Part shown: positions 1-64,000 of the stretch, in pieces
Layout: every line of letters starts with the position of its first letter
How positions within the stretch are numbered: position 1 is the stretch's first letter
NCBI RefSeq assembly: GCF_964204645.1
Contig: NC_134033.1
Coordinates: forward strand, 5,604,231-5,668,230
DNA from: Tubulanus polymorphus
Taxonomy: Eukaryota; Animalia; Nemertea
Reading direction: 5' to 3'
Length of the DNA: 64,000 nt
Program-made: the position numbers and the translations under genes
The notes under the pieces: model-generated
The model's input: only the letters and a program-made list of their open reading frames with translations
Database searches by the model: none
What the model was told of the DNA's origin: nothing

Positions 1-41
1 GCTGGACGATATCGCATTTTTGGAATGCGACTCTAGACCAG
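1..41 (+). CDS. Partial exon: C-terminal end of a MAM-like domain
   Basis: Reads LDDIAFLECDSRP (MAM-type [IA]LDDI...C ending), followed by phase-1 donor G|GTAAAG that matches the phase-1 acceptor at 950. Confidence 0.6.
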
Positions 42-3000
42 GTAAAGACAAAAATGTGCATAGATATACCTCCGCTTTAATTGGTAATTGTTTTTTATGT
101 CGATTGTTTGAAAAAAGTCCCCTTCGCATCAATCGGGCAAACGTTTCATGATTTCCGCAGGCATCGGTTTAAAGACACCCTACGTACACACCTTGTGTCG
201 GAAATATAGGGAAAACCATCAAGTAGAAATTTAACAAATGTTTGTTAGCCTCCGAAGCGCACCCCCTGTATGCTGATCGGAAGAAATGGCTGAATTATTG
301 CGTAGGCTTTGGTTAAAAAAAATCATCTAGGACTTTGAAATATCGGGTAGTCCCTCTGTAGGCAGATCAGGAGATATGGGAGCACCCCGTGTAGACATAT
401 CAGAAGAAATGTTTGAAATATTTTTCGGACTGTAGTCCGAACGGACCCCAACCAAATTTCAAAAAGTCTGGTAAAACCTGCAGGTCAGGCAGAAATATAA
501 AGCCACCTGTAGGCAGATCAGAAGAAATGGCTTTATTATTGTGTAGGCTTTGGTCATTAGATACCATATGACGAGTTTCAGGTTTTGGAAGCAATTCTAA
601 GTTGAATATGTCCGACGGACAACAATTTAAGAACGGAGTTAGGCCTAATTGACAATTTTGTGGAAAATTCCACGCCAGTGCGATGCATTACAAGCTTACC
701 GCTATATTGTGTCTACATTACCGCCATATCGTCAAATTGCATCTACGTTGATTTTAACTTACCAACCAATAGTTACCAGCTCGGAGTACCAGCGAAGTCC
801 ATCGATATTTGATACACCGCATTATGGCGTAAACGCGTTGAAAGGGATGAGATGACGGACCGATCGAGATCCCAATAACCCACTAGGTCCCCGAGCTGAA
901 GTATCTTTGTATTATCGGTTTGAAAGATCTGATTGCTTTTCTATTTCAGCGAGTTTAACCCCGGAGATTGTTTTGGAAGACGTAGAAATGGTCGACGTTC
1001 ACAACCAAGCTGTTTACATGACGTCACCGGACCCGGCGCTGCGCCCGCAGATCCTGCTCGATCGCGTGCATCTGCACCGGTTTTCGGGAATACACACGCC
1101 GCGAGTCATGCGCATAATTGACGCGTACACCTTGGAGTTCGGCGTCAAGAACGCCAACGTAACTCTACGTAACTTTGCGACGTACGACTTGAATCTACCG
1201 GGTATTCGCATTGACGCTTACGCGCTCGATCGTTCGAAATTCGAACTGGTCGGCTCGACCATCAACGGAACTCTCAACGCTGTTTTGTACGTCAACTACG
1301 GTTACCAGATCCCTTTCGAAGGCCGGTATCCGTTCGTTGCGCGTATTCGCAATTCTTCGATAACGGCGACGCGCGCAGAGCGGAAGAACTCGTTTACCAT
1401 CGCGATTATGTTCTACGGCGTCGCGTTGAATATCACGAATAGCCGCATCAACGAGAACCGTGGATACGGGGTGATGTTTGCGCACCGCACGGAGGCGACC
1501 ATCCGCGACAGTCAGCTGTTGTGGAATGCGCCGGCGAACTACTTGACGCAGAACAATCATGTCGTTCAACTCGAGTTCACGAGCGTTTCGATGGCGAATA
1601 GTTCGTTTTACAATCCGGGAACGACGAAACAGATTCAATGGCGGAATATGAACGGACAGAAAGTGAGCGTCGCGTGGAACTGGTGGGGACAGGCGTCTCA
1701 ATCGGCGGTCGGTAGCGTAATAAACGCAGCGACTCAGCACGGTTGGAGACCGACTATTGAATATTTACCGATCATTCCGTTTAACGACCCGGCGTATGAA
1801 TCAGGTGAGTAAACAAGCGACACCTACCATAAGTATAATCGGCTATCACCGCAGTAGTTGATACCCTATTGCGCACTGTCGACACCTGGTGGATCCTCAC
1901 TTGCCACAAGTGGAATCCTGTATTGCCACAGTAGTTGATGTCCTACTGCAAACTAGCGACACGCGCTGGTGAATTCTAACTTGCTGCAAGTGGAATCCAT
2001 GATTGCAACAGTAATTGATATCCTACTGCACACACACGACACCTGGTGGAGTTCACTTGCCACAAGTAAAATCCGTTATTGCTGCAGCAGATGATGCCCT
2101 AGACTTTAACCAATCGGCTCCTGAGAACCTCACTTGCCACAGGTAGAATCCTCTATAGCTGCAGTAGTTGAAGTCCTACTAGCCGGTCTTTACTGGCGAC
2201 AGTAACTCTGAGTATTTTCTTTTCAGTTATAATTTGTCCGATTGGTTGGTATATCTCGGGATCGAGTTGTTTGTTATATCATGGCGGGGCCATGTCATTT
2301 TCGAACGCTTTCAAAACTTGCGCGGTAAGGTTTTTAGAATACCATTCAAAAGTAGTCTGCCCTCATTTCATGACAGGAAATGAATTCGTTTTTTTTTTAG
2401 AAATACGCCGGCGGTTCCCCTTTGAAATCAACCAGCGTCGCTAGGGCAAAACATTTATGGCAGAATACCGTCGACCAGTCGGACAAAATTTGGATCGTAG
2501 CGGAGCAGGTGAATAAAACATTCGCAAATTAAAAAAATGTTGATTGAAAACCTAGATCCAGAGTCAAAATCCCATAACTGTGTAGCTGGGTTCAGAGTCA
2601 AATTGAAACTACACCACCGTGGAACAGGTTCCACAGTTGAAACGAGCCCGCAAACTAGCGGAGCTAAGTTCTGAGTAAAAATCCACACAACTTTCGAACT
2701 GGATTTACAGTTGAAATAAACCCACAAAACTTGGAGCTAAAATCCAATCAGCGACATTGCACCCGCACTGTTGTGTTACTTGATCCAGAGTTATAATCAT
2801 ACCTGAATATATTGTGGAACTAGATTCAGAGTAAAATCTAACCCACAAAATCGTGATACTGAATCGCAAAAAGACCTTTAAGATCTCTAATCATGTTTTT
2901 AGGATGTTGATTCTTGCTACACTCGCTCTGTATTCGGTGATGACCTGAGTAATTCGGTAGATTGTAACAGTCTATATCCGTTCATCTGTGACCTCGTCCG

Positions 3001-6000
3001 TGGTGAGTTCGCCTAACACCCCTTTGCTTATTGCACTCGGGAGACCTGACTTCAGAGTCTGAATACTGTCTGTCATACAAACTCCCCGTGACCCGTAATT
3101 TCATTGATAATCAGTTGATCTGTGTTCTGTATGCATCACTTTGTTCAATCAGGATTTTGCATTCAAAAATAAACTTTGAATTCATATGAATGGGTTTTTA
3201 TCTATAATCGGCGATAGTTTACTCAGCATACGCCCGCGTAATGCTGAAAATCTGCTTTTGTCCCCGTATTGTGGCGCCACCTATATCGTTGTGTTATGCT
3301 TATGAATAGGCCACGACGTCATAGCAGCATCTAGCATTATGGGAGCGTAAGCTGAGTATCGCTGATTAATGAAAAGAAAAACAACTTTTGGAAAAATCGT
3401 TGTTTATTTCTGAAGGCAAATTGCTTCCGGAATAAATCGATGCATAGACAAGTAGATAAGCCGATCATCAACGAAATGAAAAAACGTCGCACGAAGAACG
3501 TGTGTGTGCCGTACGTACAGTAGTTTTTTTGGAATGTGACTCCTGACATAGCGAGCCCAACATTTCTAACCGCTTGATTTTTCTTCCATCTAGACACGCC
3601 TCCGCAATTGTTCCGGTAATGGAATTTGCATCGGGCAGAAGTGCGTCTGCGCTCAAGGTTTCCACGGCGACGCTTGTAACGGCTTCGATTGTTCGGCCGT
3701 TCAAAACTGTAATGGCCACGGAAAGTGCGTCGCCGCCAATACGTGTAAATGTGACCCGGGCTGGCGTGTAAGTTTGGAACATGTATACCTTTTGAATTTT
3801 CATAATCCGTTCACTGCTAAAACTTTCCTACCTTTGAATGCTGAGGCAAAGACTGAGACAGCTATGCATCTAGCCCCGTAGTGCGGCGTAACGTAGTAAT
3901 AGGAAGTGCTTCTACGAAGCTGTGCGGTGAATTTACTAACTGCAAAAATGTTTGACAGGTGCGGCCATCTTGCAATAAGGATTTTAACTAATTTAGATAA
4001 CATCGGTACAATTTACCATGACACAAAATTGTAGGTGGTAGACGTAATCTAGGTTGGTGGATTAGGCCTATACACATTATGGTAGACATAATTTAGGGTT
4101 GGTGAATTATACACTGCATCACTCCGAATACGTAATGTAAAAAGGTTAAATTATACACTGCACCACGGGACACACTTTATAAGGGGTTGGTGGATTGTAC
4201 ACCGCCCCACGGGGTATACTTTATATGGGGCTGGTCGATAGTACATCGCACCATGGGGTAGACGTTATTTGGGGCTGGTTGATAGTATATCGCACCATGG
4301 GGTAGACGTTATTTGGGGCTGGTTGATTGTACATCGCACCATGGGGTAGACGTTATTATGGGCTGGTTGATAATACATCGCACCACGGGTTAGATGTAAT
4401 ACGGAGTTGGTGGATTATACACCGAACAACGGGGTGGTCGTAATTAGGGTTTGATGTATTATACACGGCACCACGGGGCAGACGTACTACGAGGTATGTG
4501 GATAATATACCGCACACGGGGTATACGTAATAATTGGTTGGTGAATTATACATTGCATCACGCGGTAGACATAAGTTTGGGTTGGTGGAGTATACACCGT
4601 GCCAAGGGGTAGACGTAGTAAGGGGTTGGTGAATTTCATCACAATACGGTTTAGACGTAATTTATTGTCTGTCACATATGCTCTCCTTGCGACGTTTGGA
4701 TCCATAATTTCGTTAATAATCAAATTATCTGTGGATATTACGCATCAATTTGTTCAAAAAGGGATATGCATTCAGAAATGAATTATGAATTAGCCTAAAT
4801 TTGCTTTTGTATTCATGTTTCAGCGAAAGTTTACCTTGCATACGTTCAACGCGTGACGCCGAAAAACGGCTTTTGCGTTGTGACGTCATAACAACCTCTC
4901 TGGGTGTCCGCGGAGTGGTTTTTTCAGCATTACGTGAGCCGTGTGCCGAGGGAACTATCGCTGATAAATGAAAACAAAAACAACTTTAGTAAAAATCGTT
5001 GTTTATTTCTGAACGCAAGTTCCTAACTGATCATATCGATGCATAATGAAGCTTGATCAACCGATTATTAACGACATTACGGATCAAAACGTCGCGCGGA
5101 GACCATGTGTGACAGAGATTAGGGCGGATGGATTATACACCGCACCGCGGTGTTAGTGTAATTAGGGGTGGAGATTATACACTGCATTATGGGGTAGACA
5201 CAATTGAGGTTGGGCAGATTATGCACTGCACCACCAGGAAGACGTAACTTACGGTTGGTGGATTATAGGGGTAGGCACAATTTAGGACGGGCGGATCATA
5301 CACTGTGCCTCGGGTAATATACGATTAAGGGTTGGTGGACTATACACCGCATCATGGGGACGTCACAATATAAGATGTTTGCATTACATACCACACCGCG
5401 GGGTAGGCACTATTCATGGTGGTTGGGTAATACAACACACGGTGGGGTAGATGTACAAAAAAGCATTCACGTCAACGGTGTTTATTTCCAGGGATTGGCC
5501 TGTCAAATCGACGACTGTTTAGCTCATGATTGCACGTCGTGCTTAAGAAAACCCGGCTGCGGTTTCTGCGCGTACCCGTTGTCTACCGGGTTCACGGAGT
5601 ATCGCTGCATCGCCGGAGATGACCACGGTGCGTACGAGCAGACAACATTCCGACACGATGAATTCAAACACTGCGTCAGCGGCGTCGCCTGGTTTAAACA
5701 CAGTTGCATTACTATCAATAAATTAAACCAACAAAACGGCTGCGTCTTCAACAGAGGAGTAACGGTGCGTATATGATGTATAATCGTATGTAATAAAAAT
5801 GACAATGATGACGTTGATGAAGATGGCAAAATTAACTGCCTTAAATGCACCGCGAAGGCCTTCAAAAATAAAAAGAGCATTTCTTTTTAGTTCCCGTTTT
5901 GTCCTAATTCCTGCATGAATATAAAAACAGTTCACCATAGACAAACGTCACTGAATCGCATTTGGCTATGAGTAAAAATGTCAATTATTTTTCAAATAAA

Positions 6001-9000
6001 ACCGAATCTTACATACAAAATCAAGAGCTTTGAGTCCTGAGACTCAATCAATAGTTTACATGATTCAAATATCTGTAGTTGATATGAGAAATTGAGTCTC
6101 AGGATGCACGTTCAAAAATTAGTTTGAGGTAATATTTGTATCGGGTCTTAACATGCATTTTAGGAATTGCAATATTGATATGATAAGAAATTAGATTCGA
6201 GGCTTGAGACTTATTTTGGTATCTGAAAAAATGGAATTATAATGGTTAGCTTGAACCTTCGAGTAAGCGCCCCGGTTCGTTTCTAATTTATTTAGTGAAT
6301 TCCATCTTCAGAGAACAAGGAACAAGTTCCATGGTCACGGCTTATATTTAAGACCAGTGTAAGACCAACTTCGTTCTATAGCTAATCTAAAAACTAAAGA
6401 CCAGTCTTGAGATTTGAAATAACTGTTTATCGACTGAAGACACGTCGACCGTAAAACTGGACCAAGGACTGTTGGCTTACTTTTTCTCTGAAGATAGGTC
6501 ACTCAGATAAATCTCAATACAGTCAGATGGATAAACTTTGAAATATCATCATTTTCGGATTATTCGTTACTGTAGCCTATATGCGTATGACTTCAATTTG
6601 ACTCTGGGCGCATAAAACCGCTGAGTGTGTGACTCGGTTTTATTCTTTCAGTCGCTGAACTGCTCAGAAGTATCGTGCGACACTAGGTGGCAGTTCTATA
6701 CACCCGAAACATGCCAAAACTGTAAAGACTTCGACAATTGTTTCAAGACCGAAAATGTCAGCGAGGTAAGTGCGGAGTCAGACTACGTTGTGTGTGTTGC
6801 TCGATTCAAAATCAGGGTTCGCGCATGCCCTTAAATCCCAAAGTACTATATATAATACAAAAAAAAAGTTTTCATCGTTTAGAAATTTATGCGAAGTTTA
6901 TTAGATGTTTTTTGGCTAATTTAAGCCTAAATAAGCTGCCTGACGGACATATAGAGTCAATAACTGCCCTACAGCCATATTGAACATAAAACAACTAGAA
7001 AGCACGAAATGATCCTGGAAAATCCCATCTAACGAATCGAGTTGGGTTGAAAGATTGTACAAGTTTGAAAACCAGCCAAAAATTGTGCAAGTATTTTTTT
7101 TTTGTTTCGTTTAAGAACAAAAAGTGTTCGTCATGGAACAGCACAAAATGTCCAGGAGGATTCATCCGACCGGATTACTCCGACTCCAGTCGAATACTGA
7201 ATACCGTTTTCAAAGACGGAGTGAAATCGATCGCCGCCGATCAGGCGACCGTTTTTAAATGTCCGGTGACGATCGGATCGTCTGACTCGTCGATTCTCGT
7301 CGTCGATCGACCGATGAAGAATTTGACGAGAGGCGACGTCATCGTTAGTTCACAAGCAGACGGCGTTTTTCACAAAATCGACGCCGTTAACATTCTAGGT
7401 AAGTTCAGAATACTGATGTTCCACCTATGACATCATCATCGAATCGCTGTATTTTGACTGTGTCATTAAAAGTTGAAACTCCGTGGTTACGACCGAGCTT
7501 AAGATGTTACATTGGCTGTATAAGATGTTAGATGGTTTTAAAGTCTCAGCCATGCCTTGTCGCACCAGTCGTTACTAAGTCGAGAAACATTTTGCAGTCA
7601 TGACTTCCACGAGTCCATATGCGATCATAAATAATAAGACTACTCTTTAGTTGGTAGATTGACTAAAGAAACAAGATGGTCTTACCGTGGTATTCAATCA
7701 AAGCCTTGATTGTGTTACTATAGCAAATGGCCCATGGAAGCATGATGTCAGAGCCGGACTTAACTGTTTTCATCATCAATTTCCTGTTTTAGCTGCCTTC
7801 ATGTGGTTCCCCTTATGATATTATCCATTTCCTTGGCTTTGATTATTGCAGTGTTAACCCTACTCATCATTGAAATGCTTTACCCAGGTCATGATTTTGT
7901 TCTTCGAGAAGATTGTTTTCTACTTAAAATCATCCCATGACTTCATCAAATTACCAATTGGTGATTTTTCTATATTAACCATCGAAAATATACTATCGAT
8001 AATTGATAAATAATACACTCAAATTCTCCCTATGACATCATCAAATTGACTAGATCAGAAACTCCTTGGTAAAAAGCAAGCATTGAATGTTTAGCATCCG
8101 ATAAATGGATTTCTAGTTTAGAAACTCCCCCGAAATAGTGATGTCATAGGGGGATATGAAATGAGAATATCATGTTTTGCAGACGATAAATTGACGATAA
8201 TGCAGGGAGATATGGCTCGAATCGAGGACGTTATCAAATACGCCGATTTCCAACAGAACGTCGATTTGATCGAGATTAACGATCCGCGAACGATAGAGTC
8301 TCTTCCGAGTAAAGTCGTCATCGATTCCGGGGCGGTTACAAACACCAGTAATAACAGCGTCGTACATCACATCAAATCAGGTAAAATATATACACAAGAC
8401 ATTTACCTTTAAAAGGGGGGGGGGGGGTGATAATTCTCCTAGCGGGTATTTAGATATACCCTCTGCAAATTTACTAACCATAGTTTTGATGACGGAACAT
8501 ACCCCGCGACTTGTTAGGGCGCTTCTATATGCCAAGAAAAAGTCATAAATTCCAAAGATTTCTCGGGCAGATCCGAACCAAGATTATTGGATTCAAGCAT
8601 GTTTTTCTAGCATTTTCTCCATCCCCTTATATACCGCCCTAGCATCGCCCATGCAAGGTCATGATGTTGCCTTTAGTAATCGAGGAGAGTATTAGGTCAA
8701 GCCAAATCGTCCAAACTATATCCTTTTCCGCAATATGAAAGATAGAGAATCTGCTATTTAGAGTGATTGGGGGGGGGGGGGGTCCTGGATCCAGCTCTGA
8801 ATCCCCAAATGTAAAAAAAAAATCCGGGACAATGTTCTCTGGACGACTTAGTATCTCTATTAGCTCCCTGTTCAATAACGAACGCTTCACTAACAACACG
8901 TAGCGTACGTACATATGGCTGAAAGTAAATTTTGAAGCTTAGCAGCCTAACAGTAATTTATCTTCGGTCCAAGTACCTCGAGTATAAGTATATGTAGCCT

Positions 9001-12000
9001 AACCGATGCCGCTTCTTTTCGGCAAAGTGTAATCACGAAAATTTCAAATCCAACTTTGAATTTCAGGTAAAACCGCGTACAAGTGTGTTGGCCACGAATA
9101 CGCCCTGTCGTCTGGTCGTAAGGTCTACACGTACGTCGTCGTTCTGCCGGCTGCCGAGACGACCGGTCAAACGTACGTCACTGGTGACGTCATCATCGGT
9201 AGTCATAGCGACGGTTACCTGGAGACGGTCGATAAACTAACAATGACCAGTGTCGGGTCATTTTTCACCACGAGGCTCGTTGATTGCGGCACCACTGGCT
9301 CGATTCAGACTGTCACGAAAACGTAAGCGCAGATTGAGATTAGAAAAATGTCGTATGAAACTGTACTCTATTTCACTTTTAAGGCCAGGTTCCATCGTCG
9401 AGAATCCAAAAGTGCCCTTGGAACTTACGATTGGTCGCAGAACCAAAATGAGCTTGGACTCGTCATATGTTGATTTGGTTGTAAAAGAAAACCGGGCTCA
9501 GACTGGTCTTACGTAATTGTAAGATTTGTTATAGATCCAAGATGAAGTGAGACCTTGATTAATGAATCGTTAGATAAGTTATAGAACCAAGATGGACTGG
9601 TCTTCAGTTGTTAGAATGGCTATAAAAACAAAAAAAGGTTTAGACTGGTCTTAAGTTGTTAGATTAGAATCAAGATGAGGTGAGGTCACACTTAATTAAG
9701 CTGTTAGATCAGTTATGGAGCTAGAATAGTCGTAGACTGGTGCTAGATCCTCAGTTGCCATGACTGTACATCATGGCTCACTCCGACAGTCATGTAACTA
9801 TAAGCGCAGATTGGGACTAGAAACATATCGATTGAATATCGAATGAAAATGCATCGTTCTTTTCCTCCTGGGGCCAAGACAAAGGTCCGAAAGTGGTCTT
9901 AAATGTCTAGATCGGTCTTAAGTTGTTGCGTTAGCTAAAGATGTTCTTTGAATTGTCTTAAAAGCCCTGCCGATGAAATCGACGATAACCAGCTATACGG
10001 TCCTAAAACATACGGCTCGTCTTAAGATGTTACATTAGCCGATGTTTTTAGACTGGTCGTAAGTCTAAGCCATGCCTATGGAAATGGCCATGAACCTTGC
10101 ACCACCAGTTTTTACCACGTCGAGAAGATAATTTAAAGTCATGACTTATTTCCATAAGAATGGTCTTTAGTTGGTAGATTGACTATGTATTTAGTTGGTA
10201 GATTTACTATGGAACCATTATGGTCACAAACTGTGGGATAGGCGGGATAGGCCAAGGTCATGTTTATTTGAAGCATTTTGAATTGTTTTTATAAGCGTTA
10301 CCTCGGCGAAAGTAGCATTGAGTTGTGTAGGCGGTAACAACTGGCCTTCGATGTATCTGCTAGACGAAGGACAAACGGTAACCATCGGAGATTTAATGTC
10401 GCTCAGATCAGCGGAACCAATCGCTGGGCAGGTAGGAAAACATCCGTTTCCTCCGTTTAAGCAAGTTAGGTAGATATCTGTGAAAATTCACCCTTATTCT
10501 GCCTTTTGTGATAATTGCCATGGAAACAAGGATCCAGTTCCACAGTTGTGAGTTAGTGTTAACTCTGAGTTAAAGTTAGTTCATTTTCAAAGAGTTAACT
10601 CAAGAGTTAAATCTTAACTCAGAACTGTGGAACTGGAACAAGGTATGTAGTTCAAATTTCAGATGCCTCCACATCTAGAAATTATACCTATCTTCATGGC
10701 AAGTTTCATGCTTTTATCACAAGAGGCACAATGTTTTCACTTATCTTCCCTACTATATCGGCCTACCGTATCATAATGATATAAACTTCTAGAAATAGCT
10801 GACACTAGATCTTTGAAAATGTTTTTGATTAAAGTTAGCGTAGTGAAGCTAGGCATATAGTAATCAAAGAAAAAAAATGACTGCCATCACGACATCTAAG
10901 TTGGTAAATACTTGTCATATTAAGTGAACGTTTGTGATTTCTTGGATAATTTATGGAGGAAGCCATGTTATACTGCATTAATTGGTGATATCATAGGGGG
11001 ATTCGTAGAGTATACTTCCGCTGTTTGTATACAAGAACGCACGAGGGAAATCTCTCCAACAAAGTTGACGCTCGTTTAACGGAAAAATCGTCCTGCTTAC
11101 TCGTTGGAAATGATAGTATTGATGCTCAGTGAAACGAACATGTAAGAATATACTGCTTCTATCTCATCCGTTAATGCTGTAATTAGAACTTTAAACTCTC
11201 AAAGCCTCCAAATTTGAACTTGGTTATTTCCACACGGCCATATATAAACGTTCAGTACAGAGATTCAACACAATCACTCGTTCCGCTTGACTGCGTTTAC
11301 AGCTTGTAACACTGACTATAAACCGCTAAAATGGGGCCTAAACCACGAGGAGTCAATTCGACAGTAAATACTGCACCCAAAAAAAGTCACAAAATTTGAA
11401 ATGTAAATCGGTGGCAACTCCTAAAGATAGTGCTAGTAAGCAGACGGAAACAGAGCAGCCTTCTACTGAGGAAAACCGCAAAAAAAGAGATCGCTCAGAA
11501 GGCTCCCTAAATACCTCTGGCGACGCTCCCAATCCATCAAAAAATGCGCAACAGAGGATCATATGGGCAGTGAGAGCGAATATCAAACAGACGCCGAGGA
11601 TGATGAAATCTCCAACAAAATGCTACTAAATGAGATACGCAAGATGAAAATTACTCTCGAAAGGAAGATCGATTGTAAGTTTAATCAGCTCAAACAAGAG
11701 ATGGAGTTATACAAAACTGAAATCGAAAAAAAACATTGATTTCCAAATACAAAATGCGAAAGACGAACTGAGAACCGAACTAAGAAACGAATTCAGTAGC
11801 AAAATATGCGATTTAGAAAAAACAACTACACGTCAGCCGAGTGGTCAAAGATTGCGATTGCTCGAAGACCGTCTAATCGACCAAGAAGCGAGAGCACGCC
11901 GTAGCAACCTTGTTTTTGTAGGAGTGCCAGAATCAGATATGAATTGCGAATTACAAATTCGCGAATCGCTTATAAATTCATTTCAGATGGATAGAACACA

Positions 12001-15000
12001 GGTTACAAATATGGTATTCCAGCGAGCACATAGGAACCCTACTTACGTGGGCCCAAACACCAAGTTGCCGCGATCTATAACCGTTAAGTTTAGAGATTAT
12101 TGCGATCGCACTTCAGTCTATCAAGCGCGGAAAAATGCAATTACAGATACGAAAATCCGAATTTATGAGGATTTTCCACTGGAAATACGAGCGAAACGCA
12201 AAATTCTCCTCGATAAGCTACGTGAAATCAAAGCGAAAGAACCCCACGTGAAAGCATTTGTTACGTATGATAGGTTAGTGTATAAATCAGATTCATTCAA
12301 AGTTATCGATAGCGAAATAGTGAAAGTTACGCGTTGGTCACCAGTGGGTAACGGAAAACCAAACATGAGATCACCACCGACAGGAGCGAATACGCACAGC
12401 CGAAGCCTGGCCGATCAGGCAGTCCGAAACCCCACTATCGCCGCAGAACACCAACCGAAAAACCAACAAAAACCGGTGGACAATCCGACACCAACGGCAG
12501 AAAACCCGATGGACAGCACAAAAACAAAGACACCCTCTGTTAACGAAATGTTAGAGCCTGATGATACGATGCTCACCCTAGATCAACCGTTAAATCCCAA
12601 ATCCCCCAATGCGAATAACAATCTCATCGATCTAAGCGATATAATTTCGAATGCGCGAGCCGCGTTAGAAAGCGAATAGGAAACTGTCGAGCGTAACATA
12701 CAATCGTCTGGCCTTCCTAACTTTGATAAGTTGCGGTTATATAGTTTAAACGTCGGTGGATTAAAAACAAAGATAGACTCCTTGGATTTCAACAACTTTT
12801 GTACACTCGCAGATATTATTGTATTAACAGAAACTAAAATTGATGAAACAGACGAATTATGGGTCAAAGAATATTTTGATACGCTTGGTTTCTATGTGGT
12901 AATGAACAATAGATTTAAATTAGCTCTGAGAAAATCGGGGGGTATATTAATTGCCATAAGGAAAGATCTTAATAGCTATGTTAAAGTTCTACCAAAAACA
13001 TCAAGCCATGTACTTTGGGTTGAACTGAATAAGTCGTACTTAGGTTGGGATAAAAACCTGACCTTGGGAGGTGTATACATACCACCGGTGTCGAGTAGTT
13101 ACGGAAGAAATGTTTGACCAACTAGATACAGATATGATTAATTTAACGTCAGATAATAATACATTTATTTGTTTATGCGGCGACTTTAATGCATATACTA
13201 AAGAGTTACCGGATTACGTTGTGCATGATGAAAATTTGATTAATATTCTAGCTATAAATGAGATATTCCATGAATCTGCTAATAGTCTAGCTGTAATGAT
13301 AAATGGTGGTTTTTTAAGCAGAAAAAATAAGGACAAATACGTGAATAACTGGGGTTATCGATTATTAGAGCTGTGTAAAAATCATAATATATTTGTAGCA
13401 AATGGAAGATTAGGAAAAGATCAGGGCGTTGGAGAATTTACTTGTGTAAAGGGCGTAAATCATCATGTTGTGGATTATATTTTAATGTCAGCTGAACTTT
13501 TCACGAAATGCTCTGATTTTAATGTTATGGACTTTGACCGTATACTGTCCGATGTTCATTGTGCTATTTATTGTACTCTAGCCTCAGATTGTAATATTTA
13601 AAGGAATGAGTTTCTACCATCCAGAGAGAAGGGCAAAATCCGGTGGTCAAAAGATAAAGAGGGTCTCTTTAGGAATGCTATTGACCAACAGAAATTAAGT
13701 CAGTTAAATCTTGATCTAAACGATAACAAAATAAATTGTGAAACTGCGAATAATATTTTAACGGAGACATTGATTGGAGCTTCCGAACGTACAATGGGTA
13801 GAAAAAAGATTGTTTCAAAAAATAATCGTAAAAAGCCGTTTTTATCTGACCCTGAAGTTTTAAAACACCGAAAATGTTATAGGCGAGCAAGAAAGAGCTG
13901 TAAAAGACACCCAACACCACAACGAAGAACACACATGAATTTGGCTTATAGGAAATACAATTTGGCTATTAAAAAAGCGAAACAAAAATACCTTTTGGAT
14001 CAAAATAACCTTTTGAAAAAACTGTCGAAAACCGATCCAAGAGCTTATTGGAAGTTTTTTTCTAAAGCCAAACAATATGTTTGTAAAGCCTCCCTATCTG
14101 ACCTTTTTCATCATTTTCAAAACTAAATCAAATACCAACAGACGACGACGATGATAGTAATTATTTTGATGTAAATAACTTTATCGATGTTGACAATGAC
14201 GACGCCCTCAATCGAGTCATTACGGAATCGGAAATTTCTAAATGTATAAAGAAACTTAAGAATAACAAGGCACCTGGATGTGACGAGATACTGAACGAAT
14301 TCCTTAAAACCTCTGAAGATATAATAATGCCCACTTTAGTCAATCTCTTTAATAAGGTCCTGGAAACTGGGATTATCCCTGAGAACTGGACAATTGGTAA
14401 AGTTACACCTATTTTTAAGAACAAAGGCGAGCCACGTGATCCGGACAATTATCGGGGAATCACATTACTGAGTTGTATTAGTAAGTTATTCACAAGTATA
14501 TTAAACGATCGTCTCCATGAATTTCTTGAATCAAATGAACTCCTGAATAGAAATCAAGCCGGATTTCGAAAAAATCATAGCATTTTGGATCACATTTTCA
14601 CCCTTCACTCAGTAATTGACACCCTTTTTAGTAAGAAGCGAAAGCTCTATTGTATTTTTATTGACAACCAAAAGGCATTTGATACAATATGGCGAAAGGC
14701 ACTGTGGCACAAACTTATCTCAACAGGTATCACCGGAAATATCCTAAACGTAATTCATAATATGTATAAACATATCAAATCCATGGTTCACGTGCAGGGT
14801 CAATCCTCAGGTTGTTTTCTTAGTAACATAGGATTGAGACAAGGGGAAAATTTATCGCCAGTGCTTTTTTCTATATTTGTCAATGACCTTGAGGCTTCAT
14901 TAATTGAAAGTGGTTGTCAAGGGATTTCATCTCCCTTCGAAAACGAAGATCTATGGGTTCAGCTACTAGTTCTGCTGTACGCAGATGATACGATCTTATT

Positions 15001-18000
15001 GGCCGATAGTGCAAGTGCACTTCAGAAAAACCTCGATATGTTGGTCGCTTATTGTAAAAGGTGGAAATTAGTAATCAATATTAGTAAAACTAAAGCCATT
15101 GTATTCAAAAAAAGGAAGTCTATTAGACAACCCGTATTTAATATCGATGGAGTATTAATCAAAACTGTATCTGAATTTAAATATTTAGGTGTGCTTTTTA
15201 ATTATACAGGAAACTTTGCAAAATGTAAAAAGCTGATTTGTGAACACGCAAAGAAGGCGCTTATATTTGTTCTTAAGAAAGTTCAACATTTTTCTCTTGA
15301 CTTTGATACTGCTTTCCAAGTCTTTGACGCAATGGTTGGATCGATTTTAACATTTGGTTGTGAGGTGTGGGGCTTTGGAAATTTTGATGTTATTGAAAAA
15401 ATTCATTTAACATTTTGTTAATATCTGCTAAGCCTCAAGAGGTCAACACCAAATTTGATGATATACGGTGAGACAGGAAGGTTTCCATTTGAAATTCGTA
15501 TCGAAGTTCGTATGGTAAAATTTTGGGGACACTTGATCCTGCATGAAGAGACATACTCTGGTAAAATGTACCGCATTCTTTATAATAGTCATTTAAATGG
15601 TTCGCAAAGTAAATGGATATCCTGTATCAAATCAATCTTACAGAATTGTGGTCTTGGTAATATATGGTTGGAACAAACTTTTCCGAATATTCCCTACCTT
15701 GGGGAACTCGTAAAACTTAGATTAGAAGATCAATTTAAACAGACATGGCATGGATCGATGGTACTATCCTCTAAATTAGATACGTATAGAATATTTAAAA
15801 CTGATTGGGGACAAGAAAAATATCTTTCATCACTACCACGAAGTTTAAGAATCTCACTATGTAGATTTAGATGTTCCAACCATAAATTACCAATAGAGAC
15901 TGGTAGATATGAAAACAAACCACGGAACGAACGAGTTTGTAATAAATGTAACGAGAATACTATTGGGGACGAATATCATTTCATACTGAAGTGCGAATTT
16001 TTCAACGCTTTTAGAATTTTGTATATACCTAACAGATATAGAATTGGCGCAAATCATTATAAATTCAAGCAATTGCTCAGTAATGAAAACCTGTATTACA
16101 GTCTATCTAAATACATTACGACTGCTACACGGTTGTTATAGCTAGGGCTATTAATATGTATAAATTTGCCAGCTTTTATATTTATACTATTCATACTATT
16201 TTGTTATGCTCGGAAAAATTGTATATCTTTTTTGGAGCAATAAACTAAACTAAACTAAAACTAAACTAGAGACGCATAGGGCCTAAAATGATGACGTCAT
16301 ACGGGGGATTTTTGGGCGCCATACCAAAATCATCCAGAGGGGACGAGGCAAACCTGCTAAAAGTGATTGTGATGTCATAGGGAGATTTGAGGAGGCAGTC
16401 ATCTTTCGTCAATGGTCAAACGAATTTGATGATGTCATAGGGAGATTTATGGAAGTTGTCATGAAAGGGCAGATGAGATTGATGATATCATAGGGGGGTT
16501 ATGAAAGCTTTCTAAAAGCGTTTCTAAAAGGTTAGATGAGTTTTGATGATGGGGATTTTTGAAAGTTTCTAAAAGGGAAGATTAGTTTGATGATGTCATA
16601 GGGGGATTTTTGTAAGCAGTTATGATTTCTAGAAGTAATAATGATAAGTTGGTAATGCCATAGGGATTAATGTATGAAATCAGCTTTTTAGGTAGAATGA
16701 CTTAATGATGTCATAGGGTGATTAACGGGGACAGTCGTGTTGTTATTTCAGATCGTCACTGTTCACAGTGATTCTCAGTATGTTTATCTCGAGTTGTTGC
16801 CGGTTGATAGAATCGATTCGATGTCGCTGAAAACGACGGTTCCGCTGTCGGAATTAGACCCGAGTAAACGAACACCTCGCGTCAGACGGGCCGCGTCGAG
16901 TCCGATACAACGCGTGAGAAACTTCTTCAAAGACAACTTCGATTTTCAGGTGAGGCTCCCGGGCAGTGCGGGGATAGATATAGAAGCTCACACCCACAAC
17001 AAAGATGCTTCATCGAATTTTTTTCTAAGATTGTTTCCGTATCGTAATGCTCATCTCCGGGAATGCCATTGTCGTTACAAGATTAAATTATATAAACAAT
17101 TGCACCCCAGTACATTGTACGTAAGTTGGCGTACTCGTTAAGTGTGTCTTCACTGCGGTGCGGTGTATCTTTACTAATGTTTCAGAGCGTTAGGCAGGTG
17201 CTGTCATCTTTCATTAGGCCTAGAGAAAATATAATTAAATCAATGCGCTGCAATGCAGAGTGCTACTGCAAAGTCCACTGATTTATACACCGCACTGCGG
17301 TGTAGACACACTGAAAAGTTTAAGCAGGTTTTAGTGTAGAATTCTATTTTTTTCTAATTTCGCGTAGTTTTCGTCTAAAGTGAAGGCGACGTCGAGTTTG
17401 AACTTGGATTTTACCCCGACCGTGAAATTGAAACTGAAAATATCGTGGGAGTCGCCGTATCTGGAGGAGGCCGGAGCCGAATTCACCGGAACTCTCGAGG
17501 CTTACGTCGAATCTAGAGTCGATTTCGAAGCCAGGTTCGGTTTTAACTAACAAGCCTTTCCATTTTCACTATATTTCATTCTAAAATGTTATCATCAAAT
17601 AGTTTCATTCTCTAAGAAAATAACACAACATAAATCTATATGTCGCTATTTCTATTTATTCGTTATAGTTTTAAAGGTAATGGACCGACTGAGAAGATGT
17701 TCAACAATCCTGTATCAAACCTGCAGGTCGGCTTGTTCTCGATACCGATTTGGGCGACTCCACCTATCTTTCTACCCGGATCATTCCTCTTCGATCTAAA
17801 ATTCAACGTTCACGTGGACGTGAAGGTAAGCATCATTATAAATTTCTATTATTCAAAACTTGTTGAATTTATCTTGAATCTGTTGTGTGGGTTTAATTAG
17901 ACTCTGGATTACCCTGTTCCACCAGTTGTGCGACCTGAATTTGACTGTTGATCCAGTTCCGCTGTTGTGTCGGATCATTAATTGCATTCTGGATTGAGTT

Positions 18001-21000
18001 CCTGTTCATGACGTCAATTTCTATCAACATGACAAATATTTCTTATTTTGGACATGAATTTAGTGTGTTTGGTCTCATTGAATATGAGATGTCCCATTCG
18101 CCCTTTCGTAAAATCAACCACTTAGCATTGATGGTTCAATTGCCCTCGATTTGCCCATTCATCATAACAGGAATCAAATTAATGCTCCGATTCGTCCTTC
18201 ATTTGTCCTTTCTGTGTATGGAAATATGTATCTTAAAACGGTATCTATCGTTTACTAGAAAGAAAAAATATCAAAACACAGGAAATCCATGAAAAGTAAA
18301 TTTATTTTCGAAACAAACAATTCAGCTCTCAATATCTAGTGGGAAAGATTTTGGTAAAACGCTTTTGTATCCGAATTACTGATTACCGGCATTTCTCCCT
18401 GACATAAACGCATCAGATCATTGAACTTGTCGGCGCTCAACTTCGGTTTTTTCATCGTACGCCGGCATAGGATATGGGATCATCTCTACGAAGTTTCGTC
18501 TTGACTTTAGATCTAAGGGTGCGAATACGTCATCATGATGCGACATCTTGAATCCGATTATGCTGGGTGAATCTTTGTTAACTTGCAACTCGCGAACTTT
18601 TTTCCAATCAATTTCCAACGAACCATCGTTGGCCTCTCGAATGCGAAGAATGGACAGATTTTTCGCCAAATCTTTCCAGTTCAGGATATCGCCAGTATCC
18701 ACTTGAGTGACGCTAGTTGTTGATCTCAAGCGTGCCATTTTGATTATTGCCGATAATTCGCTAGGTGTCATAATCTCCGGAATTCGTTTTATTGCGCGTT
18801 CGACACAACTGTGTACAGCATCGCCCTCGTTTTGACCGTGGTGTGGTTCAAAGTAACGTATTGTTATACTTTGTACATTAACGCTATTCTGGACAAAGTA
18901 CAAAAGCATACACGGTAAAATACTATTCTTATTCTGCCCGGAACATCCATCAGCAAAAAGGAATACATGGCGTACAGAGTTAGCGTCAATTCTTTTCAAG
19001 TACTGATAAACGCACGAGGCGATTTCGTTTGAACCTCGACCAGCAATGCCTTCATGCCATAAAAAACATTCACAATGTTTCGAATTGACATCGGATATCG
19101 TAAAGTTATAACAAGATAATCTTCTACTGTAGAATATTTCGGAGCGGTTTGTTTTTGGTAGGAATATTACTTGTTGCAGATCAAATGAACATACGTTTAT
19201 CTTGTCATTTAATGATGCATGACATTTCAAAGACGATTTGATATTCCGAACTTTCTCCTTTTCACTGATGTGGGTTTCAAATTGATCCTTCAGTTTGGCC
19301 TTCTCTGTTTCATTTCCGTTACGATATGATTCGCATAAACCACATGCATCTTTCTTGGGATTATGAAATTTCAATTTCATAGATTTGAAGACCTTGCATT
19401 AGTATGAGAAAGACACTTTGTTTTCTGGTTGACACTCGTGGTTTTTGTTTTTAAATTTCACTCATTCGCCCCACTTGTAGTAGCATTGCAAAATCGTTAC
19501 TATAGCACACAGGGGCTCGTTACGATAGCTGGGGGTCCAAAATCAAAGATTTGACCCAGTATCCTAGGTACCACCTATAAAAAAAGAAAAGGGAGCTAAC
19601 ATTTTGACATGATACTAGAATTGACCTTCTCATTTCAATCGCTCATAACTTCGTAACCCATCGACCGATTCGCTCGAAATTGGTTTCGTTTCATTCCTAA
19701 GAGGTTACTTTTTCGTTTGAGACCTTCCGCGACAAAATCGGATAAGAGACACCCGAGAAATCACGACTCAAATCCGAAAAAACGAGTCAAAATAGCCAAA
19801 GCCGGAATTACTAGGACGTCTCGGAGTAGTCGATTCCCGACGAAAAACGATGAGTTGACGCGGTTCCCGGACGTTAATCTTCACATATCATACATCGCTG
19901 GAAAGCTTATGAACTGACCTTATTGAAAAATGCGTTTATTTGATAATCCGTTCCGAAACCGGCGACAAGCGAGGTGATAATACGCACCGAACCGATAAAT
20001 ACGCACTTTAAGCGTCACTGAACCGCCATTGAGGGTGTGACGTCACGGGCTCTGAGGACTGATAAATTCGCGATACGTGATTGGTCGACTGAATATGTCA
20101 ATTATCTAGCGTTGCATGCTGGGATTTCTCGTGACGTCACGCAGTTAATGGCGGCCGGAATACACTTGGAAATCGTATTTATCGCATCAATCTGGATTAT
20201 CAGCTCGCCAGTCGCGGGTATCGGAACGGATTATCAAATAAACGCGTCTGTCAATAAGGTCAGTTCATAAGCGAAAAAGTAACCTCTTAGGAATGAAACG
20301 AAACCAATTTCGAGCGAATCGGTCGATGGGTTACGAAGTTATGAGCGATTGAAATGAGAAGGTCAATTCTAGTATGTCAAAATGTTAGCTCCCTTTTCTT
20401 TTTTTATACTAGGTGGTACCTAGGATACTGGGTCAAATCTTAGATTTTGGACCCCCAGCTATCGTAACGAGCCCCTGTGCTATAGCAATGCATATTTAAC
20501 AAAAGGGCGAATGGAACCATTCGCCCTTTTGTGAGAAAGGTAATTGGGCTTAATATTTCATATGACCTTAGTGGATTTTTAAAAATCGTATTTCCAGTAA
20601 GAATAGACAAAAAATACTTCATAAGGCCATAGAAACCATCCCCATAATGTTCATGGTGGGCTCAGTTAAAAACTGTAAAAAATTCCCATTCGCCCCTTCG
20701 TCAATTATTGAGTGGGTTTTGTAATGATGTACGTAGGAAATATACCCAGACTTTAACGTTTTATTTCCAGGCTAAAGGTTTTGTGTCAGTAAAAGCGGGA
20801 GCTACTGGTACAATGAAGACCGGTGTTTCGTGGAAGCCGTCCGGTGGTGTGTTTCAGGAACCGACGTTCGATATCACTCCGATTCGCGAATACGGCGGTG
20901 AATTAGACGAGAAAGAGACTCGTGCGACCCTCACGGCAACCTTAACCCCATCGTTTAAAATGATCTGGCCGACTAATATTCTCAAACGACTCGGTATATT

Positions 21001-24000
21001 GATACCCTCGAAATTAAAGCGTTTATTAGGTTAGTTTGAGCATCTTAGCCACCAGGGGGCGGTTACTTGTCGCTAGCATTCAATATCCCCACAATGGGCT
21101 AGTGACGGAGTTAGCGTTTCACCGCCAGGGGAAATTTAACCGATAGTTTTTGATATTACCGCCAGGGAGCAGTAACTGATAGTATTTGCAGTCCACCACC
21201 AGATTGCATTTTCCTATGGCATCCCGCCATATGGCACTTGCACTAGGTGCAGTGACTCGAAGGTTATCTGATATGTCAATCAACATGAGGAAATCTGGGA
21301 GAGGTTTGTTTCAAGTAATTTAATCAGAAATTCTTTGTTATACACTTTCAGAAATCCACGATGGAAAAGGCCACACGAGAACCGGATTCGTCGAGGTTTC
21401 GATACAAGCCCCGGTGGTCGGCCAAGCGTGGGCAGACGCTTGCAGCGAAAAGTGTGCTGACGACCCGGATGCGAACCTGCAGCTCGGAATGAGCGGAAGT
21501 CTAGAGGAGATTACCGGATCGTTGAAAATAAACGCATTCGGTTTCGAACCGTACGAATTCCTGAGATACGACCCGAAATTCTCCCGGAAGTTATCGTAAG
21601 TAGACGGATTACTTTTATTTGATTCGTTTTGCCCATCCCTTTCAATGCTAGCGAATTGATACCCGAAAGTGTATCTGAAAATGTGCAAAATAGTGCGTCT
21701 TCACCGCCACTTACTGACATTCTACTTTGTTCACTATCTAACAACTAGGTGGTGACATCTCTCATTAGAGATCAAAAATAAAATACTAATTACATCGATA
21801 CACTGGTGTAATCGCCAAGTCGAAAACCTATTTAAACACTGCAGTGAAGACGCACTGAAAGGTTGAAGAAGGGCGAGGGAGGGAGGGAGGGAGGGAGGGA
21901 GGGAGGGAGGGAGGGAGGGAGGGAGGGAGGGAGGGAGGGAGGGACCAAATTATGTCGGACTTACCAAATTATTCCGTGTGGATGCGAATCGGTTCCTCTG
22001 TATTTCACCTTTTTTCATTGATCCGCCCCTGGAAGGTGGCAGTTTATTCTATTAAATCGTACATCGAATTTAAAATGACGATTATTTCAGGAAATGTGTA
22101 AAGATGCCGGTGCCGTGTTGCGTGTGTAAAGACACCGGAAAACCGGGTAAAATTGACCCGGAAACGAAAAAATGCATGTGCGAATGTTTCTGCGACCCAC
22201 CACAAAATACGATACAAAGTTGGAAGGTACGTCCTTTTATCGATCTACGATTTAAAAAAGAACAACCCGGTTGGGATTCTGTCTGCTGCAAGAAGGGTAC
22301 ACCATTATCAAGAGACACAAATTAATGCTGCGGGTATGGATTAAAGTCTAGAAGAAAGTTTACTGAAAATGAACAAGATTTGGATTTGTCACGTACGACA
22401 TCTATCGGGCTCGCTGGAGGAACATATAGTGCTCATTCCATTTTCAAAATTCGTTATAATTTCTATGTCTTTCTAGCCGGAAGGTGGAGAATGCCAGTGC
22501 GAATTGTGTCCGGACAATACAACTCCGAAGAAGAAGAGAAAAGACGGAAGTCTGTGGTGTCCGTGCGAGTGCGCCGACGGAAGCCGGAAAGATACGCGTA
22601 GCGACGGCAGCTGTCCGGTGAGCGATTAGCGCATAATCTCAAATCTCGAGCACCGACGAGTTCGGATGAGACTTCGCGTAAATTGAGTTATTTTCCTTTC
22701 AATTTTAGTGCGATTGTACTTGTAAAGACGGTCGAACTGTCGGTACATTGTCGGCTGATGGTCAGTGTTCGGCTTGCGAGTGTACGTGTAAAAACTGTGA
22801 ACGTTCTCAACTCGGAGCAGACGGCCAATGCGTCTGCCCGAACGACGTGTAAGTTTGTCCATTCAAATTTTGATCTTTCTGTTTAACTACTTCATGTTGT
22901 ACCTTGTTTCGAAGAATGTCTCATGAAATGAAAACATTCAATATCAGATAACCTTGTGTTCCGCTCGCTTGATTCTTCCAGAAAACATTAGTTGCCCCAT
23001 AAATGCATTACCAAATTTGATTGCTTTTTGACCATTTTGGGAATAACGTGGCCATCACAATACGCCGCCCTGGCCCTGGCATCATCACATTGGTCGAATA
23101 GTGCTCTTCCCAAGAGTAAATGGCGCCTTCGTGAATCTCCTTACGACATCATGAAATACTAAAATTTCTAGTCATTGGGTCTCCGTATAGACCTTTCTGT
23201 AAAAGATGACCACCACAATGAGAGGCGCAGTGGCCGAGTGGTCGAAGCCGTCGGTCACTGGTCTCGTCAATCCAGGGTTTATGGGTTCAAACCCTGGTGG
23301 CGACAGAGTTTCTTGGTCCCTGTGTGGCGCTTAGCGGGTTGAGTGTGTTAAAAAAACCACAATGAGAGTTAATGGTCTTATAGATCCCTCGATTCTAAGA
23401 TAGGCCTTCGTAAATTCCCTAAACATCATCAAGTGTCGTAAGACTCTTCTGCGAAAATATGGTTGACTCTATGACATCCATGACATCAACGGATATGAAC
23501 ACCATATCATTGTTTTTTTTTACATTATCTATAGCTGTCCATCGCGGTGTAGATATGGAACTGTTTGGGTCGGATGTGAATGCAAGTGTAAAGACCAGAA
23601 CACATGTGGAGTTGACTCGGTCTGCTTACCCGGTCGCCGTGGCAAAAACTGCAATATCCCTGACTGCGGTCCTTGCCCGAGTAAGTGATGATTGTGAGGG
23701 CAAATGAATGAAATCATTTGGTTATACATGTTGTATCGGGTGCCTAGAACAGAAACATGATTCTTAGAATGAACCGAAATTTTATCAGACGTTTGGCCTG
23801 ATTGCAATAAGCGTCCATAGTCATACCCACACAGCGTTTTCAAAGCCAAACTCGTGAGTGAATTATAAAAATTGGGGCTGAAAAACCCTTTCGTTGGGAT
23901 TGGAATAGTTAGAAAAAACTCTTTAGGCTTGGGGAATTATTGGCGATATTTCCGAAAGTAATCCAAGGAGATATCGATATCTATCAGCGTTTGGCTATAT

Positions 24001-27000
24001 GAACGACTATATGACAGCTCTAGAGCGTGTCAGAGCAGTTTGTGCAGCCATTTACGACTAACTCGCGGACAATCAGTTTAGTAGTTCAGTCACCTATTTG
24101 GTGACCATGCCAAAATCTATCGGATATCATCATCGCACCCTGTGACGACGCCGACGATTGTAAATACACCTACGCCTACCATAGAATTTAGCGCACTGCT
24201 ATCTTATAGGGGTGAGAAAATGTTCGTTATCGCGCTAGAAATTGCTACGTAAACCACATAAAATGATTTCATTTTTGAATCAACACGAACAATTTGTTTC
24301 GTAAAGCCCAGTCATAGATTTTGGGTGATTCGAACTCTTAACGTTTTGAAACGACTTTTATTGCTGACCGACCAAAAGATATTATAACGAGCGATAAAAT
24401 TCTAGTGGAATTGAAATATGATTGTAGATTGTGGAAATGGATTCTGTCGGAAGGAGTGGTGGCGTGGACCATGTAGAGCTCGGTGTCGTTGTAGAAACGG
24501 TTGGCGCGGACGTTGTTGCGAAATAAATGATCCGTCAGCGACGTGGGGCGATCCGCACATTACTACACTCGACGGTCAGTATACACTGCTCAGCCCCCTA
24601 TGACATCATCAAATTTGATCGAAAAAGCCTTCTACACCAATGACATCATCGAATTTATCGAATGAGCCTTTCAAGATAAATGGTTGCCTCCAAATCTCCT
24701 TCTGACATCATACAATTTATTGAAAGGCCCTTCTAGGGTACCTAGAAAACCCATATGACATCAAACCATATCGCTATGAATCAAATAAATCAAAAATGCT
24801 GTAAAACTTCTGAATACCGGAAATCTTAAGATTTTTAAATGTCTGGTTAATTCAGGCCAGCGTTTGTTAATCTTAGTGAATTTGTCTTTAATCAGGGCGC
24901 GATTTCGATTACTACGATATCGGCGAGTACTGGTATTGTTTGAGTAGGAAGATGAATTTTGGAATTCAAACGCGATTCTTTTATCACATCTCGATGTCTT
25001 TGACAGGCGGAGTCGCTGTGAAAGCAGTCGACTCCGTAGTCACGATTATGACTAAAATCACAACTTCAGCAACTGAGTTACCGCACATCAGGTAATCCGT
25101 TAAATGCACTTATGCCATCATTAAATTGCATCGCGCATTTTATCTATAGACCGTTACTGAAGAGCCTGCAGCATACGTAAATTCCCTTTGACATCACTAA
25201 ATTGCACTGTACAAAATGTGCAATGCAATTTAGTAATAATAAAATGATGTAATTATTATATCTCTGGTATAGATTACACAGGAGCCTGCCTACATAAATC
25301 AACCGATGATATCACTAAATTGTGTTTTGTTCATTACGGCTGCGAATCCCAGCATGACATCACTGAATTATAAACCGAAGAAGTTGCTTATGAAATTCCC
25401 TATGGCGTAACAAAATTGCGTTATGATCTTACAGAGGTTGTTTCCCCACGAGAAACCCCCTATGACATCACCCACATCTTGAACGCATTTTAAATGTATT
25501 TTCTGTATAGAATCGACGGCACTTTGAAGAATTTGAATGTAGAGAAAGAATGGATTTTAAGCAACGGATCAGTGAATGTGAAATTAGAACCTGGAAGCGG
25601 CACTGACCAGAATAAACCAGTTGCTACTATCTACATCAGCTTCAAACAAGGTAACCGTACATGCATTATCAGTAACTTATCACAACTTAGCTCAATCATT
25701 AGAGAATGAGTAGGTCGTCATTATCATCCTCCCCCGGCAAAGAATCGAACCTGATGGTATCACTAGTCAGTAATTGGGAACGTAGGCTTTCATACCAGAG
25801 GTCGAGCGGTCGAGACACCACTCATCACCACAAGTAATTTTTTTTCCTAATAAATGGGAGATAGAAAAGCATTCTTAGCAACAATAAATAACAGAATAAA
25901 ACCAGCAAAAAAACAATTTGAAATAAAAAAGTTAATTGATGTTACAAAAGAAATTGAACATAAAATATTGAAATAAGAAAAGATAAAAACTAAATATGGA
26001 GAGAAAGTATCGGCGAATTAAGAAATAAAAATAAGTTTAGAAAAATTAAATTTTTTTTGCTTTTTTCCAAAAATAAACATACTTTTTAATATAAAAGCGC
26101 TAATAAAATGATAAAATTGTTCAATATTAAAAGTGTGAGTAAAATAATTTAGATTTTCAATGTTAAAAGTGTGAGTAAAATAAGTTAGATTTTCAACGTT
26201 AAAAGTGTGAGTAAAGTGTGAGTAAAATAATTTAGATTTTCAATGTTAAAAGTGTGAGTAAATTGTGAGTAAAATAAGTTAGATTTTTAACGTTAAAAGT
26301 GTGAGTAAAGTGTGAGTAAAATAATTTAGATTTTCAATGTTAAAACTGTGAGTAAAGTGTGAGTTAAATAAGTTAGATTTTTAACGTTAAAAGTGTGAGT
26401 AAAGTGTGAGTAAAATAAGTTAGATTTTCAATGTTAAAAGTGTGTGTAAAGTGTGAGTAAAATAAGTTAGATTTTCAATAATAAAAGTGTGAGTAAAGTG
26501 TGAGTAATAATTTTGCTATATAAATGAAAGAAGAAATGGAATTTAAAATTGAAATAAAAGAATTTAATGAATTATTTTCACTATTTAACATTGAAAATTG
26601 TATCTCAGCAAAAAATTTAGTATATGGAAGACAATATAAAATTAACTGAACTAATAGATACTTTAGATAATGGCGCCAAAAATCCTAAAATATTTAATAC
26701 AGTTTTAAATTATAAAGGTAATTTAGATGAAAACATAATAAATATTCTTAAATTTCCTTTTAATGAAAGAGAAAGTGATATAATACTTTCAAAAGGTAAT
26801 GATAGGAATGATTAAATAACAAATTAAAGTAAAGAATTTTAAAAAAATCTCATTTATTGTGTAAAATTGAAATACTTTGAACTACGACTAAAATTAAACT
26901 AAAATAGACAACTTTGTTAATCTAATGAAATTTTAGTCATATTTTAGTTGAATTGTAATTAAAATTAGTTGCAACTAACTTCAACTAGAATTTAACTAGA

Positions 27001-30000
27001 ATTGAATAAAAATTTAAAAAGATTAACAAGACAGTTGATTTAGTGTATTTTTAGTCAATTCTAGTTAAATTCTAGTTGAAGTATTTCAATTTTACACAAT
27101 AAATGAGATTTTTTTAAAATTCTTTACTTTAATTTGTTATTTAATCATTCCAATTTATGCCCAATTTTATGATTTCTAAATCCTTTTTCCGTCTTGTATT
27201 TTTTACTACAAATTTCGCATCTTTTAATATTATTCATTCTATCTGAAATGTAATTGATATTATTTTTCAATTCAATATATTTTATTTCAAAATCATCATA
27301 AAAATGAAACAATTGTTTCAAACCATAAACTGAAAATGAAAGTAACCCTGAAATCATCATAATTAATTTCATTTCTTCTTGATTTCTGTAAATAAGATTT
27401 AACAAATTTAATATATTTTCACTCATTTAATTAGAAAAAGATTTTAATAGATTAATTCACTATTTAATCTGATTCAACAACTTTCTTGTGATTGTTACCG
27501 TTTTTATGATTATTTCCATTTTTAGTATTTAACTTCTTTAATTTCTTGCTTAATTTATTATTTTCATTTATTAAATCTTTTGAAATATTTTCATAATAAA
27601 AGTAAAGCGCAGCTAAAATTAAATTCCAGCAACTAAATAATGTTTTAAATCACTTTTCCCAGTTGGAATGAAACCATCCATTTATTTAAGAAAGAAATCA
27701 GAAAATTAATAAACATTTGCTTGTTTTTAATTAAATATCTTATAATCATTTTTAAAATATTAAACTTTTAAATGATTAAATCAAATAACAATTAAATTTA
27801 CAGCTAAACAATTTATCATTTCAACTGTCAAACAATTTATCATTTCAACTGTCGAACAATTTATCATTTCAGCTGTCTTATCATTTCAACAGTCGAATAA
27901 TTTATCATTTCAACTGTCAAACAATTTATCATTTCAACTGTCAAACAATTTATCATTTCAACTGTCAAATAATTTATCATTTCAACTGTCAAACAATTTA
28001 TCATTTCAACTGTCAAACAATTTATCATTTCAACTGTCAAATAATTTATCATTTCAACTGTCAAACAATTAATCATTTCAACTGTCAAACAATTTATCAT
28101 TTCAACGGTCAAATCATTTCAACAGTCGAACAATTTATCATTTCAACTGTCGAACAATTTATCATGTCAACAGTCAAACAATTTATCATTTCAACTGCCA
28201 AACAATTTATCATTTCAACTGTCAAACAATTTATCATTTCAACTGTCAAACAATTTATCATTTCAACAGTCGAACAATTTATCATTTCAACTGTCAAACA
28301 ATTTATCATTTCAACTGCCGAACAATTTATCATTTCAACAGTCGAACAATTTATCGTTTCAACTGTCAAACAATTTATCATTTCAACTGTCAAACAATGT
28401 ATCATTTCAACTCTCAAACAATTTATCATTTCAACTGTCTTATCATTTCAACAGTCGAACAATTTATTATTTCAACTGTCAAACAATTTATCATTTCAAC
28501 AGTCGAACAATTTATCATTTCAACTGTTAAACAATTTATCATTTCAACTGTCGAACAATTTATCATGTCAACAGTCAAACAATTTATCATTTCAACTGCC
28601 AAACAATTTATCATTTCAACTGTCAAACAATTTATCATTTCAACTGTCAAACAATTTATCATTTCAACAGTCGGACAATTTATCATTTCAACTGTCAAAC
28701 AATTTATCATTTCAACTGCCGAACAATTTATCATTTCAACAGTCGAACAATTTATCGTTTCAACTGTCAAACAATTTATCATTTCAACTGTCAAACAATT
28801 TATCATTTCAACTCTCAAACAATTTATCATTTCAACTGTCTTATCATTTCAACAGTCGAACAATTTATTATTTCAACTGTCAAACAATTTATCATTTCAA
28901 CAGTCGAACAATTTATTATTTCAACTGTCAAACAATTTATCATTTCAACAGTCGAACAATTTATCATTTCAACTGTCAAACAATTTATCATTTCAACTGT
29001 CAAATCATTTCAACAGTCGAACAATTTATCATTTCAGCTGTCAAACAATTTATCATTTCAACAGTCGAACAATTTATCATTTTAACAGTCTATTAGATAT
29101 TTAACCGACTATTCATAGCTATATGTGACGCAAGCATCGACGTAGGTCTGGTAATAGCAACACTGGCGATTAACTCAGCTTCTGTACATTATCTAAACTG
29201 CTAAATTACCACACAACATCTCCTTGTTAAGTCTCACTTGTCTCTGACTAAATGTAATCTCAATTCGGTAAAATTGTGTGAGTGACTTGACATTATGACT
29301 TTCTCCTACGGCAGGGATTCGAACCTGGACGCATCGCTTGACTAGAGTAATTGGGAAAGTAGGCTTTCATACCAGAGGTCGAGCGGTCGAGACACCACTC
29401 ATCACCACAAGTAATTTTTTTCCCTAATAAATGGGAGATATGAAAGCATTCTTAGCAACAATGAATAACAGAATAAAACCAGCAAAAAAACAATTTGAAA
29501 TAAAAAAGTTAATTGATGTTACAAAAGAAATTGAACATAAAATATTGAAATTAGAAAAGATAAAAACTAAATATGGAGAGAAAGTATCAGCGAATTAAGA
29601 AATAAAAATAAGTTTAGAAAAATTGAATTTTTTTTGCTTTTTTCCAAAAATAAACATACTTTTTAATATAAAAGCGCTAATAAAATGATCAAATTGTTCA
29701 ATATTAAAAGTGTGAGTAAAGTGTGAGTAAAATAAGTTAGATTTTCAATGTTAAAAGTGTGAGTAAAGTGTGAGTAAAATAAGTTAGATTTTCAATGTTA
29801 AAAGTGTGAGTAAAGTGTGAGTAAAATAAGTTAGATTTTCAACGTTTAAAGTGTGAGTAAAATAATTTAGATTTTCAATGTTAAAAGTGTGAGTAAAGTG
29901 TGAGTAAAATAAGTTAGATTTTCAACGTTAAAAGTGTGAGTAAAGTGTGAGTAAAATAAGTTAGATTTTCAATAATAAAAGTGTGAGTAAAGTGTGAGTA

Positions 30001-33000
30001 ATAATTTTGCTATATAAATGAAAGAAGAAATGGAATTTAAAATTGAAATAAAAGAATTGAATGAATTATTTTCACTATTTAACATTAAAAATTGTATCTC
30101 AGCAAACAATTTAGTATATGGAAGACAATTTAAAATTAATAATATTACTGTAATTAATCAAATAGTATTAAATGAAACATATTTAATAACTGAACTAATA
30201 GATACTTTAGATAATGGCGCCAAAAATCCTAAAATATTCAATACAGTTTCAAATTATAAAGGTAATTTAGATGAAAACATAATAAATATTCTTAAATTTC
30301 CTTTTAATGAAAGAGAAAGTGATATAATACTTTCAAAAGGTAATGATAGGATAGACTTAAGAATTGAAAAACGACAATTATAGTATTGTAATTTTGATAA
30401 CAAACAAATTATTTATAATGAAAATACATCAAATATTGAAATTCAATGTGATTTAGAAATCAATAATTCTTTTAAAGATATTGCAATTCAGTGTGATTTA
30501 GAAAATAGTAAATCTTTTAAAGATATCGAAATTCAATGTGATTTAGAAAATGAATTCAAAAGATTTAATCCTAATTAAAAAATTCATTGTTATTGCGGAG
30601 GTAAATATTCAAAATCACATAAATCAAAGCATTACCAAACAATTAAACATAAAAACTGGTGTAAAGAGTAACAATTCTACATTGATAATAAATTAAATAG
30701 TCAAATAATTATTGAATTTAGTTAAATGATTTAATGAACATGAGCTCTGGCAATTGCAAAAGTATTATTTGAAATATTGTGACGTATGTGTAGGTACGTA
30801 AACATTCCATACATGCATCGGTGAAATATCGTGACGTATGCATACGGATTGTTGTGTTAAACATTGAACATCAGGTTGGGGAACCAGTAACCAGAAGATC
30901 CGACACCAATACACGGGTGAACAATAACCGCAACTCTGAGGGAGATATCAACCCACGTAACATTTAGTGGAACATTATACTGATACAACAATTGGTGGAC
31001 ATTTATCCACAACAACAGAGGGTCGTCATTAGTAACTCCGCATATAAACATAATTTTGCTGATTCGGTTAAGTTACCTTGATTGATAAGGTCATCCTTTT
31101 ATATGCTTTTTGTGATTACTCGATGAGAATGAGTCATCAAGCGTGAAAAGGTTGTAATTATAGATACTAATCATAATTTTACTGAATCGATTAAGTGATA
31201 TTGTTTTCTAGGTTCCGGAGTGACGGTCGAGGTTCGATACAGCGATGTTATGAAGCGTCAATATTTGAACGTATTCCTAACATTAACGACCGGTTTCATA
31301 TCGAATACGGCCGGACTTTGCGGTTTCTTAGACGGTGATCCTACCAACGATTTCCAAGCACCGGACGGCGCTATACTCACAGATGCGGTCAAATTCGCCG
31401 AATCCTGTGAGTAGTAAAACACTGCTTCAGAGATTCTTGTTCTTAATCCTTTGACCCCTGCGAAACCGGTGACCAAAATTCCGATTTATATGTAAAAAAA
31501 TCTCGAACAAAACGTCTAAATTAAAATGGAATTTTTGATGATTTTTGACGATTTTTCCAGGGAAAATAATTAACTCGCATTCGAGCGGAGGCATGTTCGA
31601 TTCTTGGAAATGGGACGCGTCGAACTTCCATAAAGACGACGTCATGGACAAGAACTATAACGACCCGACTTTCAAACCGAATTACGTATCGCCGGCGCTA
31701 GACCCGGTTGCACTAGCTGTGAGTTCAAATTATACTTATCATTCTACGAACCAGTGTTGTACAGGACCGAGGCAAAGTATGTTCTGTTGTTATGGGTCGG
31801 TTTGTTACCCGGTGTTTGCATATTACGGTACAGGGCTCAGCAGGCCTAAATTTTAAGGGTTTTGTGAGTTCGAATGTTAATCGATGAGATAATTGCAAGG
31901 TCAAAAAGGGGAGGGTACGTCTTCCTGTGCAACCATATCGATTCCCCACTGGATTTTCGGTAATTCTATTTCATCATTGACATTATAGAAAATAAAAGAG
32001 GTGTGCGGAGCGAACGGAGCCACTGGTAATCTATTACAGAGCTGTATATTCGATGTCGCCGTTACGAAGGATACATCGTTTGCCAATCAGAATGTGATAA
32101 CTACAGCAGGTAAATCAATAGTCCAACAACATCCACATAACTCTCAATATCTGACTCTATCAGATCCATCGACCAGATACGCATTGTTCATCTATCTAAG
32201 ATCCACAATCGCGGGTTTCGTTCAACAATCAGTCAAAATCAGTTCATTTTCAGTCATATCTTTCCCCAGTTTTCTGGTGGAACTAGACACAATATTTAAC
32301 GATTACTCTTATAACTTTCAATGTCTGACTCGATTACAGAATATTTAGCTTAAATCATGAATGTTATAGTTCATCTATTCGAAAAAGTGCAAGATCTTGT
32401 TTAAAAAAACAAGCTGTGCTGTTGTGTGAGTTTTGCAATAAGTGAAAATCAGTTCATTTTCAACCCGTCCCCAGAATTGTAGACCTGGATCCAATACTAA
32501 TCGACGATGCAAAAAAGCACATTTTCGAATATACAATACCATATGGCGATTAATGACGACAAATAACATCAAGTCCGATAGTGTTTTCTTGAACTAGTAG
32601 ATCATTTAAAGTTTTGACTGTCCAATAGTCGTCTTCGGGAATACTGTATTCCCGCTGATGACTACGATATAAGTAAAAAAGTTGACGAATCACTTCAGAA
32701 ATGTTCAGGTAACGCTTTTGCGCACAGAGTAGACGTTGTTGTCATATCTCGGAATGACGGAATCACGGATTTACATATTCAAAAAAACAGAATCTCTTCG
32801 ATTTCACTATAAATAATAATACCCGGTGTCGGACAAGGCTCCGGACCTATCAATGCACTGAGTTAGCTTCGAATCACACTGTAAGCACGCAATTTTATCT
32901 GACATTGTTCTATGACACCAGTGATACCAGCTGCAGCAACAGTCAGAATGTAGTCGGAAAAAGAGATTGGCACCAGGGCAATAATCGGTTATCGAAAGTA

Positions 33001-36000
33001 ATCGACTTTTGCGATCTTAGTAGATTTGAGCACGGTCGCTCGAGGTTGGGCCGTAGTTTCAGATAGCTGCAAACGTGAAATGTTTTACAACCAAACATGT
33101 ACCGCGGTTCCTTAAGAATTATTTTGATAGAAACTGCCGTCTAGTACCGATAGTACACAGAGAAGCAACGAAGTAACAGCTTTCTCTTCACAAATAACTG
33201 AGTTAAAAAAAGATACCATCTTATATATAATCTTTAATATCATTCAAGAACTTTTATTAACTCTTCTCGATACCTACACCACAATCGCATTAATCACAAT
33301 TTAGAGGCACGAGCGGCATTAAAAATCCAAAGCCAGAATATGCATAATGTGTGTCCGTTTTCCTCTGACATCGTTCATTTTGGGATATTTCTCTTGACCG
33401 TATAAAAACATACCTCAGTTTGGTTATAATACGACCAGTGGAAGAGTGCAGTCAAAATAAATCATAAATCATCAAACAGTCATCGTTTTTATATCCATTT
33501 TACAATGCAACATTTATTAAATTAGTTAAAGGTTTATCAGTTGTAAGATACGCAGAACACGTAGATGCGGTCTCAATGTTGATAGATTAATTGCCTACGT
33601 AGGTTCTCCATTTTCTCGTTTGGAAGTATCGTTAATTTGTTGAGTGACGATAGTAATAGATTACCACATAGACTTACCAGGTACCGCAATGAAATCATGC
33701 GTCCGGCGCCTTGTCTAACAAAGGGTATCCCGTGGAAAAACCCGGTTACTAGAGTGAAAATGAAGAAATTCCGTGTTTTTTTTTGAAAATTCCGCGATAT
33801 GACAACACCGCATAGTAGAAGCTGTATTATCAACTGGCCGAGTTCTATCGGTAAATTGATTAGCACGCTTGCTTTCGCGTATGAGACCCGGACTCACCCC
33901 CGGTGAGTGCGCGTAATTCCAATGACAGTTCCCTCAATCATTAAAACGTTAATTCTATTTCAAAATAGAAACCAGGTCTAAGCATTAGCTAATTCTTCTA
34001 AACTGGTTCTCAAATTAGGGCCTGTTCATCTGAACTTTGAATTAATCCGCTAAATTGGTACTAGTCCACGAGAGTATATAGCCTTGGTTCTTCTGAACTG
34101 GGCCCTTTTCACCTCAACTGGGCTGTAGTCTACTAAACTGGGTATTTGTTCTATTTAACTGGCCTGGGCTTTGGTCCAAACTCTAAACTGAGAAATTCAC
34201 CTGAATTAGGCCCCAGTTCCCTTAAGCGGGCCCTGTTCGCCAAGACTGGTCCCAGTTCTTCTTAACTGGACCATGGTCTTCGAACTGTGACTGAGTTCTC
34301 TAATAACTTTCAATGTCTGACTCGATTACAGAATATTTAGCTTAAATCATGAATGTTATAGTTCATCTATTCGAAAAAGTGCAAGATCTTGTTTAAAAAA
34401 ACAAGCTGTGCTGTTGTGTGAGTTTTGCAATAAGTGAAAATCAGTTCATTTTCAACCCGTCCCCAGAATTGTAGACCTGGATCCAATACTAATCGACGAT
34501 GCAAAAAAGCACATTTTCGAATATACAATACCATATGGCGATTAATGACGACAAATAACATCAAGTCCGATAGTGTTTTCTTGAACTAGTAGATCATTTA
34601 AAGTTTTGACTGTCCAATAGTCGTCTTCGGGAATACTGTATTCCCGCTGATGACTACGATATAAGTAAAAAAGTTGACGAAAAACTACTACCTCAAGGAA
34701 ACTGTAATATTTTTTGTTAATTTTCATATTCGCTCATCGTCACCACACGGACATAGTGTTTTATCAATTGTCACCACAGATTAAATATTTGACTTTTTTT
34801 TATTTAGCGTGTCAAGTGTCTTGTTCCGGTCACGGTCAGTGTAATAATGGGACATGCGTCTGTGATACTGGTTGGGACGGAACTGACTGTTCTATAGGTG
34901 AGTATAACGCACAAAATATTAACTTGTTTTTCAATCGGCCAGGTAATCTTCTGAACTGCAATAAACATTTAAATTCAGTTCATTTCTATAATCTGTTATG
35001 GTCAGTTTAATCATTATCTAAAAAAAAGAAATGTACAGGGTTGATAGGCAGCCGGCCGAGTCAACTTTTAAGCTAGGCAAACTAAAATGGAAAACAAAAG
35101 GTATCAATTTTAGCCCCAAAGTCGTGAGTAAGAGTTTAAACACTGAATGAAAAAATAGTTGATTTTCAAGTAAATTCTAAGTCAAATCTTAACTCACAAC
35201 TGTGAAACTGGGTCTAGGAAAACAAAATGTAAAACATTTTTTAATAATCACTTCAGCTCCACCGAGTTGGATGACTTGAATCTAAGACCAGTCTTATCTC
35301 AAGAACTGAGCCTTGCGCTATCTGAATGCAATTTTATTGTCATTATTGTAAGAACTCAACGAATCGAGTCTCGGGTTTAAGACTATTTCAGGTGGTTTAG
35401 GATTACGATTACGTTTCTAGAAAAATGCTTTCACATAATGAAATAGAATTGTTTACCGATGTATATATGCCTCCGTTCGTCGCAAGACCTATGAATATAC
35501 TATCCCAATGCTGCAAGCAAATTGAACATTGATAAGTGGAGGGTTGGAGTAGGAAAACCTAGAGATACTGAACAATTCGAGGTATATGGCTTCATAGCAA
35601 TCGAACTGATTTTACACGCTATCTATATCGTAGGAATTTGCAGTAACTGTTCCGAACACGGAGTTTGTAAATCGAGTGGTTTTTGTGAATGCGACGTAGG
35701 TTGGGATGGAACGACTTGTAACATTAAAGGTACGGTTACAAACATACATGTGTTAATATCGAAACACGCATATGTCAATCTTCTAACACGCACATGTCAA
35801 TCTGCAATGATGCGCATGCCATTTATCCAAACATGCACACGTGAATTATCCAAACATGCACATGCCAACTATCCAAACAAGCGCATGAAAACTATCCAAA
35901 CATGACCATGTGAATTATCGAAGCATGAACATAACAATAATCCAAATATGAACATGTGAATTATTAAAAAATGCACATGACAATTATACAAACATGCTCA

Positions 36001-39000
36001 TGTCAACAATCCAAATCATGTGATTTATTCAAACATACATCAATCTGCAGTTACGCATATGTTTATTACTAGACATGGGCATGTTTATTTATTTCCAAAC
36101 ATGAGCTTGTCAATGTGAATGTCCCCTAAATGTACATGTCAATCTTCTGATTCAGACATGCATGCGTTAATCTGCATTGATATGCAAGTCAATCTGGAAA
36201 AATGCACATTTCAATTTCCAAACATGCACATGTCAAACATTTACGTGTTTCATAATCTCTAAACGTGCACATGTAAATGTGATATGTAGTGTTGTTTTTT
36301 TTTTCAGCGATATGTCTGGCAGTGAACAACTGTTCCAGTAACGGAGTTTGTAAAGCGATCGATACTTGTCTATGCAATAAAGGATTTTCCGGTATGTTTT
36401 ACACCGAGCTACTTGCATGCACCGCCAGATGGCGTGACTCTACCGTTAACTCATTTTCTATGACCTTTGATCTTGTAATTTATACGGCTTACAATTCCAA
36501 ATGTTATGAACCTAGTAACCAGAAAGATATGACATATCTACTCTGAACGTTTGGTTTAGTTTTCATTCATAATTCATTTAATCAAAAAAGAAAAAAGTGA
36601 ATTCGATTTTGGTTGTAATATATAAGAAATTGATGTACGAAAAACTACTGGCGACACCTGGTGGATCCTCGCTCGCAGCAATAGCGTTGTAGGTTCCCTG
36701 TTGGAATGTGAACGTTGTAAAGGACAATCGTATGACATATAACGATATTCGTGCAACAAAAACCCAATATCGTTAAACTAATTTCTGGTGTTAGTAGACA
36801 GTTCAATCTTAATCAAGGCTGCTCGGGTGAATTCCTGAACGCATGTAAGATGTAGATGATCAGTTTTTTGGAAAGTGTGCTGAAAGATTTTTTTCACATT
36901 TTGGTGTCCATTTACATCACTAACTGTGAAAGAAATTAAATTTTCTGATTATCATCAAAACAGGTGCTGACTGTAGCGTAGCGGTCACTTGCAGAAATGT
37001 ATCGTTCTGTTCGGGTCACGGAGATTGCGTCGATTTCGACGTCTGCCGCTGTTTCACCGGTTGGACGGGATCTAACTGCATGAAGCCTACCTGTGAAAAA
37101 ATGAACTATTGTTCCGGTAGGTTCAATTCAATATCTCAGTGATATGATGTCATATTGGGATTGGTGGAGGCGTGCTTATAGATAGTCGAATTGCTAGGCT
37201 TTGCTAATGTCAAACGGTGATTTAATGCGGGTTGCCATCTCTCTGAAAAGGTCAATTTGGATCTAATTTTTTTGTTATCAAATTTGATGATATCATTTGG
37301 GGATTCTATGAAGTTGTCTTTTCTGTCCATAATGACAGATCAGTGCCCAGTTTCATAGTTTTGGCTTCAACTAAGGACTAATTAAAGGCCATCTAGTTCT
37401 CTAAAAATCTAACAACTTAAAATCGGTCCTAAGATTTTCAGACCCTTTTCAGACCCCCGATTCGGTTATACTATAGTGGATTCGTGGGGCATCCATCTTA
37501 TCTGGCTAAGGCTTGAAAATTTGACGATGGCATAGACACAGACGAGATGGTCATCTCTTGCAGGCTTTATAAAACAATAAAAGCAAATTATTGATCACAT
37601 GTTGGGTTTATGAAGAGTTCTGGAAATGAATATGATGATGTCATGACGGGATTACGAGTCTTTTTCGTAAGGTTTATCAGTAATGATGTCGAAGTTGGAT
37701 GATTTGTTTTCTCGAACAATGTCCCTGATAGTATTTCCACGATAACATTGCGTTGAACAGTAATCCGCGTCGGTCCGATCCGAATTGAGCAAAGTCTACT
37801 GTAAGAGCCCAAGTAAGAGCTATATCAATTACTAGAGAAGTTGATGATGTCATGGGGTGATTCGATGAAGAGCGTCATGTTGCGCTACGTTAGTGTTGAT
37901 GGTAATTAGAAATGATTGGTTATTTGCAGGTCGGGGTGTGTGTATCGGTTTCGACGTGTGTCAGTGCAATCCTGATTGGACGGGTACGGCGTGCTCCGCG
38001 CCGGACTGCTCCGCTCTCAACGACTGCTCCCAACACGGGTCGTGCAACACGCCGAACAACTGTACCTGCGACGACGGCTATACCTCGCTCGACTGCAGCC
38101 AGATGGCGCTATGTCCGAACAATAACGACTGCTTTAAACGCGGTATCTGTTTGAAGAACGTAACGACCTCCGAATCCAGCTGCAGGTGCGCACGAAAAAA
38201 AACAACAAACGATTCATTTGTTTATAACGTACGCATACGTAGTGGTTTTGTACAGTTCGGGATTACAGGGAAATGGAGGGAATTAATTTTCGCTCCAAAA
38301 AATAATTTGCTTGAAAAAAGCTTTAACAAGTTCGCAAAAATTTATTGAGTCGAACAAACAGTTCTTGGTGTAATGTTTGACGCTGATTTCGGCTTTTTAA
38401 ATCGATTTTATTCTTAGCACACCAAGACAGGGACAACAACATGTCAGAGAATAGTCAGAGGTGGTCAATTAAGTGGCCTCACTTTTAGTGCGAATGCCCA
38501 CAACGATGGAATCAATTCTTAGTTTATTTTCAATTTAACTACAATTTTTGATTTTAAATTACTCTAGTTTTTGTTGAAATCTACAACATGATACTAACAA
38601 TGAACTTTTAATCGTCACAATGTCAAATATCCACTGGTTAACCCTAATCAACTGTTGAAAAGACAGGGATTGGATGATTTATATTTTATGCGTACCTTCT
38701 AAACGAATGATCCCAAAAATGGCGAACAGTTTTCCAGAAAGTCTCGCATCCACCTTTAATTCTGTGGATATTTTCCTCTTACAGCTGTTACTCCGGTTAC
38801 TACGGGACGCGGTGTGAGTTCGCGCGTTGCGATGAAGTTCAGAACTGTTCCGGTCACGGTCGATGTAAAGAACCGAATCTGTGCGAATGTTTCGTCGGTT
38901 ATAACGGAACGAAGTGCGACGGCTTCAGCTGCGATTCACTTCAGAAATGTTCAGGTAACGCTTTTGCGCACAGAGTAGACGTTGTTGTCATATCTCGGAA

Positions 39001-41946
39001 TGACGGAATCACGGATTTACATATTCAAAAAAAACGGAATCTCTTCGATTTCACTATAAATAATAATACCCGGTGTCGGACAAGGCTCCGGACCTATCAA
39101 TGCACTGAGTTAGCTTCGAATCACACTATAAGCACGCAATTTTATCTGACATTGTTCTATGACACCAGTAATACCAGCTGCAGAAACAGTCAGAATGTAG
39201 TCGGAAAAAGAGATTGGCACCAGGGCAATAATCGGTTATCGAAAGTAATCGACTTTTGCGATCTTAGTAGATTTGAGCACGGTCGCTCGAGGTTGGGCCG
39301 TAGTTTCAGATAGCTGCAAACGTGAAATGTTTTACAACCAAACATGTACCGCGGTTCCTTAAGAATTATTTTGATAGAAACTGCCGTCTAGTACCGATAG
39401 TACACAGAGAAGCAACGAAGTAACAGCTTTCTCTTCACAAATAACTGAGTTAAAAAAATATACCATCTTATATATAATCTTTAATATCATTCAAGAACTT
39501 TTATTAACTCTTCTCGATACCTACACCACAATCGCATTAATCACAATTTAGAGGCACGAGCGGCATTAAAAATCCAAAGCCAGAATATGCATAATGTGTG
39601 TCCGTTTTCCTCTGACATCGTTCATTTTGGGATATTTCTCTTGACCGTATAAAAACATACCTCAGTTTGGTTATAATACGACCAGTGGAAGAGTGCAGTC
39701 AAAATAAATCATAAATCATCAAACAGTCATCGTTTTTATATCCATTTTACAATGCAACATTTATTAAATTAGTTAAAGGTTTATCAGTTGTAAGATACGC
39801 AGAACACGTAGATGCGGTCTCAATGATGATAGATTAATTGCCTACGTAGGTTCTCCATTTTCTCGTTTGGAAGTATCGTTAATTTGTTGAGTGACGATAG
39901 TAATAGATTACCACATAGACTTACCAGGTACCGCAATGAAATCATGCGTCCGGCGCCTTGTCTAACAAAGGGTATCCCGTGGAAAAACCCGGTTACTAGA
40001 GTGAAAATGAAGAAATTCCGTGTTTTTTTTGTTGAAAATTCCGCGATATGACAACACCGCATAGTAGAAGCTGTATTATCAACTGGCCGAGTTCTATCGG
40101 TAAATTGATAAGCACGCTTGCTTTCGCGTATGAGACCCGGACTTACCCCCAGTGAGTGCGCGTAATTCCAATGACAGTTCCCTCAATCATTAAAACGTTA
40201 ATTCTATTTCAAAATGAAAACCAGGTCTAAGCATTAGCTAGTTCTTCTAGACTGGTTCTCAAATTAGGGCCTGTTCATCTGAACTTTGAATTAATCCGCT
40301 AAATTGGTACTAGTCCACGAGAGTATATAGCCCTGTTTTTCTGAACTGGGCCCTTTTCACCTCAACTGGGCTGTAGTCTACTAAACTGGGTATTTGTTCT
40401 ATTTAACTGACCTGGGCTTTGGTCCAAACTCTAAACTGAGAAATTCACCTGAATTAGGCCCCAGTTCCCTTAAGCGGGCCCTGTTCGCCAAGACTGGTCC
40501 CAGTTCTTCTTAACTGGACCATGGTCCTCGAACTGTGACTGAGTTCTCTAAACTAGTCTCTGGAATTGTCACCCTACACAGATCTTCGAAAAAGGTGCCA
40601 ACACGTTTTTTTACGAATGAACCCCTGTCTTAAAACTCCAACTTCAACTTACTGATTGCTTCTATTGCTGTTGTTTTCTAGCACACGGAATTTGCACGGG
40701 TTTCGATGTTTGCGCCTGCGACAGCGGGTGGAACTCATCGTTGAAATGTGACGTGGCCACGTGTTCGACTCCGTGTCAGCATTCGGGCGTCTGCGTTTCT
40801 GAAAATACGTGTGAGTGTAAAACCGGCTTCTTCGGTAACGACTGCGGCAACGTGTCAACCATCCCGAACAGCAAAAGTCCAGTTTTTATCGGATATCCGT
40901 GGCCGGTCGTTCCGCTGACCGAAAACTGTCGCCTGGGAACATCGGTATTCAATGCGACGGCCTCCGACGCGGACGCAACCGGGCCGAACTCAGAAATCGT
41001 TTATTCGATATCGACGGTCGAATCGAACCCGTCGTTCGGCATCGATTCGAAAGACGGAACGATCTCGACGATCCGGACGATCGACCGCGAGCGTTACCTC
41101 GCGTCCGGCGGCCGTGTCCTAATTTACGTAACCGCTAAGGATAAAGGCTTTCCTTCGAAAAGCACCACGCGGACCTTGACCGTCGATGTCCTCGATGAAA
41201 ACGACAATTGTCCGGAATTCGCATCGATTCCGGCGCCGGTGAGTTTCGCCGCGAACGAGATTCCGTCTGCTCCGATCGTCCGAGTGACGGCGACCGATGA
41301 GGATTCTGGGAATAACGGCTCGGTCGTCTATTCTATATCCGGTAATACGATGCACGCGTCTAGTTTGAATATAAGCGCCTCAGACGGATCGATAACCGTC
41401 ACGAGGGGAATTCCATCCGGAGAGTTTATCGTTTATGTAAAAGCGTCGGACGAGGGTACTCCGAAACCATGCGTCGTTAAATTCGATTTCAAAGCCCAAA
41501 GCGTCTATCAATCGCTTAAAGCTCCTTCAACTACACCAGCTCCTTCAAGTACACCAGCTTGTACAACTTCACCAGTTTCTGCAATTACACCAACTCCTGC
41601 AACTACACCAGCGCCTACAAAAGCGCAGCCTGTTACATCAACAGAGCCGACTACTCAATTCTCAGCTCAACCATCGTCTACGCAACCCACTTCAACCAAT
41701 CAACCCGTTACAGCAACGGGTGCTCGAACAACTACTCCACTTCTCGCTAAACCGCCAACTCCAGCTGCAAATGACGACAAACTGTTCATCACATTAATCG
41801 CCTCTTTGGGAGGTGTGTTGGGGTTGATAACTCTCATCGTGGTCGCTTGCTGCGTGCACAGAATGCGCCAAAAACAAACCCTGGCTGCGAAAAGGAATCA
41901 GCCGCCTGAGGATTTCGAAGCGATGATGATGGATCGAAGATATTGA
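1..41946 (+). CDS. 5'-truncated multi-exon gene for a giant mosaic type I membrane protein (MAM / beta-helix / C-type lectin / EGF / PSI / unknown / VWD / EGF / cadherin / mucin stalk / TM); VWDE-like in its VWD-EGF portion
   Basis: Exons read by hand, all GT-AG: <1-41, 950-1804, 2227-2324, 2401-2508, 2903-3002, 3594-3767, 5492-5764, 6652-6765, 7116-7398, 8183-8380, 9067-9322, 10296-10431, 16752-16949, 17368-17534, 17669-17825, 20771-21029, 21352-21595, 22091-22226, 22477-22617, 22709-22848, 23535-23680, 24428-24574, 24896-25091, 25511-25650, 31212-31406, 31561-31718, 31989-32109, 34808-34897, 35634-35729, 36308-36391, 36964-37116, 37930-38185, 38785-38954, 40682-41946 (TGA). Phases match at every junction except 3002/3594. 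Total ~7.3 kb. Confidence 0.88.
240..600. repeat. Degenerate intronic tandem repeat
   Basis: Recurring CTGTAGGCAGATCAGAAGAAAT(G)G units. Confidence 0.55.
950..1804 (+). CDS. Exon: right-handed parallel beta-helix (pectin-lyase-like) region
   Basis: TTTCAG acceptor and G|GTGAGT donor. Repeating IRNSSI / ITNSRINENRGYGV / IRDSQL / MANSSFYN strands ending in AWNWWG, typical of animal beta-helix domains such as those in Bark beetle-like proteins. Confidence 0.8.
1815..2185. repeat. Degenerate intronic minisatellite (~75-80 bp unit)
   Basis: Recurring ACACCTGGTGG..CTCACTTGCCACAAGTGGAATCC..TTGC..CAGTAGTTGAT. Confidence 0.65.
2227..3002 (+). CDS. C-type lectin-like domain (exons 2227-2324, 2401-2508, 2903-3002)
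   Basis: CPIGWYISGSSCLLY...AFKTCA, then KIWIV, then SCY...VDCNSLYPFICD. No EPN/QPD or WND motif visible. Confidence 0.8.
3069..3510. mobile_element. Degraded MITE, same family as 4668-5116
   Basis: 3345-3510 aligns with 4935-5112 (AAAAATCGTTGTTTATTTCTGAA, AAACGTCGC); left end TCTGTCATAC. Confidence 0.5.
3594..3767 (+). CDS. Exon: two EGF-like repeats (first one lacks its Cys1)
   Basis: RNCSGNGICIGQKCVCAQGFHGDAC and DCSAVQNCNGHGKCVAANTCKCDPGWR; donor CGT|GTAAGT. Confidence 0.85.
4030..5460. repeat. Intronic minisatellite (~40-45 bp unit), interrupted by a MITE
   Basis: Recurring GGTTGGTGGATTATACACCGCACCACGGGGTAGACGTAAT. Confidence 0.75.
4668..5116. mobile_element. MITE with long imperfect TIRs
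   Basis: TCTGTCACATATGCTCTCCTTGCGACGTTTGGATCC at the left is an imperfect reverse complement of GGATCAAAACGTCGCGCGGAGACCATGTGTGACAGA at the right; similarity extends ~120 bp. Confidence 0.7.
5492..6765 (+). CDS. PSI-like domain and following Cys-rich exon (5492-5764, 6652-6765)
   Basis: DCTSCLRKPGCGFC...C matches the PSI CxxCL...CGWC pattern; both exons phase 0. Confidence 0.75.
7116..10431 (+). CDS. Four exons of an unassigned beta-rich region with three GD[VL][IM] repeats (7116-7398, 8183-8380, 9067-9322, 10296-10431)
   Basis: Open, phase-consistent exons: RGDVIVSSQADGVFHKI, TGDVIIGSHSDGYLETV, IGDLMSLRSAEPIAGQ. Confidence 0.8.
10534..10637. repeat. Short palindromic (foldback) element
   Basis: CCAGTTCCACAGTTGTGAGTTA...TAACTCAGAACTGTGGAACTGG; a related half lies near 35186-35213. 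Confidence 0.6.
11331..12679 (+). pseudogene. LINE ORF1 (coiled coil plus L1/Tnp_22-like RRM), frameshifted
   Basis: RRSNLVFVGVPE, FQRAHR, PRSITVKF, IYEDFPLEIRAKRK; ATG at 11331 with frame breaks in A-runs. Confidence 0.8.
12731..16141 (+). pseudogene. LINE ORF2 (apurinic endonuclease, reverse transcriptase, C-terminal Cys/His motif), broken into several frames
   Basis: LNVGGL, LTETK, GDFNA, VDYI, SDVH (APE); KAPGCD, NYRGITLL, QAGFR, KAFD, GLRQGENLSPVLF, LYADD, YLG (RT); CNKC..DEYHFILKC. Confidence 0.92.
16752..21595 (+). CDS. Five exons: furin site followed by an unassigned beta-strand-rich domain (16752-16949, 17368-17534, 17669-17825, 20771-21029, 21352-21595)
   Basis: RTPRVRR|AASS at 16878-16889; alternating hydrophobic/polar strands; phases consistent. 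Confidence 0.8.
18336..19440 (-). pseudogene. Transposase pseudogene (Sola1-like), 5'-deleted
   Basis: FHNPKKDACGLC, FDLQQ, FYSRRLSCYNF, WHEGIAGRGSNEIASC, ADGCSGQNKN, HGQNEGDAVHS. In-frame stop just upstream of 19380; frameshifted C-terminus PKLSADKFNDLMRLC...FYQNLSH-stop. Confidence 0.8.
19508..20479. mobile_element. Non-autonomous foldback DNA transposon (P- or hAT-like) nested in the Sola-like element
   Basis: ~205-bp near-perfect TIRs beginning CACAGGGGCTCGTTACGATAG; perfect 8-bp TSD CTATAGCA at 19500-19507 and 20480-20487. Confidence 0.9.
21877..21944 (+). repeat. (GGGA)n microsatellite
   Basis: Pure GGGA tract. Confidence 0.95.
22091..23680 (+). CDS. Four cysteine-rich exons (22091-22226, 22477-22617, 22709-22848, 23535-23680)
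   Basis: CMCECFCD, ECQCELCPD, CPCECADG..DGSCP, CDCTCKDG..DGQC, CECTCKNC..DGQCVC; canonical splice sites. Confidence 0.85.
23225..23355 (+). mobile_element. Short tRNA-derived SINE
   Basis: A box TGGCCGAGTGG, B box GGTTCAAACCC, A-tail, and 13-bp TSD ACCACAATGAGAG at 23212-23224 and 23356-23368. Confidence 0.85.
24428..32109 (+). CDS. EGF plus von Willebrand type D domain and downstream Cys segment (24428-24574, 24896-25091, 25511-25650, 31212-31406, 31561-31718, 31989-32109)
   Basis: WGDPHITTLDG-RDFDYYDIGEY; TAGLCGFLDGDPTNDF...FAESW; SCIFDVAVT. These are hallmark VWD/VWDE-type motifs. Confidence 0.9.
26128..26508. repeat. ~47-bp tandem repeat (second array at ~29705-30002)
   Basis: AAAAGTGTGAGTAAAGTGTGAGTAAAATAAGTTAGATTTTCAATGTT. 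Confidence 0.9.
27145..27426 (-). CDS. Small island ORF: hydrophobic segment, coiled coil, C2H2-type zinc finger
   Basis: TAAATG start; CEICSKKYKTEKGFRNHKIGH. Confidence 0.5.
   Translation of the reverse strand: MSENILNLLNLIYRNQEEMKLIMMISGLLSFSVYGLKQLFHFYDDFEIKYIELKNNINYISDRMNNIKRCEICSKKYKTEKGFRNHKIGHKLE
27805..29090. repeat. 24-bp tandem repeat array
   Basis: AACAATTTATCATTTCAACTGTCA, about 50 copies; source of the spurious MINCLTVE/QFIISTVK ORFs. Confidence 0.95.
29431..29598 (+). CDS. 55-aa Lys-rich island ORF (paralogue at ~25854 is disrupted)
   Basis: TAAATG start; MGDMKAFLATMNNRIKPAKKQFEIKKLIDVTKEIEHKILKLEKIKTKYGEKVSAN. Confidence 0.35.
   Translation: MGDMKAFLATMNNRIKPAKKQFEIKKLIDVTKEIEHKILKLEKIKTKYGEKVSAN
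30018..30671 (+). pseudogene. ~217-codon island ORF with two premature stops; three IxIQCDLE repeats and a C-terminal CxCGGKY..H..KH zinc finger
   Basis: Frame continues through TAG at 30381 and TAA at 30576 to TAA at 30669-30671; a truncated paralogue lies at 26524-26810. Confidence 0.6.
32311..34681 (+). repeat. Local segmental duplication: copy of 38936-40550 flanked by a 379-bp direct repeat
   Basis: 32311-32689 matches 34303-34681; 32690-34302 is nearly identical to 38936-40550. Confidence 0.92.
34808..38954 (+). CDS. Tenascin/teneurin-type EGF repeat array (34808-34897, 35634-35729, 36308-36391, 36964-37116, 37930-38185, 38785-38954)
   Basis: Repeated CSGHGxC...CxCxxGWxGxxC; about 10 repeats counting those that finish in the last exon. 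Confidence 0.92.
35740..36275. repeat. Degenerate ~20-bp intronic tandem repeat
   Basis: Recurring ATCCAAACATGCACATGTCAA. Confidence 0.7.
40682..41946 (+). CDS. Terminal exon: EGF, two cadherin repeats, Ser/Thr/Pro stalk, TM helix, short cytoplasmic tail
   Basis: ASDADATGPNSEIVYSI, IDRE, AKDKGFP, VLDENDNCPEF, ATDEDSGNNGSVVYSI; TTPAP-rich stalk; LFITLIASLGGVLGLITLIVVACCV; tail ends DRRY-stop. Confidence 0.92.
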
Positions 41947-43189
41947 TCATTCGAAATTCATCTTAATCTTATCTACTTAGATCTAAATCCTTTATTCAAT
42001 TAAAAGATATTTTAATGTCATTCGTCCTTGTTCTGAAAGCGCCTGTGATGTCGGTTTTATAGTTTTGTAAAATCTATTTTCTAAAAAATTTTCTATCCAT
42101 TATTTTGAAGCCATATGTTTTTTTATGTTTTCATTTTCAAATTAGATCTAGATATTTGGTTTTATTCATAGGGAGGAAGAAGATCTGAGCTAATTCGATC
42201 TGAATTTAACTATTGATCCAGGCCCTTAGCCAAGGGTTGGATGCCAAAATTCACAATCGTAATTGTTATTTCGAGCACGTAAATATTGATGACGTAGTGC
42301 GCATCGAATCGCACAGAACTCCTTAAATAACGCTTACTATGTATCGGTCATTGTCTATGAAGATTAGGCACGCGATTGTCCGAGGCTATCGATGCCGGGG
42401 TAAACACAGTCTACTTAAGTTGTTTCATCCATAATGTAAATTCAAAAAACAATTGTCTTTTTTTCTTACGTTTTAGGTGGATAACGTCCACCCATCTTCA
42501 GAGATTTATTTGAAAAAAGATTTTTTTTTCATATAAATAATTGCGGGTGATACATCATCCAAACTGAAAATAGTCTCAACTATCTACAAGAGTCTACTGT
42601 ATTTTTTCTCAGCGATACAAATATGTGGAAGAATGAGGCCACATACATAAAACATAATAGCGCCTTTCGAATGCATCGTCTAGCGACTACAATTTTTCAA
42701 TGTAATCAAGAACTCACGATGGTGAGCTACTCGCCTTAGATACTCGTATGGCGTCTGTATAACTGAATATGTCTCAATTGTTTAAAATGTTTATTTTGTA
42801 TTTAAATCATGTAATAACTGATTATCTTGTATCCACTCGGAACGAATGTTAATATCGTCAGTATCACTCAATTAATATGCGGCACTATTTTTAACCATAG
42901 AATTTTTAATTATTACAGAATTATCATGAATGAATAAACGATATACACTTAGAATACGATTATGTTATATGGAGGATTGCTTTGACCCTTCAGGTTGTAG
43001 ATTAAAGATAAAAATCCTGAAGCCTGATGAAGCGATTAAAGAAAAAAAAATATAGAATATAGCTGCAAAGCAGCAATAATGGGTTTTCTGCACATCCTTG
43101 TTCGTATTCTTGATCTTGTCTGGATAATGTGTCGACCACGATCGCGTGTACGCGATGCAGCTAAACCATGCCATGAAAATAAGGGAATT

Positions 43190-43570
43190 TAGAATCCTGT
43201 CCAACCGTCAACACGGTTTTATAAAAGGACGGTCGACAAAGAGTCAATTAGGCCTACCTGGAAACCATAGCTGATTGCACCAGATAATTATTTGACTCTG
43301 GAAAATCGACTGTTAGGCCTATAAGTATTTATATATTTCGAAAAAGCATTTGATAAGGTACAACATCAGCGATTACTAAACGAGCAATGATGGGTCGTTT
43401 AAATAGCTTAGCGGATTTCTCTGAACGAAAACAGGGGGCCGAAATCAAAGGAACTCATCTTGGAATAAATCGGTCTGACTAGTGGAGTCACACAAGGTAG
43501 TATCCTTAGTCGTCTTCTCTTCACTATCCTGATAGATGATATACAGAGTAATCAATAATGTACCGGACAG
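43190..43570 (+). pseudogene. Highly decayed CR1-type RT fragment (paralogues at ~45190-45460 and ~49390-49660)
   Basis: QHGF, KAFDKVQH, SGVTQGSIL remnants. Confidence 0.6.
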
Positions 43571-45715
43571 AGTATATTTCCAAAACGATCTCAAGAAGCA
43601 GTGTTCTGTTCATGGTCAGAAAGTTGGGCTTCTACCTGACAGGCATGATATGGATATTGGATACAACGAAAACCCAGGTTCAGATTATACCTTTGTGTTC
43701 GAATGAGAAGATTATTTTGGTCGAATTAAGATTACTTATTATAACGAAGACTATCTAGTTCCACCAAGATTTTGCTCTTTGGAACGAAAACGCTTCGAAC
43801 AATATATCTGTTCGAACAAAAAAATAATGATCCGAAGAAAATCTTGTTCGAATAAAAACAAGAACAATACGCTTTTTGTTCGAACAAAAATTTATCTTCG
43901 TTCTGACCAAAAACTTTGTTTGAATAAAGAGCTATGTTATTGTTGAAATGAAAACCTTTCGTTCCGACAAAAAAATTTTGTTGAGCGAAAACAATTTCGT
44001 TCAAATAATGTTTGAATGAAAACAATTGTGTTCGATTTAACAATATACATGTGCTTAATACTTTATTTTCGGACGAAAAACTTTTTACAATATACTTCTT
44101 CGAACGACAAGAAAATTTTGTCCGAATGGGGACGTTTCTGTCCAATCAAACAATTGTCCGAACGAAAAACCATTCGTTTGGACAAAAAAGGTTGTTCGAT
44201 TAACGAAAACAACTTTGTTCTAACGATTCTTTCAAATCGGTTCAATTATTATCGGGTCGATCGAAAAAGTACAAACGATCTCCTATCCACCGCGGCATCC
44301 TAGACGCTCACTCCGAATATCAAGCTGGAGTCCAGCTTACGGATAAGAATGTGTAATATACAGGCATTCAGTAAATATCCCGTGGATTTGGGTAAGATCG
44401 GTATAAACTGCAGGAAAAATAGACTATTGATAAATGTTTGAAATCCGCGGCCGAATCACTGGTAGTAATAAATCCATTTATTGATACCTCATCACCACAA
44501 CAGCTTTTCTCCGCTGCATCAGTTCGGCGTGTTTAGTTTAGGCCTATACGACTTGGTACTCTAATGATTTATCGTAGTAAATATCCGATAAAGAAACTAA
44601 CTGTTTGAAGCCCGCGGCCAAATCACTGGGAGTAATAGATTTATTTCTTCTTGCTTTGATTCTCATGGCGAGCGGGTCCGCGGAACAACGATGTAAAGAA
44701 ACAAATTGATTCATCGATCTTGACAGCTCGACAGTGCTTATAATATTTTTAGAGTAGTAAATTATATCCTGTCGGTTAAGTGTACTGATGAAGAAAATGG
44801 CTAATTGTTTAAATTTACTGTTTAAAGACCGCGGCTGAATGGGAAGTCTTGCGGCAGTAAATTTGTTTATTAACACTTGAATTGATAATCGAAGTGACGA
44901 GCAGCCTCCGTTGGATTTCGGGATGACGACTCAGAAAAACATGACGCCTCATTGAATGGGGCCCAATTTTCGATGTCTACGGCCCGACAGCGCTTTTGTA
45001 ACGTTGATTCATTATAATACGCACGGAGTATTTGTAGATCGAAGTGAGCTGAAGGATATCATACGGATTGTATCGGCAACAGTGGCAAGGTAACAAAGCC
45101 TCTGTTCTTTTAGTGAAAACAGTGTGACATAAAATAACAAATATAGCTGCAAAGCAGCGATAACGGGTTTTCTGCACAGTCTTAGAATCCTGTTCAACGG
45201 TGGATTTCAACAAAGCATTTGATAAGGCTCAACATCAGCCATTACTAAACAGGCTATTAGGAAACAGTATCAATGATAGGTCGCCCAAATGGCTCAGCAG
45301 TTATCTCTGAACGGAAACTTGTAACCGAAATCAACGGGACGCATCATCTTGGAATGAGACGGTCTAACTAGTGGAGTCACGCAAGGTAGTATCCTAAGTC
45401 GTCTTCTGCTTAATGTCCTGACAAATGACATACACAGTAATCCAAAATATACCAGACCGAGTAAATTTCCAAAACGACCTTAACACACTGTTCGACCAAA
45501 AAACTTAATGTTCCGACAAAACCACAGGGACAAAACCAAAATTATGAATTGTCGCGGGTGACAAAACCAAAATATTGAATTGTCACGGGCGACAAAACCA
45601 AAATAATGAATTGTCGCGGGCGATAAAACCACAATAATGAATTGTCGCGGACGACAAAAACAAAATATTGAATTGGTGCGTGCGACAAAACCAGAATAAT
45701 GAACCAGAAAACCAA

Positions 45716-46975
45716 ACTAGCGGACCAGGGACACCATGCTCACTTGGGAAGTGGTTTCAAATGCTCAACAATCTAACAATTTCAATACATAACGCCCTCT
45801 AGTGACCATATACAAAAACCAATGACCTTGAAACCCTCCACAATCATAGAACATGTGAGCAGCTATGATTTTGTAATTGATTGTGATAACAAAATATGCC
45901 TCGTTACCAATTTAATATGGAAATACTAAGTTATTCTACTATTCAACGCCCCTGGTGACCGTATGCAAAACCCATTGACCTTAAAACTCACCACAATCGT
46001 AGTACATGTCATGAAATACAACTTTGCAATTGATCATAGTAACAAAATATGCCTAGGTACCAATCTAATAAGGAAATACTAAGCCATTCTACTATTCAAC
46101 GCCCCCTGGTGACTATATGGAATAACTAATGTCCTTAAAAACTCACCACAATCATAGACGATGTCATGACCTACAACTTTGCAATTGATCATGGTAACAA
46201 AATATGCCTGGGTACAAATATAATATAGCGATACTAAGTTATTGTATTATTCAACGCCCCCTGATGGCCACATACTAAAACCAATGACCTTGAAACTTAC
46301 CAAAATCAGAGAACACGTTGTGGGCTACAACTTTCCAATTGAATATAGTTACACAATATGCTTAGGTATCAATTTAATGTGGAAAAACTTTTTCCCACCT
46401 ACGAATGAGTACTGATGACACCAAAATGGCCGCCAATTGCGTCATAATTGGCTGATCAAAAATACCAGTCCCAGGTATAAAACATCCCTCTCTAAAGAAT
46501 ACCCATCAGCAGTTGCAATGAGAAATGGCAAACCAGTAGGAAGCTACAGGACCTAGAATTCTGGCCAAAATTGACATTTTTGGGCACTAAAAAGGTTATA
46601 GGACGGCCATCTTGAGTCAGATCGACCCAATTTTCTTATGCTGATGGGCCTTTGGTAGATTCAAATATAAACGAAAGATCAAGGTAATTGATCAAAGCGT
46701 CTTCAAAATTTCACCATGAAAACTTCGAAAATGTTTAAAAAGTGCTGATTTTGGCAAACAACAATGGCTGCCAGTCGGCCATCTTGAATCTGACAGGGCC
46801 AGATTTTTGGGCTGACGATGTGTTTAGGGTAGATACATGTATAAACCTAATATCAAGACATTACCTTGAAGCGTCTTCAAAACTTCCCAAAATAACTGGA
46901 TTCCGTCTATGGACGGACGGACGGACGAAAAGTGAACACAATAGCCCGCTGGGACTAAAGTCCCAAGTGGACTGA
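45716..46975 (-). mobile_element. Non-autonomous Helentron-associated element (HINE/DINE-1-like), copy 1
   Basis: Minus strand: 5' subTIR CCACTTGGGA with hairpin GGGACTTTAGTCCC, (GTCC)n microsatellite, internal ~140-bp tandem repeats, 3' subTIR TCCCAAGTG and CTAGT end; T-rich flanks. Confidence 0.75.
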
Positions 46976-48292
46976 AAAAGAATTGTCGCGGGCGACAAAA
47001 CGAAACTATGAATTGTCGCGGGTGATAAAACCAAAATATTGAATTGTCGCGGGCGACAAAACCAAAATAATGAATTGTTGCGGGCGATAAAACCAAACTA
47101 ATGAATTTTCGCGGGCGATAAAACAAAAATATTGAATTGTCTCGGGCGATAAAACCAAAATAATGAATTGTCGCAGGCGACAAAACCAAAATAATGAATT
47201 GTCGCGGATGATAAAAACAAAATATTGAATTGTCGCGGGCGATAAAACCAAAATAATGAATTATCGCGGGCGATAAAACCAAAATATTGAATTGTCGCGG
47301 GCGATAAAACCAAAATAATGAATTGTCGCGGGCGACAAAACCAAAAAAAAATGTCGCGGGCGACAAAAACAAAGTATAAAACCAAAATAATGAATTGTCG
47401 CGGGCGTCAAAACCAAAAACAAGAATTGTCGCGGGCGACAACACCAAAATAATGAATTGTCGCTGGAGATAAAACCAAAGTATTGAATTTTCACGGGCGA
47501 TAAAACCAAAATATTGAATTGTCGCGGGCGACAAAACCAAACTAATGAATTGTCGCGGGCAACAAAACCAAAAAAGAATTGTCGGGGCGACAAAACCAAA
47601 ATAATGAAATGTCGCGGGCGATAAAACTAAAATAATGAATTGTCTCGGGCGACAAAACCAAAATAATGAATTGTCGCGGGCGATAAAACCAAAATAATGA
47701 ATTATCGCGGGCGATAAAACCAAAATATTGAATTGTCACGGGTGATAAAACCAAAATAATGAATAGTCGCGGGCGACAAAACCAAAATATTGAATTGTCG
47801 CGGGCGACAAAACCAAAATATTGAATTGTCACAGGCGACAAAACCAAAAAAAGAATTGTCGGGGTGACAAAACCAAAATAATGAATTGTCGCGGGCGACA
47901 AAACCAAAATATTGAATTGTCGCGGGCGACAAAAGCAAAATATTGATTTGTCGCGGGCGACAAAACCAAAAAAAGAATTGTCGGGGCGACAAAACCAAAA
48001 TAATGAATTGTCGCGGGCGATAAAACCAAAATAATGAATTGTCGCGGGCGATAAAACCAAAATAATGAATTGTCGCGGGCGATAAAATCAAAATATTGAA
48101 TTGTCGCGGGCGACAAAACCAAAAAAGAAAAATTTCGCGTGCGACAAAAACAAAATATAAAACCAAAATAATGAATTGTCGCGGGCGACAAAACCAAAAT
48201 AATGCATTGTCGCTGGCGATAAAACTAAAATAATGAATTGTCGAGGGCGATAAAACCAAAATAATGAATTGTCGCGGGCGACAAAATCAAAA
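46976..48292. repeat. 31-bp satellite array
   Basis: AAAACCAAAATAATGAATTGTCGCGGGCGA(C/T); shorter arrays at ~45515-45715 and ~49705-50105. Confidence 0.95.
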
Positions 48293-50105
48293 TCATTGTT
48301 TTCTCGCGTTATTTTAGTTTTGTCGTAATGTCGCCCTCATTTGCATATTCGTGTTTTTTATTTTATCAGCCACCATACTAAAGCTTTAAGGTCGCCTAAA
48401 ACTCGATAAACACTTCAAGCGACACAGCGAACATCTCCTTTCCTCCACAGCGAACACTTACTCCGAATGTCAAGTGTAAGTCCAGCATACGGATAGGAGT
48501 GTGTTTTATACTTGTATTTAGTAAATACCTTGTGGATTTGACAATGATCGGTATGTATTGTAGGAAATATAGAGTATTGATGGTATTGATATAGAGGGCC
48601 GCGGCCGAATAAAGTAATATATTCTTTTATTTTGATACCTCGTCGATATAACAGCTTTTCTCCGCTATATCTCTTCGGCGTGTTTAGTTTAGGCCTACGA
48701 CTCCATTGTACACTTATGATTTATCTTAGTAAAAACACGGTAAATTTGGTAAAGAAAAATAGGTATCGCTAAATCAACTGCTTGACGCCCGCAGCCAAAT
48801 CACTGGTAGTAATAAATTAATTTGTACTCGATTTGATTCTAAGAATGAGGAGAAACTCGCAGCTAATTCCCGGAACAACGATGTAGTGACACACGTCGAT
48901 TTGTCGATGTTTACGGCTCGACAGTGCTTTTAAAATCCAAAGTAGTAAATTTCCTGAGTATCAGTAATATAATTTGATGAGGAAAATGGGTTACTGTTAA
49001 AATTAGTTTTTAAAAACCGCGACAGAATGTGCAATCTTTCGGTAATAAATTTGTTAATTTATGCTTGAATTGATAATCGATGTGACAAGTAACGTGCGGT
49101 AGATTTCGGAAAGACGACTTAGAAAAACATGTCGGCTCTTTGAATGGGGCTCAATTTTCGATGTTTACGGCCCGACAGTGCTTTTGTAACGTTGATTCTT
49201 CAAAATTCGCACGGAGTATTTGTAGATCGAACTGAGCTGAATGATATCAGACGGATTGTATCGGCAACAGCGGTAATGTAAAAAAGCCTATGTACTTTTG
49301 ACAAAAAATGTAAGGAAAAAAATAATAATAATAATAAATATAGCTGCAAAGCAGCGATAACGGGTTTTCTGCACAGTCTTAGAATCCTGTTCAACGGTGG
49401 ATTTCAACAAAGCATTTGATAAGGCTCAACATCAGCCATTACTGAACAGGCTATTAGGAAACAGTATCAATGATAGGTCACCCAAATGGCACAGCAGTTA
49501 TCACTGAACGGAAACTTGTAACCGAAATCAACGGAACGCCTCATCTTGGAATGAGACGGTCTAACACGTAGAGTCACGCAAGGTAGTATCCTAAGTCATC
49601 TTCTGTTTAATGTCCTGACAAATGACATACAGAGTAATCCAAAATATACCAGAGTAAATTTCCAAAACAACCTTAACACACTGTTCGACCAAAAACTTAA
49701 TGTTCCGACAAAACCACGGGCGACAAAACCAAAATTATGAATTGTCGCGGGTGACAAAACCAAAATATTGAATTGTCACGGGCTACAAAACAAAAATAAT
49801 GAATTGTCGCGGGCGATTAAACCAAAATTATGAATTGTCGCGGGTGACAAAACCAAAATATTGAATTGTCACGGGCGACAAAACAAAAATAATGAATTGT
49901 CGCGGCCGATAAAACCAAAATAATGAATTGTCGCGGGCGATAAAACCACAATAATGAATTGTCGCGGGCGTTAAAACCAAAATATTGAATTGTCGCGGGC
50001 GATAAAACCACAATAATGAATTGTCGCTGACGACAAAAACAAACTATTGAATTGTTGCGTGCGTAAAAAACCAAAATAATGAATTGTCGCGGGCGACAAA
50101 ACCAA

Positions 50106-51519
50106 ACTAGGGGTCCAGGGACACCATGCTCACTTGGGCAGTGGTTTCAAATGCTCAACAATCTAACAATTTCAATACATAACGCCCTCTAGTGACCATA
50201 TACAAAAACCAATGCCCTTGAAACCCACCACAATCAAAGAACATGTGGGCAGCTATGATTTTGTAATTGATTGTGATAACAAAATATGCCTCGTTACCAA
50301 TTTAATATGGAAATACTAAGTTATTCTACTATTCAACGCCCCCTGGTGACCATTTGCAAAACCCAATGACCTTAAAACTCACCACAATCGTAGTACATGT
50401 CATGAAATACAACTTTGCAATTGATCATAGTAACAAAATATGCCTAGGTACCAATCTAATAAGGAAATACTAAGCCATTCTACTATTCAGCGCCCCCTGG
50501 TGACTATATGGAATAACTAATGTCCTTAAAAACTCACCACAATCATAGACGATGTCATGAACTACAACTTTGCGATGGATCATGGTAACAAACTATGCCT
50601 AGGTACCAATCTAATAAGGAAAAACTAAGATTTTCTACTATTCAACGCCCCCTGGTGACTATATGGAATAACTAATGTCCTTAAAAACTCACCACAAGCA
50701 TAGACGATGTCATGAACTACAACTTTGCCATTGATCGTGGTAACAAAATATGCCTTGGTACAAATATAATATAGCGATACTAAGTTATTGTATTATTCAA
50801 CGCCCCCTGATGGCCACATACAAAAACCAATGACCTTGAAACTCACCAAAATCATGGAACACGTTATGGGCTACAACTTTCCAATTGAATATAGTAACAC
50901 AATATGCTTAGGTATCAATTAATTGTGGAAAAACTTTTTCCCACCTACGAATGAGTACTGATGACACCATGATGGCCGCCAATTTCGTCATAATTGGCTG
51001 ATCAAAAATACCTGTCCCAGGTATAAAACATCCCTCTCTAAAGAATATCCATCAGCAATTGCAATGAGAAATGGCAAACGAGAAGGAAGCTACAGGACCT
51101 AGAATTCTGGCCAAAATTGACATTTTTCGGCACTAAAAAGGTCATAGGACGGCCATCTTGAGTCAGATAAACCCAATTTTCTTATGCTGATGGGCCCTTG
51201 GTAGATTCAAATATAAACGAAAGATCAAGGTAATTGATCAAAGCGTCTTCAAAATTTCCCACGAAAACTTCGAAAATGTTTAAAAAGTGCTGATTTTGGC
51301 AAACAACACTGGCTGCCAGTCAGCCATCCTGAATCTGACAGGGCCAGTTTTTGGGCTGACGATGTGTCTAGGGTAGATACATGTATAGACCAAATATCAA
51401 GACATTACCATGAAGCGTCTTCAAAACTTCCAAAAATAACAGGATTCCGTCTATAGAAGGACGGACGGACGAAAAGTGAACGCAATAGCCCGCTGGGACT
51501 AAAGTCCCAAGTGGACTGA
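50106..51519 (-). mobile_element. HINE-like element, copy 2 (one extra internal repeat)
   Basis: Colinear with 45716-46975 and inserted at an equivalent position in the satellite. Confidence 0.75.
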
Positions 51520-53360
51520 AAAAGGATTGTCGCGGGCGACAAAACCAAACTAATGAATTTTCGCGGGTGATAAAACCAAAATATTAAATTGTAGCGGGCG
51601 ACAAATCCAAACTAATGAATTGTCGCGGGCGATAAAACCAATCTAATGAATTGTCGCGGGCGATAAAACAAAAATATTGAATTTTCGCGGGCGATAAAAC
51701 CAAAAAAATGAATTGTCTCGGGCGACAAAACCAAAATATTTAATTGTCACGTGCGACAAAACCAAAATAATGAATTGTCGCGGGCGACAAAACCAAAATA
51801 ATGAATTGTCGCAGGCGATAAAACCAAAATAATGAATTGTCTAGGGCGACAAAACCAAAATAATGAATTGTCGCAGGCGGTAAAAACCAAATATTGAATT
51901 GTCGCGGGCGATAAAACCAAAATATTGAATTAGCGCGGGCGATAAAACCAAAATATTGAATTGTCGCGGGCGATAAAACCAAAATAATGAATTGTTGCGG
52001 GCGACAAAACCAAAATATTGAATTGTCGAGGGCGATAAAACCAAAATATTGAATTGTCGCAGGTGACAAAACCAAAAAAAGAATTGTCGGAGCGACAAAA
52101 CCAAAAAAATGAATTGTCTCAGGCGACAAAACCAAAATAATGAATTGTCGCGGGCGATAAAACCAAAATAATGAATTGTCTCGGGCGATAAAACCAAAAT
52201 ATTGAATTGTCGCGGGCGATAAAACCAAAATAATCAATTGTCGTGGGCGACAAAACCAAAATATTAAATTGTCGCGGGCGACAAAACCAAACTAATGAAT
52301 TGTCGCGGGCGACAAAACCAAAATATTGAATTGTGGGGGCGACAAAACCAAAATAATGAATTGTCGCGGGCGATAAAACCAAAATAATGAATTGTCGCGG
52401 GCGATAAAACCAAAATAATGAATTTTCGCGAGCGACAAAACCAAAATATTGATTCGTCGCGGGCGACAAAACCAAAAGATTGAATTATCGCGGGCGATAA
52501 AACCAAAATATTGAATTGTCGCGGATGATAAAACCAAAATAATGATTCGTCGCGGGCAAAAAAAACCAACATAATGAATTGTCTCGGTCGACAAAACAAA
52601 AATAATGAATTGTCGCGGGCGATAAAACCAAAATAATGAATTATCGCGGGCGATAAAACCAAAATATTGAATTGTCGCGGGCGATAAAACCAAAATAATG
52701 AATTGTCGCGGGCGACAAAACCAAAATATTGATTTGTCATGGGCGACAAAACCAAAATATTGAATTGTCGCGGGCGACAAAACCAAACTAATGAATTGTC
52801 GCGGGCGACAAAACCAAAATATTGAATTGTGGGGGCGACAAAACCAAAATAATGAATTGTCGCGGGCGATAAAACCAAAATAATGAATTGTCGCGGGCGA
52901 TAAAACCAAAATAATGAATTGTCGCGAGCGACAAAACCAAAATATTGATTTGTCGCGGGCGACAAAACCAAAATATTGAATTATCGCGGGCGATAAAACC
53001 AAAATATTGAATTGTCGCGGATGATAAAACCAAAATATTGAATTGTCGTGGGCGACAAAACCAAAAAAGAAAATTGTCGCGGGCGACAAAAACTAAATAT
53101 AAAACCAAAATAATGAATTGTCGCGGGCGACAAAAACCAAAATAATGAATTGTCGCTGGCGATAAAACCAAAGTAATGAATTGTCATGGGCGATAAAACC
53201 AAAATATTGAATTGTCGTGGGCGACAAAACCAAACTAATGAATTGTCGCAAGCGATGAAACCAAAATAATGAATTGTCGCGGGCGATAAAACCAAAATAT
53301 TGAATTGTCGCGTGTGACAAAACCAAAATAATGAATTGTCGCGGGCGACAAAATCAAAAT
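51520..53360. repeat. 31-bp satellite array (longer copy)
   Basis: Same unit, about 59 copies by length. Confidence 0.95.
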
Positions 53361-56300
53361 CATTGTTTTCTCGCGTTATTTTAGTTTTGTCGTAATGTCG
53401 CCCTCATTTGCATATTCGTGTTTTTTTATTTTATCAGCCACCATACTAAAGCCTTAAGGTCGCGTAAAACGCGATAAACACTTCAAGCGACACAGCGAAC
53501 GATCTTCTTTCCCCCTCAGCGAACACTTACTCCGATTGTCAAGTGTGAGTCCAGCATACGGATAGGAGTGTGTTATATACTTGTATTTAGTAAATACCTT
53601 GTGGATTTGACAATGATAGGTATGTACGGTAGGAAATATAGAGTATTGATGGTATTGATACAGAGGTTGAAGCCCGCGGCCGAATAAAGTAATATATTTC
53701 TTTATTTTGATACCTCGTCGACATAACAGCTTTTCTCCGCTATATCTCTTCGGCGTGTTTAGTTTAGGCCTACGACTCCCCGGTACACTTATGATTTATC
53801 TTAGTAAAAACACGGTAAATTTGGTAAAGAAAAATAGGTATCGCTAAATTAACTGCTTGACGCCCGCAGCCAAATCACTGGTAGTAATAAATTGATTTGT
53901 ACTCAATTTGATTCTCAGAATGAGGAGAAACTCGCAGCTGATTCCCGGAACGACGATGTAGTGACACACGTCGATTTGTCGATGTTTACGGCTCGACAGT
54001 GCTTTTAAAATCTAAAGTATTAAATTTCCTGTGTATCAGTAATATAATTTGATGAGGAAAATGGGTTACTGTTAAAATTAGTTTTTAAAAACCGCGACAG
54101 AATGTGCAATCTTTCGGTAATAAATTTGTTAATTTATGCTTGAATTGATAATCGATGTGTCAAGAAACGTGCGGTAGATTTCGGAAAGACGACTTAGAAA
54201 AACATGTCGGCTCTTTGAATGGGGCTCAATTTTCGATGTTTACGGCCCGACAGTGCTTTTGTAACGTTGATTCTTCAAAATTCGCACGGAGTATTTGTAG
54301 ATCGAACTGAGCTGAATGATATCAGACGGATTGTATCGGCAACAGCGGTAATGTAAAAAAGCCTACGTACTTTTGACAAAAAATGTGTGGAAAAAAATAA
54401 TAATAATAATAATAATAATAAGAAACACGCAAATCTCAATAGGGTTTTCTGTGATGTAACAGAAAACCCTAATAAATATAGCTGCAAGCAGCGATAACGG
54501 GTTTCTGCCTTTCTGGATAGAATGTCGTTCAGGGATGCGAGCAAAGATTTCACCCGAAATCAGTTCGTTACATTCCGTTTTTTGAAAGAGTGCCACCTAG
54601 GGGTCAACTCACAACATGGATATGTTGACCCACATGTGCTACTACGCGCACGTGCTACTACGCGCAAAGTACTAATGCGCCAGGTTTTGGGGGAAATAAC
54701 AACGAGAAGAACGAAGGTATGGTGTTTTTACCATTCCCTAGTTTAAGCGCATATTCGGTTATCATTAGTTCCGAAAAAAGTCGACTAGATAAGAAAACCG
54801 AATTTGGCCCAAAGCACAAATTTGGTCTATAGGGTAAACTATGCAGGAGGGAAGGCCTTATAGTGTTACTATTAGTAGAGGAGTGGCAAGTCAGTCTGAC
54901 GAGTCAAGCGATCAGATGGGGACCACAATTCATATATGAAATTGACGTCCAATAAACATTATAAAAACATAATTACTACCAATTACTGACAGTCACTGGT
55001 CTCTGGCTAGCAATCATTCTTTATCGGTGCAGTGGGTAGGTATTTTCAACTGACTTTGTCCTTCTATGACATTACCATCGCCGCTGCGTCACGATGTGAT
55101 GTACATGTACAAGGTTATGTATGTGATGTATAAACTGACTTTAGACCGTTTAATATCGACGATAACAAGGTATGTTTTTGGACCGGACCAATTCAATTCA
55201 ATTAAGAAAACGCGTACCGTACAATAAATAAATAAATAAACCGCTGTTGATTTTTCGAAGTATTGATATCCACGAACAGAACAATACTATTATAAGATGT
55301 TTAAAAGGAACTGCTTTTAATAACAGTATGAATAAACTTACTTCACAAACAAGGAAGTACATTTTTAACTTGTGAATGGTCGAACCCGAGTTATTCACAG
55401 TAACCTGTGATTTGGATATTCTCGGAGCCTTCCTTCTTTATTTATCTATGAAATGACGTCACAAACTTTCAGATTCGCGCCAGTATGGCGCCATGATTGA
55501 TGATTGCTATTTCCATCGGTGCTATCTTTAAGTAACTTCAAGTTTAAAATAGGAAGCACAGTACATCCATAGAAACTACGCGCAGAAAGAGACTGTTTTA
55601 TTATTATCAGAGTTTAAGATTTCGTTTCAAAGTTGTTAGTAGTCAAATCTAATAGAAGATGAATTTTATGTGACGAAACTCAGTGGAAAATATGTTAAAA
55701 TAATAATCTGCAAGAATCCAATAGGGTTTCTGCCGAGGCAGCAGAAACCCTAAATATAGCTGCAAAGCAGCGATAAAGGGTTTCCGCTGGATAGAATGGC
55801 GTACACGGATGCGTGCAAAAATTTCAACGAAATCAGTTCGTAACCTTTTTTAACGGAGCGCCTCCTAGGGGTCAGCTCATACCTTGGATATTTTGTCCCA
55901 TATAGTACCAGTTAGTCAAGTTTAGGGGAAAAACATCGAGAATAACAAAGATACGGTGTTTTTGCAGAATGAACAAAAATTGATGCTAGAATCAGTTTTC
56001 AAAATTAATGCCCCTAGTGGTTACAATGGGAACTAATGATGTAAGGGGTTCGCTCTATTTGTCATCCTAATATAAGTCACATATTGCATAATCATACATA
56101 CATCTACAATTTCATAAGCAACGGTTCATAACGCTTCATATCTCTGACTACATGGAAATGCTTAATAATAACAATAATATCAATAATGTAATATAACTTA
56201 TGAATATAGTTAATCAATATGTGCTTTAATGACGTTATCAACATGTCACATTACTCAATATTTCATTTCACTCAATTAGTTTTCATTGTAATTAGCTCTA

Positions 56301-56820
56301 GTCAGTGCTCATCAATAATTAATTTGTGTCTCTCAAACATGTCATCAGCCGGTTACATATTTCATATCAAGGTAAATGTGCATCAATTTTCATAGAAATC
56401 CCTTCATTCGCTTAGTAGATAACACTCAAAATGCCTTTCCAGCAACTTGTTGGTGGCGCTCCCGGAGAACCATGTGAGTTACCTACTTAAACCCGCACAT
56501 CAATACAAGTGTAAAGGGCTACTAACCACACATCGCAATTCTATTCGATTCTATCGCCAACGGTCACTAGGAGCAAAATAATTGTTTTTACAGTCCCCGC
56601 GTGGCAGTTGTATGAACTAATCATGCAGGTTGGCATAATTACATGCTTCGATTCAACAATGCACTTGTTCGAACAAAAAACTTATAAATGTTCCAACAAG
56701 TAAATTTTGCTCTAATGAAAACAATTCTTTTTGATCGAAGAATATAGTTTTTGTTGGAATAAAAAGCTTTTTATTCGCGTCAAAATATTTGTTGTACGTG
56801 CGCTGATATGTCATCTGTAA

Positions 56821-58158
56821 ACTACGGGTCCAGGGACACCTTGCCCACTTGGGAAGTGGTTTCAAATGCTCAATAATCAAACAATTTCAATAATCAACGC
56901 CCCTGGTGACCATATACAAAAACCAATGGCCTTGAAACTCACCACAATAATAGAACATGTCATGAACTACATATTAGCAACTACCATTTTGTTATTGATT
57001 GTGATAACAAAATATTCCTCGTTACCAATTTAATATGGAAATACAAAGTTATTCTACTATTCAGTGCCCCCTGGTGACCATAATCAAAACCCAATGACCT
57101 TGAAACTCACAGATAGAACATGTCATAATAGAACATGTCATGAACTACATGTTAGCAATTGATCATCGCCATCATCAAATACGGTTGCATAGGCTGTTGC
57201 CTATCATGGTAACAAGATGCCTAGGTACCAATATAACAAGGAAATACTAAGTTATTATACTATTCAGTGCCACCTGGTGACCATATAGAATAACTAATAT
57301 CCTTAACACTCATAGACGATGTCATGAGCTACAACTCTTCAATTGATTGTGGTAACAAATTATGCATTGGTACAAATATAATATAAAAATACTAAGATAT
57401 TGCATTATTCAATGCCCCCTGGTGGCCATATACAAAAACTAATGACCTTGAAACTCTTCACAACCATAAACCATGTCATGAGCTACAACTTTCCAATTGT
57501 ACACGTTATTAGCTACACTTTTCTAATTCATTGTGGTAACAAAATATGCTTAGGTATGAATATAATGTTGAAAACATTTTTCCCACCTACGAATGAGTAC
57601 TGATGACACCAAGATGACCGCCAATTGCGTCATAATTGGCCGATCAACAATACCTATCTGAGTTATCAAACATCCCTTTCCAAAAGATACGCATCAGCAA
57701 TTGCAATGAGAAATGGCAAACCAGTAGGAAGCTAAAAAAATTGACATTTTTGGGCACTAATAAGGTCATAGGACGGCCATCTTGAGTCCGATCGACCCAA
57801 TTTTTGTTATGCTGATGAACTCTGGAGAGATTCAAATAAATACGAAAGATCAAGGTAATTAATTGATCAAAGCGTCTTCAAAATGTCCCTCCAAAAGTTC
57901 AAAAACGTGTTTAAAGTGCTGATTTCGGAGAACAACAATGGCTGCCAGTCAACCATCTTCTGACAGGGCCACTTTTTGGGCCGAAGATGTGTCTAGGATG
58001 GATACATGTGTAACCATAATATAAAGACATTACATTGAAGCGTCTTCAAAACTTCCCAAAATAACTGGATCCCGTCTACGGACAAACGGGCGAATGGACG
58101 GATGACGGACGAAAAATGAACGCAAAAGCCCACTGGGACTAAAGTCCCAAGTGGGCTA
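56821..58158 (-). mobile_element. HINE-like element, copy 3 (more diverged, independent insertion site)
   Basis: GCCCACTTGGGA / TCCCAAGTGGGC subTIRs and the same body. Confidence 0.75.
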
Positions 58159-58424
58159 AAAATCGGAATTTTAGGCGTACATAAAAAATAAATGGTCCCT
58201 CTGACAAAAAAATTGTTGTGCAAAAAACAATTTCGTCAAACTAAAGTAAAACAGAAAACGATTCTGTTCGATCGAACAAAATAACTTCTCCTCATGAAAC
58301 GAAAAACTGTTTACAATGTACGAGTTCAAACGAAAAACTTAATGGTCCAACAAAAAAATTTTGTTCGAATGAAAACGATTCTGTTCGATTGAAGAATATA
58401 CGATCGGACTAAAAAATGTTTTCG

Positions 58425-60120
58425 AACGGAAACAATTGTGTTCAAATGATTTTTTCAAATTGGTTCGATCAAACAAAGTACTTTTGGTTCAAACGAAATC
58501 AATGTTTGTTAAGACGAAAAAAATGTTCTTGGTCGATTTAAAAATTCGATCGAAAATCGTGTTCATAAAAAACGCCGATCGTGAAATCGATCGCAAATGC
58601 TCGAAAAATACGTTTCTACGGTCGATCGCAAAAATCAGGTGCTCGTAAAAATGCCTCAAAGATCTTTTTATTCGGGCTCCCTAGTTACTAAGTCATCAGG
58701 ACTTAACAAAATACCAGTTTCATTAATGATGAAAAACTCTGAAAGCCGTCTGCTCAGTCGAAATTTTCAAAAAAGAATCTTCATTTTTGCCAATAGAATA
58801 TCGTTGGTGATTGTGATTGATCATTGCAAGTCACAGCCAGTGAATCACTAATGCCATTCTTATAAATCTGATTCCTCCTTTACAGGGAACTTAGCTTAAC
58901 CTAGTAGGCCTATGGATATGCGTAGGCCTAGCGTCCGGACAGAATTTAGGCCTGTTGAATTTCAACCTCCTAAACATCGAATGAAAACAATTGTGTTCGA
59001 ATGATTTTTTCAAAGTTCAATCAAACAAAGTACTTTTGGTTCGAACAAAAACATTTTTGTTGCGAGAAGATTTTGTTCGAGAGAAGGTGTTCGAACGAGC
59101 GAAGGCGTTTTTATGAGCATCCGATTTTGCAATCGATTTCGTGAACGATTTGCTCCAATCGTGCGATCGAATTAACGCTCGTAAATATGACGACGGTTTA
59201 GGCTAATCGAGAGACTTAAATAGCGACGATGAGAAAAAGATTGTATCTTTATCAACTAACCAGTGCCGCCATCTTGGAGATAAAATCATCAAATCGATTA
59301 CCGAGCGAGTTGGTCGATTTCAATAATCGATCGAAAATCGTGTTCGTAAAAACCGCCGATCGTGAAATCGATCGCAAAAATCAACGTTCAAACGTTTTTA
59401 TGAGCATCCAATTTTTGCGATTGATTTCGTGAACGATTTGCTACGATTGTGCGATGGAATCAAACGTTCGTAAAAATTACGATGGTGACCTAACATGGCG
59501 ACGATGAGAAAAAGATTTTATCTTCATCAACCACCCGGTGCAGCCATCTTGGAAAGTCACCAAATCGCTTGCCGAGCGAGTAAGTCGATTTAAAAATTCG
59601 ATCGGAAAATCGTGTTCGTAAAAACGCGCATCGTGAAATCGATCTAAAAAATCGGTGCTCGTAAATGCGTTTCTACGATCGATCGCAAAAATCAAATGCT
59701 CATTAAAACGCCTCAAAGATCATTTCATTCGGGGCTCCGTCATCAGGAATTAATAAAATACCAGTTTCATTAATGAAGAAAAACTCAAATGAAAAGTCTG
59801 AAAGCCGTCTGCGCAAACGAAATTTAAAAAAAAATCTGCTAATAAAATATCGTTGATAATTGTGATTGATCATTGCAAGTCAGAACCAGTGAATCACTAA
59901 TACCATTCTTATAAATCTGATTCCTTCTCCACAGGGAACTTAGCTTAACCTAGTAGGCATATGTATATGCGTAGGCCTAGCATCCGGACAGGGGCTTAGG
60001 CCTATTGGATTTCAACCTCCTAAACATCAAACGAAAACAACTGTGTTCGAATGATTGTATTTTTTGAAATTGGTTCGATCAAACAAAGTACTTTTGGTTC
60101 GAACGAAATCAATTTTTGTT
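58425..60120. repeat. Imperfect tandem duplication / dispersed repeat cluster
   Basis: 58530-59050 resembles 59585-60115; the block AAACAATTGTGTTCGAATG...AAAGTACTTTTGGTTC occurs at ~58429, ~58984 and ~60034. Confidence 0.75.
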
Positions 60121-61134
60121 GCGACGAAAAAAGCGAAGGTATTTGAACGAACAAAGGCGTATAGTACGTTTCGTCTGTATAGTTCGGATTTTATACCATC
60201 AACAAATGAACATGAACTTTAATTTTATTGATCCATATGATATACAAATGGAAGATCTCATTGGATTCGAGTCCCACTTACCACAGTGTACTCTGGATTG
60301 ATTTTATAGGTCCGATTTTTAAAGGGCTTTCCCTGGAGGGAAGGGAGGCGACTCACAAATCCCAAAATTCCACACAAGCCTTTGTAAAATTAGATAAAGA
60401 AAAAACAAGAGACAACAGAAAAGAAAAACTATATTGGCATATATCTATTTATATATTTATGTTTTGCTTCAGTGAAATAGATTTGCACAACAAACAAACA
60501 ACAGTCACTGGGTAGGCCCTACCGTAGCAAAAAGTTTAAATAAAAATACTACTTAGAATCATAATTACTACAGTCTGGATGTGAGTTAGAATATACTGTT
60601 TACCGGTATCGATAATAAACAGAAATCAATAGTCACATTACTAATACAGAGGGTACATGTACTTTCAAGCATCAATACCAGAGACAATTAGGCCTACATG
60701 TTAAGAAACATTCAGTCCTCAAAACATTTTGTTAGAGATAAGCGCGGCGCTAGTATGTACCACCACATATTGCAGGTAACAAATTATTGCAACACCTAAT
60801 GCTATACTCTTTAATTGCATTCTGGGCGGCCTTAAAATCACTACAGTCAGTAGATGACAGCGCAGACAATGTCGAATTGTCCGCCATACATATGTCATTC
60901 AACATGCTAATGTAAAACGCTAATCCGTTATACTATCTGTAGTCGGAACGGTCTGGTTTTGAGTCATCTGAAATAGTCAGTTCCCTGCCGAGGGGCGTCC
61001 CCGATGGTGTCCGATTCTCGTACCCGAAGGTATAGATACCGGTAACCAGTCTAACTCTACGCGACTCCAATGACAACTAATCGTTCCGCATAACACCCTT
61101 AATTGACTATAGCGTATGAATTATTTTATCTTAA

Positions 61135-62078
61135 ACCGTCAGACACCGTCATGAACTCACGGGTTATACTAAACACCGTCAGGAAATAAAAAACAATGAT
61201 TGTGAATTCTAAAATTGAATATCAACACTAAATGAGTCCTACTGTGCAAATTGAATTTGGAAATACATTTTTTTATATAACACGAGTTTTCCTCGGCCCG
61301 TTTTCCTTGGTAAACTCAACAATACGCTGTGCAAATTGTGCAAATTTTGTGAAATAAATCTTTTCGTAATATATCGTAGTTTTTAGTTTCTTAGTTTGAG
61401 TTAAACTTTTTTCCGAAATCTAACAATCACTTTATTTTTGCCAAATTGTTATTACTTCGAAATGACAACAAAGTGATTAATAAATTGCAAACTGGGTCTG
61501 TTCCATGTTCCCTAACCCCTTAATTTAAGTTAATTTTTCATTTGTTTATTTTGTTTAAAATCTTATATTTGTATCAATGTATAATTATTCTAAAATAAGA
61601 TTGATTACTTTGCCTTGATTTCAATGTACATTACAGTTCGAAAAAAGTTGAATAAATTGCGTTTCCTATTCATGTAAATATCAATTTTGTCAGTCATTTA
61701 CCTTGTATACATTTTTCAAAGTTTCCTTTTTTCATTAGATTATTTTGCCTTTTAAAAGTTGAATAAATGGGCCGGAATAAATTGTTTACCAGGGATTGCG
61801 TTTCCTATTCATGTAAATATCAATTTTATCAGTCATTTACCCTGTGTAGTGTATTTGTATATTGTTATTTTCAATTTTGCCTTTATTTTAATTTCGGCGT
61901 ACTCTTAATGTATAAGCTTGAGTTGATTTCTCAAATTGTGAATAAACAACATTTTAGTATTTTCAAGAGTCGTTTCAAATTTGCTTTCCTTTTCTGCCTT
62001 CAAGATTCACTCTTCATGACGGTGTCTGACGGTCTTCCTGACGGTGTCTGACGGCTCCTGACGGTGTTTAGTATGACC
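61135..62078. mobile_element. MITE-like element with inverted termini built from CACCGTCAG subrepeats
   Basis: GGTTATACTAAACACCGTCAGGA (61162) vs TCCTGACGGTGTTTAGTATGACC (ends 62078); ACCGTCAGACACCGTCATGAA (61135) vs TTCATGACGGTGTCTGACGGT (62013); AT-rich interior. Confidence 0.65.
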
Positions 62079-64000
62079 GATAAAGTACACAGTTTGAATT
62101 TGGTTGTACGGGATTATTACTGCCGGCAACATACTCCTAGGCAACATATTCCACTTTCGAGAATAACATGAAACTCCACTAAAATGGCGAACTATTCAAT
62201 ACGGGGCTAATTTTCGCTGTTTAGAGGCTTGAAGTGAATGAACTGTGAGGATCAGATGAAAAAAGCCCATGCAGTATTTGCGAATACAACGTAGTACTTG
62301 TGATAAAATATGGTTGCATTGAGCATGGAAGCGAGTGACAGTAGTAGGCAGCAGAAACCCTAATAAGAAACACGCGAATCTCAATAGGGTTTTCTGTGAA
62401 GTATCAGAAAACCCTAAATATCGCCATCTATCACGGTTTGGACATTTCAACGACACTATAACAGCTCTAAAGCATTTTTCAGAGTGGTTTGAACAACAAC
62501 CTTCGACTAGTTCGCCATCTAGCGGACAATTAGGTCAGTAGGCCAGTCACCTGTTAAGTTACTACGCCGATACCTCAAGGTTTTCAATGTCACTCCCCAC
62601 CTGAAAGGTTGAAGCAATTGTTAGCTTTTACAAGAAAGCAGTTTTCGAAAACTCTGGAACTTAATGGAACAAAAAAAACCTTAAATTATGACAATCCCTC
62701 GCGTCCTTTGGAAATACTGTAAAGATATTTTATTTCTCAATACGTTTAGATAAGATTATGTATTTCTGATTGATACAATTTAATGTACCAAATGTCATGG
62801 AACTATTACATTTTCACTGGTAAATGTTTTGTCATGTTACTCGTAGCTATGAATGGGGTATGAATGTGAGTGTGTGGGCGACTGGGCCATTCAGGTGAAA
62901 AGTCAATTTTAAACTTCTCCAGTCGTCCAACGTATTATTATGCCTTATTTTGTTCCTATTCCCGCTACTTCATATTGTAATTTAAATCGCGAATGAAGCA
63001 TTACAACAAAAGAAAAAAAAACATAAAGAGAAGAATTGAAAGGCAAAAAACGACATTTAATGCAGATTATGATACGACTTAAATAACTTGATAATGATAT
63101 AAATTGATATTTGCCACTAGTGCCATTATCCTTTTAAATTATTAATTATCAGATTTTCGGTAAGAAATAATTCCGTTTGTCTTGATTCTTTTCGTCTCAG
63201 ACGATTTCGATTCAAAAGTCACCGTAATGCCGTGTATAAATCGGTGATGGACTTTGCTCATACACCGCACAGCAAGATCAGTAGTTATCAATTCGTTTTA
63301 ACAGGCCCGGCCGAGATACTTTGAGGGCAGTTATGTTTCATGAAAAAGGGCGTTTTTTCACCGCTGTCACTTTCTGATGAGTGTTTCTGATGAGTATTAG
63401 CCGTCTCATCATCTATCTGCTTTCAAGAGGCCGTTTTGAACATAATCGAAACATATAGAGAAATATTGCCACAAACGCCAGCTTGTGTCGATCAGGATTA
63501 AAATGAGCTGGTAGGCCTAAAATTAGGAATTTGGGACTGTTCAATTGGCTTTCTGGATTGGTTTTCTTTATTTTGCAAAAACAGTAGTAAAAGTAGTAAA
63601 ATAATTGTTTGAACAGATTCTTCATAAGTTCTTTTTTAAGATTACCAAGTAACGCATATTGCTGCAGGCTGGCCGTATAGTGCCCCTGAGGCTCTGGTTA
63701 GATATTCTTGCGAATCGTACGCAATTACGTAGCTGATATATAAACGGTTTTTATACAGCGGCGTGAAATCGCTGATAATTGTAATATTTGTACCGAGAGG
63801 TATTTGAAATTGATAAGAAAAATTGCGCAGGTAAATCGCTGGTTTGAAATCGATTCAGCCGCTTCCGATCGATAGAGATCAGACGTCATTAACCGGAGAC
63901 AGGATAACGATTTCTAGCGAACAGTTTTTAAGTCTAGCATTTTGCGTTGAATAGGAGAAATCTCAATGATATACGCACTCGGCGTCCGTGTTCAATTGAT

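What the first reader, a model, noticed from the sequence alone, without database searches (positions are those of the whole stretch)
1..41946. Giant mosaic receptor joining MAM, beta-helix, C-type lectin, PSI, VWD, EGF array and membrane-proximal cadherin repeats
Seen: one phase-consistent chain of ~34 exons (>2400 aa within the window) with this domain order and only a ~29-aa cytoplasmic tail. Known: beta-helix plus C-type lectin occurs in Bark beetle-type proteins, VWD plus EGF in VWDE-like proteins, and EGF-PSI-lectin in attractin/MEGF8. I do not recognise a named protein with all of these plus cadherin repeats and a mucin stalk. Inference: a lineage-specific adhesion, glycan-recognition or matrix-tethered surface protein assembled by exon shuffling.
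Basis: partly seen in the sequence, partly recalled or inferred. Interest (0 to 1): 0.8.

Follow-up and report, generated by a model that had tools for sequence, protein, structure and literature searches.

The report
Giant conserved mosaic surface protein gene

Summary
The window comes from the nemertean Tubulanus polymorphus and is not human. Positions 1-41946 carry exons 7-40 of RefSeq model XP_074657284.1 (4250 aa, "uncharacterized"). That is 34 exons, all GT-AG, coding 2415 aa. The chain ends in a Ser/Thr/Pro stalk, one membrane helix and a 29-aa tail.

Evidence by domain:
- Strong: VWD (with a GDPH motif), a 10-unit teneurin-type EGF array, and 2 cadherin repeats.
- Good, through an amphioxus homologue: the C-type lectin domain.
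- Weak in this species: beta-helix, MAM (almost wholly upstream of the window) and PSI.

The "lineage-specific, exon-shuffled" reading is not supported. Proteins from three Branchiostoma species or hybrids and from the brittle star Amphiura align colinearly at 30-35% identity over about 2000-2350 aa. Of the 33 in-window introns, 29 are shared in position and phase with at least one of two compared genes.

Upstream the gene encodes SRCR/beta-helix units. The whole protein therefore joins an Anakonda/Bark-like head to a VWDE- or MUC4-like VWD-EGF stalk with cadherins. No paper describing this family was found. Function is inferred: a processed adhesion or matrix-tethering surface glycoprotein.

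The parts
1..41 (+). Exon 7 of the RefSeq model, last 41 bases only (the exon starts 178 nt upstream of the window). It codes the C-terminal end of a MAM-like domain.
   Evidence: Exact mapping. MAM evidence is weak: Pfam 0.003 on upstream exon L001:18111-18242. P0008 has a MAM at 1.5e-7 directly before its beta-helix. Local alignment E 0.06. PDB found nothing.
950..1804 (+). Exon 8: third right-handed beta-helix unit, ending in the family's N-W-W-G cap motif.
   Evidence: Pfam Beta_helix 8e-4, below the cut-off. The orthologous amphioxus exon gives 2.2e-5. NWWG is invariant in 4 orthologous exons. The AlphaFold model is all-beta but pLDDT 43.7, so it is not usable.
2227..2324 (+). Exon 9: C-type lectin-like domain, part 1.
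   Evidence: It aligns to P0008 1815-1899, which matches solved CTLDs: NKG2D 1.1e-6, antifreeze II 1.4e-4, LOX-1 1.8e-4.
2401..2508 (+). Exon 10: C-type lectin-like domain, part 2.
2903..2956 (+). Exon 11 as in RefSeq: C-type lectin-like domain, part 3, cut short.
2957..3002 (+). In-frame continuation that RefSeq leaves out. It codes the conserved last strand and two cysteines of the lectin domain and is followed by a consensus GTGAGT donor in phase 1.
   Evidence: The amphioxus and brittle-star genes have a phase-1 intron here. The frame cannot be joined to exon 12 with canonical sites. Unresolved.
3594..3767 (+). Exon 12: two EGF domains. The first lacks its first cysteine.
   Evidence: Pfam EGF_Teneurin 4.8e-12 and EGF_2 1e-9. 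Alignment.
5492..5764 (+). Exon 13: PSI-like cysteine knot plus a conserved extension.
   Evidence: Pfam PSI_integrin 0.014, below the cut-off. The cysteines are invariant in homologues. PDB found nothing.
6652..6765 (+). Exon 14: start of a conserved region that matches no Pfam family.
7116..7398 (+). Exon 15: first copy of a roughly 57-aa repeat unit (C...GD-x-IVS...G-x-L-x-KV).
   Evidence: hhalign of family sub-alignments: 84% for units 1 and 2, 65% for units 1 and 3. The AlphaFold model is all-beta, pLDDT 55.
8183..8380 (+). Exon 16: conserved linker (Y-x-D-F-x-Q-x-V).
9067..9322 (+). Exon 17: second copy of the repeat unit.
10296..10431 (+). Exon 18: start of the third copy of the repeat unit.
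16752..16949 (+). Exon 19: end of the third unit and start of a poorly conserved region. It holds the dibasic site RVRR at 16878-16889.
   Evidence: A similar R-x-K/R-R site occurs at the aligned place in 5 of 7 homologues. Cleavage there is inference only.
17368..17534 (+). Exon 20: variable region.
17669..17825 (+). Exon 21: variable region.
20771..21029 (+). Exon 22: variable region.
21352..21595 (+). Exon 23: variable region.
22091..22226 (+). Exon 24: cysteine-rich C-x-C-x-C...DGS repeats.
   Evidence: No Pfam hit. The cysteines are invariant in homologues.
22477..22617 (+). Exon 25: cysteine-rich repeats.
22709..22848 (+). Exon 26: cysteine-rich repeats.
23535..23680 (+). Exon 27: cysteine-rich, EGF-like.
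24428..24574 (+). Exon 28: EGF-like end and start of the VWD domain, with the GDPH motif at 24547-24558.
   Evidence: GDPH is invariant in all 7 homologues.
24896..25091 (+). Exon 29: VWD domain.
25511..25650 (+). Exon 30: VWD domain.
31212..31406 (+). Exon 31: C-terminal third of the VWD domain.
   Evidence: Pfam VWD 4.3e-7, 30.8 bits against a cut-off of 22.9. PDB: FCGBP 1.4e-19, VWF 5.5e-7, MUC5B, MUC5AC and MUC2.
31561..31718 (+). Exon 32: conserved segment after the VWD domain.
31989..32109 (+). Exon 33: C8-like module.
   Evidence: Pfam C8-3_MUC4 2.3e-5, 24.0 bits against a cut-off of 25.
34808..34897 (+). Exon 34: EGF 1 of the array (phase 1-1).
   Evidence: EGF_Teneurin 3.8e-9..
35634..35729 (+). 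Exon 35: EGF 2 (phase 1-1).
   Evidence: EGF_Teneurin 2.3e-7..
36308..36391 (+). Exon 36: EGF 3 (phase 1-1).
   Evidence: EGF_Teneurin 4.8e-5..
36964..37116 (+). Exon 37: EGF array.
   Evidence: EGF_TEN 4e-7..
37930..38185 (+). Exon 38: EGF array.
   Evidence: EGF_TEN 7e-10..
38785..38954 (+). Exon 39: EGF array.
   Evidence: EGF_TEN 2.7e-6..
40682..41946 (+). Exon 40, the last exon: two EGF domains, two cadherin repeats, stalk, membrane helix, tail and stop codon.
40909..41193 (+). Cadherin repeat 1.
   Evidence: Pfam Cadherin 3.9e-30 with 2 stretches. PDB: CELSR1 5.7e-41 and protocadherins. LTEN and DENDN calcium-binding motifs.
41206..41487 (+). Cadherin repeat 2 (approximate limits).
   Evidence: Second Pfam stretch. 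DEDSGNN motif.
41482..41781 (+). Mucin-like stalk, 53% Ser/Thr/Pro.
   Evidence: An 18-nt tandem repeat lies at 41520-41620.
41782..41856 (+). Single transmembrane helix.
   Evidence: It is the only hydrophobic peak in the 4250 aa.
41857..41946 (+). 29-aa cytoplasmic tail and stop codon.
   Evidence: The tail is not conserved with the amphioxus tails and has no PDZ-type end.

Best explanation
Shown:
- Window 1-41946 is the 3' four-fifths of one protein-coding gene of the ribbon worm Tubulanus polymorphus (LOC141910490).
- The product is a single-pass type I surface protein of more than 4250 aa.
- It belongs to an old, so far unnamed bilaterian family that is also present in lancelets and a brittle star.

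Domain content of the product:
- The N-terminal head lies mostly upstream of the window. [quoted passage not shown] This is the same set of domains as in the insect tricellular-junction protein Anakonda/Bark.
- The rest is a long stalk. In order it holds two EGFs, a PSI-like knot, and about 860 aa without a known family. That region contains three copies of a 57-aa unit, a variable stretch and C-x-C-x-C repeats.
- Then come a VWD domain with an invariant GDPH motif, a C8-like module, ten six-cysteine teneurin-type EGFs, two calcium-linked cadherin repeats, an O-glycosylation-type stalk, the membrane helix and a 29-aa tail.

Inferred mechanism:
- The VWD domain cuts itself between Asp and Pro of GDPH in the secretory pathway, as in FCGBP, SUSD2 and mucins. 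The two chains then stay joined.
- A dibasic site (RVRR) may allow a second cut.
- The rigid EGF-cadherin-mucin stalk holds the large beta-helix, SRCR and lectin head far above the membrane. There the head binds glycans, matrix or copies of itself on neighbouring cells.
- The short, unconserved tail argues for a structural adhesion or tethering role rather than signalling.
For: Gene and source: (RefSeq model, exact exon map, all introns GT-AG).

Domains:
- EGF, cadherin, VWD, C8-3, beta-helix and PSI.
- VWD against solved FCGBP, VWF and mucin structures.
- CTLD through P0008.
- MAM and beta-helix order in P0008.
- SRCR in upstream exons.
- SRCR and beta-helix in amphioxus exons.

Family: colinear 30-35% identity over 2000-2350 aa. 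Intron positions and phases are shared.

Topology: one hydrophobic helix and a 29-aa tail. A signal-peptide-like start lies in an upstream open frame.

GDPH: invariant in 7 of 7 homologues. Autocatalytic Asp-Pro cleavage of GDPH in VWD domains is described in PMC10880436, PMC8267560 and PMC6696261.

Anakonda domain set: PMC11698045 Fig. 5 legend, PMC5509417 and PMC8006247.
Against: - No transcript data were available, so single-transcript status rests on gene models from four species.
- The RefSeq model lacks a signal peptide. The candidate one lies in an unannotated upstream frame.
- Beta-helix, MAM and PSI are below Pfam cut-offs in this species.
- Both structure predictions were of low confidence.
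- The lectin domain cannot be completed in frame with canonical splice sites. It may therefore be defective in this species.
- Homology of the head to Drosophila Anakonda and of the stalk to vertebrate VWDE was not tested by sequence.
- Cleavage, glycosylation, ligand and location are all inferred.
Confidence: 0.62

Rival explanations
1. One reading: a lineage-specific (nemertean) mosaic recently put together by exon shuffling.
For: - Many module exons are phase 1-1, including EGF exons 34-37.
- The phmmer search with the beta-helix exon against 1.84 billion representatives found only the gene itself.
- The word search with residues 1-2240 also found only the gene itself.
Against: - Colinear homologues exist in three Branchiostoma genomes and in Amphiura.
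- 29 of 33 in-window introns are shared in position and phase with an amphioxus or brittle-star gene.
- The blank searches concern the fast-evolving head, which is only 17-23% identical between true orthologous exons.
Confidence: 0.04
2. A chimeric gene model: two or more neighbouring genes (a Bark-like head gene and a VWDE-like or cadherin stalk gene) fused by automatic annotation.
For: - There is no transcript evidence in hand.
- B. belcheri model P0008 stops right after the VWD domain, and P0009 starts at the third beta-helix.
- The Amphiura model stops inside cadherin repeat 1, and the next called gene starts 468 nt later. Models of this family are therefore error-prone.
Against: - Four independent models (P0001, P0002, P0010, P0011) span head to membrane anchor.
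- No internal signal peptide or second hydrophobic segment exists.
- Phases are continuous across every domain boundary and are conserved between phyla.
Confidence: 0.1
3. It is the non-arthropod counterpart of Anakonda/Bark and works at the vertices of septate junctions. The triple head would recognise three-cell contacts, and the cadherin and EGF stalk would be an ancestral part lost in insects.
For: - It has the same domain set as Aka: signal peptide, SRCR, beta-helices, a CUB- or MAM-type module, a CTLD right after the last beta-helix, and a single membrane helix.
- The Aka domains are taken from PMC11698045.
- From my own knowledge, nemerteans, echinoderms and lancelets have septate-type junctions.
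Against: - No sequence comparison with Aka could be run.
- There is no PDZ-type C-terminus; the protein ends ...DRRY.
- The extra 2000-aa stalk has no counterpart in Aka.
- Location is unknown.
Confidence: 0.15
4. It is mainly a shed apical-matrix or mucus component. After GDPH and dibasic cleavage the large head would be released and the membrane part would be only a delivery anchor, as in MUC4 or zonadhesin.
For: - GDPH is invariant.
- A dibasic site occurs in 5 of 7 homologues.
- Amphioxus members carry a SEA domain next to the membrane.
- This species has a mucin-like stalk and a borderline C8-3_MUC4 match.
Against: - In FCGBP and SUSD2 the GDPH fragments stay disulfide-linked (PMC8267560, PMC6696261), so cleavage need not release anything.
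- The calcium-binding cadherin pair suggests a role at the membrane.
Confidence: 0.2

Closest known systems
Anakonda / Bark beetle (Drosophila tricellular septate-junction protein)
   Same: Both are giant type I membrane proteins. [quoted passage not shown] The Aka domains come from PMC11698045, PMC5509417 and PMC8006247; the domains here come.
   Different: Here a stalk of about 2000 aa (EGF, PSI, unknown region, VWD, EGF array, cadherins, mucin) sits between the lectin domain and the membrane. A MAM-like domain is present. There is no PDZ-type C-terminus. Sequence homology was not tested.
[quoted passage not shown]
   Same: A VWD domain is followed by an array of teneurin-type EGF repeats. 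The VWDE architecture comes from PMC7390686 and PMC9117669; the features here come.
   Different: VWDE is described as a secreted protein class and, from my own recollection, is about 1600 aa. It has no beta-helix or SRCR head, no cadherins and no membrane anchor. Its length put it outside the range of the word searches, so kinship is untested.
MUC4 / SUSD2-type membrane proteins with a GDPH VWD domain
   Same: A VWD domain with a GDPH autocleavage motif is followed by a C8-like module, EGF domains, a single membrane helix and a short tail. A mucin-like segment is also present (PMC6696261).
   Different: No NIDO, AMOP or Sushi domains were found. The C8-3_MUC4 match is just below the cut-off. 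The head is entirely different.
Teneurins
   Same: The EGF array matches the teneurin 8-EGF model strongly: EGF_TEN 3.5e-67, and Teneurin-3 at 7e-24 in the PDB.
   Different: Teneurins are type II proteins with a YD shell and toxin-like end. Their EGF 2 and EGF 5 have odd cysteine numbers for dimerisation (own knowledge). Here all ten EGFs have six invariant cysteines.
Cadherin-related proteins (cadherin superfamily outside the classical cadherins)
   Same: There are two consecutive cadherin repeats with calcium-binding linker motifs next to the membrane.
   Different: There are only two repeats (three in amphioxus), they are membrane-proximal rather than distal, and there is no catenin-binding tail.
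Zonadhesin (recalled, not tested)
   Same: The parts list is similar: MAM, mucin-like segment, VWD, EGF, a single membrane helix and a short tail.
   Different: The order and numbers differ (several MAM domains and several VWD domains). Zonadhesin has no beta-helix, SRCR, lectin or cadherin domains.

Membership tests
Unnamed bilaterian family (P0001, P0002, P0008-P0012) | Colinear sequence similarity over the whole stalk. | tested here: met
   30-35% identity over 2000-2350 aligned columns, E = 0.
Unnamed bilaterian family (P0001, P0002, P0008-P0012) | Shared exon-intron structure. | tested here: met
   22 of 33 in-window introns are shared with both P0011 and P0012, and 29 of 33 with at least one.
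Cadherin superfamily (cadherin-related) | At least two consecutive cadherin repeats. | tested here: met
   Pfam Cadherin 3.9e-30 with 2 stretches. PDB: CELSR1 and protocadherins.
Cadherin superfamily (cadherin-related) | Calcium-binding linker motifs between repeats. | tested here: met
   LTEN, DENDN and DEDSGNN are present.
Classical cadherins | Catenin-binding cytoplasmic domain. | tested here: not met
   The tail is 29 aa, unconserved, and matches no family.
Anakonda / Bark | Repeated SRCR plus parallel beta-helix units in the ectodomain. | tested here: met
   SRCR 1.4e-6 and 0.026 in the upstream exons. Weak beta-helix hits in three or four places here. Amphioxus exons give strong hits: Beta_helix 3.3e-17 and SRCR 4.3e-10 and 3.7e-11.
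Anakonda / Bark | One C-type lectin-like domain in the ectodomain. | tested here: met
   The last strand is left out of the RefSeq model of this species.
Anakonda / Bark | C-terminal PDZ-binding motif. | tested here: not met
   The protein ends ...DRRY and the amphioxus proteins end ...NPMY, NPVY or NRAF.
Anakonda / Bark | Sequence homology to Drosophila Aka. | not testable with these tools
   No Aka sequence could be fetched. Single-sequence searches with the head found only the gene itself.
Anakonda / Bark | Location at tricellular junctions. | not testable with these tools
   This needs microscopy.
VWDE | A VWD domain followed by an EGF array. | tested here: met
VWDE | Secreted, with no membrane anchor and no other large modules. 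| tested here: not met
   The membrane helix lies at 41782-41856, and the protein also has a head and cadherins.
VWDE | Orthology by sequence. | not tested
   VWDE-sized proteins fall outside 0.55-1.75 times the query length. Exon-sized queries would also miss them.
MUC4 / SUSD2 type | GDPH motif at the start of the VWD domain. | tested here: met
   Window 24547-24558, invariant in 7 of 7 homologues.
MUC4 / SUSD2 type | NIDO and AMOP (MUC4) or Sushi and AMOP (SUSD2) before the VWD domain. | tested here: not met
   No such Pfam hit in any exon or in 7 homologues.
MUC4 / SUSD2 type | C8-3 module after the VWD domain. | tested here: inconclusive
   PF23263 at 24.0 bits against a cut-off of 25.
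Teneurins | Type II topology with a YD-repeat shell after the EGF array. | tested here: not met
   The topology is type I, and there are no YD or Tox-GHH families.
   There is no Kelch hit in P0001 or in any homologue.

The most novel reading that the evidence does not exclude
This family would be the ancestral full-length form of two proteins now studied separately. The insect tricellular-junction organiser Anakonda/Bark would be its head with the stalk lost. Vertebrate VWDE would be its VWD-EGF stalk with the head, cadherins and anchor lost. In most marine invertebrates one cadherin-bearing giant would then do both jobs at epithelial contacts.
Probability: 0.12. Interest if true: 0.75.

Novelty: new variant of a known kind. 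Interest (0 to 1): 0.45.

Why it matters
Every module is a known extracellular domain, and giant mosaic adhesion proteins are common in invertebrate genomes. The gene is therefore not a new kind of thing.

What is new is that this exact chain of more than 4000 aa is conserved, introns included, between a spiralian and two deuterostome phyla. It still has no name, no literature and about 860 aa without any family assignment.

It also places the domain set of the insect tricellular-junction protein Anakonda, a VWDE-like VWD-EGF stalk and cadherin repeats on a single polypeptide. That gives a concrete, testable lead on where those proteins came from. It also suggests how non-arthropod invertebrates, which have septate junctions but no characterised vertex protein, might build their epithelial contacts.

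Tried and rejected
- Beta-helix exon structure. AlphaFold2 on the beta-helix exon with its 3 orthologous exons (A4) gave mean pLDDT 43.7. The model is all-beta with a repeating three-strand pattern but is not reliable, so no fold search was run.
- Exon 15 structure. AlphaFold2 on exon 15 of the unknown region with orthologous exons (A5) gave pLDDT 55. No fold search was run.
- Alignment A3. Aligning the single beta-helix exon to full-length homologues scattered it over 5000 columns. I discarded that alignment.
- Searches that found only the gene itself. These were the exhaustive phmmer search with the beta-helix exon and the word search with residues 1-2240. The head is too diverged for single-sequence searches, so these blanks say little.
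- PDB searches with the two MAM exons and the PSI exon gave nothing significant.
- PDB search with the GDPH exon gave only marginal EGF hits.
- Pfam on the whole 4250-aa model reported only EGF and cadherin families. The VWD, C8-3, PSI and beta-helix hits appear only when exons are scanned one by one.
- Self-BLAST of P0001 found no internal repeats in the head at E below 1e-3.
- I looked for a canonical way to join the conserved lectin end (donor after 3002) to exon 12 and found none.
- Byri et al. 2015 is not held in the library.
- Rfam and tRNA scans of the window found nothing.
- I rejected a pseudogene reading because the reading frame is intact over 2415 aa and the cysteines are conserved.
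- I rejected a human origin.
Full report
**Source and rules**

The window is identical to part of chromosome record OZ123234.1 of the nemertean Tubulanus polymorphus (assembly GCA_964204645.2). Window position x equals L001 position x + 19745. It is not human sequence.

I did not build, save, search or fold a joined exon model of my own.
- Exons were searched one by one by reference.
- Whole-protein work used the public RefSeq model XP_074657284.1, which one search returned as P0001.
- The only joining was an eight-codon check inside. It placed each splice site against that public protein.
- Steps that needed a spliced domain were left out. These were Pfam or folding of the complete lectin, MAM and VWD domains and of the unknown region.

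Yes.
- The + strand open pieces coincide with P0001 (4250 aa, "uncharacterized protein LOC141910490").
- Exact mapping gives 40 exons. Exons 7-40 are in the window, which makes 34 exons. All introns are GT-AG with consistent phases.
- Residues 1836-4250 (2415 aa) are coded in the window.
- The last exon ends with a 100-aa stalk that is 53% Ser/Thr/Pro, the only hydrophobic helix of the protein (41782-41856), a 29-aa tail and the stop at 41944-41946.

**Domain by domain**

Strong:
- Two EGFs in exon 12 (4.8e-12).
- VWD. Pfam gives 4.3e-7 on exon 31. The same exon matches solved VWD domains of FCGBP (1.4e-19), VWF and MUC5B, MUC5AC and MUC2. A GDPH motif lies at 24547-24558.
- Teneurin-type EGF array. 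EGF_TEN is 3.5e-67 on the model. There are ten units, each with six cysteines that are invariant across four homologues.
- Two cadherin repeats (3.9e-30; CELSR1 and protocadherins) with LTEN, DENDN and DEDSGNN calcium motifs.

Good, by homology:
- C-type lectin-like domain. The aligned part of amphioxus P0008 matches solved CTLDs, with NKG2D at 1.1e-6.

Weak in this species:
- Beta-helix: 8e-4 here and 2.2e-5 in the orthologous amphioxus exon.
- PSI: 0.014.
- MAM: only 13 codons are in the window. Pfam gives 0.003 on an upstream exon. P0008 has a MAM at 1.5e-7 directly before its beta-helix. The PDB searches found nothing.

Borderline:
- A C8-3_MUC4 match (24.0 bits, cut-off 25) follows the VWD domain.

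No family matches exons 14-27, which is about 860 aa. The family alignment shows three parts there:
- three tandem copies of a roughly 57-aa unit (hhalign 84%, 65% and 16%);
- a poorly conserved stretch that begins with the dibasic site RVRR, which has counterparts in 5 of 7 homologues;
- C-x-C-x-C...DGS repeats with invariant cysteines.

**Relatives**

The region-restricted word searches with P0001 found the following:
- Branchiostoma lanceolatum P0002, misnamed "TNC";
- B. belcheri P0008, P0009 and P0010;
- B. floridae x japonicum P0011;
- the brittle star Amphiura filiformis P0012.

P0011 aligns colinearly with P0001 1897-4131, and P0012 with 1978-3939. Identity is 30-31% over 2060-2357 columns.

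Pfam on the seven proteins gives EGF_TEN, Cadherin (6 of 7), Beta_helix (5), SRCR (3), SEA (2), MAM (1) and VWD (1).

I fetched three of the genes. The exon sizes and the series of intron phases from the third beta-helix to the last exon are almost the same in worm, lancelet and brittle star. On the alignment, 22 of the 33 in-window introns coincide in position and phase with both P0011 and P0012, and 29 of 33 with at least one.

The mosaic is therefore ancient and not lineage-specific.

**What lies upstream**

The first 1835 aa are coded in about 9.7 kb before the window, in two very large exons and several small ones. They contain SRCR domains (1.4e-6 and 0.026) and beta-helix regions.

The RefSeq model starts inside a beta-helix and has no signal peptide. 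An unannotated open frame at L001:7280-8245 has a signal-peptide-like start followed by the family's N-terminal motif. It is hit by the P0011 N-terminus at 9e-7. A second open frame extends exon 1 upstream. The model is therefore probably truncated at its 5' end.

In amphioxus the head reads SRCR, beta-helix, SRCR, beta-helix, SRCR, a weak CUB, beta-helix, followed by the lectin domain.

**Comparison with known proteins**

- Anakonda/Bark. The head has the domain set reported for Drosophila Anakonda/Bark: signal peptide, SRCR, CUB, parallel beta-helices, one CTLD and a single membrane helix. The sources are the PMC11698045 Fig. 5 legend, PMC5509417 and PMC8006247. Aka's PDZ-type end is absent here. 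No sequence comparison with Aka could be run.
- VWDE and MUC4/SUSD2. The stalk resembles VWDE, which is a VWD domain plus a teneurin-like EGF array (PMC7390686, PMC9117669). It also resembles MUC4 and SUSD2 (GDPH VWD, EGF, anchor). VWDE is secreted and much smaller, and NIDO, AMOP and Sushi domains are absent here. VWDE-sized proteins were outside the length range of my searches, so that kinship is open.
- Cadherin superfamily. By definition the protein is a cadherin-related member of the superfamily.
- I found no paper on this architecture.

**Mechanism**

Shown: the domain chain, its topology and its conservation.

Inferred:
- Autocatalytic Asp-Pro cleavage at the invariant GDPH, as in FCGBP, SUSD2 and mucins, with the fragments held together (PMC10880436, PMC8267560, PMC6696261).
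- Possible convertase cleavage at RVRR.
- A rigid EGF-cadherin-mucin stalk that presents a large beta-helix, SRCR and lectin head for binding glycans, matrix or like molecules on neighbouring cells.

The short, unconserved tail argues against direct signalling. A role at epithelial vertices like Anakonda, or a role as a shed apical-matrix component, are live alternatives.

**Problems found**

- RefSeq ends exon 11 at window 2956, a weak GTAGAT donor. It skips 15 in-frame codons that match the family's lectin end, including two cysteines.
- The consensus donor after 3002 is in phase 1, as in lancelet and brittle star. The only acceptor, before 3594, then runs into a stop codon.
- The first EGF of exon 12 also lacks its first cysteine.
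- The cause is either a small assembly error or a real local change in this species. I could not decide which.
- Both structure predictions failed, with pLDDT 43.7 and 55.

**Verdict**

- Observation: confirmed.
- Interpretation: partly supported. The gene and its architecture are right; the lineage-specific origin is wrong.
- Novelty: a new variant of a known kind, namely a conserved but unnamed family of giant mosaic surface proteins.
- Interest: moderate, 0.45.

Noticed in passing
window 2957-3002 and 3590-3620: RefSeq skips 15 in-frame codons that code the conserved end of the lectin domain. The strong phase-1 donor after 3002 matches the intron phase in lancelet and brittle star but cannot be joined in frame to the next exon. 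The first EGF of that exon also lacks its first cysteine. The cause is either an assembly indel or a real lineage-specific change.
   Followed up: partly
L001:7280-8245 and L001:9761-10099 (about 12.5-9.6 kb upstream of the window): The RefSeq model starts inside a beta-helix without a signal peptide. Unannotated open frames upstream carry a signal-peptide-like start, the family's N-terminal motif and weak Beta_helix hits. The model is therefore probably truncated at its 5' end, and the protein is longer than 4250 aa.
   Followed up: partly
window 11342-16140 (+): A degenerate non-LTR retrotransposon lies in the 6.3-kb intron between exons 18 and 19, on the same strand as the gene. It has an ORF1-like piece, an endonuclease and a reverse transcriptase (RVT_1 4.7e-39), and is broken into several frames.
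   Followed up: partly
window 18418-19486 (-): An antisense open reading frame of 320-328 aa lies inside the intron between exons 21 and 22. It is called as a gene in the public annotation with a DUF7869 hit, and is probably a transposon-derived gene.
   Followed up: no
window 32686-34303 and 38932-40551; also 32301-32600 and 34293-34592: A 1.6-kb stretch is copied at 97-99% identity into intron 33. It comprises the last 23 bases of EGF exon 39 with its donor site and most of intron 39. The copy is flanked by a 300-nt direct repeat. This is either a recent intragenic duplication or an assembly artefact, and it adds a spare splice donor.
   Followed up: partly
window 26000-31000: The 5.5-kb intron inside the VWD domain is very AT-rich (GC 0.21-0.29). 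It holds a 24-bp tandem array (27806-29090, 55 copies), 36/47-bp arrays on both sides, and two similar short open frames (26621-26812 and 30018-30380).
   Followed up: no
window 45529-53360: Downstream of the gene lie large satellite arrays: a 31-bp unit (also seen as 93 bp, more than 100 copies in blocks) alternating with a 155-bp unit. They have a strong A-over-T skew, and no convincing protein-coding gene lies in 42-64 kb. The long minus-strand ORFs there are translations of the satellite.
   Followed up: partly
window 4150-4635 and 1886-2042: Intronic tandem repeats: a 44-bp unit with 11 copies, and an 80-bp unit with 2 copies.
   Followed up: no
window 21875-21944: A perfect (GAGG)17.5 microsatellite lies in the intron between exons 23 and 24.
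   Followed up: no
L003:47415-47915 (Amphiura filiformis): The brittle-star model stops inside its first cadherin repeat, and another called gene (1089 aa) starts 468 nt later on the same strand. The gene is probably split in two by the annotation.
   Followed up: no
L001:1-2909 (upstream neighbour): The gene upstream on the same strand codes a NACHT-domain protein.
   Followed up: no
cytoplasmic tails of P0002 and P0010 (alignment A1): Two amphioxus members end in an NPxY-type motif (NPMY, NPVY). These two also carry a SEA domain next to the membrane where the worm protein has a mucin-like stalk. The worm tail has neither feature.
   Followed up: no
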